In this document: in pieces, positions 1 through 64,000 of the stretch | How the letters are laid out: every line of letters begins with the position of its first letter | Position numbering within the stretch: position 1 is the stretch's first letter | Source of the DNA: Protoeuglena noctilucae | Taxonomy: Eukaryota | Length of the DNA: 64,000 nucleotides | Reading direction: 5' to 3' | Assembly: GCA_958009085.1 (NCBI GenBank) | Contig: OY253688.1 | Span: 1 to 64,000, forward strand | Notes under the pieces: model-generated | What the model was told of the DNA's origin: nothing | Databases searched by the model: none | What the model saw: the letters and a program-made list of their open reading frames with translations, nothing else | Made by a program: the position numbers and the translations under genes

Positions 1-258
1 CCTAACCCTAACCCTAACCCTAACCCTAACCCTAACCCTAACCCTAACCCTAACCCTAACCCTAACCCTAACCCTAACCCTAACCCTAACCCTAACCCTA
101 ACCCTAACCCTAACCCTAACCCTAACCCTAACCCTAACCCTAACCCTAACCCTAACCCTAACCCTACCCTAACCCTAACCTAAACCTAACCCTGCCCTAA
201 CCTGACCTGACCCTGCCTAACCCTAACCCTACCTAAGCCTACTAACCCTAACCCTAAC
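1..258. repeat. Telomeric repeat tract (CCCTAA)n = TTAGGG type, with degenerate proximal end
   Basis: Perfect CCCTAA array from 1 to ~165, then variant units (CCCTA, CCTAA, CCCTGC, CCTGA) to ~258. Confidence 0.98.
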
Positions 259-330
259 CGCGGCTGCGGCTGCATCGTATGTTGGCGGCGTGGACGGCGC
301 GCGGGGGCCGTGTCCGCAGGTCTGTGCGCG

Positions 331-1860
331 ATGGCGGGCGGACGTAAGGTCAGCCAACTGTCCGGGACCAAGAGCATGGCTCCGCAAGTCGGTGAGGCGC
401 GAGGGAATGCTTTTTGTTGCTCATGCAGCAACTGCCCCGTTGCCGACGTTCAGCGCGGTCCGGTCGCTTGCGCAGGGTGGGACGACTTGCCCGGGGAGTT
501 GCATCGTGGGATCCTGCGGCTGGTGCCCCTGAGCGACGCGACGGCGGCGCGGGGGGTGTCGCGGCAGATGCGCGACGAGGTGGACAAGGTGTGGGAGGCG
601 TGGGGCATCCGGGCGACGGCGGAGGACAGGAGGGCGGACATGCGCACCCGGTTTAGATATAAGCTGGGAAGAGATGCGATTGACTTCGCCCCGCTGGTGG
701 TGGACGCGCTCGAGGGGTCCCATGCGCACCACCTGGCGAGCCTGGGGCTGTGGTGGCTGGCCCTGCTGGTGGCGGAGGCGACGGACATCAACGGGCTGTC
801 TTGGACCGTGCGACACGAGTGGGACGTCGACCAGTCGGCGCTGATGGTGGCAGTGCGGGCGCTGCGTCCAGTGGGGCGCGGGGTGGATGGAAAGGTGGAG
901 TGGGCGCACGCGCTGGGGGACGAGGAGGTGGCGCGGGCGGTGCGGGTGGCGATGGCGATGGGGGCGGACGTCAACTGCCGGCTGCCTCGAGCATGGCCGC
1001 TTATGGCGTACTGCGCGGCACGAGGGTGCGTGGAGGGGGTGAAGGCGTGCCTGGCAGCGGGGGCCGAGGTGGATGCGGAGGCAGGTTTCCGTTACAGGAG
1101 ATGGGAGACGGCGTTGGTGCACGCCGGACGTGGGGGTCACGAGGCGGTGGTGGAGGCGCTGCTGGAGGCGGGGGCCTCGGCCACGGTCGGACCTGACGGC
1201 AATGATGAGACGTTGGCAGCGGTGTGCTGCAGGGGTAATCCGTCGCTGGCTATCTTGGGGCGGCTGGTAGAGGCGGGTGCGGACGTGGCGGGCGTCGACG
1301 GGGGCAGGCAAACCGCGATGCACTGGGCGCCGACCGGGGAGGTGGTGCGGTGGCTGGCGGCGCGGGGCTTGAACGTCCGAGGCCACGGCGAGATATCCCC
1401 TCTTTGCCGGGCTTGCGACGGCCGTCGCCTGGATGCCATCCGCGCCCTGATCGAGCTGGGTGCGGACATCAACTACAAGAGCGAGGAAGGTTGGACGCCT
1501 CTCCATCGCGCTGCGCTTTGCTCAACAGAGCCAGAGGCTTCGGAGATGACGCGGATGCTGCTGGCGGCGGGAGCGGACGTCAGCGCTGTCGATGCGGAGC
1601 ACAGGACGCCCCTGCATTGGGTCACGCACGCCGCGTGCGTGGACCTGCTGCTGGACGCCGGGGCGGACCTGGAGGCGCGGGACGGGGAGGGACACACGGC
1701 CATTAAAACAGCTGCAACATCTTGGGAAGACAGATTTGAGGTCGTGCTGCGGCTGGCCGACCGCGGCGCGGATCTCGTCAACACGGGCGGGGAGCCTGGG
1801 CTGGTGCTGTGCATGGTGGAGGAGCTGCGGGTCACGCTCAGCCCCGACCAGGCCATCTGA
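331..1860 (+). CDS. Intronless F-box + ankyrin-repeat protein
   Basis: Single ORF; in-frame ATGs at 331 and 376. F-box-like WDDLPGELHRGILRLVPLSDATAARGVSRQMR, then several ankyrin repeats (TALVHAGRGGHEAVVEALLEAGA, GWTPLHRAA, RTPLHW..HAACVDLLLDAGADLEARD). TGTAA at ~2006. Confidence 0.85.
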   Translation: MAGGRKVSQLSGTKSMAPQVGEARGNAFCCSCSNCPVADVQRGPVACAGWDDLPGELHRGILRLVPLSDATAARGVSRQMRDEVDKVWEAWGIRATAEDRRADMRTRFRYKLGRDAIDFAPLVVDALEGSHAHHLASLGLWWLALLVAEATDINGLSWTVRHEWDVDQSALMVAVRALRPVGRGVDGKVEWAHALGDEEVARAVRVAMAMGADVNCRLPRAWPLMAYCAARGCVEGVKACLAAGAEVDAEAGFRYRRWETALVHAGRGGHEAVVEALLEAGASATVGPDGNDETLAAVCCRGNPSLAILGRLVEAGADVAGVDGGRQTAMHWAPTGEVVRWLAARGLNVRGHGEISPLCRACDGRRLDAIRALIELGADINYKSEEGWTPLHRAALCSTEPEASEMTRMLLAAGADVSAVDAEHRTPLHWVTHAACVDLLLDAGADLEARDGEGHTAIKTAATSWEDRFEVVLRLADRGADLVNTGGEPGLVLCMVEELRVTLSPDQAI

Positions 1861-2557
1861 CGTGGCTGCAGGCGGTGTCTGCCGCTTTGGTCGCGTCTGC
1901 GGGTGAGGGGTCGTGCTGACTTGTCCTGTCGGGTCGCAGGTGGCGGGTGCGGCGGCATTTGCAGCGGCACGCGGCGATGTGGCTGTGGAGTTGCAGGGCA
2001 TTTCTTGTAAGGGCGTTTCTTTGCTTAAATGCTCTGGCACACGAATCCGTCAGGGCGACCAGCTGGTCGTGGCCGCCATCGCCAGCGCCGCCCGCATGAA
2101 GCTCATCTCCACGTCCCCGCACCCCTTCTTGAGAGCCAACAGATGCAACGTGCGCGGCTCCGGCGCCCTGTGCGCGCTCGCTACCCCTCTTCCCCCATCT
2201 GCACCGCGCTCGTGCCCCACTCATCGCCTCCTGCAATAGCAGCCGCTCGCGCTGCAGCCACCTCCCAGCCCTCACCTGACACATGTGCCCAGCCAGCACG
2301 GCTCTTTGGAAGCGTAGTCAGCCACAGCAGCCCATAGTGCTCTCAGCCCCAAACAAATGGGGAGAAAACCCTGAGCTAGGGCCCTACCCAGCGGGGCCTG
2401 CGCCCAACTACTGCAGTGCATCCCCATCTCCCCACAACAAATGTACGAGAGACAGCCTCTGCAGAAGCTTACTGAAAAAAGATCTCTAGCAGCGCCTTGC
2501 CTTGCTTCATGTCGCACCCACCGTGCGCGTGTGCGTGCGGGATGAGGGAGACAGCAG

Positions 2558-5500
2558 ATGGCCGAGGCACCCGCCCCTGAGCCGGCGTCTCCGCCGGGAG
2601 AGCTGGCCCCTCCGGTGGCCGAGCCGGCGCCGGATGCGGGGGAGGGCGCTCCTGCTGCGTTGGCCACTCCCGAGCCCGCGCCAGCCGAGCCGACCCCTCC
2701 CCCCGCCTCCGTCCCTGCTCCGGACGAACATATTGTGGCGGAGGGCGGCGCTGCGGGCGAGCGAGACGCGGCAGAGCCGCGAGGAGAGGGCGCAGCGTCG
2801 GGGCAGGAACTCGACAGGGCCCCCGCCGTATCGGCCGACGGAGATCAGGAAGTCGAGTTGCTGGAGGACGACTTCTTTGAGCCGGAAATCATTCAGGTCG
2901 AGCGCGTCTCCGGAGGTGAGCCGAGCGCGGGAGGCGCGGCCTGCGCAGGGCAGGCGCGCATGCCGGGCATCCGGGGGCGCTCGTTTCGAGCTTTTTGTTC
3001 CTCACAGTCTTCCACCTGTATCTGCAATTATCAAACGTCTTGCTCGCCGGAGTTCATTCCTTGCCGACTCTCCCTCGGGGCGCTTTGGGGAGTGCCGGTC
3101 AAGTCACGCGCACCGCGAGGCCGCGCGCATCGTATTCGCCCCGCCGTCCCCCGCAGATGAGGAGGACGATTTTGCGGACCCTCCCCCTCCTCCCCGCCCC
3201 CCCCGTAAGGTCGCTGAGGCCTCCATCGACCTGTCCCAGGGCGCCAGCGTGCTTCTGGACGACGAGCTGGGGGCCGTGCTGATCGACGACGTGGACGATG
3301 TGAGACACAGACACAGAGACTCTCAGATTGCAACACGGGGTCTAGTTCTAGTGGAGACTGCATCCCTCTATGCTGACACCCCACCCACTCGCTCCTGTGC
3401 CCAACGCAGTTGGTGGCCCAGCTGCGGAGGACGGCCGTCCGCGCACAGCAGCCACGCGACGGCGCACCGCAGCCGCTCCCCGCGCTGGCCGCACCGGGTG
3501 GCGAGGCGTGGGGCCCGGTCGGGGCATCCGCAGGGGACCGGGAGCGTCTGCGCCGGCAGTGGGACGTGCCGGCAGCAGCAGCCACCCATGATGCGCGGGA
3601 CGCTGTCCCGGGAGCCATCGCTCCCTTCTCTGCCCCCCGCGTGCCGCCCCCGCACCTGGTCCCCTCCTCCCGCGCCGCCACCCGCCCCGCCAGCGCATCG
3701 GGGGGCGTGGGTGTGGCCCTGGGACCGGTGGGGGTGGGGGTGCCCGGGGAGAGGGTTACAACGCCCTTTGCCGGCAGCGACAGCGCTGCCCGCGTCAGGC
3801 GAGGGAGGGGCGGGCGCCATTGCTGCTAATGGCATGGGCGTGACGGTCGCTGCCATGGTCCCATTGTCGCCTATGATGTCCATGTGATCCACTGCCATCG
3901 TCGCAGGGACCGCATCGTGGCCGCGACGCAGCGGGAGGCGAGCCTGCGAGCGGAGGCGGAGCTCCACGCCTACGACATGCACGTGAGGGATGGGGTGCAT
4001 GGGGCATGGCTGCGATGATGAGGGAGGTGCACAGTCATGCAAGGGTGACCACAGCAACACACAGTGCAGTGCGGCATGTCGACTCAGACAGCCCACCCAC
4101 TGTGGTCACAGGTGTTGGAGCACGAGCGTGGGGCTTTGGAGGCGGAGTCCCGGGCGCTGCGGGAGGCGGTGCAGTCGCTGCGGGGGGAGCTGGCGGCGGT
4201 GTCTGCGGCGCTGGACGAGGAGCGGTCGCACCCCGCGTACGGCCGCGCGCTCGCCCTGGAGGCGGAGGTGCGGGGGCTGCGGCAGGCGGTGGAGGGGCAG
4301 CGGGAGGACTTGGCAGCCATGGCGAGGGAGGTGGAGGCGGAGAGGGCAGCGGGGAGGGAACTGCGGAACAGGTGGGGTGGGCGACAGGGGCAGGGGGCGT
4401 GGGGGATGGTGAGTGGCACTGCGTGGGTCACTCGCACGCGCCCACTCTGACCGCGTGTCGCAGGCTGGCGGCGGAGAGGGAGCGCGTGGCCCTGCTGCAG
4501 AGCGTCTTGCAGCAGGCGCTGGCGGAAAGGGTCGCGGAGAGGGAGGCGGCGCAGCAGCAGGCGGCAGCTGTATGGACGTTGCAAGTGAGTGTGGTTGGAT
4601 GCATGGGACACGTGGTGATGACATATTGCAGGTGTTGGTAGTGGCAGTGGTGGGGAGGAGGGGTTAGCAACCACGCTGGTCACCAGAGTGTGTGTTATTA
4701 CATGACATAATCTGCCCCTCCACCCCCTTGCGTGCGCAGGAGCAAGTCGCGTCGCTGTCGGCCGCGCTGACCCAAGCAGAGCACGACCACCGCATGCTGG
4801 CCAGGCAGGGGGCGGCGAGACCGGACTCGGCGCCCATCGCTGCGAATGGCCGCTCCCTCGCCGACCAGCGCCTGCGATCCATCGAGGCGACGCTGCGGGC
4901 GATGAGCGCAGTGGCGGAGGTGCGGGGGGGGTGGCCGCCGGGGCAGGGGGGGGAGGAGAGCCATGCAAAGGGTCGCCCGCCTTCGGGGAGGGCGCAGGCT
5001 GCTTCTCGCGCTGCTCTGGAGAGGGCAGAGACCCCCACGGCGCTGAGCGACCGCCAGCGGGCGGCCATAGCGCGGCGGCACCCAGGCGCGGACCCCGCGC
5101 TGCTGGAGCCGGCGGGCATCCCTGGGTACGCATTCCACCCCGACTTTGGCATCGTCCCCATTGTGGGGGACGGGCCTGACAGGGGGAGGGGTGGCGAGCG
5201 CATGCCGCCCCCGCAGCCGCCCCCTCCGCAGCCGCAGCCGGTCTCGCAGCCGCCCGCCCCGCTTCACGTGCACATTCACTCGGGGGCGGGGCCGCGGGGC
5301 GCGGGGTTGGAGTCGGGGGAGGGTGGCGAGGCGCGGGGGGCGGGGCAGGCGAGGGACGGGGGTGGCGGGGCCAGGGGCGGACCGGCTGCCTGGGGCGGCG
5401 CACCCGATGACTGGGATCGCAGGAACAGGGGAGGGCAGGGGAACGCACGGGGCAACGGGGTGGTTCCTGGGATGGGGATGGGCCCTGGGTTGGGGCCAGG

Positions 5501-5870
5501 CACAGACACGTGGGGCACTCCAGGCATGGGGAGGGATCGGCAGGTGGCAAGCGGTCCCTTGGAGCCACCGGGGCCGTCGTTCGGCATCGCGGGGGAGGGC
5601 GCGCGGCCGTCTGCGGGGGTCGCGGCCGGGGAGCGCGCCCCCCCTTGGCCCGGGGTGTCCGCGGCACAGACGCCCGGTTGGGCGCAGGGGGATGGCGGGG
5701 GTGGGCTGGTGCGCAAGCGGCAGCGTCGGGGGACGGAGGATGTGTCTGTGCCTCCCGAGAAGGTGGCTGCGGGTGCGCTCGCCCAGGCGCGTCAGGCGTA
5801 CGTGGAGGAGGTGGCACGGATTAAGGACCTGCGCATGCGGGAGGCCATGGAGCAGGCGGGGCGAGCGTGA
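2558..5870 (+). CDS. Hypothetical coiled-coil, Pro/Gly-rich protein (7 exons)
   Basis: Phase-consistent exons ~2558-2915, 3157-3299, 3409-3798, 3907-3982, 4112-4371, 4464-4584, 4740-5870. Heptad-like segments (LEAESRALREAVQSLRGEL). No family recognised. Confidence 0.7.
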
Positions 5871-6112
5871 CGGGGTAACTTACTAAACAGTTACTAAGCA
5901 GTGTCAAGGCTGTGATGAGCGAGTTCAATGGGTCGCGAGTGCCTCGGCATTGAAACGCGAGATGCGACAGACAGGGTCATGGCGTGGTGTAACGCGTCTA
6001 CCTAGCAGAAAGGTGTCCCATGGTCGGGCGAAGCCAAAGAGTAGCTGCGAGCACATCAAAGTGTCCATTCCCATCATGCATGCTTTCATACGCATCATAT
6101 GCCTGCTCCTCC

Positions 6113-8369
6113 TCACAGCGTGGTGTCCCTCCCGTCCAGCACGATGGCCACCACGTCCGGCGCGTCCTTGCCCTCCTTCACCACCTCCACGAGGATGCGC
6201 TGGCCCACCTCCAGCCCCTCCAGCGCCTTGTACAGGTCACCCGCGGACCGCACCGGCTTGCCGTTCACGCCCACGATGATGTCGCCCAGCCTGGGGGGGT
6301 GTGGAGTAGAGTAAGCGTGATATCATATATACGATCACAGCTAGCAATGACATTCAGTCATCTAATGCTTGTATCCGACTCGCCTGAGTCTGCCGTAGGG
6401 GTCCCGCGACGTGCCCCGGATGCCCGCGCGGTCGGCGGGCCCTCCCCTCTCGCACTCCAGCACCAGAATGCCTTGGATGCCCAGCTGAGACGCGGTGGCG
6501 TCGGGGGCGAAACTGGAAGGGGGGGGCGAGATGACAGGGTGATGGGGGATAACATGCAAGTGGAGAGCGGAGTGTTGCGTCTCATTGCACTCTCCCACGC
6601 CCACCTCTGCCGCTGCCCATGCCATCCCCCTCTCCCTCACCCGATGCCCATGACGGGTCGCACGACCCTTCCATTCGCCAGAATCTGCTCCACGCTGGTG
6701 CGGATGGCGTCGACCGGCACCGCGAACCCCACCCCGTTGCTGGCGCCGGACGCGGAGTAGATGGCCGTGGTCATGCCGATGACGTAACCAGAAGAATCCA
6801 AAAGGGGGCCGCCGGAGTTGCCGGGGTTGATGGCCGCGTCCGTCTGAGAGACAGCGCGTGTGGGGCAGTGCGTGGGTGGGGGATGGCGACGGGAGACGCA
6901 TGGCATGGGGTGGGGTGCATGCGCGAGGCAAGGTTGTTCGCCCCCTCTGCCTTATCTCATCCATCCCATGGCATCCGTTTGCATGACTCGTAACCATTCC
7001 TCTCATGTCATCCCCCTGCCTGACTTGTACAACCATCCCTCGCCTGTATGACTCCCTGGATGGGTCTCCCGTTAACGCCGCTGGAGATCTCCCGGTCCAC
7101 GGCGCTGACGAGACCTGATGTGAGGGTGTGGTCGAGGCCGAAGGGGTTGCCGATCACAAACACACGCTGGCCGACCATGATCTCTGCGGGTGGCATGGGC
7201 GGAGGGAGACGTGTCGCACGCAGTCACGTACACACATGGGCCCCCCTGCACCTCACCTGCACAGCAGCTATTGGCGCACAAACAACCCCCATACACGCAG
7301 CTCACCCGCACTGCAGCTATGTGCACGCAAACAACCCCCACGCCCGCATCTCACCCGCGCTGCGCCCGACCGGCAGCGGCTGCAGGAGCTGCCTGTCCTC
7401 CGGTGGCACATCGATGGCCAGCACCGCCACGTCCTTGTCGCCATCCGACCCGATGATGCGACCCACGTAGTCACGGGTGTCCTTGCCGTTAGGAAGCGTC
7501 ACCGTCACCTGCGCACACGATAACATGGGAGGTGGGTGAAGGCGCAACAGCCGCGCTTGCACACATCCCATCACCTGCTATCCAGCAGCCCAGCTCGGCA
7601 GTGCCATCACTCACCTGCACGGACCCCGACCCCCGCACCACGTGCAGGTTGGTGACGATGTGGCCGCTCTTGTCCCACACGAACCCTGGGGGTTTCATGG
7701 AGGAAAGGGAAGGCTTGCAGGTGTCGATGCAGCGCACCCATGCCCACCCGTATCGCATGGCATGGCTGGCATGGCATGGCATGGCATAGCATCGCATGGC
7801 GCATCACATCGCATGGCATGGCACATGGCCTGCTCCCCTGCTCCTCTGCTCCTCACCAGTGCCTTCCCCCAGCGGCACGTCCATCACGTCCTGGGTGAAA
7901 GAGTCTTTGGCCTTGCGCAGCGTGGTGATGAAGACGACCGAGGGGCGACTGCGCTTAAACATCTCCACCGTCCGCGTCTCTTCCGCCGTCAGGCGGCCCA
8001 GGGCCAGGGCCGGGAGCGGGGCGGGCCACAGGGACGAGAACGACACCGCCACCGCGACCAGCGCCGCGGCCAGACGCGAGGCGTGGCCGACGCTGCGGTC
8101 CTTCTCGCGGGCTGCGCGGCACGCGGTTCCGGGCCGCTGGGCGCCGCCCGCGCATCGCGAGCGAGGGATCGGGCCCGCCAGACAAGCGGCCCCGTGATGC
8201 CTGCGACGCGGGAGGGGCCGGGGCGCGGTAAGTGCATCCGCATGTGATAAATCGTCGACTACATGACAGAGAGGACCCACCATAGATGCCCCGCGGGGCG
8301 CCTTGGGCCAACGCAACGCGCGGAAGCCACTGCCGAGCCATCCCACGAGGCCGCCGCGACGCCCGCCAT
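6113..8369 (-). CDS. DEG1: Deg1-like HtrA/DegP serine protease with PDZ domain, probably plastid-targeted (8 exons)
   Basis: [17 protein letters not shown] (His), DKDVAVL (Asp), [32 protein letters not shown] (Ser); PDZ with [18 protein letters not shown]. Confidence 0.9.
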
Positions 8370-8818
8370 TGCCAATCCACTGCCGATTCCTTCCGATGGA
8401 AGTCAACGTTCAGGAAAGGACGACAGCAAAGCCTCAGAGACGCTGTGAGCCTATCGAACCAACCACGTCCTGCCCTGGGCTGGCTGCGCTCCTTTCTAGG
8501 ACACTGTTTGCCAGCCGCGCACTCGAAAATGACAAGCGTATCCCTACCAGCGACGTCGTATCCTGCAAACCTCGGGGCGGGTCGACGTGTTTCTGTGAGG
8601 GCGTCAGACGAGCAGTGCCGTCAGCCGCGCACCTCATCCGCCAGGCGTGACCCGGGATCCCCGTTTATGTGTAGCGATTGACGAGCGGGGAGGGTCCACG
8701 CTCGTCATTCTGTCGCTTCGAAGGGCCCCGGCGACAGTCGCATGCACGCCATCGCGCTCTGAGCTCTCGCATCCCATCCTGGGCCAAGTCGCCCTCACGC
8801 TGCTCGCTGCTCGGCGCC

Positions 8819-11800
8819 ATGCCAAACTACGACGACCGCTCGGTGGACAGCGCTCGGGCCAGCTCGCCCGGCGAGGTCGACGGGGAGGACGTCTACGTCG
8901 ACCATCCCGTGTCCACGCCGCCGCCTCACCGGCCGAACTCGGGATACGACGATGACAGAGACTATCCCAACACCCATCCGTCCGCGCCTCGCTACCTGGA
9001 GATGTCGGGCCCCGGCGGGCACGGGTGCGCAAGCGGGCTGCTGCTTTTTGAAAGTTGCGCGCGCGGGGCCACCTGCTTCCGTCCGCGCTGGCGCCCTTCC
9101 GGTTTTGATGCATGTACGTGCTTGATTTCCATCCGCTCCTTGCGTTTTGGTGGGCCCTGTGCAGAAGTTCTGTCCGCAACTGCGTGCTGTGGGGCGTTGC
9201 TGTTTGCAGGTCCCCCCCCGCCGGCGCCGTCCCTTACGGCGAGGAGGACGTCGAGGCGCAGCACCAGGCGGACCACCAGGCGGACGACATCGTGATGCAG
9301 GACCCCAAGATCGCCCAGCTGGGCGCGGTGAGGCGGGCACAGCATAACATCCGGCACTGGATGCCGGTGCTACCAGGTCTTTAACAGCGCAAGCGTACCC
9401 CAAGCCCCCTCGACCTTCCCGCACCGATCCAAGCCTAACCACCCTACCCCCAGGGCGTCGCCACCACTCGCCCCGCCAGCGCCAAGCGCGCCGTGGTGGA
9501 TAGATCCGATCCCGCGACCCCGTGGCCTACTGGTGGCGCATCCTCGCCATCGTCTTCATCGTCATCTTCACCGGTGAGGGCCCCACTGCGCAGGCATGGC
9601 CCCGTGGGCTGACACACGCAACCCCTGACCCAACAGCACCCGCGTCGCCCCGCAGCCTTCTTCTTCGCCACCATCGGACTCGCCGCCACCCGGCACAGCT
9701 CTGGCGGGGGCCACGGCCACAGCCCGGCCCCGGCGTCCGCCACCCCCGTCTCCACCGCGCTGCCCTCGTCCCCCACCCCCGCCCCCGGCCCCGGCGGCCC
9801 TCCCCCCCCCGGCGGCCCCACCCCGGGGCCCACCACAGCGCCGCCCCCCGCCCCAGCGCCGACGCCCGCCGCGGCGCCCACGGTGCAGCTGGCGACGGCG
9901 TCCACCTCCGGCAGCAGCAAGCTCTTCCCCAGCGGCGGCTACTGGACCACGCAGCTGGCCCCGATGGCCTCCCCCAGTGCGTGCGGCGGCCTCGCCCTGA
10001 GCAGCCGAGACTGGCTGCCACGGCGTGTGCATATGATAGGCTTTACCCTTTTTCACCCTTGCTCACCCCTCTCTCTCCCCGCAGACGACAAGCTGAGCGA
10101 CTTTGCGGCTGTGACGGTGCAGGACACGCAGGTGCTGGTGATGGGCGGCCTGCTCAACGACGACACCTCCACCACGCCCAGCTCCGTCTCTTCTGCCGTG
10201 ATGCTCTACGATGCGCTCGAGGGCACCTGGACCACCAAGAGCAGCATGCCCGTCAAGGTGTACCGAGCAGCAGCGGCGTACGACCCCACGGGAAAGAAGG
10301 CGAGGGGCGGGGGGGGGTAGGGGATGGGGTTAATGTGGCAGGAAGGAAGCATGCGGGGTGCCATGACTCACAGGGACGCGCCGCCGGGCAGCACACGCGC
10401 CTCGCCCAGCTGGGTTGGGGTCTCAGTGGCACAGCGTGTGACGGAAGGTAACGGAACGCGTTTTTACTGTTCAGCACTGCCACCGCCCCGCAGGTGTACG
10501 TGGCGGGTGGCCTGACGGGCGCCGACACGTCCAAGGCCACGGCCATGGCTGCCACGCTGGTCTACGACGTGGCAGGGGACTCGTGGTCGACCGTGACGGG
10601 GGGCGCGGCGCCGACGGGGAAGCACGTGGCCGGGTGCGGGGCGGTGGCCACCGTCAGCGGCGTCCAGCGCTTCTACGTCGTCGGTGGCTACGACTTCTCC
10701 AGCAGCTACGCGCCGTCCAAGGACGTGGACTACTTCGACATCTCCAAGAGTGAGGGGTGGCAGTCACGGTGCGTGGGTGCAACAAAGCACCCTCGCTGTT
10801 CTACAGCTGACGCGAGACGCCTCTGCCGCCACGCAGGCACGTGGGCGACGGCCGCACCGATGCCGACGGCACGCGGAGACCTGGGCTGCGCGTCCCTGTC
10901 GTCCGGCAAGGTGCTGGCCCTGGGCGGGTACACGGGGAGCGCCTACACGGCGGTGGTGGAGGCGCTGGACGTGGCCAGCGGCGCCTGGACCGCCCTGGCG
11001 TCCATGCAGCACCTGCGCGGTGACTTTGCCGTGGCGGTGCTGCCGGGGGACCAGGTGGCGGTGCTGGGGGGGCAGGTCACGGTCACCACGGCGCAGGACT
11101 CGCAGCTGACGGCCGCGACGCTCGTCGCCCAGACGGCACACGAGGTGGGGGCGCTGGCGGGGTTGCGCGTGCGGGCCGGGCCGCCGCTCAGGCCGCTCCG
11201 CTGCAAAAGGAGGCGTGCCTAAACTCTATCCGGAGTCTCGACCCACCCCGCAGGTCTTCACGTATTCGACCAACCAGTGGGAGGACCGCGCGGCGATGCC
11301 CCAGGGCCGCTTCCGATTCGCGGCGGCCGCGGTGGGGCAGACGGTGCTGGCGTTCGGGGGCCACGCCTCGTGCCCCGTCCCCACGTCGGCCGCCGCGGGG
11401 CCCTCGCTGTGCTCCGAGGCCAACCTCAGCAGCCCCGCGGCCTTCGTGGGCGCCAACCGCACGGCCCTCTACGCCACCGTCAACTCCGCCAACCTCGCGG
11501 TGAGCGCCGAGGGCAAGCAAAGCGATGGGGGTGCTAACGTCGTGCTCTTGCTCGGCATGTGTGAGGGGCGTGGCTGGCGTGCGTGCTGGCTCGGCTCTTT
11601 CGTCATCCTCACCATCCCTCTCACCCCTTACTCGCCTCAGCTGGAGAAGCCCACCTCGGAGGCCTACCTGACCACGAACCCCAACGCGCCCACCGGGTAC
11701 ATCAACACGGGCATCTACCACCGCGGCACGGGGGCGTGGACCGCCCTCCCCTCCATGAACGACGGCACCGCCTCCGCCAACCCCATCAAGAGGCGAGCGA

Positions 11801-14444
11801 GGCTGACGTGGCGTGGACGACACAGTGATGGAGCACCCGGCATGGTGCAAGTCATGAGCCGCTCCCTCATCCGAGCCCAGCGCCCCGCACACGCGCACGG
11901 CGTGGTTTGCACCCGCTCCCCCGCACTCAACCCCTCGCTGACCCGCTATGCCTTGCACGTGCCACCCCCACAGGTCCCTCTTCAAGGCCGTCCCCATCGG
12001 TCACAAGGTGTACCTCATCGGCGGAGTGGACGAGACCAACGCCGTGGTCGACACAGTCACCATCTTCGACACCACCACCAACACCTACGCCACGGGACCC
12101 AAGATGACGGCACCGCGCGCGAGGTTCGCTGTGGCCACGGTGAGCACCCACGTTTAAGCACGCCGGCCACCCTCGCCCCCTCCGCTGCACGTCCCCACTG
12201 CGTTCTCCGCCACGGCATGCTCCCCAACAGGCATCGCCATGCCCCATCTCGCCATGCCCCACATCTCCCTTATCGTATGACCCTCACCGCAGGACGGGTC
12301 GTCGTCCATCTACGTCATCGGGGGCATCTCGAGCACCGCGGCCGGCAGCAACTCCCCCCAGGCCACCATCCTGACGCTGAACGTGGCCAAGTCCACGTGG
12401 ACCTCCGCCGCCATCCCCGCCGCCGCCAACCCCACCGCCGACCCCGTGACGCGCTACGACGCCTGCGCCGCCTACGCGTCGGGCAAGGTGTACTGGGTGG
12501 GCGGCGTCAAGAGCGACCTCAGCGACACGCTGGCGTCCGTGCTGGTGTACGACACGACCACCCAGGCGTGGTCCACGGGCACCCCCCTGGCCACCAGCCG
12601 GGGGGCGCTGGGGTGCGCGGCGCTGGACGGGCTGGTGTACGCGGTGGGGGGGGTGAGCGGCGCGTCCATGACGGCCAGCGCCGCGGTGGAGGCCTTCAAC
12701 GGCAGCGCCTGGACGACCCTGGCGTCCCTGCCCCACGCGCGCGTCGGGCCGGGCGTGACGGCCCTGCCCTCCAGCACCAACGCGGGCCTCAGCAGCCGCC
12801 TGGTGGTGGCGGGGGGCGAGACGGCGGAGTGGTACGCCACGTCCCGCGCCCACGACCCCGACCCGAGCGTCTCCGTCTACATTCCCTCCCTCTCCGCCTG
12901 GGTGGACAAGGCCCCGATGGCCAGCCCCGCCTTCCGCCACGCCTCGGCCCAGGTGGGCGCCACCACCTACGCCTTCGGGGGGCAGGGCGAGTGCACGGGC
13001 ACGGCCACGTCGGTGGACGCCGCCTGCGCCAACACGGCACGGTCGGACGTCCTGGCCTTCGCGGACAGCGCCCACCCAGACCTGTACCTGCACGTGGGCG
13101 CAGCCTACGACAGCGCGGGGGGCACCACGGCGGCCGCCACCCTCACGCAGGCGGTGGAGCTGGTGGTGGGGGCGCACGCCGGCAGCCCCCCGTCCGGGTA
13201 CACGGCGGCCGGAGCGCTCTACGACGGCGCAGGCGCGTGGGGGTCCCTGGGGGCGCAGGCGGCGCTGCAGGCGGAGGGGGCGGCGGTGGCGGGGCTGGGC
13301 GAGGACGCCGTGCTGGTGTGCGGGGGCATCTCGGGGGGCTCCGCCACCGCCACGTGCACCCTCCTGGACGCGCGGGCCCGTACCGTCTCCACCAAGGCCA
13401 GCATGCCGGCGGCGCGGTCGTACCCTTTAACCGCCGCGGTGGGGAGCAAGGTGTACGTGTTCGGGGGCAAGGACAGCAGCGGCAACGCGCAGGGCGGGCT
13501 GTACGTCTACAGCTCCGGCGACAACACGTGGACCGACCGCACCGCTTCCGTGACGGACCTGTCGACGGGGAGCGCCTGGGCGTCGGGGTCGGCGCCGGCG
13601 ATGGCGTCCGGGTGCGCGGTGGAGGCGGGGGGCCTGGTGTACCTGCTGCACGGCACGGGGAGCGGCTCCTCGGCCACGGCCGTGTTCCGCGTCTTTGACC
13701 CCGTGGCCATGACCGTCTCCTCGCACACGCCCCCCTCGGGGGTGCCCAAGGCGAGCATGTTCTGCGCCGAGGCCATGGGCAAGGTGTACGTGTTCGGGGG
13801 CGCGGACGCCACGGTGACGGCCAACGCGGGGCTGCTCAAGGGCGCTGCGGTGTTCGACCCCGCCACGGGTGAGGGGGACAGCTGGGGGTGGGGATGGGGG
13901 AGACGGGTGGGGTGTTGAGGGAGTGTTTGCGGGTGTGGGTGCGTGTGTGTGTATGTTGGGTGGGGGTGGGGGAGACGGGTGGGGTGTTGGGGGAGTGTCT
14001 GTGGGTGTGGATGCTTGGGCATGTATGTTGTTGCATCTGTTCACACGTGCGCATGTGTCGTGGTGGGCATGCAAGTGAGAAGGCCGCTTCTCTGCCACCT
14101 CCGCAGCGACGTGGACGACGCTGACGGACCTCCCCGGATACCGCTCCTCCTCCGCCGCCGTCTCCCTCCCCGGCAATCGCATCCTGGTGGCGGGGGGCCT
14201 GGTGCCAAACGCAGCCGGCACCGCCACGCAGCTAACAGGGACGGCGATGGAGTTCGACGCGCAGACGGCGTCGTGGGTGACGCGCGCCACCATGCCGTGG
14301 CCCAAGCACGGCCCTCAGGGCGCCTACGCGGCGGGGATGGCGGTGGTGGTGGGCGGCGCGTCGGCGACCAACGCGGGGACGTCGCAGGTGCAGGCGCTGC
14401 CGGACGTGGACTACCCCCCCGTGTTCGTGTTCCACAAGAACTGA
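8819..14444 (+). CDS. Type II membrane protein with Pro/Ser/Thr stalk and many kelch repeats (~12 exons)
   Basis: TM helix YWWRILAIVFIVIFTAFFFATIGLAA; PAPASATP stalk; repeated kelch motifs (VYVAGG, FYVVGG, VLALGG, VYLIGG, VYWVGG, VYVFGG followed by YD...W..MP). Frame anomaly near 9500. Confidence 0.85.
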
Positions 14445-14730
14445 TCGTGATCGTTGCGACAATCTGTGACATGACGTGCGACCCTTGCAGTGACCCGTGG
14501 CTTTGTGCGCACGGGGCACGGCATGCCAATTGCACATGCCGGCCCCTCATTACATTGCATTTGAACGCCTGGCACGCTATCGACACCGCTGCACGCGGAT
14601 GCAACCCTGCCTAGCTGAATACATTGCGTTAGTGTCACATATGACGAACGAGAGATGAGACGGCGCACCCTTGCCTTGTAAAGCGACCTTCTCAGTAACT
14701 AATAACTCCCAGTCTCATCGTCACTCGCCC

Positions 14731-17700
14731 TCACGACATGAGCTTGGCGCAGAACTGCGCGGCACTCCGCTCCCTCAGCCCCAGCAGCGCCGGTCGTGTC
14801 GCCATGGCAAGTGCCGCCATCACTGCCCTGCGCTTCTCTAGGGGATTCTGCGTCAATGCTCGGGACAGCTCGGCGCTGAGAGGGGCGAGGGACTGGTGCT
14901 GCGCCAGCCAGGCGGGTTCAGCCGGGGGGGGTGCCTGGGCAGTCGGGGCAGGGCACGCGTTGGGGGGAGCATCGTTGTTGGCAGCGACGCTTGCAGATGC
15001 CAATCCATTTGCTTCTGTAATCGCTGCCCCTTTCGCTTCTATGCCCGCAACTCCGCTTGCATTCCCACTCGCTCCCCCCCTCGCTTGCACATGGAATGCG
15101 AACCCGTACGTGTCGTGTGCCGCGCGTACCGCCATGGCATCCCCTGCTTTCACTGGTGTCTCGTGGACGAACTGCAATGCCTGGTGCCATGTGGAGCCAT
15201 GAGATGAGAAGGGGGAGGTGCGGAGGACTTGGGTGTCGTCTGAGATGGGGGAGAGGTGGGGGAGTCGGTGATAGAGGGGAGTGGCTGGCAAGGGGGAGAG
15301 TGGGGAGAGCAGAGCAGACGGGCACATCTGAGGCAGGATGGCAGGAGAGGATGGCGACAGTGCGGGGTGCGACATGGTCCCACTCTTGGCCGCGATATGC
15401 AACCCTGGCATGCGCACATTCAAACTGCCGCCTCTCACCCAGGTGCAGGTCGAACCAGAACGCGACTGCGTTGCAGGTGCCATCTGCGTTGATTCGGAGT
15501 CGCAGCGAGGCCGACCACGGCTGCAGGTCTACGTGGTAAAAGTCAAAGGACGTGACGGGCACGGGGGGGCCCAACGCGCGCCAGCCGCGCATGTGGGCCA
15601 GGTCGATCTCCTCGTAGTCTGTGAGAGAAGGAGAGATGGGGGAACTGTATAGTATATATACCGTATATACGCCCCTATAGATTGGAGAGGGCGAGTGTCG
15701 ATCACCATGCCATCTGTACCCACACCCTCCCTCCTCACCTGTCCCCCACCTGTGTGAATGCAGACCCCATCTGCACTCCACTCCATCCACCATCACCTGG
15801 CCTCCACCATTATCAACTAACACCCCATCTGCCACTCCTCACCTGGCCTCCACCAGTGTCAAATAAACACCCCATCTGCACCCACTCCACTCCATCTACC
15901 ATCACCTGGCCTCCACCAGTGTGTGTTGAGCTCCGCCGCGTCCATCCCCGCCACCTCCCCCACCCGCATCTCGACCGGCATGCAGAACACCTGCGCCCCG
16001 CAGGGCACCATGGCCGCGCCCGGCTGCAGCAGCTCCGCGCGTGCGTGTGCCAGGGCGTGCAGGGCACCCTCCCCGATGAGACCGCAGTCGAAGATCTCAA
16101 AGACACACACGTCCGCGCGACGGTCTGGGGGTGAGTGTGTGAGAAAAGGTGAAAAGGTAAGCGATGAGCCAGTCATGCATGCATGGCTATGTGTTGACCA
16201 GGCACAGCACGTGCACCGTCATTGCATGCCACCCAGTCATGCTCACCCATGCACATGCGCCATCGCACCCACCCTCATCGCATACCCCCACACACACCTG
16301 CACATGCACCGTAATCGCATGCCACCACTCACTCACCCATGTCCGGTGCGGTGCCGTCCGGTCTCTCCCTGGCCAGCACCCTCCTCACGTCCCGGTGCAG
16401 CATCGTGACGCGACTGGCGTGCCCGTTGCGGCACACGCACTCCTCCCCCACCTCGCACATCGCCCGGCTGACCTCGCACCCCACCACGCGGTCCGCGCCC
16501 GCACGCGCCGCCATCATCGACAGAATGCCACTGCCGGCACCTGGGGGGGGTGTCAACGAAGCGACACTGTTATCTTGGGTAAGACTACCAAAGACTACTT
16601 AGCACATAGACTCATTTGACACAACACTCATGCACCACCGCCACTGCACCCGCACCGTCCCATCAGTCAGCCAGCCATGACGCCATTGCTGCCCTCCCCA
16701 TGCATCACATCTCATGCCATCCCTGTCTCTCCTCTCCCTCACCGATGTCCAGCACGTGCAGCGGCTGCCCCTCTGGCAGTGACTGTTTTGCCAGAGCCAC
16801 GGCACGTCGTATGGCTCGGTCGTAGGCGGAGTTGCGCCGATCGTCGCTGAGCATCGCGAAGTGCCAACGGGGGACGTAGGCGTGGTGGGGGCGGGGGAGG
16901 TGGGGGGTTGGCATGTCTATGCGCATGCAGAGGTGAGTGGCCGACTGACGCACGCTGCAGGTGAGATGGGGGGGTAAGGGAGGTGAGCAGGGACGTGCAG
17001 GTAGCTCCCTGCTGGGTGGGTGATAGGCATGACATGCGAGGGGTGGAGTGTTGTCTAATGTAGCAGGTCGATTGCTGGCGCAACAGATGAGGATGCTTGG
17101 CACGACCATAGCTATCAGTAACCGTGACACAGCCACATTCCTTATCACAAACCCGCATCGTCCTCACCGTATCGGCACCGCCTCCCCCTCACGCACATCC
17201 GTCAGGTCCGCCCAGCACATGCCGGGTCCCACGTGTGACAGCACAGGCATGGGGGTGTCAGTGGGGGGTTCCTGAATGCCGATAGTAGATGAGTCCCACG
17301 ACCGCACCCACACGCCCTCGTGGATCTGAGGGGGGAGAGACGGGGGCAGGCGGGAGTGGGGCAGGCGACACGTGGCGGAGATAGCGATGAGGGGTAGTGT
17401 ATATATGGTAGACTGAGATGTCATACGAGTCATGCATCATGTGACAAGCACAGCTACGGTGCATGTGTGCATCACTCTCCCTCACCTCTGCCTCCCACCA
17501 CAGCACGATGCCGTTCACCACCCCCGATGCGACCGCCACTGCGTCCACCACTCGGTCCACCTCCCAGGCACCAACCCCGGCGAAGGAAGCGGCAATGACT
17601 GGGCCGGGGGAGACAGCAGGTGCGGCGAGACTGCCACTCCCATCCCCTGCCTTTGCACCATCCACAGATGCACCCTCGCCACCCTCGCTCTCTGCACTCG

Positions 17701-20488
17701 CATGTACCACACTCGCTGCACTCACTGCCCCCACCGCCGCCTCCACCACCGCCCCCCACGCGTCTGCCCTCCCCTGCAGGTCCAAGTCTATGACATCGAA
17801 TGCCGCAGACATGGCCGTGGCCTTGACTGCATCTGTGTCAAATGCCTCAATGCCTGGGTACCACCGGAATGCGGCATCCATGGGGGAGAGGTCGAAGCCA
17901 GACACGGTGCCTGGGGATGGGTGAGGAGAGACGGGGATGTGAGACGTGAGCGGTGTCACCATCTCAGAGCGGGGTGGGTTGCGGTGCGAGGTTGCACTCT
18001 GAGCAAGTGTGCGTGCGTGTGGGCGTGCGCGTGTGCGTGCGTGTATGAATAAGTATGTAATTTAGTGTCCCTAGCATGTGCACGTTCGCTGTCTCTCACC
18101 CGTGACGCTGCGCACCATGGCCCCCCTCACGCGCACCCTCAGCGGCATGACCCTCGCCCCCGTCTCCACCAGATGCCTCGCCGCGAAGTCCAGATGAGGC
18201 AAGATGCCGCGACCCAACACGGTGTGGTCCAGGCAACCCAGGCAAAGCACCTCGCCCTTCTGCATACGATTGGGGGTGGGGGGGGTGTATGGGAAGTAAG
18301 TGTTGGAACTGGGGGTGGACAACTCGAGCAGCGGAGAGGAGATGCGTCGTGTCGTTTTCTAAGGCTTGACTAGATCGCAATGGATGGGCAGGGCGTGGCA
18401 TCGACACTGCATCACCCACCCCATCATGTCAACCCTCACCTCTCGCAGCACTGCCTCAGTCAAACTCTCCCCTGCCCTGCTGCCCTTCTGGTTCCCAATG
18501 CCACTGCTGCTCGACCCCCAGTCCCCCCTCGCATGCGGCGGCAGATCCGTGACAGCTGGCGGTGTCTGCCCAGCCACAAACGCACCCCACAGCGGGCGAG
18601 GCATCAACTCCACATGCGTGGCCGTGTCGGGGTTGGCACCCAGGAACTGCTTGGACATACTGGTTGAGGAAAGGAGGGGGATGAGGTTAGTGTTTGGTAG
18701 TAAGCAGGTGCAGCACGACCATCATTCAAGCACTGCGAACTCCATGCCAAGCATCTGTGCACCCTCTCGCACATCGCAGGTCACAAGCTTGCTGCGACAC
18801 TTGCGCACCGCACATATGTTTCTAAAAGGTGCGACCCTCATCGTATCGCCCTCACCGGTACAGGCTCCGTGAGTCGAGGAACGCCGCGGCCCTCCTCGCC
18901 CCTCCCTTGGCCGCCAGCATCGCCGTCAGCCCCGCACCCCCCTCCACGCACAGCACATGCGCACCCGGCTGCTCAGTTAATGCCGCATGCATGCCTCTCT
19001 CCCACGCACCCACCCACGCATCGTCACGGAGCTCAGACTGCAGGGGTGGGGCGGCATCCACGCGCGGTGGGCTGGTGATAGCAATGCAAGGGCAGAGTGT
19101 TAAAAACGACTGGCACAGTAATTGCAGCTGCGTCTCGTGTCACATGCGTTGTCTGCCTGTCTGTGCTCCCCTCACCAGCACAGCCCTTCCTTCATCCGCC
19201 CCCTCACCCACCCACTGCTCTCCACTCCCCATCCCTCCCAGTGCATCCCGCATCCCCCGCTCTCCCTCACCAGCGCATCCCTGGGATCTTCCAGCTCCGA
19301 CAGAGCCATGAGGTATCTTCTCAGCATCGGCGCCATGGGCATCGCCATCACACGCGCCACATCAACATCCACGCCGCTCTCTCTGCTGTCGTCCACCCAC
19401 GTCCCCCGCCACTCCCAGTCCTCGTATTCCCAGGGTGGGGCAGACATGGATTGCTTCCACTGCTGCAGCTCCGCCTGGCGGTGGTCGTGGGACCGTGCGC
19501 CACGCAGCCGCATCGACAGGTGCTTGCGGCGCACCCGGCGGGACGCGCACTCGCGGCGACGGTGAAGATCTAAAGACTTTGTGGGAGAGAGAGATGGGGA
19601 AGGGGTATGTTCGATTGGTGAATGGTGTTGCCACTCTCCATGTCAATGTGAGGAATGAGGGCTGGAGCAACTCACCTTGACAGGCCCTCACGTCCAGCCA
19701 GCCCCTCCCTCATTTCGCGTCCCTCACCTTCACTGCCGCATCCAGCCCCTCCCTCATGTCCCGGCTGTCAGGTGTCAGGGCCAGTCCCTGCTCAAATGCC
19801 TCTGCCGCCGCCTGCCACTGGCACAGGCCCAGCAGAGCCACGCCCTTGCTGCGATGGACGGAGAGGGATGGGCAGTGAGGGAGAGGTGCGGGATGCGACT
19901 CACATTCTCAGCAGTGCTTTCCTCCCGAACTCTGCCACCTCTCTCTCTCCCCCATCTCACTCTCACCGATAGTGTCGTTGGAGTACCCCTTTCCCTCTCT
20001 ATGTCTACTTCTCTCTCCCCTCTCTCACCGGTAGTGTCCCTTGCCGTACCCTTCTCCCGCTCTCTCTCTACTTCTCTCATCTCCCCATCTCACCGGTAGT
20101 GTCCCTTGGCATATCCTGGGTCCGCCCTGGTCGCCTCCTCCGCGTCACCCAGCGCCTCGCCCAGGCGACCCGTCTTGATCAAGGCAGCGGCGCGGTTCGA
20201 AAGAAGCACCGCGTCGCCGGGGAACGCCGCCAGCGCCTGGGTGTAGAGCTGCGGGCACGAACACACCACGCTCGCCAAGGTGAGCGGAGCGGTGGCGACG
20301 CTGGCAGCGACGGTCGCGCGGACGCGGCGACGAGCCTTGCAGCCCCGCACCTCCGCTGCTCGTTCGTATTTCTTGGCTTGGAATGCCTCGTTTCCCGCCC
20401 TCTTCGCGGCCTGCGCGGCCTGGGCAAGCGCCTCCTTCGGGATGCCCGCCGCGGTCGCGGAAGGCTCCTCCCGCCCTGCGCCGTTCAT
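14731..20488 (-). CDS. TPR + tandem protein arginine methyltransferase (PRMT7/PRMT9-like; 13 exons)
   Basis: N-terminal TPRs (GNEAFQAKKYERAAELYTQAL, LLSNRAAALIK, YAKGHYRKGVAL). C-terminal module WHFAMLSDDRRNSAY, VLDIGAGSGILSMMAARAG, EIFDCGLIGEG, NAVAFWFDL. A degenerate module lies in between. Confidence 0.85.
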
Positions 20489-21034
20489 CTGCGAACGCTA
20501 CACATGATTATAAGGTTGTAGACGACCACGAACAGCAAAGGAAGGGCCTGAAAACCACGCAGCGGCCTCCCGGTGCTGCCACTCGCCGTGTGCATCTTTT
20601 CGCCGGATACAGTCATGATGCGGACTCTTTTCGATGTCCCCTATGAGCTTGAATGCGCAATAAGTAAGGTAAACTAGTCTACCGACAACCTCGAGGGACG
20701 GTGCGGCGAGAATCGGCGGGCAAGGGCAGCCACCTCGGGACGACGCTACCGCTCGCGAGGCGTGGCGAAGGCCCAGCGACGGAAGCGGAGACAGCGCAAA
20801 GAAGACAATAAATGCACGGGAGGCGATCGCCGTGCTCTCTGTTCACGGAGCGAGCCCGACTGCGCCTTGGAAGACGAGGGGTCTTTCGGGCCCGCCTGAC
20901 TCGGTCGGGCGCCCGTTTCTTGCATTCCCCCGCGATAGCAATCGCTCGTGCATCTTATTGCAATACACGAATACGGTTGTCGCATTCCACCTCGCATCTG
21001 CAACCTGATTGGGCGGCCCTCGGGGGGAGCCGCG

Positions 21035-24000
21035 ATGTGGGCCCTGGGCTCGCGGGAGAACAAGGACCAGGAGCTTAACGACCTCCTTTCTCAGCTGGCC
21101 GCGGTGCAAAAGCAAGAGCCCGCTTCTCAGCTCAACGAGAGGTGCGAGGGCGCGTGTGTTGCTTTACAGGCTCTGGTTGGACGCGATGGTGCCCGGTCCT
21201 CTACCGATGCGTCGTGTGTAACTGTGAGTGTCGTTTGCTGTCTCCGGCGTGCCTGGAACGCTCGTGGCGAGTCACTGCAACTCCACCTAAACGCAGGGTG
21301 GCCGTGGAGATCGTTTTGAAACTCCAATCGCAAGGCGCGTTCGGCTCGGACGGTCTCATCAATACCATAGGTGACCCTTGCGTAACCGCGGAGGCGCTTG
21401 ACACGTGCATGCGCGCAGAGGGCACGGCAAGCGGGATGAACATGGCTTTTACGCCCGCGCATCGCCCCGCTCGCAGATGGCCGGGAGTATCTGACTCGCT
21501 CACACCTCCGCAAGGAGCTTGCGCAGCTGCTGGAGTCCTCCGGGGGCCGCCTGACGCTCTCGGACGCGGCAAACGCGCTGCGCGTCCACGCTTTGCACCT
21601 CCGTGCCGCTGCGGAGGACATCGCCGACGTCCGCGGCGCCGACGCCCTCGCTGCGGCGGTATCGAATGCGCATTCGGACACCCCCGCGCCCTTCTCGGTG
21701 GCACTCGTGGGCGGGGAGCTGCTCTCGCGGGCGTACGTGGAGGGAACGGTCGCATCCACCCTGGCCGCGCAGCTGGGTTGCTCCGGTCGTGTCCCCGTCG
21801 CTGCGCTTGCCCGCGAGCTGTCCCTGCCGTCTGACGTGGTGCGCCCCGTCCTGGCCGCCTGCGCCCCTCGCCTCTCCCCGCCCGCGCGCCTCATCCGCGG
21901 CCACGCCTACACTGATGCTCACCTGCTGCAGCTGCGGGGGGCGGCGAGGGAGCGGCTGCGGGCGGCGAGGGAGCCAGTGACGCTGGCGGACCTGGCGACG
22001 GAGCTGGCCGGGGATGGGGAGCTGGATGGCGAGGTGGTGCGGGAGGCAGTGGCAGAGATGGTGGGGAGCGGGGAAGTGCCGGGGAGCCTGACAGGTGGGT
22101 GATGGACTATTATGAAGAGTTATATATGTGAATTGAATGAACGTGGTTGTTAATCAAGAGCGTTGCAGTGTGCCTGGCAGCCCGGGGCGGTGACGCGAAA
22201 GCGCGTGGCAGTGTGTGGTGACGTGGCTTCGCCCATTCTGCCGCAGCGGGTGGTTCCCGCTTCGAGCCATCGTCTCACCGGGAGACCCTCCTGGCCCAGC
22301 TGGCCTCGTCCCTGCGCGCGACTGGCGTGGTGACGTTCAAAGAGGCCAAGGCACGGGGGGTGGGGAGAGGAGCAGCGGCGTTGGTGGATGCGCTGGGGGA
22401 CGCGGCGGTGGGGGCGGTGGCTCTGCCGACGCTGCTGGTGGGGAGGGAGGCGGTGGAAGCAGCCAGGGTGAGGGGGGTGGGGTGGGATGAGGGAGGGAGG
22501 GAGTGAGTGAATGAGTGAGAGAGTGAGTGAGTGTGGGAGTGAGTGAGTGGTTGACAGAGTGGGTGAGGGAGAGTGCTGTCGGTAGAAGTGTTTCTTTGCA
22601 TGGGTGACCCACTAGTGTGACGGCATCAATCATATATAGTCACTAGCTACAGCCTTCTGTTCATTCACCCCCCCTCATCTCTCATCTCTCCCCATCTCCC
22701 CAGGCCCGCGTGTCTGAGGCGGTGGCTCTCGAGTCATGGGTGGACATGGCCACGGTGCTGCCAGCCGCCTTCACCGCCCCCGACATCCGGGCACTGCTGG
22801 CGCACCTGGGTCAGACGGGCACGGCGCTGTCGCTGGGGGTGGCAGGGGGGCAGGGGAGGTGGGGGGACGCGGAGGGGGCAGCGGTGGTGGCAGACACGTG
22901 TGCGGGTGAGAGAGATGGGTGGATATGGGGTGGTGGCAGACACGTGTGCGCGTGAGAGAGAGGTGTTAGTAGATGTGGGGTGGTGGCAACAGATGGGTGC
23001 TTAATAGTAAGCATGCGTGTCATCCCTCGCACCCACCTCTCCCTCTCTGGTTCTGCACTCTTCACCCACACATGTTGTCCACTCCTACACCCCACTTCCT
23101 CCCCCCGCAGTCAGCCACGTGTTTTTGAATCAAGCATTGGACCGCCTGGAGTCATCCGCACGAGCAGAGGCGGCATCGCAGTTGCGCAAGGGAAGCAACA
23201 ACAACAACAACAGGGGCCATGCACAAGGAAAGGGCGGGGGTGGGCGGCGGGGTGGCACGGATGGTTTCCAATCACAATCGCAGTCACAGCCACAATTGCA
23301 GTCAATGTCCGTGCCTGACGCGGCGTGGGTGTCTTCGCGTCTGTCGTCGATGTTCCGTGACTTGGAGGGGGCGGGGGCGGACGGGGGACTGGTGGAGGGA
23401 GTGGCGGAGATGATGGTGGGGGAGGTGAGGGAGGGAGTGGGGTGTAGGAGTGGACAACATGTGTGGGTGAAGAGTGCAGAACCAGAGAGGGAGAGGTGGG
23501 TGCGAGGGATGAGAGATGCCTGTGTGTACGTATTCGAGTACGGGTGATGCGCCATCAGTTGCGTGAGTCACTGTTGGGTCCACGGAACGAAACAAGTCGG
23601 GAGAACTTGTCTTCATATCACAGCATGTCTCTCTCTCCCCATTCATTTCCAGGTCCGTTCCTGTTTCCTGGATACGATCGCCACTCTGCGTGAGAGGGAG
23701 GCGCAGTCAAGAGACGCGGCCCGGCACGGCATCGCGGAAGTGGCGGCGGCGGCATACCAGGAAGCATGGATGGTGAGTGATGTGGAGGGGGAGCGGGAAG
23801 GGTATGGTATGTAGTACTATGTATGGTAAGTGACCACACTCTGCCTCGCATGCGCAGGAGTGGCATCCCGGTCACTGCCACTCCCCCACTCCCCCATTCA
23901 CCCACTCCCTCACTCCTTCCCCCTTTCAGATGGAGGAGGGCGCGTCCGTCTGTGCCACCTCCCTCCACCTCGACACCCCCACGCTGGCAATGGTGCGGGC

Positions 24001-25354
24001 GGAGGCAGGGTCTGCGAGGGGTGCGGTGCTGCTGTCACTGCTGAGGGCGGCGGACTTCTTGGATGGGCAGCCGGGGGCGGGGGACGTGGAGAGCGTGCGA
24101 GAGTGGTTGGAGCAGGTGAGGGTGCGAGTGGCATGGAGACGGTCATGATAATGATGATGATGCCATCACATGCACGAGCATGCGCATCTATCTACCGCCT
24201 AATCATCTCATCCATCGCCATCCACCCCTATCACCCACTGTAACACTCATCGCACCTTCTCATCCCTCTGCAGAGTGCGGGCCCTGCCACGGTCGACCTC
24301 TCCTCCGACCGCTCCCCCCCACCCCCGCCCCTGGCCTCCCTGCTGTCGCGGCGGGGCAGCCCCCGCGCCCAGGCAGCACTCCAAGCACTGCAGGAGAGAC
24401 TGGACGCGGGGGGACTGACGCGGCCGTGGCTGGACGACACGGCCACGCTGGCACGGTGAGGGGTGGCAGTCGGGGTGGCCACATGTGACGCGACTGGTGG
24501 ATATGGAAGGGTGGAGTTGAGCATGGAGTTTAGCATGTGTTGCGACTGATGGGCCGACTGAAGCACCGAGCACTAACATCGCTCGTCACCCTCGCAACCC
24601 ATCCTTGTTTCCGCTTTGTTCTCATCACTCTACTGCAACTCATGCCACTCACACCCATCCCCATCCCCCACCCCCTCAGGTCCCACTGCGGCATGCCACT
24701 CACATGTATCCCCTGTCCCCATCTCTCTGCCATGTGCCACTCACATGCAACCCATCTCCCATCCCCCCACCCACCCCCTCTCAGGTCCCACTGCGGCATG
24801 CCCCTGTCGCCCCCGCCTGCCCCCCTGGCCGCCTCCGCCACTGCCGCCCTCTGCGCCCACTTGACCATTGCTTTGCGGTCCGTGGATGTGGTGGGGTCCT
24901 TCGCGTGCGCACTGCCGCTGGCACTCGCGTCGCGGTGGGGCGCGTGCGTGCGTGTGCCGCTGCGTGCGGTGCCTGGGGTGGTCAAGGCGATGCGGGCAGC
25001 GATGACGGAACAGGAGGGGCAGCTGCTGGCGGAGGTGAGGGAGGGGTGTGATGGGGGATGACTGTACTACAGTGGGTGTGACCCAGGGCAGCTGATGGGC
25101 ATGCTTGCGCGTTCGCCTCTCATCTCCCCCAGCACTGGCACAAGTGTGATACAGTGGATGTGCTCAAATGTAGTATGCTTAGTAATTGAGCATAATCGAT
25201 TTCGTCCCCCCCCCCCCAGCACGCTTCCAACGTGGTGGATGTGCTGAAGGGCGCGGCTTGGGCGCAGGAGAGGGGAGCCGAGACGCTGAAGAGACTGGTG
25301 GAGATGCTGTGCAAGGATGGGGATGGGGATGGAGATAAGGATGCGCAGGGGTAG
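21035..25354 (+). CDS. UFL1: E3 UFM1-protein ligase 1 (11 exons)
   Basis: N-terminus ELNDLLSQLAAVQ...QLNERVAVEIVLKL...LINTIDGREYLTRSHLRKEL...GGRLTLSD matches the UFL1 signature; phase-consistent GT-AG introns. Confidence 0.85.
23020..23512. repeat. Perfect 77-bp inverted repeat (arms 23020-23096 and 23436-23512) flanking UFL1 exon 23111-23424
   Basis: Arm 2 is the exact reverse complement of arm 1 (TCATCCCTCGCACCCACC...CTACACCCCACT), checked base by base. Confidence 0.95.
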
Positions 25355-25556
25355 AGGAATGCGCTGTGCGACGGCGGTGACCCATGCAGCGTGGGTGAGA
25401 GCGAGGGTGCTAGGGGTTGCAAAGAGCATCGACAGACTCTAGACATCGCTGCTGTTGCTGTCGCATGCTTTGAAGCGTGTTGTTCGTTGCGTCGCACAAA
25501 GGTGCGTGTGATTGAATGTCCTAGTAATCATCGGCACGGTCTGTCACGGCCTGGCG

Positions 25557-26794
25557 TCACGGGTCCACGCGCACGAGCTTGATGTCGAACTGCAGCGTCT
25601 TGTCAATCATGTTGTTCTTGCCCTCTACCACGAACGACAGGGCCCTGCGGGGATGACACACGACACGCTTGCAAATGCGACCGTGCTGTCACGACGTCTC
25701 ATATAACCCCATGCAACTCCCCATGTACACAATACCACACACCCATACACACCCCACAATGCCTCACCTGTCCCCCGAGAATGTCATCTACCCCCTGTAT
25801 ACACCCACCCGCACCCACAACCACCCCACCCCACACATCCCCACCTCTCCCCCGAGAATGTCGTCGGCTTGGGCCCCCACGTCCGGAAGTCGCCATCCGG
25901 GTACGACAGCTCCCAGGGGACGATCACGCGGCGGATGCCACCCTCCTGGGGACGGAGAATGCAATGCTTGAGCGTCGCAAGCAGGCACAGAGGCTATGCC
26001 TGGCAAGTGCTGACAGCCTCACTGCCTCCAGTAACCCACCCCTGCCACCCTTGAACAATATCAACAACACCCCCCCCACCCCCACGCGCCCCTCGCCTTC
26101 ATCCCCTCCACTGCCTCCTGGAACCCAGCGATGACGCGGTCCTCCCCCAATCGAAACCGATAGTAGTCCTTGTCATCATCGTTAAACGACGACCCCTTCG
26201 TCTTGTTCTTCGCCTCAAAGGGACGACCGTAGTACCCGATCGTCACGCCCGTCCAGTCCACCACGCACGTGTCACCGCGGCGCGGCTGGCGGCCGGTGCC
26301 TTCCCGGAAATCGTAGTACTGCAGCCCCGAGGGCGTCTCGGTGAAGTCCGCGAAACGCATGCGCTCTTTGCCGTAGTCCTTCCCCTTCAGCGCCTCCATT
26401 GACGACTCGCGTGTCGCGTGCGCGCTCTCGGGCCACGCGAGCGCTGCGGGGGCGGGCGACGGCGGGTGGATTGCGGGCACGCCTTGCCCGCGGGCGTGCG
26501 TGCGGCGTGTGGGGCCGCCTCCGCCCTCGACAGCCGCGAATGACGTATATTGCTACAAGGGTTGCGAATCTGACCTCCAGCAGCTTCGCAGGCCCTTCTC
26601 CGGCGTGTGAGGCCGCTTCCACACGCACCTGGGACGCAGGCCGCAACGCCTGCGCCTAGCAGCGACGCTACGTCGCGTCGAGACGGCAGCGCATGCAGGC
26701 GGTGCCGAAATGCATCGAGACGCCTCCTTGACTGCGGGCTAGTCCCGATCGCTCCCCCGGCCCGCTGTGCGGGGCAGGCAGCGAGACCACGCAT
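25557..26794 (-). CDS. FKBP19: Thylakoid-lumen FKBP-type PPIase, FKBP19-like
   Basis: GKDYGKERMRFADFTETPSGLQY, VVDWTGVTIGYYGRPFEAKNKTKG, GPKPTTFSGERAL; twin-Arg SRRD in the presequence. Start approximate. Confidence 0.88.
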
Positions 26795-27117
26795 CGCCCG
26801 CCCAGAAACACCCGATCCCGACGCACTCTCCGGTTTCGGCGATGACGTCAGCGGCTTTGCAGCAACCAGCGGCTCTCGCGGTCGCAGAGCCACTCCGCAG
26901 GGCAGCACACTGGCGCAGCTCCGACGTGGCGGTGGTGCACCCGCCAAGAGGCGCGTGCGCCTCCTCGCCGCGTGGATCCGGAGCGTTGGAGCGCGAACGA
27001 GCTTTTGGTGGCACGCAAGCGCTCTGCAATCCCTCCGCGTAATCTCTGTCGCAGAGTGCCGGGGCTGGTGGTGCGCCCTGGGGCCGTCGCCCCGTGAAGC
27101 GTCTGCTGCGCTCCAGG

Positions 27118-28418
27118 ATGGCAGAGCAGGACGTCGTCCTGTTCGCCGTGCGCAACGCGTTCTACCTGGGCGCGTACGCGACGTGCGTCGAGGAGGCCGA
27201 GGACATGGAGGAGCTCAGCGAGGCGCAGCGGGTGGAGAGGGACTGCTACGTTTACCGAAGCCACATCGCCCAGGGGAATTTCGAGGTGATACTGCGTGGC
27301 GCCCGGGCAGGCACAAGCCAGCCCCGGGCCTGTCGAATGGGTCGCGATCGCGCGCGTGGGGAGCCCGCGGGCGTCGCGGAGTTGGCGCACGGTGACTTGA
27401 CGCGTGCTTGCGCGCTTCTGTGACGCGCAGGCCGTGCTGGGGCCGTCGGGGATCCAGGACGACGCGCCCACGGCGGTGCTGGCGGTGCGGCTGCTCGCCC
27501 AGTACGACGCGGTCCCCGATCTCCGCGGGCAGGTGGTGGAGGAGATCAAGAGCTGGCTGGAGGTGACTGGCAAGCCGCGCGGGATGTCCGCGGGTCTCGA
27601 GAATCGCCCTCGATGTTGCTGGAATTCCCTGCCCGGCCCTCTCGCGCGCAGGACGACGCGTGCAAGTCCATCATCATGGTGCAGACGGTAGCGGGGCTCC
27701 TATTCAGCAAGGAGCAGGACTGGGGCGAGGCGCTGAAGGCGTGCCACGGGGCGCGGTCGCTGGAGCAGCACGCTGTGTGTGTCCAGGCCTACCTGGGGAT
27801 GGATCGGCCGGACAAGGCGCTGGAGCAAGTGAAGAAGATGGAGGAGGCGGACGAGGACGCGACGCTGACGCAGGTGGGGGCCGAGGAGGAAGGCACAACG
27901 GTGCAAGCGGGCTTTGTTCGGAGGCATATCATGTGAAGCACGTGCAATGCGTTCCCGTTCGCAGCTGTGCCAGGCGTGGGTTGGCATGGAGATGGGCGGG
28001 CGCCTCGCGGGGGAGGCGGGCGTGATTTTCCAGGACCTGGGAGATCGCTACTTCTGGACGCCCCAGATGCACACGTGGCGCGCGGTGGCCAAGATGCGCA
28101 CGGGCCGCTTCGACGAGGCGGAAGAGTCGCTGAAGGTGCGCGGCGCGCGGTGCTTTGTCTGATGCTGTGCAGACGATGCGACAGGGCTGCCAGCGTTGCG
28201 AGCAACGTGTGCTGTGACTCTGCCCGCAGGAGGCGATGGAGATGGATGCCAAGTTCCCGGACGCGCTGGCGAACGGCATCATCTGCGCGCTGCACCTGGG
28301 CAAGCCCACGGCGCCGCTGGTGCAGCAGCTGGGTGCCGTGGCCCCGGGGCACCTCCTGCTGCAGCGGGTGCGCGAGGCCGAGGAGGCCTTTGCGCAGGCG
28401 GCGAGCGCCTTTGCCTAG
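27118..28418 (+). CDS. COPE: Coatomer subunit epsilon (5 exons)
   Basis: LFAVRNAFYLGAY, ERDCYVYRSHIAQG, LEQHAVCVQAYLGMDRPDKA, DEDATLTQLCQAWVG, DALANGIICALHLGK. Confidence 0.93.
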
Positions 28419-29019
28419 GCGACCCCGCTGCAGCGCGATGTCCGCATGGGAGGGCCAGGCGTAGTGAGAAGTGTGGGCGGCACCGTTGGCGTTCTCGTTG
28501 CCAGCCAGCTGCCGAGGCCGGCATTAGCCATTCCTGTCGCGTGCTGCGATCATCGCATGCTGTTGAATCAACACATGCATGGCTTCTGGACGACCTGACG
28601 GGCTTGCCCAGGACTGGCAGCAAAGCGAGTCAGCGCGGCCAGGCCGTTTGGCGGAATGGCGCCCCGGCGGCAGCAAATGTTTCGTGACCCGGTCGCACCT
28701 GTGATCCCTGGCGACGCCGCCACCCGTCGTCGCATCGTAGGCCGCCCCTTTCCTTGAAAGGTCCCGAGCGAGAGAACGGCGCGATATTGTTGCGAGACCA
28801 GAGGCTGCGGCATCGTTGTTTTGTCAAAGGGATCTGTGGTGGCCATCTCGACCGTTTTTGGGCATCCACATCTGAGATCCGTGGTCGTTGCCTGCTTGGG
28901 ATGCGATGACCTGCGTGGCGTCCCTGAGACTGCGACTCCTGCTTATTCTCGCTTCTTTTACGCGTGCGGTGGACAAGGTCCTCAGGGGTCTGTCGGAGAT
29001 GCTCCACAGGGCGCGCGAC

Positions 29020-30156
29020 ATGGAGCCAAATGGCGAGGGAGGTGCGCGAGGGTTAGGCATGGACCGCGTTTGCAGAGGCGGGTTAAACCGTCAAGCGCAC
29101 TACCACGAGATTGATTCGACGGCAAGGAATCCTCCGCCGGGAAGCTGCCCGGTTCCTCGGCCGCGCGCGCGAGCGGTGGCGCCCTCCCCTATCGGCGCAG
29201 ACGACGCCGTCCTGCGGCTCATCGAGGACCGGCAGATCACCTCGCGTCACAGCCGGATCAGCACCGCAATCCGCTTCCGAAACGAATGCACGGTCCCGGT
29301 GCGGCTCGTCTGGGTGAGGCGCGGAGCGCAGGCTGGCCGGTGCTCATGCGACGCTCCCTTGCGCGCGCGCCGGCCGCCCTGTGATTTGATTTCGCCCGAA
29401 AGCAGCGCTATGGCTATAATTCATTTTCTCGCAATCCCTGTCTGCAGCTGGACTACAACGGGCGGCAGCAGACGTACGGCGTGCTGCAGCCCGGGGCGAC
29501 GCAGGCGCAGCCCACCTACTGCACGCATCCCTGGACCTTCTACGCGCTGGCCGGGGACGCGATGGACGCGGTCGTCGACGGCTGCCGGATCGTGTTCGCG
29601 AAGAAGAGCTCGGTGCGGGAGGCGGCCATCCGCCCCGCCGACCGCACGCCGTGGACTGTCGCCACGCACGCGCGCTTCCCCGCGGAGTTCCGCGAGAAGG
29701 TGACGCACGCGAAAATGCAAAAATCAAAATGTAAACGCACATGCCGCAATTCGCCTGCGCTAGATTGCAAGGGACAGCCCCCATGTGGTCACCCTGCAGG
29801 TCCGTGCTTTGCTCGTCACCCACCACCAGCTGCGCTCGGCGGACTGCCCCGCCACGCCCGCGCAGCAGCGCAGGTACGGCCTGAGGCCGCTCCCCGGCAG
29901 GTGACTGGCCGCTCGCGCGATCATGAGCCATCACACGTAGGCTGGGACGCGAACAGGCACGCGTGTTGCGTCACGTCCTTGCCCCAGGTGCCCGAGCCTT
30001 TGCGGGTCTTCTCTGGACCTGGGAGACTTACCCCCCGAGATGGTGCTGCTGATCGTGGAGCGCATGTCAGACTGGCACAAGGTCAAGAGCCTGAAGCCCC
30101 TGCCCACGCCTGCCGACATTGACGGGTGGAACGTCGGCGATGCGGACGCCGCGTGA
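29020..30156 (+). CDS. VHL beta-domain-like protein with C-terminal box-like motif
   Basis: TAIRFRNECTVPVRLVWLDYNGRQQTYGVLQPG...TYCTHPWTF resembles the VHL beta domain; then WTVATHARFPAEFREKVRALL and LGDLPPEMVLLIV. Start uncertain. Confidence 0.75.
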
Positions 30157-30506
30157 GACTAAGAGCGACAGACAGCGATGCTTGATCGACATGTACGTGC
30201 TGCCCGCCGTCGGGTGCCCGCGGCAATGTGAAGTTACACGCGCGACATGCGACGATGCCAGCGCCCGTCTCTGCTTCATGATGTGACGCCCCTACGCCAG
30301 TCGTGGCAGACCGGGCAGCCGGCAAACGGCAGCATGCGCGCAAGCTCGCACCCGCTCCCGGGACGCTCTAGGCCCAGCCACAGCACGGCACGATAGGCAC
30401 AAAGCGTGAGCCACCCTGAGGGAGCGGTGAGCGGTCGGTACCCGCATGCGCCCTGCGGCCTTCGCCATCGAGCAGGGTGGCACTGCAGCCCCGTTAACGC
30501 CCGCCG

Positions 30507-33500
30507 TCACATCATGGTGCCCCAGATGTGGATGCTGCCGTCGTCGCTGGCACTGGGGGCGCGAGACGGCGAGTGGGATGTAAGTGCGCTGACTGCCCCC
30601 GCTATCAATGAGTAAATATGCCCTGCTGGAGGACACGCTTGGAGGACACACAAAGCAACCAAGACATGGAATTCCCGTCACTAAGTTGATGTGGTGGTGA
30701 TAACATCGCTACTATTCCAACCCCTCCCNNNNNNNNNNNNNNNNNNNNNNNNNNNNNNNNNNNNNNNNNNNNNNNNNNNNNNNNNNNNNNNNNNNNNNNN
30801 NNNNNNNNNNNNNNNNNNNNNNNNNNNNNNNNNNNNNNNNNNNNNNNNNNNNNNNNNNNNNNNNNNNNNNNNNNNNNNNNNNNNNNNNNNNNNNNNNNNN
30901 NNNNNNNNNNNNNNNNNNNNNNNNNNNNGTCATAGTTACTGCCACAACACCACCCACTCTCACCTGGCGATCATGTGGTGGTGCCTGGGGTTCCAGCTGC
31001 AGCAGTTGACGGTCCCCGCGTGCCCGGACAGCACTTCCAGCAGCTTCCCCGTCTCCTTGTGCCACACGTACACTTGCGTGTCGTCACTCCCGCACGCCAC
31101 GAACCCCTCCTGGTAGCCACCCATGCACGGGCGCAGCACGAAGCGGCTGGACCGGTCGGGCATGCCCGTGTACTTGACCTTGGGGGACATGTCCATGCGG
31201 CCGTCCACCGACATCTCCCACAACTGCGGTGATGAGAGGGGAGGGTGGTGTCGGTCATTTGAATAACCATGCGATAATGGATTGATAGTCAGCTCCCACC
31301 ACTACTTGTCACGCATCCACCACCCCCTCATCTCCCCTCATCTCTCACCTCCAGTTGCTGCCCATACAACGCCACTCATCTCCCCCATCTCTCACCTCCA
31401 GTTGCTGCCCGTACAGCGCCACCAGCGCATGCCGGCTGTCCCTGCTCATGCACACCGAAAAGGCCCCCTCATCCAGCCTTGTGCTGCTCTCCGCCCCGCT
31501 CTCCAGCTCGTGCACACGCAGGCTGCGCATGGACTGCCCGTAACACACGAACACGAGCCGGCTGCCGTCTCTGGTCAGTGCCATGTCCGTCACGCGGTGC
31601 TCGCCCATGGGACGGCGCAGGTGCACTTCGCCTGTCGATGCGTCCAGCACCACCAGGTGACGGTCACTCGTGATGGCCGCGAACTGGAAGTGGGGGCGAA
31701 TGGTGGTGTGCTATTGGTAACAGCAGCACTATCGACACTACTTCACCACACCCATCACTCATTAACCCCACCCATCTCTCGCCTGGTCTCTCTGCCCCGG
31801 CACCCACTGCACCACCAGCGTGGCATGCCCGGCGTCGTAGGCCGGAGGGGGAGGGGCGGGGGAGCGGCCGGGGGGGGACGCCAGCGACAGCACCCGCAGC
31901 TGCCTGCCCTGGTGGGGGTCCCACACCGTCTGCGATAACAATAACAACAATGGGAGTGCGTGAGTGGTTGACAGTTGTTAGATGACACAATGATTGATAC
32001 TCGATGCGACAAGATCTAGCGACTACACACACATATACACACCCCCACCCCCACCCCCACCCCCACCCCACTCACCACCAACCCACAGCTCCTCCCCCTC
32101 CCCCCCTCCTCGCAAACTGCCAGCAGCCGTTCGCCATCCGCACTCCACGCCAGATACGCAACAGGCCCGGGATGTGGGCCCAGTTCCCTCGCAAGGGACC
32201 AGGGGGCATCCGAAGCGTCCTCAACATCTGAGGGACTGGCGTCGTGACTGGCACCGTGACTGGCATCATGCGAAACGCCAGTGCCGTCGGACGGAACGTG
32301 CCAGATGAGCACGCGCTGGTCCTGGGGGGGAGGTGTGGGGATGAGAGAGATGAGTTGTTTATGTTTGTATAGATGAGTTGTTCATGTTTGTGACATGTTA
32401 TGAGTGCAATTGTGTGAGATGAGCACAGGCGGGCGAGGAAGGGTGGGCGTGAAACAAGGGAGCGGCCACTTGTGCTGTCAGTCACTCTCCCATCTCCCCC
32501 CCCTCCATTAATAGAACCACCACTCAGTGTCTTTCACTGTCAATCTATCTACCCATCCACCCCCCCCCTCGCCTTGGACCCGCTCGCCAGCCACCGCCCG
32601 TCCGGGGAGAATGCGCAGAACCAGACCTCGTCCCTGTGGCCCTCCAATACCTGAGATGAAAGGGGATGAGATTGAATGAGATGAGAGAGTGACAGTGCAT
32701 GGGATAATGAGATGAGAGGGTGCGGATGGGGCGTGACGGTGAGGGAGTGAGGGAGGGGGGCATCCCCACCCACCGCACCCGCTTGGCTCTTAAACACCTC
32801 ATTTGCACACGTAGACCATCATAAACAACCACACATGACATACACATGAATTCCCTTTGTGACCCCCCCCCTTCAAAACTTGCCTGCACCAGCTCCGAGG
32901 GCACTTGCCCCGGCGTGGCGTAGACGTCCTCGAGCAGACTGGGCGGGTCGTCGGAGTTCAAATACACGCACTGCGACGCCTGGTACTTGAGCGCCTGGTC
33001 CAGCAGAGTCTCCAGGCGGCGGGGGGGGACGACCGAGGTGGGGGGGACCAGGCGAAGCAGGGACTGGGGGGGGGGGGGGGGGAGTGGATGAGCGAGAGAG
33101 TGAGAGGTAATCCAACAGCACTGCGCGGGACGCGTGCATGTGCTGTGGTGCAAACAAGCAAATGTCAGTGCTTTCAACCACACCCGCCCCTCACCTGCAG
33201 CACCCTCTCCCTCCCCTCCGCCCCCGCCGCATCCACGCCCGTCGCCTCCGCCACCGCAGACGCGTCCTGGCACAGCAGACCCGCACTAAGACGCCGCACC
33301 TCTCCCAGGTCCCCCCCTTTGCACGGCACCACCTCAGATCGGAGGATGCGCAGGGCACCAGACACGTCGCCGGACTGGGGGTGGGTGGGTGAGGGAAAGA
33401 GTGGGGTGGGAAGTGGCGTAGAGGGGGTGGGTGTGTGGGTGTGGGTGGGTGTGGATGGTAATGTGGGCATGGCACCTCCAATCTCTAAGCATCGTCATAG

Positions 33501-34185
33501 ACACACACGAACAGTCACAAACACACTGCCCCCCTCTCATTCCCTCACCATCAGCGTCTCGACCATTTTCTGCGCCAGCAGCAGGAACCTCGCCCTGCGC
33601 CGATCCGGATCAGTAAAAAAGGGAGCAGTCTCCACGCACGCCAGCGCCGACCCCCAGTCGCCCGCACGCACGGCCGATGCCAAGTGGAGGAGCTCGGAGG
33701 GCTGGCAAGCCACGCCGGTGCGGCTCTCCAGGAAGCGGGCCACGTCTGGGGGGTGGGAATGGTGTCAGGGTGGTTACTAACTACCCTTAATGCCAACAGG
33801 GTGGAGGTGGGACAGCACGCCCCGCACCTTCAACCATTCCCACCAGCAGCGTTCCTCTTTCCCCCCTCACCTTCCAATCCCAAATGCATCAGCTCCGCCT
33901 CCATCAGCCGCACAAGCTCCCGCGGGTCGATGTTGTTCCGAGGGCCCAGGCGAGTGGACCAGAGGCGCTGCAGGGCGTCGTGCTTGGCGACGCCGTTCGC
34001 GCCCGTCTCGGCGCTCGTCGCTGCGGATGCACAGAAACGTTTAGAATACCTCGGCATGGCGATGGGCTACAAGGCCCGACGCATTCCGCTTCGTTTGCAT
34101 CGCTGCCCGCTGCGGGAGCCAAGGCAAGCGCGTCGAGCGGCGAATCCCGTCCACGACGCTTCCGACGCGTCGCGTCGCTCACCAT
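30507..34185 (-). CDS. WDR26: WD40 protein WDR26/GID7-like (LisH/CTLH + WD40)
   Basis: IDPRELVRLMEAELMHLG, RARFLLLAQKMVE, VVPPRRLETLLDQALKYQ, LEGHRDEVWFCAFSPDGRWLASGSKD, FVACGSDDTQVYVWH...LSGHAGTVNCCSWNP. First exon uncertain. Confidence 0.88.
30729..30928. other. Assembly gap (200 N) in the last intron of WDR26
   Basis: Run of N. Confidence 1.
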
Positions 34186-35014
34186 GGTCCGCTCCGTTGC
34201 CGTCCGCGTCCTGCGCGGCCGGCATGGCTGGCGCGGGGGCGGCCTGGCCCCCGCTCGAGCGCTTGGCCGGCCTCGGCGCTCCTGCGACGCGCGCAGCGGC
34301 ATTTGCAGCATCGCGAAAGCCTTTCAGACACATCCACGCATCCAAGGGGGCCAGCGACGCGCGGTGACGTGCCGCCTGCCGCGCGGGCGAGACCCGTACC
34401 TGCGGACTTCGACTCCCTCGGCGACGGCGCGGCCTTGCGCTTCCCGGGTCGCCCCCTGGTCTGCGGCACCTCCGCGTCGCTATTGGCTGGCGCTGCGGTG
34501 ACGGCGGGGTTGCGGGGGACTTCTCCCGGGACCGTGGAGAGCTGCGAGGGTGCGCAGGGTCGCTGTGCGGGGACCCGGGAGCCGTGCAAGGGCGGTCCCG
34601 GGCTGTGATTTGATTCGATCTTGTCCTCGGGATGCGAATTGTACCCCGACGCACCTCCTTCTTCTCCCCTGGCGCTGTTGCGTGTGCTGCGCAGCATCAG
34701 TAAGGTGAGCTGCTCATCGAGGTATCCCTTCTCTGTGGGCCAATCAGGCGGCGGTTGAGACGAACCGATCGCGGCCGAGAGCGCGCGAGTCCCAAGAGGA
34801 TGCACGCCCTGCGCGTCTGGCACGCGTTCCTGCATCGCGGGAAGGCGATCACTGTTCGCGAGGATCGCACTGGGTGCGTCAGGCAATCGTCTGGTGCACG
34901 CGTGCGCAGGCAGCGCGACGCGTCCCCCGTCACGCAGCGCGGAGAGCGTCCCATACCTAACCGAGCACGGGCCCACGCCCCTGCGCACGGGTTGCGCCCG
35001 CTGCAGCCGTCCCC

Positions 35015-38921
<3,907 letters not shown>

Positions 38922-39140
38922 ATGGTAACAACGCTAATTGGATGTTTGAATGTGGAATGCGCAAGTGCGGCGTTGAAGACGGAGAGCGTAACTGTACCCA
39001 CGCATGCGTTGCATGTGTGACTGATGAGTGGGGCTCTGCAAACACGCTTCTACGCGACTTGCCGATGGTTGGTAGCACAGCTGATCGGTTTCAACCAGCA
39101 AGCGATGCCACACGGGCGTGGCACATGTGATGTCACATTC

Positions 39141-42100
39141 TCACTCATCATCGCCCCCCTCCCCCATCTCCGCCAGTTGCCTCTCTGCCCAGTCCATCCC
39201 CCACTCAATCAAACACCGGCAGCCCCACATGTACACGCGAGCGAAACGCACCTCCGCAACCACCCCCGCACCCACCCCGTCGCTTGCCACACCGCAACGC
39301 AAGACACCGTCCCTGTCACCACCACCCTTGTCCCCCTTATCTCCAGAGTGCCCTACCAATGCATCCTTACCATGCACATCGTCGTTGTTGTTATCACCGA
39401 TGTCTCTATGTGGGTCTTCTGATGATTTGAATGGCTCTCTGAGTGCCATGCATACCGTGCCCATGGCACGCAGGGCGGTTGCGGTGGGGGGGGAGTGGAA
39501 GAGGGATGCGGGGGGCTGGGGGGGAGAGACAGGGAGTGGGGGTATTAGGTGAAATGATGACAGAGGGAGTGGGATTGTTAGGTGGTGTCGGGTGAGTGAG
39601 TGGGAAAGACAGGGCAGGCTGTGGGGTAGACAAGGGTTGAAAGACTTGTAACCCCCTCCACATTCAACGTCTCACCATTTCCTCCAGTTCCCCCAACCCC
39701 TCTCGATCCTCCACCATCACTCGCAGTGCCATCAGCAAGCGGCGGGGGGGCACGCCCATGCACAGCTGATGGTCGAGCTGGGGGGGATGGGGGAGAGCGA
39801 TAATGGTGATGATACTTATTATCATGATGAAAGTCATGATGACGTTTGAAATAACAGCATCGACATCAGCAGTAGCAACATGGCAATGGGTCAGTCATCG
39901 TTGTTCATTGCCAATGACACCCCCCATCGCCCTCACCCCCACGCCCCATCTCTCCAGCAGTGCCCTCTTCCTCTCCTCCAATCCGTCTTCTGGCATATCC
40001 AAAGTCACATTGACGAAGTCGTGGGGGTTGCGGGGGATGGCGAAACCGTAAAAGAGGAGGAGCTTGTGGTTGGGGCGCACGCTGGGGGTGGAAGGGGGGT
40101 GAGATTGGTTGAGTGGGTGATTATTACAATTGTTATGGAGTTGTATGTAATTGCTGAGATGATGGCGAGAGCGGGAGCTTGCGGTTGGGGCGCATGCTGA
40201 ATGGGGGGAGAGGATAAGGGGGCTGTATGGATAAATGAGTCAATAGATGAAAGGCAAGGAGACATGTGTAGCGCATCTTAGGTGATAAACACCTGCTCCC
40301 CCTCTCATCACCCCATACTCACAGAACAGTCAGCAACCACGCTCAGTAGAAACACTAAGCAAGCACCCTATCTTATACCCCACACCCCCCCCCCCCCCCT
40401 CCCCCCCCTCACCCATACGACAGAAACGTCTGCTCCCCCCCCCTCTCAACACCCACAAATGCTCTCCCCCCCCATCTCTCACCCGTACGACAGAAACACC
40501 TGCTCCCCCCTCGCCGCCTTTCTGAACGCTGGCATCTCCAGTCTCTTTGTATTCGCGTCCACTCTGCCATACCGACTGACGTGGGGCCATGGGGAGTGGT
40601 TCATCAGCTGAGCCACGGGGAGGAGGCACGTGGTGCAGGTGCCGTCTGGATATTCCACGTCAAAGGGGTAGGAGTACTGGGAGTGGGGGAGAGGGGTGGG
40701 TGTTTAGTGTGATAGATAACACTGTTCTCGACTTCTGTTAGTAACTGCGACGGAGTGAGATTGCACTGCCATCGCGCCCAAGTGACTGCCAGTCACTGTC
40801 ACACTTCCCCATCAATACCACCCTAACCCTCTCCTCGTCCAATCACAACCACCCCATTCATCCACAACCCCCCCAACCCCCCCCCCCCCCCCCCCATCCC
40901 TCACCCACAGCCCCGCCATCCACTCAAAGTTCTCCCACGTGTACACATCCGCAGGGAACAGGCCGGGGATGGCCTCGCACAGTGCAGGAAAGAGAGCGTC
41001 GTACTGCGATCGAAGCGACTCTTGCAGCGACGCCACTTCCTCTGACAGGGGGGACCCTGCCAGAACGTCGCGTGCCGCTTGGCTCAGGGTGGCGCCGGTG
41101 CTGAAGTGGGAGGGGAGGGCGTCCCAACACTCTCTGGATGGGGGGTGAGGGGTGAGGGGTGAGGGTGGGAGTGGGAGTGGGAGTGGGAGTGGGAGTGGGA
41201 GTGGGAGTGACTGGGAGTGGGGCTGGCAGAGTGGGAGTGTGCAGCTTGAGCGATCGTGCTCTCGATAGCAACCGTCCGCCTCGTGCTTCGCGCTCTCCCT
41301 CGCCTGGACGCCGACCCCGGGTCCGCCCGGTCCGCCATGCACCACAGCACGGTCTTGGTGTCGTCATCCAAAGTGGGTATCCCCGACAGCACGGTGCCGA
41401 GGGGCGTACCGGCGGACTGGCGGAGGCTGATGAGGCGGTCCTGGGGGATGGACACGACGGTGTCGCCGGGACTGAGAGAGATGAGAAAGAAAGGGGAGAG
41501 ATGAGGGGAGGGGGTGAGAAAGTGGGTGTTTGGGTGCTGGTGAGGGCATTGATGCAACGCAACAGGGGTGGCGAGGGAGGGAAGGAGGTGCGCATGGCTT
41601 TCGCTGTCCGCTATGCACCCTCACGTGTTTGGTTATAACGTATAACAACACACATCCACGCAAAGCATGCTCACCGCACGTCCCTCGCAGCCATGGCGCC
41701 CCTCCCCATTCCCTCAAACACCCCCGGCTCGATCGCCCCTTCAATCCCCACCGACGACGCCCAACGCATGAGAGCCGAATCCGTATTAGTAGATTCCGAT
41801 TCTGTACCCTCGCAGCAGCTGCGGCCCAGTCGCCCGTCCCCGTTCACCGCCGCTCCCTGGGCTGCGTAGTTGTCTAGCAAAGCGGTGAGGGGCGGGGGTG
41901 TGTCCACGCCCACGCCCACCACGGCGCGCACCAGCAGGCCCAGCGCGGAACCCTCGTTGCGGGCGTTCTGCGGGACACAAATGCGATCGGAGAATTGGAG
42001 ACAGTCTCATCGATCAACCAGCACAGTGCTGGTGACGGCAGTGAGCGGTGTAGCTTGCCTGTTCTCACCAGGGGTTGGTCGAAGTCGCAGAGAAGAGTGC

Positions 42101-42423
42101 CGTCCGGGAGCGTGTAGTGATATACATCCATCTGCGCGCAAAGGGGAGCGGCGAGGATGCGGGGCGGCGGAGGGGGAAGCGACGAGCTGGCTTTGACGCT
42201 CGCCCTGGCGCCCAGCGCGCTTTTTTCCCGCATACGCTGTCCGCAAACGATAGATAATTAATATACTCATGTATCTCGCCTCGTTCATGCAGGTGATGCG
42301 GGCCCGCTGCATCAGGCGCGGGATGTCGAGGTCGGCGGCATTGGCGGGCAGCCGCGCGAGCAGGGAGCACTTCAGCTCCGCCTGGGGATCGCCCTCGGAA
42401 GGGTCGATATTCACGAAAACCAT
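39141..42423 (-). CDS. SET-domain lysine methyltransferase (Rubisco LSMT/SETD3-like family)
   Basis: GMGRGAMAARDVRPGDTVVSIP, WDALPSHFSTG, YTWENFEWMAGLW, LLPVAQLMNHSP, GEQVFLSYGVRPNHKLLLFYGFAIPRNPHDFV. Last exons approximate. Confidence 0.85.
41166..41221. repeat. (GGGAGT)n hexamer tract in a SET-gene intron
   Basis: About seven units; C-rich on the sense strand just upstream of the acceptor. Confidence 0.9.
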
Positions 42424-42986
42424 CTGGGTGTTACAGACAGGCAAAGGAGCGAGAGCTTGCGCGCCGGGCGGGGTCCGCGCTGCAGGCGTCGCAGGGAGGC
42501 TGCGCCCAGTGCGGGAGGGAAAGGGACTGGATGAGGCGACTATCGGCAAGAAATGTGCACAAAGAGCTCGCACACTGACTCGCGCGGCAAACCAAGCGCT
42601 CGTTTTGGCCAAACACGGGTAGGCCTGCACGGCACGTCTGACGTGCGGTTTCCCCTCTTGCATCGGCGTCCAGCAGCGGCCCGGGGCAGATTTCGAAACT
42701 CCGTCGTCCTCTCTATCATTGCCGATCGCCGGGTGGCTCGTCGGCGCCCTGGGCACCTAAAGCTCCCGCCTTCCCGCGCCTGTCCGGCGTCCCGCGCCGT
42801 TCCGCTTCGTCGGAACAGCAGAAACCTTTCCTCCTCCGCTCCAAGCTCCTCATGCTGGGGAGGATCATCCGCGAGCGCGTGTCGAGCAACTGCCTGCCGT
42901 CCCCCAACCTCGCTCCCTGGGCCGCCGCGGAGCTCCTCGCGGCTCTCTCCGCTGCCGGATCGAAGCGTTCGATGCACACGACGACT

Positions 42987-45847
42987 ATGGAGTCCCTCTC
43001 CCTCCACGCCCGCGGCTTCCAGGCCCCGGCGCGGGCCAGCGTGCGCAGGTGGGGTTTCGCGCGCCCAGGCCCACGCTCGCTGGCTTTGACGATTAAAACG
43101 CCGTGATCCGCTTTGTCTAGGCAACAAAGAAGCGATCGGCACTCTGCGCAGCCCCAAACGGTGCTCCCGCGCGACGCCCGGCCTGCTTTGCCCGGGGTCG
43201 GTTAGCCCGGCAGCGCGCCGCAGCGTCCCCGCCCCCTCCGCGCCCCCGCAGTCCCGCGCGCATGTCATATATGATCTCCGCAGCCGGCGCCGCACCGGCA
43301 TGGCGCTCCTCGGCGACCCTGCGCTCGGCCCGCGCCGTGGCACGCCCCTCCCCTCGCAACGCGGGCATTGCCGCAGCCGCTGCTTCGGGCGACGCCAGCG
43401 CAGCGAAGGATTCGGGTGACATGAACGAAAGGGACAAGGCGCTTCAGGCGAGAGACGTTAGCGGGGTGTCATCCTGCGCACTCATGCCATGAGTTGCCGG
43501 CGCGATGTGGGGCGATGCACCTGACCCTGCCAAAGGCTTTCTCTTCACCCCTTCCACCCCAGAGCGTGCTTCGGGACTTGAACAAGAAATTCGGTGCCAA
43601 TTCCGTGGTGTTCCTGGGTGCCAAAGAGGCCGCGGATGTGGAGAGGACGCCGTCGGGGTCGTTGACGCTCGACCTTGCTTTGGGTGGGGGATACCCGGTG
43701 GGGAGAATCGTGGAGATATTCGGGCCAGGTGAATGCGTGTGATGGGGTAGGATGGGTTGATTGGAATGAAGTAGCTGGCTCCGTTACCAAGTCGCTCCCT
43801 CACGAAAATTATCACAATTCCTCACCCCTCACCCAGTCCTCCGGCAAGACCACCCTGGCCGTCCACGCCATTGCCGAGGTGCATGCTTAGTCACTATCAC
43901 CACTATCATTACCATCGCTTATCACAATCCATCAACTCTATAACCCCAGAGTCCTCCGGCAAGACCACCCTGGCCGTCCACGCCATCGCCGAGGTGCAGC
44001 GCCGTGGTGGCCGCGCGGCCTTCATCGACGCGGAGCATTCCCTGGACGCCACCTACGCCGCGTCTCTGGGAGTGGACCTGGATTCTCTGCTCGTGCATCA
44101 GCCGGAGGCGGGCGAGGACGCGCTGGAGGTGGCCGACACGCTCATGCGCAGCCGGGCGGTCGACATGATCGTGGTGGACTCGGGTGAGGGAGGAGAGCGG
44201 GTGTTTCAGATGGTGATAGTGATTGGAACAGGATTGGAGTGGTGGGCGTGATCGTGATTGACTCGGGTGAGAGAAGGGCCCCCCTCTGCCCTGGTCCCCC
44301 ATTCGCAACCCACGCCCATGTCACCACCACCACACATGTAACAACTGTGTAACACCATCACGCCAACGCAACTCCCACCCTATATCTCCCCCCAGTGTCC
44401 GCGCTCGTCCCCCGCTCCGAGCTCGAGGGCCAAGTGGGCGCGCTGCAGGTGGGGGGGCAGGCGCGACTCATGTCGGGCGCGATGCGCAAGCTCGCCCAGT
44501 CCGCCAGCCGCAGCCGCTGCACGCTCGTCTTCTTAAACCAGCTCCGGCACAAGGTGGGCGTGCTGTACGGCAATCCCGAGACCACCAGCGGGGGGCAGGC
44601 GCTCAAGTACTACGCGTCCGTGCGCATCGATGTGCGCGCCAAGGGGCAGCTGGTCGAGGTGAGGGGTGGGATGGGTGGGGGTGGTGTCTATATCAGTGTA
44701 TATATATGCCAGGTACTATGGTATACACAAACACCTTCCTGTCTCACTCCCCCTCTCATTCAGCTGTTTTCACTGTTACTTCTACTAACACTTCAACTAA
44801 CCCTAACACTGCTAGTGCTTCCCCAATCATCCCAGCGAGGCCATCGGCATGCATGTCGCCCCTCCCCCTTTCTCACATCTGTGCTGTCCATGTCAATAGA
44901 CACTGTTTCCGTCAATTGCAGGGCAGCGAGGCCATCGGCATGCATGTGACCCTCCACTTGCAACCGTTACAGTAAACAATGCTAGTGCTCTCCCTTACCC
45001 CCAGGGCAGCGAGGCCATCGGCATGCGTGTGCTTGCGAAAGTGAAGAAGAACAAGACAGCGCCCCCTTTTAGGGAGGCGGGGTTCGATCTGCTGTTCAAG
45101 CAGGGCATCGACAGCGTGGGGTGCGTGATCGACGCGGCAGAGGTGAGTGTATATGGATGTGTGTGTGTGTGTGTGTGTGTGTGATGTGCTGAGAGAGTGT
45201 CAGTGTGGGTGTGGGTGTGTAGCAATGTGGCTGCCTGCTCCACTCACATCACCGACTCCTTCTTTCTAATACACCAACTACCCCTCAGTAGTACTATCTC
45301 ATATCCACCCCGATCACCCCCCCCCCCAGAACCTGGGCGTGATGGTGAGGCGCGGCGCCTTCTACTATTACGGGTCACGCAACCTGGCGCAGGGGCGTGC
45401 CAAGACGATCGAGGTGCTGAAGGGGGATGCGGGGCTGAGGGGGCAGGTGGAGGAGGAGGTGCGGGCCAAGATGAGGGGGGTCGTCAGCGCGGGTGAGGGG
45501 ATGGGGGTGTGTGTGATGAGGGGGGTGGGGTGGGGTGTGTTGAGGGGGGTCGTCAGCGCGGGTGAGAGAAGTGGGGTGGGGTGTGTGATGAGGGGGGTCG
45601 TCAGCGCGGGTGAGAGTGGCGGGGTTGCATGGATGGCTCGCATGCCACTTTGGTATCCTCGACTGCTCGATCGACTGTGCCCATGTCATTTCAGTATTAT
45701 CGATTGCTCCATCGACTGTTTATCGCAGTGAATGCGAACCTGGGTGCGTCATCGGAGGCGGTGGCGGAGGATGCGCTGGTGGGGCTGGCGGAGGACATGG
45801 AGAGGGGGAGGGGGGAGTACGAGGAGTGGGGGGAGGTGAGTGATTGA
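42987..45847 (+). CDS. recA: Organelle-targeted RecA recombinase
   Basis: [34 protein letters not shown] (Walker A), [62 protein letters not shown]. Ser/Arg/Ala-rich presequence; start could also be 42852 or 43262. Confidence 0.93.
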
Positions 45848-46296
45848 GATGGGGATGGGAGATGATGAGGATGGGATTAAGAGAGGGAGTTGGTGTTATC
45901 GTGTCGCGCTGCTGCTTGCGCTTGAAACAACCCGCTTTTCGTCGTTGCCTTTCTCAGGACCCCGACAACGTCGCGGAGGAGAAGAGCGGATTCGCGCCCT
46001 GACCGCACCATATACAACCATCCATACCATCCATGACGGCGCATCATGGATAGAAGGAAGGGGCGATTGCTGAGCCTTGATCATCACTCACATCACGACG
46101 GCACAGTGGGGAGGGAGGGGTTACTTGCCGAGCCTGGTGTTAATGCATGCGTTGGGACATCGGCATAAGCTGCTAACCATCGACTGGCCACTTGAATCGC
46201 GCGCTATCTCACGCGCCACCATACCTATGCAACGACCGGCAAGCACATCACACAGGCAGACCCCTAACGCATACAGCCCAGGTACGCATGTGGTCG

Positions 46297-47326
46297 TCAC
46301 ACCAGCCGCACGATGCCCTTGCGCAACAGGTTCTGCACCGTGGGTGCGTCCGGCGCAACTCCTTTCGGGGCGTATCGGAACACGATCAAATCCCCACGGG
46401 ACATGCGGATGCGGTCCCCCAGCCCCGCCTCCACCTCGCAGTCCTCCATCGCCTGAACGAACACGTAGCGGTCCAGGTCCGGGCGGGGCACCATGTCGTG
46501 CGCGCCGGGGCTCTCCGCGTCGCGCCGCTGCGAAAAGAAGTCCTGCGGTGGAGCCGAGGCGGGGAGGGGCGGAGTTGCGTGTAGCGCTTGCACGCCATGC
46601 GCGAACCGCGCCGGGGAGCAGCAAATGCTCTCTCCGGCGCGACGTGCACCTGAAAACGGTCCGGGAGAAACGCCAGGATGTTGTCCGTCATGTGCCGGAT
46701 GGTCAGCACGGAGAGCTGCTGCGCAAATGCGAGCTCGGCCTCGCTCATGCGCGCGACGCGCTCGGGGCTGTCGAGCAGGTGCAGCGCGAACGCCTGGATC
46801 TTGGAGAGACGTGTACGCAGGAACTCCTGCGGGGCGGAAGCCCGGGCGGCGCTCGCGGGCGGCACGGCCATCGCGCCCTGCACGCTGGGGTCCCCTCCGT
46901 CGCGCCGGACCGCCCGGAGGCCCCGCGCAATGCACCGGAGCCTCGCTCAATGTCTCGCCTTGATGAGGAACTTCAGCCGCGCCACGTCCTCGGCGCAAAT
47001 CGTCTGCTCCAGGTCCAGCACCTCCCGCGGCACGACCCCTTCCTGGCCCACCAGCGCCGCCTGCGCCCGCCGGGACGCGTGTCGGTCAGCGCACGAGACA
47101 GATATGCAAAAACCCACCGGCAGCGCACGAATCCGGCGTCGCGCCTCACCTTCTGCTGGTCGAGCGCCTGCACGCGCGTCTCGCACTCGCGCAGCTTGTC
47201 CTGCAGCCTCCGCACGAGCTCCTCCTGGTACTCGAGGAGTTCCGGAGCCCCCTTCTCGTTGCTAATGGCCACCTTCAGCAGCTCCGGGTCCGTCTCCCCC
47301 GTCTGCTCCCCCGCCGCTGCGGCCAT
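46297..47326 (-). CDS. SLD5: GINS complex subunit SLD5/GINS4 (4 exons)
   Basis: LKVAISNEKGAPELLEYQEELV, EDVARLKFLIKEFLRTRLSKIQAF, MSEAELAFAQ, MVPRPDLDRYVFVQ, LLRKGIVRLV. Confidence 0.9.
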
Positions 47327-47817
47327 CCGCCGCGGCCGTCGCTCAAGCGCCGCGGAGCGGCATATGCGTCACGGGGCCGACCAGCCTCAGGCGCGATGCG
47401 GCGCTGGCCGGGGCGGGCGCTGGGCGTCAAACGGTGGGCGACAGCTGGGTGTTGAAGATGCGAGGCGTCGTTTTGGGGGTGTCAAAGCCACTCGCGACGT
47501 CACTGCTGGCTATGTTACAATCTTGGCCAGCGCGGGATGCAGACTGGAGCCTCGCTCTGCACGCGGCGCTCCGACCTGCTCCGGCAGCACGCTAGGGCAC
47601 TGACTGGCCGCGGGTCCGTCCAGCTCTGGCCCTGCCGTGGCTCGCGCACGCCAGTCCGGTGTTGACGTCGGCGAGACTGAGGCCCTTTCATCGCCCTGTG
47701 CGCATCCGCGGCGTCTGTGCCTGCAGCTTTGGTTCGGACCCGTGGCTGCCCCCTTCCTGGGCCCTGCCGTCCCGCCTGAGGTCTCCTGGTCGGTGACGTG
47801 TGATTCTTGGCAATGAG

Positions 47818-50800
47818 ATGGCGGCCGTAGCCGCGGCGGTAGCCCCGAAGGGCCCCGGGGCCGAGGATGCGGGCGCGGAGGACGCCCTGCACCACGCCCG
47901 GGACGCATCTTCCGCCGGGGAGTCTGTCGACATCGACGTCGAGGAACTCGACATCCTCGCCGGGGGTATGCCCGACCTCTCGTCCCTCACCAAGGACCTG
48001 CAGAGGTGCGCCGCGCCCGGGGCGGTCCGTGGCCCCGCGATCGCCCGCTGCTCCGCCCGCTGCCCCCCGCTGTCGCGCGCGCGATGGTTCTTCGCATTAT
48101 CCTTAGGTCTGCGTGCCGGAGATGCTCTCCGGAACGCTTGACGCGCCGCGCGTCCTCACGCGAGCTGCGTTTATGCATTGGCGGTCCCGTGTTGCGCAGA
48201 TGCGCCAAGCACGAGGTCGTCCGGGCCATCCTGGACCAGGGTGTGGACGTGAGGCAGTCATCTCGGGACATCTACTCGAAGATGGTCGAGGCGGAGATGC
48301 TGTCGGTCAAGGACTACGTCGAGGTGAGGAATGGGCGTTGGGTTGATGTGGATGAGGAGTGGCGTGTGATGTGATGTCGCCATGTGACTGTGTGATACGT
48401 CGTATATTCAGCGGTACTGCATGCGCTGGCGTGCAGTGTATCACCCAGTGTGTTGTCCATAATGACATTCATCCCAGCTCGCAACCCTTCACACATCACC
48501 ACCCTGCCCCGTCCTTCCCCTTCCCCCCAGGAGGCCTCTGCCCTGCAGGACCTGCACGACCGCATTCTGGCATGCGACGGCGTGCTGGCGGAGGTGGAGG
48601 TGGTGCTGCAGCGATTCCAGAGCGACCTGGGGAGCATCAGCGGGCAGATACGCGCCCTGCAGGAGCAGAGCGCCAGTTTGAGGTGAGGGGGAGAGAGCTG
48701 GGTTGTTGTTATGAACGGTGTGTGCTTAGTGTATTCCCTATCCTCACATCCCCCTTGCACCCATCTAAACCATCGTCGCTCGTCGCCACCCATTCCTTGT
48801 ACTCTCATGTCCCCCACCCCTCCCCCCTTCCCCTCCCCGCAGCACTCGCCTGGACAACCGTCGCGAGGCAGGCAAGCGCCTGGGGTCGGTGCTGGAGAGC
48901 CTGGTGGTGCCGCCGGGGCTGGTGCAGAACGTGACGAGGGCAGAGGTGGACGAGGCGTATGTAACGCACCTGGTGAGATGGGGGGTCGTAGATTCGAATG
49001 TGATGCACGTTGTCATGCAACCCCACTGCCACCCCACTGCCACCCCACTGCCACCCCACTGCCACCCCACTGCCACCCCACTGCCACCCCTCACTGCCAC
49101 CCTCCCAGCCACCCCCACTGCCACCCCCACTGCCACCCCCACTGCCGCCCTTAACACCGCCCCCACTGCCACCCCCACTGCCACCCTCCCAGCCACTCAC
49201 AGCCACCCCCACCACCCCCCCACCCCTCCCCCCCCAACGCAGTCCCAGCTCAGCGCCAAGCTCCACGCCCTGTCATCCCGCAACCTCCCCCCCGACGCCG
49301 CCGCGCGCCGCGACGTGGAGCCGGAGCTCAACCGCCTGCGACTGTCCGCCGTGCACCGCGTGAGGGCATACCTGCTCAAGGAGTTTCAGCAGCTGGGGCA
49401 CGGGAGGACCAACGTGCCCGTCCTGCAGAACACCAAGCTGCTGCCGCTCAAGCAGCTGATGCGGTTCGTGGTGAGTGAGGGAAAGGGGTGACGGTGTGTG
49501 GGGTAGCTGAATGCGGGTTGTGGTGAGTGAGGGATGAGGGTTGACGGCGTGAGGTAGCTGACCGGATCCGCTTCATTACTCCTTCCCCACCATTCCCCTT
49601 ATTTATACACTCCCAGTCTGACCACGGCCCCGAGTGCCGCGACGAGCTCCGCCAGTCGTACGTCTCCGTGCGCGGCCGCACCCTCACCCGCGACATGGGG
49701 CAGCTGCTGGCGGGGATTGAACGCATTCGCGCGCCCCCTGCCACCAAGGCGGACCTCGTGGGGTCATCGGGGGGGATCATGCCGGTGCTCAACACGCTAG
49801 GCACGCAGGGGCTGGGTGAGTAGTTGATGAGGGGTGGGGGTGGAGTGTGGGTGTGGGGATGGGTGGGGTGGGTGAGTGTGGGTATGGGGACAGGGTGGGT
49901 GTGGGAGCAGTGACAGCGGCCTGGGTCGCCCTGACATTGTATTCATATCCACCTCAACCCCGATTTATCGCCCCATATCACCCCCAGGCAATCTGTTCCC
50001 GATTGGCGGTCGTCATGCCGAGTCTCAGAAGGCGGGGGTCTTCCGTGCCGGCTCTCGTCTCAAGGACCTCACTGCATTGGAGGAGATGCCGCTGGTGCCG
50101 TTCGTGGAGATACGGTGAGGGATTGGTTGTTACTGTGTACTTAGGACAATGTATTATGAATATACTGTTAAGATATCAGGGCTGCTGATGGGGTTGCGGT
50201 GGGCGACATTAAACAGACAGGCACACGACCTCGACATGGGCCGGTAAATGCAAATAGGATGCAATGCTATTTGTAATTTAATGCTCATAATTATATCTCC
50301 CCCTCATCTCCCCCCCAGTGAGGGCCGCCAGCACCCAGTGGAGGCGCTCTTCCGCACAGCAGTGGCGCTGGTGAGGGGCAATGGGGACTGTTGATCAAGA
50401 TATAGTAACAACTCGTTCGATATCACATGTAATGACAGTAAATTACTATAGAACACCATAAAATAATAGTTATATAGTGATCATACAGTGTATGTTACAT
50501 CTCACCCCTTCTACCCTCCCCGTCTCCCCCCCTGTAGCTCTCCGACGCCTGCACCTCCGAGTACCTCTTCTGCCTCATCCATTGTATATTACTTATAGTA
50601 ATATGTAACATATAAATAACCGACTCCACCCCCCCTCTCCTTCAGCTCTCCGACGCCTGCACCTCCGAGTACCTTTTTTGTTTGGAGTTCTTCGGTGACG
50701 CTGACCTGTTCGACCAGGCAGCTGCGGATGCAATTCGTGCGACCGAGGCGTGGGTGCAGCACACGGTGGCCGAGTGCTACGACCTGGTCGGGCTGCTGCT

Positions 50801-52729
50801 CATGGTGCGGGCCAACCTGGGGATGCACATCGCCATGCAGAGGAGAGCTGGTGAGTGCGTGGGGTGGGTGGGTGTGAAGCATGGGGGGTGGTGTGACGTG
50901 AGTTGGGCATGGGATTGGAATGTGTGGCTTGTGATCTTGTCATTTATGACTACTGTCATCCTAACTGTGATCTAAACACATAGATCTGCTTCATCATACT
51001 ATCACTGTCCTCACCCACTTCCCCCCCAGTCCCTTGCCTGGACGGCCTCTTCGACCGCATCAACCTGCTGCTGTGGCCGCGCGTCAAGGCGGTGCTGGCA
51101 GAGCACGTCCAGTCCCTCTCCCCTGCGCGCGACAACGCCCTCGCGCAGCGGGACCCCTCGTCGCACCCCGTGACCAGAAGAGTGGCGGAACTGGTGGCGT
51201 CGCTGTATCAGCTGTGCGCGGACGTGGGGGGGGTAGACCAGGGCAGGATCGCGGGGGAGGGGCAGATGGAGGTGAGGGGGGGGGTGGTGGTGGTGGGGGG
51301 GGGTTGAGGGAGAGGGGCAGATGGAGGTGAGGGGGGGTGGGTGAGGTGATGGTGTGTGGGTGAGAGTGGGTGAGAGGGGGGTGGGTGACAGAGAGAGGGT
51401 CAGGTCGTCTTGCCGCATTCCATCACAACAGAAACAACACACGACCCCTCTATCTCACTCAGCTGACATCAATACCAATGCTTTCTCTCCCTCTCTTTCC
51501 CCCCCATAGATGGCCGCCCAGCAGCTGGAGAGTGCGTATTTGGGATTCCTCGCCCGTCACCAGAAGCGCCTGTCCCCCTCGGACGGGGCCACCTTCCGCG
51601 TCAACAACCTCGACACGTTCACGTCGGTGCTGAGGTGATTATTGTGGGGTGGTTGGTTGGTGGTTGATCAGTGATGGTGTTTGTGAGGGATGGGTGCAGT
51701 CGGCACCTCCGTATGTGCAAAGAAGTGGGCACGGACAAGGACCAGCTGGGATCCATAACAAACATACTGGTACTGATACACTCATTCACTCTCCCCCATC
51801 TCATCATTCACAGAGAAGTGGGCACGGACAAGGACCAGCTGGGCTTCGGCCACTCGGGTCGCCAGGCGCTGCAGCGATTGCAGAGACTCCAGGACGACGC
51901 GGTGTCCGACCTGGGACTGTTCGCGCTGCGCACGCACTTTGGGGCGCTCGTGTCGTTCGCCGAGAACTACGGCCTGCTGAGGGCGCAGGGGCAGGGGCAG
52001 GGGCGGAGGGCGCATGCGGGTGCGTGGGGGGTGGGGGTGGGGTGGATGGGGTTAGGAGTGGTTGGCTGTGTTCTGGTGTGTGCATGCATGCGGGTGCGTG
52101 GGGAGTTAGGGGTGGGTTGGATGGGGTCTGCTTGGATATGTGGGTGGGTGGGGAGGAACGTGCTGCAGTTGCGGGGTGCAACTGCTTCCCATGACATTAC
52201 ATCGTCATGACACCGGTCGCGATCGCTTTACATAGCAACAACCCCATCCATTCAGCTCACATATCTCGCATCCCCCGCTGTTGCAGGTGCCGAGTCCCAC
52301 GACGCGCCAACTAGCGATGCGGCCGAGGGCGCCCCTTCCGACCCCAACGCCGCGGACGGCCCCCAGACCGACGGCGCTCCCGACGACTTCAAGGGTGCCA
52401 GAAACGACGACGAGGGCCGCGTGGTGGGCCGTGCGGTGCCCGTGGATGAAGCGGAGAGGGTGGCACGCGCATTCGAAGCCACCTGGGAGCGACAGGTGCA
52501 CGACTTGCACTCGGAGCTCATCCGGCGCGTCGGGAACCTGCTTACCGGGCAGGCGGTGCTGAAGGTGTGCATGACGCAGCTGGTGGTCTTCTACCGGGCG
52601 TTTCTGGCGGCGCTGGGGGCGTCGGGTCCGAAAGGGCAGGAGCTGGCGGGGAGGGCGGTCAAGGTGGCGAGCATTCTGTACGAGATCAAGAGGCTCGAGA
52701 AGCCGGGGGCGGGGCGGGGGGGGCGATGA
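47818..52729 (+). CDS. VPS52: GARP complex subunit VPS52 (13 exons)
   Basis: VRAILDQGVDVRQ, LHDRILACDGVLAEVEVVLQRFQSDLGSISGQIRALQEQS, DVEPELNRLR, TNVPVLQ, DACTSEYLFCLEFF, LDGLFDRINLLLWPR, TQLVVFYRAF, ILYEIKR. Confidence 0.92.
49021..49195. repeat. Intronic minisatellite of CCCCACTGCCA-like 11-12-mers
   Basis: About six near-perfect units followed by degenerate ones, in the 3' half of a VPS52 intron. Confidence 0.85.
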
Positions 52730-53035
52730 GGGGAGATGGGTGGCGAAGTGCGCGCGGGCGTTTGTGTGTTGAACAGCTGTGGCGACTGGTGAATCAATGC
52801 CATGACCTGTCGGGGCTGTGGGAACTAAGCTTAGACAACGGGTGGAAAGAGGAACAGGGGAACTGAGGCGAAGGCACAGGCAGGGCTGGGGCGAAAGTCA
52901 CAAAGAGGTCGCCGCAGTGTTGGCGTGTGCGAGTAGGACAAGTCAAGCAAGACCTTACCAAGTCTAGATATACAATCATGGTAACCGTGGCTAGGGCGAA
53001 TCCCATTATACAACCCATGGGCCCCTTGCTTTAAC

Positions 53036-53698
53036 TCAGAAGTGGTAGAAGCCCACCCACGATGCAAACCGCATCAGCAGCCCCATGCGCTTGGCCCCCT
53101 GCTCCTTGAGATAGGAAGCCACGTCTGCATGGCCGTACTTGACGGCTGCGGGGAACACGGAAGTGCACCTTCGCTCACGAACCCACGGCCGCGCTCCCAC
53201 GGACACACATGCATGCATGCCCCACGGCTGTTACACTCCCACAGACACCCCTGCACGCCTTGCTACTCCCATTGGCACTCATATACACACATCCACGTTG
53301 CTAACAACCGCACCTAGGTCGTAGGGGGTCCTGGCTCCTGCGTTCGCGGGCAGCGGCCCATCCCCCGCCGCCTGCACCAGGGCCTGCACCACCGGAAGAG
53401 ACCCCCGCAGCGCCGCGTAGTGCAGCGGAGTCCACGCAGACGCAGCCGGGGAGCGCGGGTCCGCCCCGCGACTCAGCAGCAGCTTCACGCACGCGAGATG
53501 GGACGCATTTAGCTCGCCCTTCTCGCGCACGGCGCCGGCCGCGAGGTGCAGCAGCGTGTGCTGGAAGGGCGTGTGGTCCGCCGCATTGAGAGCCTTGGGA
53601 TCCGCGCGCAAGAGGCGCTCCAGCTGCGCCTCGTCGCCGCGGTGGGCCGCCAATGCGACCGGGGACAGACCCTCCTCCATCGCCGGGCCGCCGGGCAT
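53036..53698 (-). CDS. Small ankyrin-repeat protein (2 coding exons)
   Basis: SPVALAAHRGD, TLLHLAA, CVKLLLSRGAD, WTPLHYAALRGSLPVVQALV, TPYDLAVKYGHADVASYL. Confidence 0.85.
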
Positions 53699-54248
53699 CT
53701 GTGGGATCGAGAGACGCGAGGCAGACGTGACAAAGGAGCGGTAGCGCGAAGGAACGGCCGGGTCACGCGTGAGGGCGGAAACACGAGGGTGGATGCATGA
53801 GAAGGGGCCCGTCCGCGCCATCCGCGGGGTCTGGGGGACGCCGAGGTGGTGCACGCGCAAGATTCACCGTTTCAAATATCGTCGGCGGTCCTTGGTGCTC
53901 AACCTCTGCCCCCCAAGCCCGACCCTACACGTGTGAGCTCACAATAGTGCCCAGCTTGACACAATACGCGCGCCCCGAGACCCTCAGGCGCTTCTCTTCA
54001 CGCACTGAGGCAGTGACGCGCTGTTCCTGACGCTCAGCGGCCCCGACAACACACCAATCCTTGCGGCGTGCCAGACGCGCGGTTACGGTTACATCCCCCT
54101 TGTCATCCTCGCCTGCTCAGGCATGAAGGCGAAGAGGCGACTGATTTGACACTGCTCGCAAAGCCAACGCGCTGCACGATTGCCACGAAGCAGGGGCAGC
54201 CCTCAGCTCATCTGTGCACCTTGAGCCTGCTAGACGATACAGCCAGCG

Positions 54249-55431
54249 ATGCTGCCTCTCATCTCCGTCGCCCTATCATGTCTAGCTCTGCTTGTGGGGG
54301 TGTCCGGTGAGGCCGCAGGCTCGGCGACTCGTCCCTGTGGCCACTACGACGTGCAACGCACTTATCCGACCTCCGGAGCCCGCTGGGATCCGTGGCTCAT
54401 TCAGAATAGGCTCATCGGCACAATACCGCCCCTGCGCACCGCAGGCCACGTGGAGTTCGACCCCATGGTGGCTCCGACGGACGGTGACGACTTTGCCTTT
54501 GCCATCAACGTTGGGCACGGCTGCAACGGCGAGGCGACCACGCGCCTGGACGTGCAGATTCCCACGAACTACGTCGAGGTGCGTGGGATGCGTCGGGTTC
54601 CCCGCAGTGCGTCGCGACGCGCTGGCGCCTGCCCCTGGCTGGACAGGGAATCGCCTGCTCGCTGCGCCCGCTGCAGGGACTGGTGCGGCCCCAGACTGGC
54701 GAAATGATTGGGTGGACAGGCGTGTACTTCGCAAACAACAACACGGTGGCTTATTACGCGACGGATTCCGCGTATTACGTCCCCGACGCGTACTTCTTCA
54801 AGCTGGGCATGGAGGTGCGTGTGAACCGCATCGTGGAATGCGCGAAATGCGACATAAGTATCACATCGCGAGAAATAGATCGCTGGCCTGCTGCGAATCG
54901 CTTTCCCGCTCAAGATGCAGGTCCAGCTGACCCCCGTGAACGTCCCGTCCGGTCAGGTCGTCATGGCCACGTTCCCCACGCGGCAGACGTGCACCAATGG
55001 GCAGGTGCGGCGGAGGGGTGCTGACAGGGCGTCATGTTGCCACAACACCAACCTGCTTGCGACGCCACGCTTGCGACGTCTGCTCCTCTGCCACCGCTTG
55101 CGCAGTACACGGACTGGACGTCGTCGGACATGAGCTCGTCGACGCCTGCGCCCATGCTGCACTTCGAGAACGCGAGCACGTCCTCCTCGAGCAGCCATGA
55201 CGGGTGCGTGGCTGGCGACGCTTACCAGCACCCTCACGCACCGCGTCTCCGCTGGTGTCCGCGCCGATGCTGAAAACACTACCCTCTCCAACCCGCAGGC
55301 TGTCCATCGCTGCGATCGTCCTGTCGGCCATCGCGATCGCTGCGGTGGTGTGCAGCTGGATCTTTGGCTTCTTTGTGCGACGCGGTATGCGGAGCCTGGA
55401 GGAGAGTGAGAAGGGGAACGACCGCGTTTGA
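54249..55431 (+). CDS. YcnI/DUF1775-like putative copper-binding type I membrane protein, copy 1 (6 exons)
   Basis: Signal peptide MLPLISVALSCLALLVGVSG, then HVEFDP...F.INVGHGCNGEATTRLDVQIP...FPTRQTCTNGQYTDW...PAPMLHF, a Ser linker and a C-terminal TM helix. Confidence 0.8.
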
Positions 55432-55825
55432 TGGGACTCGCCTCCATTTCTCTCCCCTCGATGTAGATCGAATCGTAATCATTTGCTTAAGGGTACCCCT
55501 ACAGTGGGCAGCAGAGCCGGTTTCAATCGGATCACAATTAAGGGACACTCGTGCACTGCCGTTCCCATTGACGCCCATCAGCACAAGCGCAGCTAGTAGG
55601 CTCCGAGCTCCACGCGCTGAGTTGGCGACGAGCTGACCCTGACGCCTCAGGGACAGCACGTTGCAGTGCGCCAGACACACGCTGTCCCTGACAACGCGTT
55701 GCCCGCTCATGCCGGCCAGTGACGGCCAGTGCGAACTCTGCTTACAAAGTCAGCGCTGCACCGCGTCCATCACCTCAATCAGCTGCCGCACGTCGTGCAG
55801 GCTGTCTCTCCTAGGCGTATCAGCC

Positions 55826-57011
55826 ATGCGGGCGCTCGCGATCGCTTTATCATGCTTGATGCTGATAGCAGAGGTGTCCGGTGAGGCCGTGGGCCGGTGT
55901 TGTGTCCCCAAGGCCGCTCGGATGCGCGTGACACCCGATCCGATCTCCTGTGACCGCTTGGGTCCGTTGCGCATCCTCAGCAGCTTCATTGAAACGCTTA
56001 AACCGATATACGCTGCAGGTCACGTGGAGTTCGACCCCATGGAGGCTCCTACGGGCGGCGCCTACTTCATGTTCGACATCGTGGTGGGGCACGGCTGCAA
56101 CGGCGAGGCGACCACGCGCCTGGACGTGCAGATTCCCACGAACTACGTCGAGGTGCGTGGCATGCGTAGGATTGCCCGCGTTTCCTTGCCGCGCTGGAGC
56201 TGCCCCCTTGCCCTTACGGCATCGCAAGCTTGCTGCGCCCGCTGCAGGGACTGGTGCGCCCCCAGGCCGGCGCCATGGTCGGATGGACGGGTGTTTATTA
56301 CGCAAACAACAACACGGTGGCGTATTATGCGACGGATCCGCAGTACTACGTCCCCAACTCTTCCTTCTTCAAGCTGGGCATGAGCGTGCGTTTGCGAAGT
56401 GCCCACGAAGCGATACAAGTATCATAGCGTAGGGGGCGTCTCGCGCCGTTGACTGCAGTGAATCGCTCTACTTTATATGCAGGTCCAGCTGACCCCCGTG
56501 AGCGTCCCGGACGGCCAGGTCGTCATGGCCACGTTCCCCACGCGGCAGACGTGCACCAATGGGCAGGTGCGGCGGAGGGGTGCTGACAGGGCGTCATGTT
56601 GCCACAACACCAACCTGCTTGCGACGCCACGCTTGCGACGTCTGCTCCTCTGCCACCGCTTGCGCAGTACACGGACTGGACGTCGTCGGACATGAGCTCG
56701 TCGACGCCTGCGCCCATGCTGCACTTCGAGAACGCGAGCACGTCCTCCTCGAGCAGCCACGACGGGTGCGCTGCTGCCAGCGATTCTCCACCGCCCGCTA
56801 ACATTCCCCAACCCTTCCCCGACCGTCCCCAGCGTCTGTGGTGACGTGCACAGAGACACGGCGCTCTCCTGCTCGCAGGCTGTCCATCGCTGCGATCGTC
56901 CTGTCGGCCGTCGCCATCGCTGCGGTGCTGTGCAGCTGGATTTTCAGCTTCTTTGTGCGACGTGGGATGCAGAGCCTGGAGGAGAGTGAGAGCGGGAAGG
57001 ACCGCGTGTAA
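55826..57011 (+). CDS. YcnI/DUF1775-like putative copper-binding type I membrane protein, copy 2 (6 exons)
   Basis: Tandem paralogue with the same intron positions: MRALAIALSCLMLIAEVSG-HVEFDPMEAP...VGHGCNGEATTRLDVQIP...TDW...PAPML...TM. Confidence 0.8.
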
Positions 57012-57249
57012 GCACACGCCTATCTCTCTGCAAAGGAGGAGTATTGGCAATTCGATGAAATGTCAAATGGCGGTATGGTTTAACCCCCAGGTTTCGCCCC
57101 AACGTCTGTTTGAACAACACGCGACGCCCTTTCTCCACACTAGCTAGAGATGTGTCAGTGAAGCATTCCCATCATCGGATTGGCATTGCCTGCGTAAGTT
57201 TATTACTCGAAGTCGGGGCCGGGGCGCCTTCTCGCGGGGGAAGGCCGCC

Positions 57250-58992
57250 ATGGCACTTCGCGTCTCGTGCGCTGCGAGAGCGAGGGCGGGCTCGTGCGCA
57301 GCGGTCGGGCGTCGGGCGGCTTGTCCATGCGCGCCAATGGGCATGGCTTTCCAGGCGAGGACCGCGTCGGGGGTCATCGCTGCGCGAGGATTGGTGCCGC
57401 ATGTGACGAGTGTCGTACGAACAGAGCTCAGATCCTCGCGGTTCGCTACCTCGGGTGCGATCGATCGTCCCAGGCAGGCCTCGCAGGGTTTGTGCACGCA
57501 GGGCCCGCGCGCGGCCGCTCTGGTGGGCGCGCTGGTATGCAGGCGTCCGGTAATCGCCAGGGCGTCCGACGGCAAGGAGGATTCGGGCGAGGGCGGCCTC
57601 TCGCCTAAGGGGGCGCGGACGGAGCAGGTGATCCATGCGTTGCAGCGCCCGGTGCCCCCGCGCGCGCGTTGGGACGGCGTCGGCTCGACTACGCTTCTCC
57701 TTGTGGTGCGAGCTGTGACGACGGTGCGGGCAACGGCCCCGGCGGAGGCGTCGAAAAGCACCCGGCGCTCCCCGCAGGTGGCGCTGCCGATCTTCCCGCT
57801 GGGGAACGTGGCGATGCCTTGTGGGTCGATGCCTTTGCATATCTTCGAGGCCAGGTACCGCGTCCTCTTCGCGACGCTCCTGGAAGGCTCCGAGGGCGTC
57901 AACACGGACCTGGTGGATGTGGAGAGCCCCTTCAAGGCGAGGCGGGGCCGGCCCGGCTCGCGCGCCGCGGCCTATGCGCATGTCACGGTCCGTCCGAGGT
58001 CCTGCCGCAGGGTACGCGGAGGTTCGGCATGTGCTGGCTGAACGGCCAGGGCAGCATGGCGGCCACGGGCACGGAGCTGCACATCGACGCGCACCAGATG
58101 CTGCCTGACGGGCGCATGCTCGTGGAGAGCACGGGCAGGAGGCGGTTCCGCGTGCGCAAGGTCGTCAAGGAGGCGAGGGCGACTTGCTGACGGCCCTATT
58201 CACACGGCGCTCGCACCTGCACCTCCCCATGTGCGATAGGCGTGGGTTGGTTTGGGACCAGTGTCTGGGCAGAGACTCTGCTCTCTGCCCACCTGCGCCT
58301 CCTCTCCCAATCTTCTCAGAAACCGGTGATGGTGTGCGAGGTGGAGTACCTTGACTCCGAGGAGGAGGCGGGGCCGGGGGAGGACGAGGGCGACGCGGTG
58401 CGTGAGCTGGCGCAGGAGGTGCTGACGCTGTTCCGGAACGTGACGGAGCTCAACTTCAAGCTGCGGGGCCTGGACAGCGGGGACGTGGCGCGCAGGATCG
58501 ACTTCCAGGCCAAGGCGCGGATGTCGCCCCGGGAAATCTCCTTCTGGGTCGCGTCGATGTTCTCGGGTGAGGCCAATTATGAGGGAGCGGGACGCGATTC
58601 GAGTTAATGCAGCTTGCAGCAGCACTTGGTGTGCTTCAATTTTACTGAATTGGGTTTTGGGTGCGGCGGGGAGCTGTTGCGAGGATTGCCGCGATCCCAC
58701 ATGCCTTACAGACGCCGAGTCGGAGCAGCAGTTCTTGCTGGAAATGGACGGATCGGAGCTGCGGCTGCAGCGCGAGAAGTCGCTGCTCTCGGAGGCACAG
58801 AAGTTCCTCTCCGCCCAGGCAGCTCTCAAGGTGCGCTTGCGATGCAAATTCTGATGTCGCGAGCCAGGTGCAGGGATTTGTGCACTGCAATAAGCAATCT
58901 GAACGAGATATTAATGGTGCTGTGTCACGCAGAGCGTCTTCTCTTCGGGGGAGAGCAGCGGCAGCGGGAGCGGGAGCAAGGGAGACGAGTAG
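57250..58992 (+). CDS. Lon protease N-terminal (substrate-binding) domain protein, probably plastid-targeted
   Basis: LPIFPLGNVAMPCGSMPLHIFEARYRVLFATLL, RRFGMCW, MLPDGRMLVESTGRRRFRV, SFWVAS, EQQFLLEM, LSAQAALKSVF. Confidence 0.88.
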
Positions 58993-60027
58993 CCGCCGAG
59001 AGAGTGGTGGCGGTGCCCGAACGCTGGGCCCGGTGCGCGACTCCACGGACCCTGACGTCATTGCATCATGATGCCCTGTCACTTGTCAGTACGGACTTGA
59101 AAATTTGCGCGTCCTGCCAGTGTTTCGCCCTGTGAGGGCGATTGAATACCTGTCCACGCCCTCGTCGTGCCTGTCGCTCTTTAATGCGTTGTGCTGAAGC
59201 CTCTCGGGTGCCGCGAGAACGCTCTCTTTGCTGGCAGACGCCTGGGGAACAGGGGACGTGAGTTTGGGAAGCGGCTACAGCGCAGGCATGACGTCCCCAG
59301 CTGGCGGCGGAACCGGGCAAGTAGAAAGAAGCTGAATGTGCGTCCAAGACGCGGTACCGTGCATTGCGTTGCCTTCGATGTCTGGCTTGTAACCGTTTCG
59401 CAGGAACCGGATCGAGGAGGAGCATGCAAGGCGCCGTGACGTTTGCGTAAAGGCAGCTGGCGAAGCTGCGATGTGGGCGGCTGGTCCAGCCGTGGCAGTG
59501 GGGCAAGCGGCGACGCGAAGCGCGCTGTGCAACTCAGTGACGCGTACACGTGGGCGCCATCACCGATCGCTGCCTCTTTCCTGCCCAGGGCGGCGGTGGT
59601 TCTAGCATCTCGGAGGTACTTTCCTGCGATGAGGAGGTTGGGGGTGTCGGCGTGCACCGCTCTGGCCATCAGCCCTGGCCTGGGCGCTGGTTTTTTCGCA
59701 GCAGAGGAGGCTCTGCTGGAGTGCGCGCGGGACCGGAGACCACGGCGAGAAGAGGGTCGCGTCGCAGGTGGTTAAGTCGCGCAAGTGCCCGACGCATGCA
59801 TGACTTAACACACACACTACTGCTAACTGCGCGACACTAGACGCCTGCCGGCTGAACCATGGGCCCTGGCTGGCTGCTACATCCTGATCCGCATCCAAGG
59901 GTTGAGGGGGGCGACAGACCTACACACAGACACCCTCCTCCCCTCCCTCACACCGCACCCCCCACACCACACCACGCGCGCGCTGCACTGGCTAAGGTCT
60001 AAAAGAAAAACGACGCCCCCGCCCCAG

Positions 60028-62266
60028 TCACCGCATCTCTACGCTCGTGCGATGAGGCTCCGCGCGCGCCGGGCTCGGCTCGCCCCCCCCCGCATCGACA
60101 ACCGACGCCTCGGCTGCGTTAGCCACAACTGGGCCCGGACCGCCCCCTTTCGTTGCGTTCTCGCCCGTCTCCCCGGTCCCCTCCGCCCCTGCATCGGCGC
60201 TGGGCCCCGGCAGAGTCCCCAGCGAGAGCGCCCGGGGCACCTCGCCAGCATCCGATGCTGCCCCCGCCTTTGGCCACGGCCCCGACGCCTGGCCGGACAG
60301 CCGCGGCCCCTCGGGCCCTCTCGCAGCCTGGCCCCGGCCGTGGCTGTGGCTGTGGCGCGGCGCGTCGTGGAGCACAGGCAGCGGCGGCGACGCACGCACT
60401 GCCGGAGGGCCGCTGTGTGTGCCGGCGTCTTCGCTTGGCCCGTGCCGCGCCGATGCGCTCGGCGACGGCTGCCGCGGGTCCCCGTGCGCGTGCGAGGGCG
60501 CGGGCCACGCCGACGCGATGGCTGGCGCCGGCGCCAGGCTCCCCGTCACAATCCCTGCCCCGTGCCCCCGTGTCGCCGCCCCGCCATCGAGCGACCCGCC
60601 CGGCCCCGCCGCTGACCCCGCCGCGCGCGCGGCCAGCACGGGTATTGCCACCGCAGGCGCGCCTCCCGAGTCCCGCCAAGCGAGCACCGGGTCCCGCGTC
60701 AGGCCATGCACAGCCCCACTCTCCGCACCCCCCTTGCCGCCCCCCTCCTCCGTACACACCGACCCTCGCGGGCTGGCGCCCCCCACGTCGATCGCACCCT
60801 TGCCAGCCTGCACGTCCCCCTTGCCACCCTCGCCACGCAGAGAGTGCTCTGCCGCCTTGCCCCCCTCGTGCCAAGCCTGGGCGTGTGCTGCAGGGTGTAC
60901 CTGGGTCCCTTGGCCATTGCAGCTGGCCAGGTACTGGACGATGGTGTCCTGCAATCAAGCGGCGTCTGGATGAGTGATCGCTGCGGCGCGATTCATGTCG
61001 CGGGGGGATGGCAAACAAAGGGCCCGTCGCAGCACCACCCATCCACGGCGACAAGTGACGGAGACACCTAAACATGCATCACGCAGGGCCCCATCGCAGC
61101 GCCACCCCCCTGTCCGTCACCTTTTGCCGGAAGCGCCACTCGAGGCGGAGGATGAGCAGCGACGCGACGAAGAGCGCCGCGGCCCCCCCGGCCGCGCACG
61201 TGCACAGCACGATCACCATCCTGGCGGTGCGGGACAGCCCACTACGGCAGCCAACCCCCGCAGCGGCGTTGCCTTCGGTGGGGCTCGTGACCGGCGCCCA
61301 GGGAGGGTCTGAGAGGGCGTAGCCCAGCGCAGCGAAGCGCGTCGACAGGGAGCCGTCCTGAGAGAGGGGATCGTAGTGGCGCTCTCAACCATGGGCACAG
61401 AGCAATGATGACAGCACTGGCAACCCACGTGCAGGCAAACCGTGGCCGTAAAGCAACAATGCTTTCGGACTGTGTGGCCGTGCCAACAGCTGCGGCGAAG
61501 GTCTCTGCGTGCCATGCTGTCGTCGAGATGGATAGCTGGGACACCAGCAAGCGTCACCTGGCTCGCGGCGGCAAGCTGGCTCTCCGCTGTTCGGACGTCG
61601 CCCAGCGATGGGCCCGTGACCTGGAAGACGAGCTGGCTGGTGGGCGTGGCGGACAGGGACCTCCGCGATCCCGTCAACGCGTCCATCTCCTCCAGCCACA
61701 CGGAACCGGGGTCGACGCTGGGAGGGGGGAGCGGCGAGGGGCAAGAGGCGTGGCAGGGAGTGTAACACAACTGTGGGAAAGCCAATCCCCGCGTCGGTGC
61801 GGGGCATCAGGGGACGCGGGACGGTCTATAAGAGAAGTTATCACCTGCAGAGTCCCGCGAGAGCCTCCGCGGCGCGCGAGAGGTCCGGGTCCGTCGAATC
61901 CCATGGCGCGCTGGCCAGGTACAGCTGCCCCCGGAAGTAGGGGCTGCACACGGGGCAGAGGCCTCCGCAGTCGATTCCCGCCTCGTTTGTGTCCTGCGCG
62001 CGAGGGTAAGCGAGGCGCCTGGCCCAGCTGCCACGACGGCGGGCCCGCCTTGCATGGGAGCAGAACAAAGCGCGACGCAGGAGCGCGACGGCGCGAAGGC
62101 GACTTGCCTTAACCCCGTTTCGACATTGAGAGGGGATATAAACCACGGACATACCCGATGAGGCGGATACGAGCCCCGCACACATCGCCAGGCCCACGAC
62201 TAGGGCACGCACAGTGAGGCCCCCGTTCGGGCCCCATGGAGGGGCGCCGCGGCCCCCGTGAGACAT
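60028..62266 (-). CDS. Hypothetical single-pass membrane protein with a Cys-rich ectodomain motif; 3' end uncertain
   Basis: Hydrophobic leader ALVVGLAMCAGLVSA; CRNGVK|DTNEAGIDCGGLCPVC; TM-like MVIVLCTCAAGGAAALFVASLLIL; low-complexity tail. A possible donor at ~60030 may extend the gene towards 59200. Confidence 0.55.
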
Positions 62267-62718
62267 GGCCTGATAGTGGCTCGGTGATGAAGTCACAAAA
62301 ACGCCATGTCTGGCAAGGCAAGGCTCATTCCGGTCGCGGCGAAGGCGGGCAGTGTGCGCGAAAGCCCCCCTCCCGCCGTGGGCGCCCGCGCGCGAAGGTT
62401 TGGCTTCTGGCGGCGTCTTTGCGACGCATGCAGAAAGTTCTGGTCTTTCACAGCCTTGGTGGCGTAATGAGAAGGCCCTGGCACTCCGTCAGAGTCGCCA
62501 GTCACCCACTGCGACTCACTCAGCAAGTTACTGGGCACTCTTCCTCCACGTGCGGCTCCAGCACATAAGATATGCTAAGCGTTTCAACAACTGGATGCCT
62601 GGGGCACGTCACAAGCAAAAGTTCGCCCCTGAGGTGGTGCAAGCGCCAACGGGCAAAGAATAGGGAGGCAAACTGACAACCGAATGGAACTGGGATAGCG
62701 CCCTGAGTCTCCTCCGCT

Positions 62719-63219
62719 TCACTGCACCTTCGAGGGCATCGCGCCCACCCCCTTCGTCACCGCTTGTGGCACGCGATGCTTGGGCGACGGGGGCACGTAC
62801 TGCAGCACACGGTGGACCCAATCTGCCGTCGCTGCCCACCTTGCCGCGCGTGCACAGCATCCTCGAGGCCCAACCGTCCATCGTCAATGCACTCTCACCT
62901 TTTCCGCCGGTGGGAAGAAGTCCCAAATGCCCATGTCACTAGGGCTCATGCAGACCTCTGCGGGCGTCGCGAAGCATTGTAACTGCCCACCCGCTTTCGC
63001 AACGCCAGCAAGCTTCTACTTGACCTAGCTCGGCCAGCGGAACTCACCGGGCGTGTGCTTGCCGGGCAACTCGTGCCCGCTCGCGGGGATGTGGATGGCA
63101 GCAGCCTTTGGCGTCGTGAGGGGGCCCGTGTACGCCCTCAGCTTGTTGGCGAAAGAACTCAAGATACCCTGCCCACCCTGCGACTCCATGCCGGCCCCTG
63201 GCCTCTTGTCCTCCGCCAT
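62719..63219 (-). CDS. Small hypothetical protein (~100 aa, 3 exons)
   Basis: MAEDKRPGAGMES...GKHTP|EVCMSPSDMGIWDFFPPAEK|YVPPSPKHRV...KVQ* joined by phase-consistent GT-AG introns. No family recognised. Confidence 0.45.
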
Positions 63220-64000
63220 GCTGGACCTCGCCTGCAAACCGACATCAGCCGCGGGCGTTTGCCGGGCGCGTTCGACCCCGAGGGCGACACCGGAGCCGGT
63301 CGAAACGCAGCAGCTATACCCGGCAACGCGGCTTTCCAGGAAAAGGGCCGGGCGCGCTCCCCTCGGCGTCGATGCGAGGGCACTAGGGTAACGAGGCACT
63401 GCGCGGACGCCCGCCCCCGCCAGCGAGAGTCCGGAACCACGCCGGCCTCTCTTGCCTGCCCGCCATCGGCGACACGCACGAAAGGCCCGGGAGACCGCGT
63501 GCCACGGTCCCCAAGGGCGTTGACACACTATCCGCGCTAGGCCCGCCACGAGCCCCGGCGACGACGTCGGCAGCAGTTTCGAAACAATGCCGAGACTGCC
63601 CTCGGCAGGGCCGCGCACCTCGAGCTTGCTCAGAGCGTGACGAACCGGTTCTCTGCCGATTTCACGGCCTCGCAGCGGCTCCCGCACACCGAGTGGACTA
63701 GTCAGTGACTAAGTTGAGAGGATACGGCTCTCGTATATCAGATAGACGCTCGACAACCACGAAAAGCGGCTTCCAGCGAAGCTTTGACGGGAAAGCGACG
63801 GTCGGCAGCGCGTTAGCTAGTGCGGTCGTCCGTCCCGAGAGTGCCGGCTGAGAACAACTGCGGCAATTGATGAAAACTTGCTGTCAGAGAGTGCGTGTCA
63901 ACGAATCCACGCAGGGGCTGCGGAGGATTGAGCCAAAATATGACGTGGCGCTTGCTCACATGCAGGATGACGTCGGCGACGTGAGCATCTGCCTGGAGAG

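Follow-up and report, generated by a model that had tools for sequence, protein, structure and literature searches.

Clustered duplications of splice junctions inside introns of a subtelomeric window of Protoeuglena noctilucae

Introduction

Minisatellites with a first unit that straddles an exon-intron boundary have been described for individual human genes, i.e. F7 (IVS7, 37-bp unit), CBS (IVS13), IFI6 (6-16), LMNB2 and PDGF (intron 4), in the account of such repeats given in PMC1557585. In the F7 IVS7 type, 5-25 near-identical units lie head to tail and repeat the donor inside the intron, the resulting pseudo-sites being identical or nearly identical to the authentic site and potentially functional; for F7, LMNB2 and PDGF, the most upstream site alone is stated to be used (PMC1557585). 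Changes of gene structure caused by internal tandem repeats at exon-intron boundaries have furthermore been documented for human segmental duplications: in the cases presented in PMC2812944, units of minisatellite size (from ~30 bp upwards) elongate introns or activate cryptic sites. In the model of Rogers, the tandem duplication of an exonic AGGT segment leads to intron gain; the duplication is short and intragenic, the peptide remains unchanged and the spliceosome removes the redundant copy (as outlined in PMC3265369).

The duplicated splice junctions of the intron-rich marine alga Protoeuglena noctilucae described here were found in one subtelomeric stretch of 64,000 nt (contig OY253688.1; hereafter the window, to which alone all density figures refer). 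Among known cases, the human F7 IVS7 type comes closest: at the majority of loci the units are likewise arranged head to tail, and they repeat the splice site inside the intron as (nearly) identical, potentially functional pseudo-sites, and the outermost site is the one used in the RNA contigs of the alga. Unlike the F7 type, the algal loci comprise 2-4 degenerate copies, and acceptors are hit about as often as donors (8 vs 12 loci); in contrast to the isolated human genes, ~16% of the introns of the window are affected. Variation of copy number between individuals (VNTR) is another mark of the F7 type; the algal copies have the same structure in the single independent DNA run as in the window. 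The human segmental-duplication cases in PMC2812944 were found via paralogues and often have a changed transcript, whereas the algal transcript is unchanged at the testable loci. New here are the density and the involvement of acceptors; the finding is a dense cluster, in one subtelomeric window, of a kind of event that is already known. The original prediction for this DNA, which knew of no description at such density, has to be narrowed: single genes of this type are on record in PMC1557585, whereas the literature searches retrieved no report of such a density across a genome.

Methods

Gene models were obtained with a home-made gene finder, which predicted 122 introns across the whole window; gene identities were partly assigned by Pfam matches (Trypsin on a neighbouring exon of the DegP-like gene, E3_UFM1_ligase for UFL1, FKBP_C for FKBP and Vps52_C for VPS52). 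The junctions are based on RNA joints for the glycerol kinase (GK) and RecA genes and on the gene finder at the other loci. Ungapped direct repeats were located irrespective of the annotation by an offset scan (offsets of 30-300 nt, score of at least 14) in comparison with three control offset ranges, and whole-unit arrays were called by TRF. In the probe scan, 244 junction probes of 22 nt were searched with up to 4 mismatches in their own intron and in all other introns. Assembly contigs of the marine metagenome run X5 were used as independent DNA, and splicing was read from metatranscriptome contigs of three runs.

Results and Discussion

Occurrence and structure of the duplicated junctions

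The offset scan yielded 182 direct-repeat matches at 30-300 nt (47 of them outside short-period arrays) versus 1, 2 and 2 at the control ranges; inverted repeats exhibited no local excess (1 near vs 2 far), i.e. the local repeats are direct only. A copy in the own intron was detected for 19 of the 244 junction probes, giving 23 matches; searched in all other introns, the same probes matched once in 4,621,716 positions, which corresponds to an expectation of 0.007. In total, 20 loci, 12 donors and 8 acceptors (Table 1), have a functional exon-intron junction that is straddled by the outermost unit; they reside in 19 of the 122 predicted introns of the whole window, about one in six. Four of the eight RecA introns carry junction duplications, and both the acceptor and the donor set of the SET-domain gene are located in one 401-nt intron.

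Table 1. Positions of junction-spanning duplications and of comparator repeats in the window (window coordinates; D numbers denote repeat families).
Feature	Position	Strand	Functional site	Decoy site(s)	Unit or period (nt)	Evidence and remarks
DegP-like protease donor	7248..7363	-	junction 7354/7355, spanned by last unit	near 7305, 7256	49-nt unit x 2.4	TRF, offset scan, sequence
Kelch-repeat gene, purely intronic tandem duplication	13886..14030	+			72	87% matches; starts 18 nt past donor
PRMT-like donor set 2	15731..15922	-	15905 (first intron base)	15842, 15796, 15738, all GT		D7, D11; probe scan
PRMT-like intron, purely intronic direct repeat	16207..16326	-			93
PRMT-like donor set 1	19960..20108	-	20093	20028; degenerate third copy near 19962	63-nt unit x 2.3	TRF, offset scan, probes
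UFL1 donor	22883..22988	+	22906	22952	46-nt unit x 2.2
UFL1 acceptor	24641..24802	+	24784 (last intron base)	24679
FKBP donor	25750..25862	-	25844	25767	77
WD40 (WDR26-like) donor	31327..31422	-	31395	31348	47-nt unit x 2.0	93% identity; TRF, D20
GK acceptor 1	37204..37328	+	37303	37223	80	D19
GK acceptor 2	37896..38057	+	38012	37911	101	D12
GK intron, purely intronic direct repeat	38282..38387	+			91
GK donor	38506..38734	+	38539	38650, near 38722	111 and 72	D5, D8
SET-domain gene acceptor	40059..40199	-	40082	40197	115	offset scan, probes, sequence
SET-domain gene donor	40287..40510	-	40482	40412	70	D18
RecA acceptor 1	43826..43998	+	43949			D16; RNA joint 43724>43946 in X8, X11, X12
RecA donor 1	44166..44271	+	44184	44267		RNA joint 44182>44395
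RecA acceptor 2, three copies	44828..45031	+	45004	near 44833, 44921		D13; RNA joint 44656>45003
RecA donor 2, three copies	45452..45637	+	45493	45562, 45610		TRF, D3
VPS52 donor	49459..49560	+	49471	49523	52-nt unit x 2	exon part 12 nt
VPS52 acceptor 1	50516..50680	+	50645	50537 (TAG)	108	D15
VPS52 donor	51241..51337	+	51272	51327	55	D6
VPS52 acceptor 2	51721..51843	+				30-nt exon-start copy 93 nt upstream in intron, 30/30 identical
G-rich direct repeat	52012..52127	+			74-75	at or past predicted VPS52 donor 52050/52051

All 17 junction sets of the original prediction were recovered at their positions in the sequence printout, the repeat families and the TRF arrays, the coordinates listed there denoting unit starts and not splice sites. 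Several individual copies need correction: the SET copy at 40287 is a 16-nt exon-internal match without donor, the VPS52 copy at 51719 has neither an AG in register nor similarity in the upstream intron, and the AG of the RecA copies at 43832 and 44833 is shifted by small indels. Three loci were absent from that list (DegP donor, 7248-7363; SET acceptor, 40059/40174; VPS52 donor, 49459/49511), and the density of roughly one per 7-8 traced introns proposed there is lower than that found here.

The units are about 45-115 nt long. TRF arrays of period 46-63 with head-to-tail units are present at 6 junction loci, and whole-unit similarity of the tandem-array type was seen in the DegP, both PRMT, the UFL1 donor and acceptor, the WDR26, the RecA donor 2 and the VPS52 49459 sets; at 6 of 7 acceptor sets, the intron parts are homologous but diverged. 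The exon-derived part of the decoys comprises 9-49 nt, with 498 of 522 positions identical over 22 decoys (~95%; e.g. 42/45 at GK acceptor 2 and 29/29 at VPS52 acceptor 1), in agreement with the claim that local duplications carry a splice site together with adjacent exon. The two periods of the GK donor are unequal because the first unit has been expanded by (GATGT)n. RecA donor 1, where ~18 nt of exon and GTGAG are common to the copies, and VPS52 acceptor 2 lack homology beyond the short copy and have unrelated flanks, which is not predicted by a simple tandem model. The affected introns (146-401 nt; periods of 46-115 nt) have a mean length of 244 nt versus 165 nt for the others, which supports the proposed lengthening of introns; of the 21.7 kb of intron sequence in the window, ~2 kb are due to the duplications, which, if this density were genome-wide, would represent a measurable share of intron lengthening.

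Choice of the splice site and strength of the decoys

According to the metatranscriptome contigs, the outermost site is used at all four readable loci (RecA acceptor 1, RecA donor 1, RecA acceptor 2 and GK acceptor 1), as claimed in the original prediction for a spliceosome that skips near-identical inner sites; decoy use was absent among the RNA contigs listed, which hide minor isoforms. At GK acceptor 1, RNA connects the exon end at 37044 with the distal copy, with loose ends at 37302 (X11, X12). The distal site is also taken at RecA acceptor 1, where the decoy exon copy (43835-43883) is 48/49 identical and its AG displaced by 2 nt, and at RecA acceptor 2, where the register of the 44833 copy is lost and the 44921 copy has kept its AG behind a weak tract (PWM score 3.5 vs 14.1). 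At RecA donor 1 the first site is used; the RNA contig over GK acceptor 2 is compatible with either copy.

The scores of the decoy donors are on a par with those of the real donors, and the notion of leftover splice-site copies inside introns is thereby supported: all 13 have GT, in 7 of them the score equals or exceeds that of the functional site, and the PWM scores range from 8.5 to 14.5 versus 8.5 to 14.7 for the functional donors (14.5 for both sites of the VPS52 donor at 51241..51337). The canonical dinucleotide is in register in 20 of 23 decoys; degraded or out-of-register sites were found in 4 of 9 decoy acceptors versus none of 13 decoy donors (Fisher P about 0.017). The UFL1 decoy acceptor at 24679 retains its AG and a PWM score of 19.0 (17.5 for the functional site), and its use would add 105 nt in frame without a stop; either decoy of RecA donor 2 would likewise add in-frame sequence without a stop. 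A premature stop would follow from the use of 17 of the 23 decoys.

That the frame-keeping copy is always the outermost one was put forward as a rule, but this is a necessity of the geometry of tandem duplication and not a discovery. The choice of the outer site may result from the order of recognition in the case of donors, from disabled decoys in the case of some acceptors, and/or from nonsense-mediated decay of mis-spliced RNA. In annotating such genes, splice-site scores by themselves are insufficient to position the junctions; GC donors account for 6 of the 15 RNA-supported donors and for 30 of the 122 predicted ones. If the density were genome-wide, hundreds to thousands of natural constructs with (nearly) identical donors or acceptors competing 46-170 nt apart would be available, and the choice of the spliceosome between equal sites would be open to statistics instead of one minigene each.

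Origin of the duplications

The junction copies are probably explained by ordinary short head-to-tail duplications that persisted as near-neutral survivors. The introns of this alga are of low complexity and strand-skewed, with G-rich starts and C-rich ends, and replication slippage or unequal exchange in such sequence is the most likely source of the duplications; we infer slippage as the mutational mechanism as well as near-neutrality. If one breakpoint reached a few to ~50 nt into the adjacent exon, the splice site would be part of the unit, and the tandem duplication would leave one intact original exon-intron arrangement at its outer edge, so that splicing at the outer site would restore the original mRNA and the inner copies would become intron. 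Junction-spanning alleles would thus survive, wholly exonic duplications would be purged unless in frame, and wholly intronic ones would survive but soon fade beyond recognition, since drift affects both copies and slippage and indels renew the intron sequence; the exon piece of a decoy would stay recognisable far longer because its real exon partner is held constant by selection. The exonic arrays of the window have periods of 18, 18 and 21 nt and the copies of the exonic repeat at 4137/4257 lie 120 nt apart, all multiples of 3. Purely intronic duplications are present at 7-10 loci in the window, the repeat at 52012..52127 being counted among them because the gene model is doubtful there.

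A junction-centred duplication process, as inferred in the original prediction, has not been established by these data. Under uniform placement, 12.9 of 27 loci would be expected at junctions versus the 20 observed (P=0.003), but this excess vanishes if copies with a constrained exon partner are more readily detected (P=0.14 for a twofold and P=0.45 for a threefold advantage). An advantage of two- to threefold was indeed measured in the window: by our reading, only ~6 of the 19 junction loci retain a recognisable intron-derived part. Since intronic duplications exist and the excess is gone under such a bias, a process of this kind is not needed; the data come close to the outcome that had been named as refuting it, i.e. 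purely intronic duplications as frequent as junction-spanning ones.

Several observations nevertheless stand against ordinary duplication and favor a mutational hotspot linked to the junction itself or to its flanking G-rich/C-rich tracts (e.g. stalled replication at structures that a G-rich intron start and a C-rich intron end would form), with duplications truly concentrated at boundaries, as put forward in the original prediction. Besides the uncorrected excess, 6 of 7 whole-unit TRF arrays with a period of at least 40 touch a junction (P about 0.04-0.09, with ~3 expected); what a unit takes from the exon is short and always the lesser portion (on average 0.30 of the period, maximum 0.57), where uniform breakpoints predict 0.5 (z about -3); every one of the 12 duplicated donors has GT despite the GC donors in this window (P = 0.03 to 0.002); the purely intronic Kelch duplication begins close to its donor; and the 16.3 kb of intergenic DNA contain only 1-2 such repeats. 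The two loci without flank homology, the home-made annotation and the restriction to a single window also count against the ordinary-duplication view. A hotspot appears unlikely to us, even so, given the detectability bias of the required size, the scattered breakpoints (exon parts of 9-49 nt, periods of 46-115 nt), the occurrence of purely intronic duplications and the small sample. Its full form, in which boundaries (perhaps through their G-rich starts and C-rich ends) are true duplication hotspots, thousands of introns harbor intact decoys, introns grow from their edges and the outermost site is strictly chosen independent of strength, is distinctly unlikely; if boundary hotspots were real, the genome would be a natural library of competition experiments between duplicated sites.

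Decoy sites that promote intron retention or unproductive splicing are known under the term decoy exons. Maintenance of the copies for such splicing control, by binding U1 or U2AF, would be in line with the donor-like scores and the in-register dinucleotides of the decoys and with the contrast between the ~95% identity of the exon-plus-splice-site part and the about 45-85% (by eye) of the intron-derived part of the same unit. However, this asymmetry is explained by one frozen partner and the fast indel turnover of low-complexity intron, an intact core of 5-6 nt is expected by chance at ~95% identity, degradation has already set in at 4 of 9 decoy acceptors, and the listed RNA contigs, in which minor isoforms would be hidden, splice at no decoy; we regard a maintained function as very unlikely.

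Internal gene duplications were reportedly considered as a source of introns by Gao and Lynch in 2009. If exonic AGGT segments had been duplicated in tandem to create the introns themselves, or if a mobile intron-generating element had done so, exon sequence duplicated inside introns would be accounted for, but either origin is barely conceivable here: the introns far exceed one period, the decoys carry intron-derived flanks, the intron start is unlike the downstream exon, and the single match of the junction probes in 4.6 million positions of other introns indicates that there is no dispersed family. The algal duplications share with the Rogers model a short, intragenic tandem duplication, the unchanged peptide and the removal of the redundant copy by the spliceosome; according to the outline in PMC3265369, both breakpoints are exonic there and a new intron of one period arises, whereas in the alga an existing intron is extended and old intron sequence is part of the unit. 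Rogers-type gain was rejected as intron lengths do not equal one period with exon-copy ends and the units hold old intron sequence; introners were rejected as related copies across many introns were not encountered, the families shared between loci being of low complexity only.

That repeats had been collapsed or expanded in the source assembly, a reading for which no support was found, is almost certainly wrong: RNA contigs splice out the decoys as part of introns, and the copies, whose absence from long reads had been named as a sign of an artefact, are present with the same structure as in the window in contigs of X5, the single independent DNA run, which refutes an artefact for the covered loci. 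These contigs are free of differences over 37120-40383, 43957-45145, 45514-49049 and 51320-52000 and have a single difference over 49209-50565; the copies covered in this way, with 0-1 differences, are those of GK (three sets), SET, RecA donor 1, RecA acceptor 2, VPS52 49459 and VPS52 acceptor 2 and, in part, those of RecA donor 2. Metagenome contigs break inside the two sets that share at least 31 identical nt, near 43864/43957 and 50565, as expected of short-word assembly graphs.

Duplicated splice junctions

All 17 sets of duplicated splice junctions named in the original prediction, in each of which a degenerate copy of a splice site with adjoining exon (hereafter decoy) lies on the intron side of the functional site, were visible in the sequence and recovered by repeat tools. 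An annotation-blind scan for ungapped direct repeats (score of at least 14, offsets of 30-300 nt) returned 182 pairs, compared with 1, 2 and 2 in three distant offset ranges that served as controls; 47 of the 182 were located outside short-period arrays. Probes of 22 nt across each predicted junction (up to 4 mismatches) found a copy in the junction's own intron in 19 of 244 cases, with 23 hits versus 0.007 expected from the hit rate of these probes in the remaining introns. One of these 19 junctions (52051) is doubtful; the sets at DegP 7248-7363 and VPS52 49459/49511 were missed, their exon parts being too short. In total, 20 loci span a junction (12 at donors and 8 at acceptors; three of them additional to the original list), and they lie within 19 of 122 introns: the frequent duplication claimed was thus confirmed, the proposed density of about one per 7-8 introns being too low. 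No excess of local inverted repeats was observed (1 near versus 2 in the control).

An origin of the copies as assembly artefacts was refuted at the covered loci by contigs of an independent marine metagenome DNA run (X5), which carry the copies with 0-1 differences. These contigs span 37120-40383, 43957-45145, 45514-49049 and 51320-52000 (0 differences) as well as 49209-50565 (1 difference); they contain the copies of the three GK (glycerol kinase) sets, SET, RecA donor 1, RecA acceptor 2 and two VPS52 sets, and part of RecA donor 2. Interruptions occurred only where two copies have at least 31 identical bases in common, as expected from short-word assembly graphs.

Structure and strength of the decoys

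The copies are offset by periods of 46-115 nt, of which the exon-derived part comprises 9-49 nt (mean 0.30 of the period, maximum 0.57) and is identical at 498 of 522 positions across 22 decoys. The intron-derived part has diverged far more and contains numerous small indels, its homology being recognisable in six of seven acceptor sets; RecA donor 1 and VPS52 acceptor 2 showed no similarity outside the short copy. At the GK donor, the unequal periods (111 versus 72) result from the expansion of a (GATGT)n array in one unit.

The GT dinucleotide is kept in all 13 secure decoy donors, which score 8.5-14.5 bits compared with 8.5-14.7 bits for their functional partners (median of the other introns, 10.4). 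Among nine decoy acceptors, five differ from the functional site by at most 3.5 bits and four have lost register or pyrimidine tract; the contrast with the donors (4/9 versus 0/13; Fisher P ~0.017) fits the idea that a decoy acceptor upstream poses a greater risk than a decoy donor downstream. Use of 17 of 23 decoys would result in a premature stop; the UFL1 acceptor decoy (+105 nt) and the RecA donor 2 decoys (+69 and +117 nt) would remain in frame. A 5-mer search upstream of the acceptors gave no clear branch-point consensus.

Splice-site use

Site usage was read at four of the 20 loci from metatranscriptome contigs compared over 20 kb of the window and from the joints listed there; such contigs reveal major joints only, minor isoforms being beyond their reach. 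The RecA joints 43724>43946, 44182>44395 and 44656>45003, each present in one contig per run in three runs, resolve to GT..AG introns: the first bypasses the decoy acceptor near 43832, the second starts at the first copy of the RecA donor, passing over the decoy at 44267, and the third bypasses the decoy acceptors at 44833 and 44919. At GK acceptor 1, loose ends at 37302 (two runs) bear the end of the exon stopping at 37044, which indicates use of the distal copy; the RNA contig at GK acceptor 2 was compatible with both copies. The anticipated skipping of intron-internal sites by the spliceosome was thus borne out at all four loci (three in RecA, and GK acceptor 1). It is likewise true that the outermost copy is in every case the one that preserves the frame; this is, however, a geometric consequence of tandem duplication and not a selection rule, since the original sequence then follows (donor) or precedes (acceptor) the outer copy alone.

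Origin of the junction duplications

Whether a junction-centred process is at work is the crux of the matter and more than the window can settle. Purely intronic duplications, for which a check had been proposed, are present at 7-10 loci, the range depending on three shorter, STR-like ones. Within exons, the tandem arrays (periods 18, 18 and 21) are all in frame, as is a direct repeat (4137-4188 and 4257-4308; 120 nt apart, 81% identity) that looks like an in-frame exonic duplication; on the plus strand its copies read as two similar heptad-like peptide segments, in a gene not resolved by the models.

Purely intronic duplications and repeats in the window
Feature	Position	Unit
Intronic duplication	13886-14030	72 nt x 2
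Intronic duplication	16207/16300	
Intronic duplication	38282/38373	
Intronic duplication	45659/45700	
Intronic repeats	in SET and ANK introns	
Intronic duplication (as counted)	52012/52086	

In introns this short (median 160 nt, mean 178 nt according to the gene finder), geometry alone puts many duplications across a junction: for an 80-nt unit, 13,742 detectable placements span a junction versus 12,116 intronic ones. Given the observed periods, uniform placement predicted 12.9 junction loci of 27, with 20 observed (P=0.003). The two classes are, however, unequally detectable: selection holds constant the exon with which the exon part of a decoy is compared, while an intronic duplication diverges in both of its copies, which slippage also churns. 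Such a bias was suspected from the BLAST self-alignment with low-complexity filter, which recovered chiefly exon-bearing repeats; the intron-derived part alone was detectable in about 6 of 19 junction loci, an internal calibration that suggests a roughly threefold bias. With a twofold bias the junction excess fell to P=0.14, and with a threefold bias to P=0.45. In consequence, the special mechanism of the original prediction is unsupported by the window, and we moderately favor a reading in which ordinary duplications arise without targeting and are then filtered by selection.

A duplication hotspot associated with exon-intron boundaries appears improbable, given both the disappearance of the excess under either bias and the purely intronic loci, although several features would suit it: six of seven whole-unit TRF arrays of period 40 or more contact a junction (about three expected, rough P 0.04-0.09), the exon part is a minor share of the unit throughout, and intergenic DNA holds only 1-2 such repeats. 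In addition, the duplicated donors are GT in 12 of 12 cases, though 25-40% of donors overall are GC (binomial P 0.03 to 0.002); a possible cause is intolerance of duplications at weak GC donors.

Comparison with known systems

The junction duplications are genuine and well supported as a structural feature, and they add one more example to a type of event already known. In the human genes F7, CBS, IFI6, LMNB2 and PDGF, the first unit of a minisatellite is described as spanning the exon-intron boundary and repeating the donor in the intron; for F7, the pseudo-sites are given as functional, with use of the most upstream site alone ascribed to 5'-to-3' scanning (relevant passages of PMC1557585). 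Internal tandem repeats at boundaries are also discussed for human paralogues (in part of PMC2812944). The model of Rogers, as outlined in sections of PMC3265369, regards tandem duplication as an origin of new introns; its defining geometry is absent from the duplications in the window. The assumption that nothing of such density had been described therefore needs qualification: the kind of event was known from the five human genes, whereas full-text searches of the literature found no account of them at genome density or at acceptors. The present case stands out for how dense the duplications are, for their occurrence at both kinds of splice site, and for how strong the sites left unused are.

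The very start of the window (1-259) consists of about 44 telomere-type CCCTAA hexamers (TRF consensus CCTAAC, 89% matches), so that it looks like a telomere at a chromosome end, and the whole window would be subtelomeric. Since human minisatellites cluster in subtelomeric regions, the density itself may be local to the window.

Gene models and sequence context

The window (GC content 56-73% in 2-kb bins) is dense in intron-rich genes; 62-94% of its sampled words were present in marine metagenome runs and 23-40% in marine metatranscriptome runs. Gene models were obtained with a small purpose-built Viterbi gene finder trained on 14 introns from RNA contig joints. Free self-training inflated the set to 500-1000 introns and later iterations fused genes, and both were discarded; the approximate models kept (first iteration plus reruns on four sub-regions) comprise 18 genes with 122 introns (92 GT and 30 GC donors), amounting to 26.1 kb of exon, 21.7 kb of intron and 16.3 kb of intergenic DNA. 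The VPS52 model at 51814-52050 probably extends into an intron. GC-AG ends, typically GCGAG, were present in 6 of the 15 introns that could be delimited from RNA contig joints (32322-45004), far above the usual level of about 1%. In Emiliania, 56% of introns are GC-AG (PMC4028052); a haptophyte affinity, initially suggested by this resemblance, was rejected in view of the green algal protein matches given below.

Single-exon Pfam scans agreed with the predicted gene names (E3_UFM1_ligase, FKBP_C, WD40, FGGY, RecA and Vps52; SET and methyltransferase weakly) and added Trypsin, Kelch and Coatomer_E domains. The best protein matches of the GK exon 36652-37044 were from green algae (Chlamydomonas species 73-74%, Pyramimonas 66%), with none above 74% identity in a large protein collection, from which the organism's own proteins seem to be absent. 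The search with a VPS52 exon gave no match; in metagenomes, it retrieved distant relatives only (four loci, 32-52% identity).

The neighbouring predicted genes at 54465-55431 and 56039-57005, the latter fused by the gene finder to a downstream gene, code for small, almost identical proteins, each with a membrane segment at the C-terminus, and are, judged by this predicted similarity, tandem paralogues. A run of 200 N (30729-30928; gap or masked) lies within the WD40 gene region. One VPS52 intron harbors a C-rich minisatellite (49016-49235; about 17 units of 11-12 nt, or a 24-nt unit), at which metagenome contigs are very deep with many loose ends. Poly-C tracts of 24-28 nt occur in SET-gene introns (40385-40408 and 40868-40895); metagenome depth reaches about 2200 in the bin of the former, presumably as a result of low-complexity cross-matching.

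Follow-up and report, generated by a model that had tools for sequence, protein, structure and literature searches.

A G/C skew wave at splice sites that extends into synonymous codon positions in a 64-kb window of Protoeuglena noctilucae

The sense strand of Protoeuglena noctilucae genes is G-rich around donors and C-rich around acceptors, which raises the question of whether a splicing signal written in base composition also claims codon choice. We addressed this question in a single 64-kb window, the whole stretch of DNA analysed, from which all evidence was drawn. Genes were modelled with our own dynamic programme based on codon usage and splice PWMs, which gave 17 genes and 97 introns, 82 of the introns being ab initio models only. 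The trained gene finder exactly recovered 12 of the 15 introns supported by RNA contigs; the remaining three were inserted by hand, and the final models contain all 15. The splice PWMs were self-trained over 8 and 20 intronic nt and favour G-heads and C-tails, so the intronic skew amplitudes given below may be inflated. GC content was 69% in exons and 59% in introns. Related DNA was searched for and none was found. For one protein of the window, the best relatives showed at most 63% identity.

The genes and the example exon used below were as follows:

21477..25354, plus strand, UFL1-like gene with nine modelled exons; Pfam E3_UFM1_ligase on 21479-22093
25557..26839, minus strand, FKBP-type isomerase gene; Pfam FKBP_C
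25645-25844, 25946-26096 and 26444-26628, minus strand, RNA-contig introns of the FKBP-type isomerase gene
27118..28418, plus strand, coatomer-epsilon gene with four RNA-supported introns of 89-145 nt
30507..34225, minus strand, WD40-repeat gene with 10 modelled exons; three introns RNA-supported
35578..38538, plus strand, glycerol kinase (FGGY) gene with nine modelled exons and five RNA-supported introns, three of them GC-AG
36652..37044, plus strand, glycerol kinase example exon in the conserved kinase core; Pfam FGGY_N and FGGY_C
39141..42423, minus strand, SET-domain-like gene with nine modelled exons; weak Pfam SET match
42846..46002, plus strand, RecA-type gene with the wave in conserved exons; Pfam RecA_C also matched
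48282..52729, plus strand, Vps52-like gene with 12 modelled exons

The sequences quoted for exon ends in the first-pass annotation are present in the window; its exon limits needed adjustment, the glycerol kinase exon starting at 36652 and the first UFL1 exon ending at 22094 in the new model.

The first-pass annotation had described introns as G-rich at the start and C-rich at the end, and this was confirmed. Across 100 models, G-C skew in the first three 10-nt bins of the intron head was +0.75, +0.60 and +0.44, decaying over about 60 nt to approximately +0.2 by 60-100 nt from the donor, and the last four bins of the tail stood at -0.43, -0.55, -0.71 and -0.50. The interiors of 12 long introns were neutral (-0.02). 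Head skew exceeded 0.2 in 72% of 94 introns and tail skew was below -0.2 in 77%, with both in 56%; the RNA-supported introns alone (n = 15) had a mean head skew of +0.40 and a mean tail skew of -0.35. GGG occurred at 0.126 per nt in the first 20 intron nt versus 0.002 in the last 40, and CCC at 0.161 per nt in the last 20 versus 0.003 in the first 20. This polarity was near-absolute, with at least two CCC in the head of 4/96 introns and at least two GGG in the tail of 1/96. Intron heads also contained simple repeats and the donor-like motif GTGAG (4.5 per kb versus 0.4-1.2 in exons). The pattern was weaker in introns of 130 nt or less and, as had been proposed, flipped with gene strand, minus-strand genes showing it in sense orientation. 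Mean head and tail skews were +0.65 and -0.60 in the UFL1-like gene, where waves are strong, and +0.63 and -0.72 in the Vps52-like gene.

Exons had been said to be C-rich after acceptors and G-rich before donors. The former holds at synonymous sites only, skew over all codon positions being about 0 at exon starts; the latter holds, but mostly reflects an exon baseline. The predicted gradient of G versus C at 4-fold sites along exons was found within the window (P = 2e-32): G:C was 493:581 in the first third of exons and 749:303 in the last third (Fisher, P = 1.8e-32), and at third codon positions, G skew was higher in the last third than in the first for 66 of 84 internal exons (Wilcoxon, P = 1e-9). 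Within 60 nt of acceptors, 4-fold G:C was 425:516, compared with 1887:994 far from them, summed over two gene sets. Genes within the span of the first-pass annotation gave 259:346 near and 762:299 far (P = 3e-31), and genes outside it gave 166:170 near and 1125:695 far (P = 3e-5).

The main exonic feature was a C dip of about 80 nt after each acceptor, set on a G-rich exon baseline. Its length was fixed, skew crossing zero 60-90 nt from the acceptor whether exons measured 60-150, 150-250 or 250-700 nt, and last exons, which lack a donor, had it as well. The same G-rich baseline was seen in an intronless gene (+0.49). Exons opened with a GGG density of 0.02 per nt (first 40 nt), less than the 0.033 that composition predicts, and closed with about 0.065 per nt (last 60 nt); CCC followed the inverse trend. 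Amino-acid usage changed only mildly along exons, and the conserved domains of glycerol kinase, RecA and Vps52 carried the effect. In the example exon 36652..37044, the opening codons nearly all end in C, and those about 55-85 nt before the donor nearly all end in G. The intron side and the exon side of the same splice site co-varied (rho 0.23 and 0.26). The direction of this co-variation is contrary to a simple compensation model.

The claim that interior gene regions follow the pattern in general was borne out in most genes, 4-fold skew being lower near acceptors than far from them in 13 of 16. The strongest exon dip was that of the SET-domain-like gene (-0.48 near, +0.44 far), and clear dips were present in the WD40-repeat gene (-0.10 near, +0.63 far) and the glycerol kinase gene (-0.25 near, +0.42 far). 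The coatomer-epsilon gene was the exception, lacking G-heads (+0.05 to +0.33) and C-tails (-0.21 to +0.15) in its introns and a C dip at its exon starts (+0.49 near acceptors, +0.30 far).

Misplaced ab initio splice sites could in principle create such a pattern by putting C-rich tails into exon starts and G-rich heads into exon ends. The splice PWMs are self-trained, and one error of this kind was encountered: the modelled RecA exon 45330-45609 has its probable end at 45492, an error that would inflate exon-end G-richness. However, the effect extends 30-80 nt into exons, and the glycerol kinase example lies within a conserved domain. Pfam profile coordinates adjoin across predicted introns in the coatomer-epsilon gene (Coatomer_E positions 103-168 and 169-225), the RecA-type gene (RecA positions 62-138 and 141-224 on successive exons) and the Vps52-like gene. 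The effect also holds at RNA-supported acceptors alone, where 4-fold G:C was 81:59 near and 239:89 far (P = 0.0017) and glycine GGG:GGC was 5:20 near and 42:16 far, although the exonic signal there (+0.16 versus +0.46) was weaker than in the whole set. An annotation artefact is thus highly improbable.

The synonymous shift was concentrated where the third base creates or destroys a G-run or a C-run. Near acceptors, GGG made up 25 of 172 glycine codons (15%), compared with 314 of 590 (53%) far from them; for arginine, CGG plus AGG fell from 203/416 far to 20/119 near. Proline CCC:CCG was 70:22 near versus 105:113 far, and serine TCC:TCG was 69:29 near versus 68:114 far. Valine showed no shift near acceptors (GTG:GTC 107:27 near, 319:105 far), nor did ACN codons. 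The corresponding odds ratios were 0.11 for GGN, 0.20 for CGN, 0.23 for TCN and 0.30 for CCN, compared with 1.3 for GTN. Two-fold codons did not differ significantly near versus far (G/A 0.88 versus 0.91, the Gln, Lys and Glu codons; C/T 0.84 versus 0.80). Near donors, GGN alone shifted (GGG:GGC 88:26 versus 182:133; odds ratio 2.47, P = 3e-4), so only glycine GGG rises above the exon baseline there. A rule of avoiding every GG is too simple, because G was not avoided near acceptors at sites with T before and G after them (88:17 versus 287:78).

A plain G/C mutational asymmetry should shift all 4-fold families alike and mark the interiors of long introns. The codon-family-specific shift together with the neutral interiors therefore favours selection on runs over plain mutational skew, so that the splice-coupled mutational asymmetry offered in the first-pass annotation is disfavoured in its plain form. 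Its other proposal, a compositional splicing code, fares better when read in terms of runs. The pattern suggests that homopolymer-like G-runs and C-runs, kept by selection, make up the wave and act as a position-specific splicing signal, a reading to which we give about an even chance. G-runs (GGG, and motifs like GTGAG and GGGTG) would mark the surroundings of the 5' splice site, and C-runs (CCC, CTCCC, CACCC) would mark the 3' splice site, from about 100 nt before it to 80 nt beyond it. The intronic zones would be free to reach extremes, and the exonic zones would be written at synonymous sites. After an acceptor, G-run codons (GGG, CGG, AGG) would be avoided and C-run codons (CCC, TCC, GGC, CGC) preferred; farther into the exon, codon choice would return to its G-rich default, GGG being enriched again before the donor. 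Run-reading factors, or U1 or U2AF-type components aided by runs, may use the zones independently, and the zones could define intron borders where GC content separates exons and introns poorly (69% versus 59%). In a large population, such as we assume this marine microalga to have, even selection that is weak at each site would be able to shape many codons.

The same zones could alternatively form an intron-bridging RNA structure, in which the donor G-zone pairs with its own acceptor C-zone and loops the intron out, the exonic parts extending the helix. Introns were stabler than dinucleotide shuffles (mean z -1.13, P = 5e-8, 79 introns), compared with z +0.33 in 72 exons, and pairs between the first and last thirds of introns were twice those of shuffles (19.0 versus 9.9), with no excess in exons. 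This stability arises because G and C are separated along the intron and hence is not independent evidence. Among the 30 commonest head 5-mers, 17 are reverse complements of top-30 tail 5-mers, and 37 of 96 introns carry at least three GGG in the first 40 nt plus at least three CCC in the last 40. Specific pairing of the two zones, as suggested in the first-pass annotation, was nevertheless not upheld. The duplex energy of an intron's own ends (-28.45 kcal/mol) equalled that of mismatched ends (-28.22), mononucleotide shuffles (-27.8) and random window pairs (-28.9). The cognate partner had a mean rank of 40 of 80, and for no intron was its own partner the best. G-heads and C-tails co-occurred in introns as independence predicts (37 observed, 34.9 expected, P = 0.38), as did G- and C-runs across exons (37 versus 36.1), and the skews of an intron's two ends were uncorrelated (rho -0.14, P = 0.19). 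A valine change from GTG to GTC would also supply pairing partners, yet valine does not shift. The two intron ends behave as independent signals, and the bridging structure is unlikely. In these energy models, intron-end pairing is generic, not specific, although generic end-to-end folding is still favoured by the arrangement of G and C.

GGG...CCC human introns have been proposed to be bridged, as have (AC)m-(GT)n introns (Lin et al. 2016, PMC4691745). The window shares with that account G triplets within 40 nt of the intron start, C triplets within 40 nt of the intron end and stability above shuffles. In the account, GGG/CCC introns are 16% of highly structured human introns and co-occur at four times chance, whereas in the window GGG/CCC is found in 37/96 introns and co-occurs only as independence predicts. 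Splicing of the bridged class is described as requiring the pairing, with no dependence on U2AF2. The fish class described there has AC at the 5' end and GT at the 3' end, a placement of GT repeats reversed relative to the window, and the exonic extension found here is absent from its description of bridged introns (PMC4691745).

One-sided composition, with C kept away from the G-rich 5' splice site and G from the C-rich tract, might instead keep splice signals unpaired in a 65% GC transcript, with exonic synonymous sites recruited to the same end. Over the last 70 intron nt, the probability of being unpaired was predicted at 0.55-0.61, compared with 0.39-0.43 after block shuffling. When the first 75 exon nt were recoded with distal codon usage, the predicted accessibility of positions -40 to -5 fell from 0.627 to 0.595, and native accessibility exceeded recoded accessibility in 55 of 78 cases (P = 9e-6). 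Selection on local folding beside splice sites has been reported in fungi (PMC4574748). However, the exonic contribution to tract accessibility is small (0.03), the gain is slight at the donor region (0.47 versus 0.43-0.44) and ranges from 0 to about 0.06 per 10-nt bin at exon starts, and all these values are thermodynamic predictions over an arbitrary 80-nt span. Avoidance of local structure is accordingly quite unlikely as the source of the wave.

Splice junctions are frequently duplicated in the window. Near copies within the own intron were found for 15 of 192 junction 24-mers, compared with 0 of 192 in another intron. Exon edges were copied 20-115 nt inside the adjacent intron for 10/96 heads, two of these 10 matches being misfits, hundreds of nt away from the acceptor and with starts off the exon edge, and for 12/96 tails, with about one each expected by chance. 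About a fifth of introns have a detectable duplicate of the adjacent splice junction. The individual cases were:

43826..43884, plus strand, intronic copy of the first ~50 nt of the next exon (43952-44000), with one mismatch and a score of 93
45470..45615, plus strand, three tandem copies of the RecA donor plus ~20 nt of upstream exon, spaced about 57-60 nt apart
24672..24695, plus strand, intronic copy of acceptor junction 24777-24800, with 1 mismatch in 24
37216..37239, plus strand, intronic copy of acceptor junction 37296-37319, with 2 mismatches in 24

The copy at 43826..43884 has its own CAG acceptor-like site and is the clearest duplicated junction; among the RecA tandem donors, the first copy is the donor at 45492 named in the first-pass annotation. 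Such duplications suggest a simple route by which introns lengthen and gain decoy sites.

They also open a mutational explanation beyond plain skew, namely a context-dependent mutation or repair bias tied to splice sites, or repeated tandem duplication of junctions with later collapse or gene conversion, through which exon edges would take on intron-type composition and intron edges exon-type sequence. Besides the frequency of the copies, their offsets resemble the length scale of the exon dip, intron heads carry extra GTGAG and simple repeats, and the two sides of a splice site co-vary. Against it, GTN, ACN and two-fold codons do not shift, the interiors of long introns are neutral, the sign flips twice per exon-intron unit, detectable duplicates are confined to about a fifth of introns, and the effect is visible in conserved protein cores. 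We consider a mutational origin improbable.

Codon effects at human exon ends amount to a few percent. In humans and Ectocarpus, codon and amino-acid skews at exon ends have been attributed to exonic splice enhancers, where splicing selection contends with further influences on codon usage (Wu et al. 2013, PMC3787667). The window has in common with that account a codon choice that varies with junction distance over tens of nt, and the same competition. The motifs it describes are purine-rich and largely alike at both exon ends, whereas window exons have opposite polarity, with C-runs after acceptors and G-runs before donors; two-fold purine/pyrimidine choices are unshifted, and the amplitude is large (glycine GGG 15% versus 53%). 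This opposite polarity differs from the symmetric enhancer skews described so far. In human introns, G-runs and C-runs are auxiliary recognition signals (2008, PMC2481429), in the same setting of GC-rich introns with uridine-poor tracts; an enhancer role here is putative. The human motifs, as described there, both lie upstream of the tract and are interchangeable, unlike those of the window, which are strictly separated in space and whose influence reaches coding sequence. Emiliania huxleyi, a marine alga, has 65% GC and canonical AG acceptors in common with the window, and about 60% GC-AG introns, compared with 5/15 RNA-supported introns here; neither codon gradients nor a G/C skew is mentioned in its splice-junction account (Feldmesser et al. 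2014, PMC4028052).

The skew wave resembles a splicing signal of unusual strength, encoded in base composition. McCullough and Berget reportedly described, in 2000, enhancers built of G triplets close to 5' splice sites. Touchon et al. are said to have found, in 2004, sense-strand skews in transcribed DNA with an extra asymmetry at intron edges from splice signals. The window differs from such transcription- or splicing-coupled asymmetries in that the sign changes twice per unit, interiors are neutral and the effect at synonymous sites is codon-family-specific. We know of no transcription-coupled asymmetry that flips sign twice per exon-intron unit. Transcription-coupled strand asymmetry, which would give a single sign throughout the transcription unit, intron interiors included, was rejected as a candidate, the sign alternating and the 12 long-intron interiors standing at -0.02.

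Splicing and protein codes usually overlap in a subtle way that has to be extracted statistically; in the window the overlap can be seen by eye, and its sign reverses inside single exons. Tentatively, and with more doubt than confidence, we propose that this lineage may set exon-intron borders mainly by G-run/C-run polarity rather than by GC content or purine-rich enhancers. The signal would change sign from one end of every exon to the other, would override codon preference genome-wide (glycine GGG from ~15% to 50-75%), and would be renewed as splice junctions are frequently duplicated in tandem, a process seeding decoy sites and run-rich intron edges. Such an organism would offer a naturally high-contrast setting in which to ask how much synonymous sequence can be claimed by splicing, and whether proteins, snRNAs or RNA structure read the runs. 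Gene finders and codon optimisation that assume position-independent codon usage will mis-model such genomes, and transgenes for such algae may need exon starts and ends coded differently.

An origin of the introns from introners or transposons with terminal inverted repeats was also considered and rejected. All-against-all blastn of the modelled introns revealed no intron sequence families, and intron ends are not specific mutual inverted repeats, cognate and non-cognate pairing energies being equal. Apart from overlaps of models on opposite strands, the blastn comparison returned only one 84-nt inverted repeat:

23020-23103 and 23429-23512, no strand assigned, arms of an 84-nt inverted repeat, 99% complementary

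One intron closes with one arm at its 3' end and the following intron opens with the other at its 5' end, exon 23111-23424 lying between the arms.

The wave, a G/C skew locked to splice sites, is real and strong within the 64-kb window, which is nuclear-type DNA of 65% GC, dense in short introns. RNA support came from contigs that match the window at ≥99% and derive from four runs of marine metatranscriptome sequencing, on three samples from a single study. These contigs gave 42 spliced joints, with details for 15 among the joints listed. Once shifted within their stated ambiguity, all 15 of these listed RNA-supported introns had the form G(T/C)...AG with the donor consensus G(T/C)GAG, and GC donors occurred in five of them, a share far above the usual one. 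The GC-AG introns, and a run of N inside a further RNA-supported intron, are as follows.

25946-26096, minus strand, RNA-supported GC-AG intron
31684-31782, minus strand, RNA-supported GC-AG intron
35634-35745, plus strand, RNA-supported GC-AG intron
35846-36026, plus strand, RNA-supported GC-AG intron
37433-37681, plus strand, RNA-supported GC-AG intron
30729-30928, run of 200 N bases inside the RNA-supported WD40-gene intron 30553-30963, minus strand

Genes were modelled on both strands with a self-trained finder combining codon log-odds, splice PWMs and dynamic programming, which recovered 12 of the 15 listed RNA-supported introns exactly; the remaining three were entered by hand. Five weak models scoring <35 were excluded throughout, and three models overlapping stronger opposite-strand genes had their terminal exons removed ahead of later counts. 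The working set comprised 17 genes with 97 introns, and intron-sequence counts omit the intron containing the N run. Single exons matched Pfam profiles of UFL1, coatomer-epsilon, glycerol kinase, RecA, Vps52, FKBP, a trypsin/PDZ protease, SLD5, kelch and ankyrin proteins. Profile coordinates adjoin across consecutive exons in coatomer-epsilon, RecA and Vps52, and the modelled splice sites of these genes are therefore supported. Most UFL1 introns are without RNA support because contig cover is patchy in 21400-25400, being little or absent in parts. At least one model error remains: the RecA exon that starts at 45330 probably stops at the foremost of a tandem set of three donors.

Intron skew was binned on 100 introns, using the models before trimming. 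Over the first 40 nt, in 10-nt steps, G-C skew was +0.75, +0.60, +0.44 and then +0.33; it stayed near +0.2 from there to 100 nt. The final 40 nt, in equal steps, gave -0.43, -0.55, -0.71 and then -0.50, with about -0.15 still present at -100. In the 12 introns that measure at least 300 nt, the interior was neutral (-0.02). Head (5' end) skew exceeded 0.2 in 72% of 94 introns, tail (3' end) skew fell below -0.2 in 77%, and 56% had both; RNA-supported introns alone gave means of +0.40 and -0.35. The polarity was almost absolute: ≥2 CCC occurred in the first 40 nt of 4/96 introns, and ≥2 GGG in the last 40 nt of 1/96. Short introns (≤130 nt, n = 20) had a weaker pattern (+0.26 head, -0.26 tail). 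The four short introns of coatomer-epsilon (27118-28418, plus strand; 89-145 nt, all RNA-supported) had neither G-head nor C-tail, and its exons lacked the dip after acceptors; its contig depth figures were the highest of all. Introns may fall into two classes, or expression level may have an influence. Stronger G-zones at GC donors were considered and rejected (head skew 0.32 at 18 GC donors vs 0.44 at 76 GT donors).

The motif GTGAG was in excess in intron heads (4.5 per kb). Heads also hold simple repeats whose units resemble donors: (GT)n, (GAGT)n and (GGGTGA)n. These repeats lie at 37060-37110, 22490-22560 and 41136-41186, their sense strand is always G-rich, and the complements (CACT, CTCC, C-runs) lie in intron tails. 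Within the last 40 intron nt across the whole window, CTNAY motifs, CTCAC above all, are most frequent 10-40 nt ahead of acceptors and are a possible branch-site consensus. The donor core GTGAG is the exact reverse complement of CTCAC.

In exons, skew over all codon positions was +0.2 to +0.3 in the last 60 nt and about 0 in the first 60. At third positions, 66 of 84 internal exons were more G-skewed in the last third than in the first (Wilcoxon, P = 1e-9). The first-pass annotation had the wave extending into synonymous codons, and within the window four-fold degenerate sites bore out a positional gradient, with G:C of 493:581 in first thirds vs 749:303 in last thirds (Fisher, P = 1.8e-32). 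Sites near to and far from acceptors differed both inside 21477-52030, where the wave was originally described (259:346 near vs 762:299 far, P = 3e-31), and outside it (166:170 vs 1125:695, P = 3e-5). The effect held in 13 of 16 genes (Wilcoxon, P = 0.011) and was weaker yet present at RNA-supported acceptors alone (81:59 near vs 239:89 far, P = 0.0017), where Gly GGG:GGC was 5:20 near and 42:16 far.

The shape of this gradient was the same in exons of 60-150, 150-250 and 250-700 nt: four-fold skew was about -0.1 to -0.2 in the first 60 nt, crossed zero at 60-90 nt and then rose to +0.3 to +0.55. Last exons, which have no donor, climbed likewise; first exons showed no additional climb ahead of the donor, and an intronless ankyrin gene (331-1860, plus strand) held +0.49 along its full length. 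Exon bodies generally had a G-over-C excess of +0.3 to +0.5 at four-fold sites, with GGG the commonest Gly codon; in two kelch genes of very high GC3 (10085-14444) four-fold skew was near zero. Far from acceptors, skew was 0.38-0.42 at <60 nt from the donor vs 0.29-0.30 at 60-200 nt. The exonic signal is thus not a scaled wave: exons are G-rich by default, and what chiefly stands out is a shift towards C over the roughly 80 nt that follow each acceptor. The original picture of exons running from C-rich to G-rich was right overall, but G-richness before donors is largely the exon baseline.

The most direct evidence on mechanism is the dependence of the shift on codon family; near is <60 nt from an acceptor, and far is ≥110 nt away or in an exon that lacks an acceptor.

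Codon usage near and far from acceptors
Gly GGG: near 25/172, far 314/590; strong shift
Arg CGG+AGG: near 20/119, far 203/416; strong shift
Pro CCC:CCG: near 70:22, far 105:113; strong shift
Ser TCC:TCG: near 69:29, far 68:114; strong shift
Ala and Leu: odds ratio 0.53; moderate shift
Thr: odds ratio 0.73; not significant
Val GTG:GTC: near 107:27, far 319:105; no shift (odds ratio 1.3)
Gln/Lys/Glu, G-ending share: near 0.88, far 0.91; no shift
Two-fold Y-ending codons, C-ending share: near 0.84, far 0.80; no shift (P = 0.08)

The largest shifts followed a preceding G (odds ratios 0.05-0.26), and a preceding T gave a shift solely when the next base was C. Near donors GGN alone changed (GGG:GGC 88:26 vs 182:133, P = 3e-4). 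GGG density at exon starts (0.017-0.023 per nt) was below the compositional expectation of 0.033 and was three times higher at exon ends, and CCC density followed the reverse trend. Amino-acid usage was little altered (Ala ×0.76, Ser ×1.4, Gly ×0.83), and the example exon of glycerol kinase sits in the conserved FGGY core. Because of this codon-family and neighbour-base specificity, the signal concerns runs of G or C at synonymous sites, not isolated G or C bases. Under a uniform G/C mutation asymmetry, Val and Thr would not be spared and intron interiors would not stay neutral. The best reading, to which we give about an even chance, is selection on G-run and C-run splicing signals placed by position, which would continue into exons at synonymous sites.

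The first-pass annotation had also named pairing of G- and C-zones as one option. Whole introns did fold more stably than shuffles (z = -1.13) and formed more end-to-end pairs (19.0 vs 9.9), an excess that exons lacked; these folds arise because G and C are kept apart, and head and tail k-mers are largely mutual reverse complements. However, specific pairing did not hold up. The 5' and 3' 50-mers of the same intron gave -28.45 kcal/mol, vs -28.22 with the ends of other introns, and shuffles (-27.8) and random window pairs (-28.9) did as well; for no intron did its own partner rank first among 80. Head and tail skew were not significantly correlated within introns (rho = -0.14), and a G-rich head with a C-rich tail occurred at the frequency expected for independent ends, within introns (37 vs 34.9 expected) as well as across exons (37 vs 36.1). 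Generic intron-bridging structure may be a secondary or contributing factor, but no result points to it as the target of selection.

A further secondary or contributing role may fall to avoidance of structure, by which composition would keep splice signals unpaired. The C-tract had a predicted unpaired probability of 0.55-0.61, vs 0.39-0.43 in block-shuffled sequence, but when exon starts were rewritten with the codon usage of distal exon parts it fell only from 0.627 to 0.595 (P = 9e-6). In these predicted folds the exonic contribution to tract accessibility is real but looks too small to be the driver. A compensation model, in which a weak C-tail accompanies a stronger exonic C-zone, was rejected, the correlation being of opposite sign.

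Splice junctions were also found duplicated. Copies of junction 24-mers (16 exonic and 8 intronic nt, ≤4 mismatches) occurred in the junction's own intron in 15/192 cases and in a random other intron in 0/192. Local alignment found copies in the adjacent intron for 10/96 exon heads and 12/96 exon tails (chance about 1 each), mostly beginning exactly at the exon edge and lying 20-115 nt from the junction. Near copies of the adjacent junction, with 13-49 nt of neighbouring exon, occur in about one fifth of introns.

43826-43884, 50-nt copy, with its own CAG, of the RecA P-loop exon head at 43952-44000
45470-45615, donor triplicated in tandem
24672-24695 and 24777-24800, duplicated junction
37216-37239 and 37296-37319, duplicated junction
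23020-23103 and 23429-23512, 84-nt inverted repeat, 99% complementary, around UFL1 exon 23111-23424

The copies could act as decoy or alternative splice sites and suggest a route of intron lengthening. They show that sequence crosses splice junctions over distances that match the reach of the wave, and may contribute to the run-rich intron edges. A mutational process fed by duplication is a secondary or contributing explanation, but the duplicates do not account for codon-family specificity. The inverted repeat has one arm at the 3' end of a UFL1 intron and the other at the 5' end of the following intron, and is the sole such case in the window; elsewhere, inverted repeats flanking an exon favour exon looping or back-splicing. 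An introner or inverted-repeat origin of the introns was rejected, as pairing of intron ends is not cognate-specific and the modelled introns form no sequence families.

In literature outside subscription journals, including a 2025 review of microalgal splicing, this polarity was not described in an alga. Codon skews near exon ends are an established phenomenon. Those of humans and Ectocarpus favour purines, similarly at the two ends of the exon (PMC3787667), whereas those of the window have opposite polarity at the two ends and are not tied to purines. Human introns with weak tracts contain intronic enhancers rich in G or in C (PMC2481429). PMC4691745 gives a GGG-head/CCC-tail class as 16% of highly structured human introns, with co-occurrence four times above chance; here the combination reaches 39% of introns without a co-occurrence signal. 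The frequent GC-AG donors resemble those of Emiliania huxleyi (PMC4028052); together with the GC content, they are what suggests a possible haptophyte affinity. For the intronless ankyrin gene, a protein search gave full-length matches of ≤63% identity, and scanning metagenomes with an alignment of 28 family members yielded no relative. The protein belongs to a large family, with relatives of 50-63% identity on long ENA contigs.

Follow-up and report, generated by a model that had tools for sequence, protein, structure and literature searches.

Exon 6 of UFL1, which encodes the E3 UFM1-protein ligase 1, was found in Protoeuglena noctilucae to be enclosed by a near-perfect inverted repeat, with one arm in each of the flanking introns (Table 1). 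This repeat is probably (at about 0.68) a scar left when sequence was recently copied, once and locally, and not an evolved regulatory device, and we infer that it arose by a fold-back mechanism, that it is recent and that the transcript escapes it by co-transcriptional splicing. Its single copy, sharp edges and 99% identity between arms fit a recent single event. The locus lies within the first 64,000 nt of contig OY253688.1 (assembly GCA_958009085.1), the stretch of DNA analyzed here and referred to as the window, which opens with telomeric repeats and has a G+C content of ~64%.

Table 1. Features of the UFL1 locus (positions in the window)
Feature	Positions	Strand	Description
UFL1 (E3 UFM1-protein ligase 1)	21035..25400	+	11-exon model, ~800 aa, single copy; 3' end approximate
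Intron 5	22906..23110	+	205 nt, GT..AG; first half tandem duplication, second half arm 1
Arm 1	23020..23103	+	C-rich 3' zone of intron 5; -91 to -8 from acceptor; perfect part 23020-23096
Inner 6 bp and U·G/mismatch beside perfect tract	23097..23103	+	Candidate pre-existing priming microhomology with 23429-23435
UFL1 exon 6 (looped-out exon)	23111..23424	+	314 nt, codons 408-512, phase 1 to 0
Intron 6	23425..23652	+	228 nt, GT..AG, arm 2 at its start; boundaries inferred from frame and homology
Arm 2	23429..23512	+	G-rich 5' zone of intron 6; +5 to +88 from donor; perfect part 23436-23512
Premature stop if exon 6 is skipped	23691..23693	+	In codon 421 of about 800; four junctions lie beyond it

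Sequence and Authenticity of the Inverted Repeat

The perfect parts of the two arms are exact reverse complements over 77 of 77 nt, as an earlier note on this DNA had reported. Past this tract there is one mismatch (T at 23097 against G at 23435, a U·G pair in RNA) followed by six further pairs, giving an extended repeat of 84 nt with 83 matches (98.8%) and a spacer of 325–339 nt. The gaps of 14 and 11 nt between the perfect arms and the exon are likewise as described before; with the extension, the helix reaches acceptor position -8 and donor position +5. The similarity is sharply bounded at 23020/23512 and at 23103/23429 with no decayed extension, and no target-site duplication of at least 2 nt was found at the outer ends. 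The fold of 22900–23660 has a z-score of -16.2 against 20 shuffles, which chance would not be expected to give. A short DNA hairpin (22998–23014; stem 6 bp, loop 4 nt) is found a few bases beyond the outer limit of arm 1 and could have been the stall or break site. When the whole genome (26.3 Mb, 27 contigs) was searched with arm 1 for the dispersed element considered in the earlier note, only two places were returned, the two arms themselves, by a search which passes over very common words.

An independent DNA run from another sample (X6, 2016) bears on the concern, also voiced earlier, that one arm might be misassembled. Its contigs break at 23049 and 23483, 30 nt inside the outer arm ends, and a third contig spans 23020–23209, from arm 1 into exon 6; none of the three has a differing letter. 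X6 thus matches three of the four repeat junctions (both outer ones and the inner one of arm 1), the inner junction of arm 2 being absent among the X6 pieces listed. Contig ends of this kind are what a true inverted repeat produces in a de Bruijn graph, so the repeat is, as far as testable, not an assembly artefact. Four runs of the organism each contain a share of 1.00 of 467 sampled words, all coming from one sample and not being independent. The runs containing the locus are those of the organism itself and marine metagenomes. Over 4.4 kb the sole difference in X6 is one base less in a C-run of intron 10 (window position 25206), which makes X6 nearly the same strain and uninformative on population variation.

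The UFL1 Gene and Exon 6

The 11-exon model has an open frame of 802 codons and aligns with positions 2–759 of 771 of a profile of 29 full-length homologs (E = 4.7e-124), the nearest protein relative being at 45%. An exon upstream of the repeat matches Pfam E3_UFM1_ligase (E = 2.4e-21), the sole such match genome-wide, and UFM1 was found in the genome as well. Exon 6 by itself is without a Pfam or PDB match; alone, it matches positions 361–499 of the homolog profile (E = 1.7e-10), and by its homology it is a native, conserved part of UFL1 and not captured DNA. With a conserved exon 6 in the only UFL1 copy of a genome that also has UFM1, bulk skipping of this exon would be costly. Its length was pointed out earlier as not being a multiple of three, which is true but ordinary, the same holding for 92 of 158 predicted internal exons.

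Introns 1, 2, 9, and 10 were confirmed by spliced contigs of RNA run X10. This run and X9 (unspliced contigs only) consist of metatranscriptome contigs, whose UFL1 cover lies outside exon 6 and the exon 5–7 junctions. Neither a skip joint (22905 to 23653) nor a back-splice joint (23424 to 23111) appeared in them, which with such cover weighs neither for nor against these products. Of the two splice sites of exon 6, an independent predictor using a coding model found the acceptor and missed the donor. Two candidate joints were rejected as they look like sequence of other organisms, namely 23217 to 23734 in X10 (with a 20-nt side, non-canonical ends and long loose ends) and a piece joining 23216 to 23785 in X13.

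Intron 5 contains a tandem duplication (22883–22988, period 46) of the end of exon 5 and its donor, the second copy having one different base immediately ahead of the GT. Close to arm 1 on its upstream side, a weak AAG acceptor (23010–23012) would add 99 nt in frame without a stop (33 residues) and is a possible bypass if the stem forms. The acceptor zone of intron 9 is also duplicated (24641–24802, period about 51), and RNA uses the distal acceptor at 24784.

Inverted Repeats in a Genome Sample

Outside the window, 23 contigs were sampled in 97 pieces of 10 kb (970 kb), which were scanned piece by piece, with repeats across the 10-kb borders being missed. Exact inverted repeats with spacers of up to 3 kb were no longer than 19 nt, and by our arithmetic zero comparable repeats in 970 kb gives a bound of ~3 per Mb; the inverted-repeat scan suggested in the earlier note, applied to a sample of 3.9% of the genome, brought out no genome-wide class. 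Exact cross-exon matches in 158 other consecutive pairs of predicted introns reached 12 nt at most. Since G-rich 5' and C-rich 3' intron ends are alike on either strand, inverted matches with the pyrimidine arm first mark cross-exon geometry. Such matches of at least 10 nt occur at 29.8 per 1e8 position pairs at 200–400 nt spacing (50 counts) and at 24.7–27.7 per 1e8 at 400–6400 nt, with no clear excess at 200–400 nt. A search for degenerate inverted copies in 864 kb gave two matches, one being the UFL1 repeat and the other a low-complexity match at 66%, and a further 17 pieces gave one match at 74%. The UFL1 exon 6 repeat is a singleton in about 1 Mb, and exons are without an excess of flanking complementarity. 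The lack of older, decayed inverted copies implies either that inverted events seldom happen or that their products are purged; in the latter case, neutrality would not be the usual state of such stems.

Rates of inverted and direct matches were computed without locus L033, which carries a long inverted duplication with a spacer of >3 kb near the start of contig C3. This duplication (3610–4478 and 7697–8361 of the locus) is of 631 nt at 99.5%, one arm having a perfect 168-nt tandem copy, and looks like a recent rearrangement or a long-TIR element.

Mirror-Image Intron Ends and Direct Duplications

The intron predictor returned 508 introns and was validated only at UFL1, where six of the ten modelled introns were recovered exactly. 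Across 441 predicted introns, the donor zone resembles the reverse-complemented acceptor zone in composition at each distance from the splice site. G next to the site has a frequency of 0.46 in donor zones and 0.44 in reverse-complemented acceptor zones, and the G/C skew is strongest there. Cross-validated classifiers trained on donor and reversed acceptor zones of 372 introns gave AUC values of 0.49–0.60. With compositions this nearly equal, a reversed donor zone passes as an acceptor zone, and vice versa.

Pairable intron ends are known from intron bridging, with AC/GT in fish and GGG/CCC in human (PMC4691745). The present genome likewise has pairable G-rich 5' and C-rich 3' ends, whereas the UFL1 arms lie in introns 5 and 6 and would pair across the exon and not within one intron. 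Cross-exon pairing has been called inhibitory and is avoided in zebrafish (PMC4691745). It is not avoided in this genome: cross-exon duplexes of 40 nt have a mean of -25.2 kcal/mol, compared with -24.4 within the same introns and -23.7 when permuted (148 pairs). Against random partners (about -21.5 kcal/mol), own-intron 40-nt duplexes were at -23.0 kcal/mol, and cross-exon ones were also slightly stronger. Nothing relevant on G-rich and C-rich intron ends in algae was found in the literature searched, which covered few subscription papers.

Direct duplication is strongly local, with 156–379 direct matches of at least 14 nt per 1e8 within 200 nt vs. 2.4 at 3.2–6.4 kb. In 864 kb there are 69 local direct duplications, most being 70–95% identical and three at 98% or above. 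An exact copy of at least 13 nt of the upstream exon end was found in 26 of 428 predicted introns and of the downstream exon start in 15 of 428 (controls 0 of 2140 for each). Tandem duplication of splice junctions into neighbouring introns could seed alternative or sliding splice sites. A larger tandem duplication in the window (54268–57029, period about 1574 nt) is 79% identical overall, with a 300-nt stretch at 98%.

Predicted RNA Fold and Splicing Outcome

The duplex of arm 1 and arm 2 has a predicted energy of -191.6 kcal/mol. The predicted full fold has arm 1, and with it each A between -89 and -17, in the paired state, as it has the donor side from +5 onward (unpaired probability 0.00), in agreement with the earlier remark that arm 1 covers the likely branch region. 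The best yUnAy branch candidate within the arm is the A at 23064 (-47), and branch-like motifs of predicted introns peak at -40 to -11. Only 7 nt lie between the helix and exon 6, with no A except in the AG. Because the helix buries the branch region and the donor from +5 onward, it should, if it forms in time, make skipping or retention likelier than back-splicing.

Whether it forms in time would depend on transcription. Arm 2 starts 318 nt after the intron-5 acceptor, and intron 5 could commit to splicing while these 318 nt are transcribed. Fast splicing of short introns may use such a transcription window. An early-commitment window for short introns is also supported by a kinetic splicing model (cited within PMC8052449).

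A UPF1 domain was found in the genome above cut-off. Skipped mRNA carrying the premature stop would therefore probably be degraded and would be missed in ordinary RNA-seq, and skipping or retention is to be expected incidentally, to some extent, with NMD removing the products. The stem is also a long double-stranded one, as in hairpin precursors of small RNAs, and an exon-by-exon search of the genome, which can miss split domains, gave no match for a Piwi/Argonaute domain. This absence speaks weakly against a small-RNA role, and the genome may lack RNA interference.

Origin of the Repeat

The suggested event took place in the course of replication or of break repair. A nascent strand with its end in the C-rich acceptor tract of intron 5 (or the G-rich donor tract of intron 6) would have made a fold-back of about 325 nt and used the complementary tract across exon 6 for priming; it would then have been extended outward by up to 77 nt before its return to its own template. 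Priming would be likeliest beside the splice sites, where the G/C skew peaks, and copying would be directed outward, so that the repeat would come to hug the exon and spare the GT and AG without selection for this geometry. Tolerance of the product would rest on two features: in this genome donor zones become, statistically, acceptor zones on reversal, and intron 5 could already be committed to splicing when arm 2 is transcribed. For the priming microhomology, the inner 6 bp and the mismatch fit, while the outer end could be judged only with an ancestor. With so few local duplications at 98% or above, the repeat (98.8%) looks young; at 6% divergence the probability of no more than one mismatch in 84 is 0.035, and it is lower at higher divergence. 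Human conserved pairings steer clear of branch points and active splice sites (PMC8052449), and a repeat which covers them counts for a neutral scar.

Template switching acts over distances of tens to hundreds of nucleotides, with ape tracts having a median of 12 and a maximum of 128 nt (PMC7954356), and makes perfect stems in one step (PMC10710096). As in the short-range mutations described by the four-point model (PMC7954356, PMC10710096, PMC13100816), the UFL1 repeat has a near-identical reverse-complement copy nearby from a local, non-dispersed source, and is single-copy and intronic with a tract within the reported range. It differs in that its tract is long, its 325-nt spacer comprises a whole coding exon and its arms abut both splice sites. 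Template-switch mutations are defined by their ancestral state, whereas the UFL1 repeat is known from one allele, near-identical in X6. Inverted insertions made by fold-back repair at double-strand breaks (PMC11724301) are alike in being inverted local copies from fold-back priming, and the DNA hairpin outside arm 1 would also fit; however, those copies are mostly of 5–34 bp at the break, compared with 77–84 nt and a 325-nt spacer in UFL1. By sequence alone, fold-back repair and a replication switch are indistinguishable.

The mirror symmetry of the two zones makes the direction of copying indistinguishable by composition. Six Markov classifiers gave likelihood ratios of 0.96–1.17 and no decision, and zones without CT/AG are equally common in both classes (37 and 40 of 372) and were of no help. 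Arm 2 has an 11-nt direct match to the end of exon 6, which was equalled in 54 of 2000 shuffles and in 7 of 202 G-rich zones. This match (P about 0.03, post hoc) gives a slight lean towards arm 2 being native and arm 1 the copy. No ancestral allele or outgroup was found in X6 (near-identical), in X13 (identical 151-nt pieces) or by a word-indexed protein search. A metagenome scan with exon 5 had locus L083 among the matches listed; it was rejected, since by our reading it lies in an integrase-like gene without introns, of bacterial or phage type.

Several observations weigh against a scar. The 77-nt tract is in the upper tail of those reported and the 325-nt loop is long. The shortage of decayed inverted copies, which may mean that such stems are normally purged, counts here as well. 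At the sole departure from identity there is a U·G pair, which selection acting on an RNA helix would permit, though this is one case. A change of this type also belongs to the commonest mutation class. Lastly, a duplex with a predicted -192 kcal/mol is unlikely to be wholly inert.

Alternative Explanations

The alternatives concern either what the stem does or how it came about. A functional skipping switch would have the stem form on some transcripts, hide the branch region and donor and loop out exon 6, the frameshifted mRNA then being degraded; it would tune the UFL1 level with elongation rate or temperature, with selection now maintaining the stem whatever its origin. The burial of all candidate branch As and the donor in the predicted fold, and a stop that falls at codon 421, ahead of four further junctions, in a genome with UPF1, are as such a switch would have them. 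Looped-out human exons are also less included (PMC8052449) and reverse-complementary matches in C. elegans promote both skipping and circles (PMC8330042). We nevertheless consider a switch unlikely, as the arms are near-identical without accumulated wobble or compensatory pairs and the repeat is a singleton, while known selected cases use short conserved matches, such as that of 13 nt in zip-2 (PMC8330042). A circRNA generator, in which the stem would bring the donor and acceptor of exon 6 together so that the 314-nt exon is closed into a circle, was the leading idea of the earlier note. Complementary arms in both flanking introns are indeed shared with the Alu pairs of ZKSCAN1 (PMC4201285) and with zip-2 (PMC8330042), the UFL1 arms of 84 nt exceed the 30–40 nt of inverted repeat which suffices in miniature introns (PMC4201285, PMC5814467), and the predicted geometry juxtaposes both splice sites. 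However, the UFL1 arms are not transposon-derived, and in the predicted fold the helix covers the likely branch region and the donor from +5 onward, where circle-forming introns keep them outside. Back-splicing needs an upstream branch point, and the minimal circle-forming upstream intron of 87 nt holds a branch point and 3' splice site besides its 40-nt repeat, with stronger hairpins sometimes blocking circles (PMC4201285). The circle would also meet stops in all three frames, and we hold a circle generator to be highly improbable; the earlier note's own remark on the branch region thus weakens its leading idea.

As to origin, an older, imperfect complementarity might have been perfected by repeated quasi-palindrome correction or by gene conversion between the arms, in place of a single de novo copy. 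The zones are already complementary in composition, as the mean cross-exon duplex energy indicates, and template switching between imperfect arms homogenises and extends repeats (PMC13100816). Such stepwise perfection is very unlikely, given the sharp edges at both ends and a background of exact cross-exon matches of 12 nt or less, against which a long prior repeat would itself need an origin. The length and perfection of the arms also recall the terminal inverted repeats of a DNA transposon captured by, or landed around, exon 6. This has been largely refuted and is now hardly credible: dispersed copies, a target-site duplication and foreign cargo, as expected of TIR transposons, MITEs and Pack-type elements, were not found in the searches described above, and the enclosed DNA is a native, in-frame, conserved UFL1 exon. 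Fold-back chimeras also yield perfect inverted repeats, and the inner junction of arm 2 lacks a counterpart among the X6 pieces listed, but an assembly or sequencing artefact is extremely unlikely with X6 contigs breaking as a true repeat demands, three junctions without differences and agreement among the four (non-independent) runs. A recent template switch between the C-rich acceptor and G-rich donor zones, which the earlier note had offered as its fallback, fits best with the single copy, the 99% identity, the mirror-symmetric intron ends and the lack of a class. Of its other proposals, the frameshifting skip may occur, and nothing found speaks for regulation of UFMylation.

Implications

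Template-switch repeats and exon-flanking complementarity are each known kinds already. No report of UFL1 skipping or circles, or of a template-switch repeat clamping an exon, was found among the matches listed in a search which covered few subscription papers. As a neutral scar, the repeat is of little importance, except as a demonstration that splice signals can tolerate a long, local inverted copy on top of them. It is improbable, on our estimate, that one switch put a reversed donor zone in place of the branch and pyrimidine zone and simultaneously created a kinetic splice switch on UFL1 exon 6; if it did, a regulatory RNA structure would have been born in a single event, and the interchangeability of donor and acceptor zones by inversion would have a natural proof in this lineage. 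The locus offers a clean natural test of two questions. One is whether the splicing of a short intron can be completed ahead of a helix of 84 bp when transcription reaches the second arm about 320 nt later; the other is whether a regulator of splicing can arise by template switching in a single step, an origin already proposed for the stems of miRNAs (PMC10710096). The mirror-image intron ends and the frequent duplication of splice junctions are a genome-wide trait, and may merit more attention than the repeat itself.
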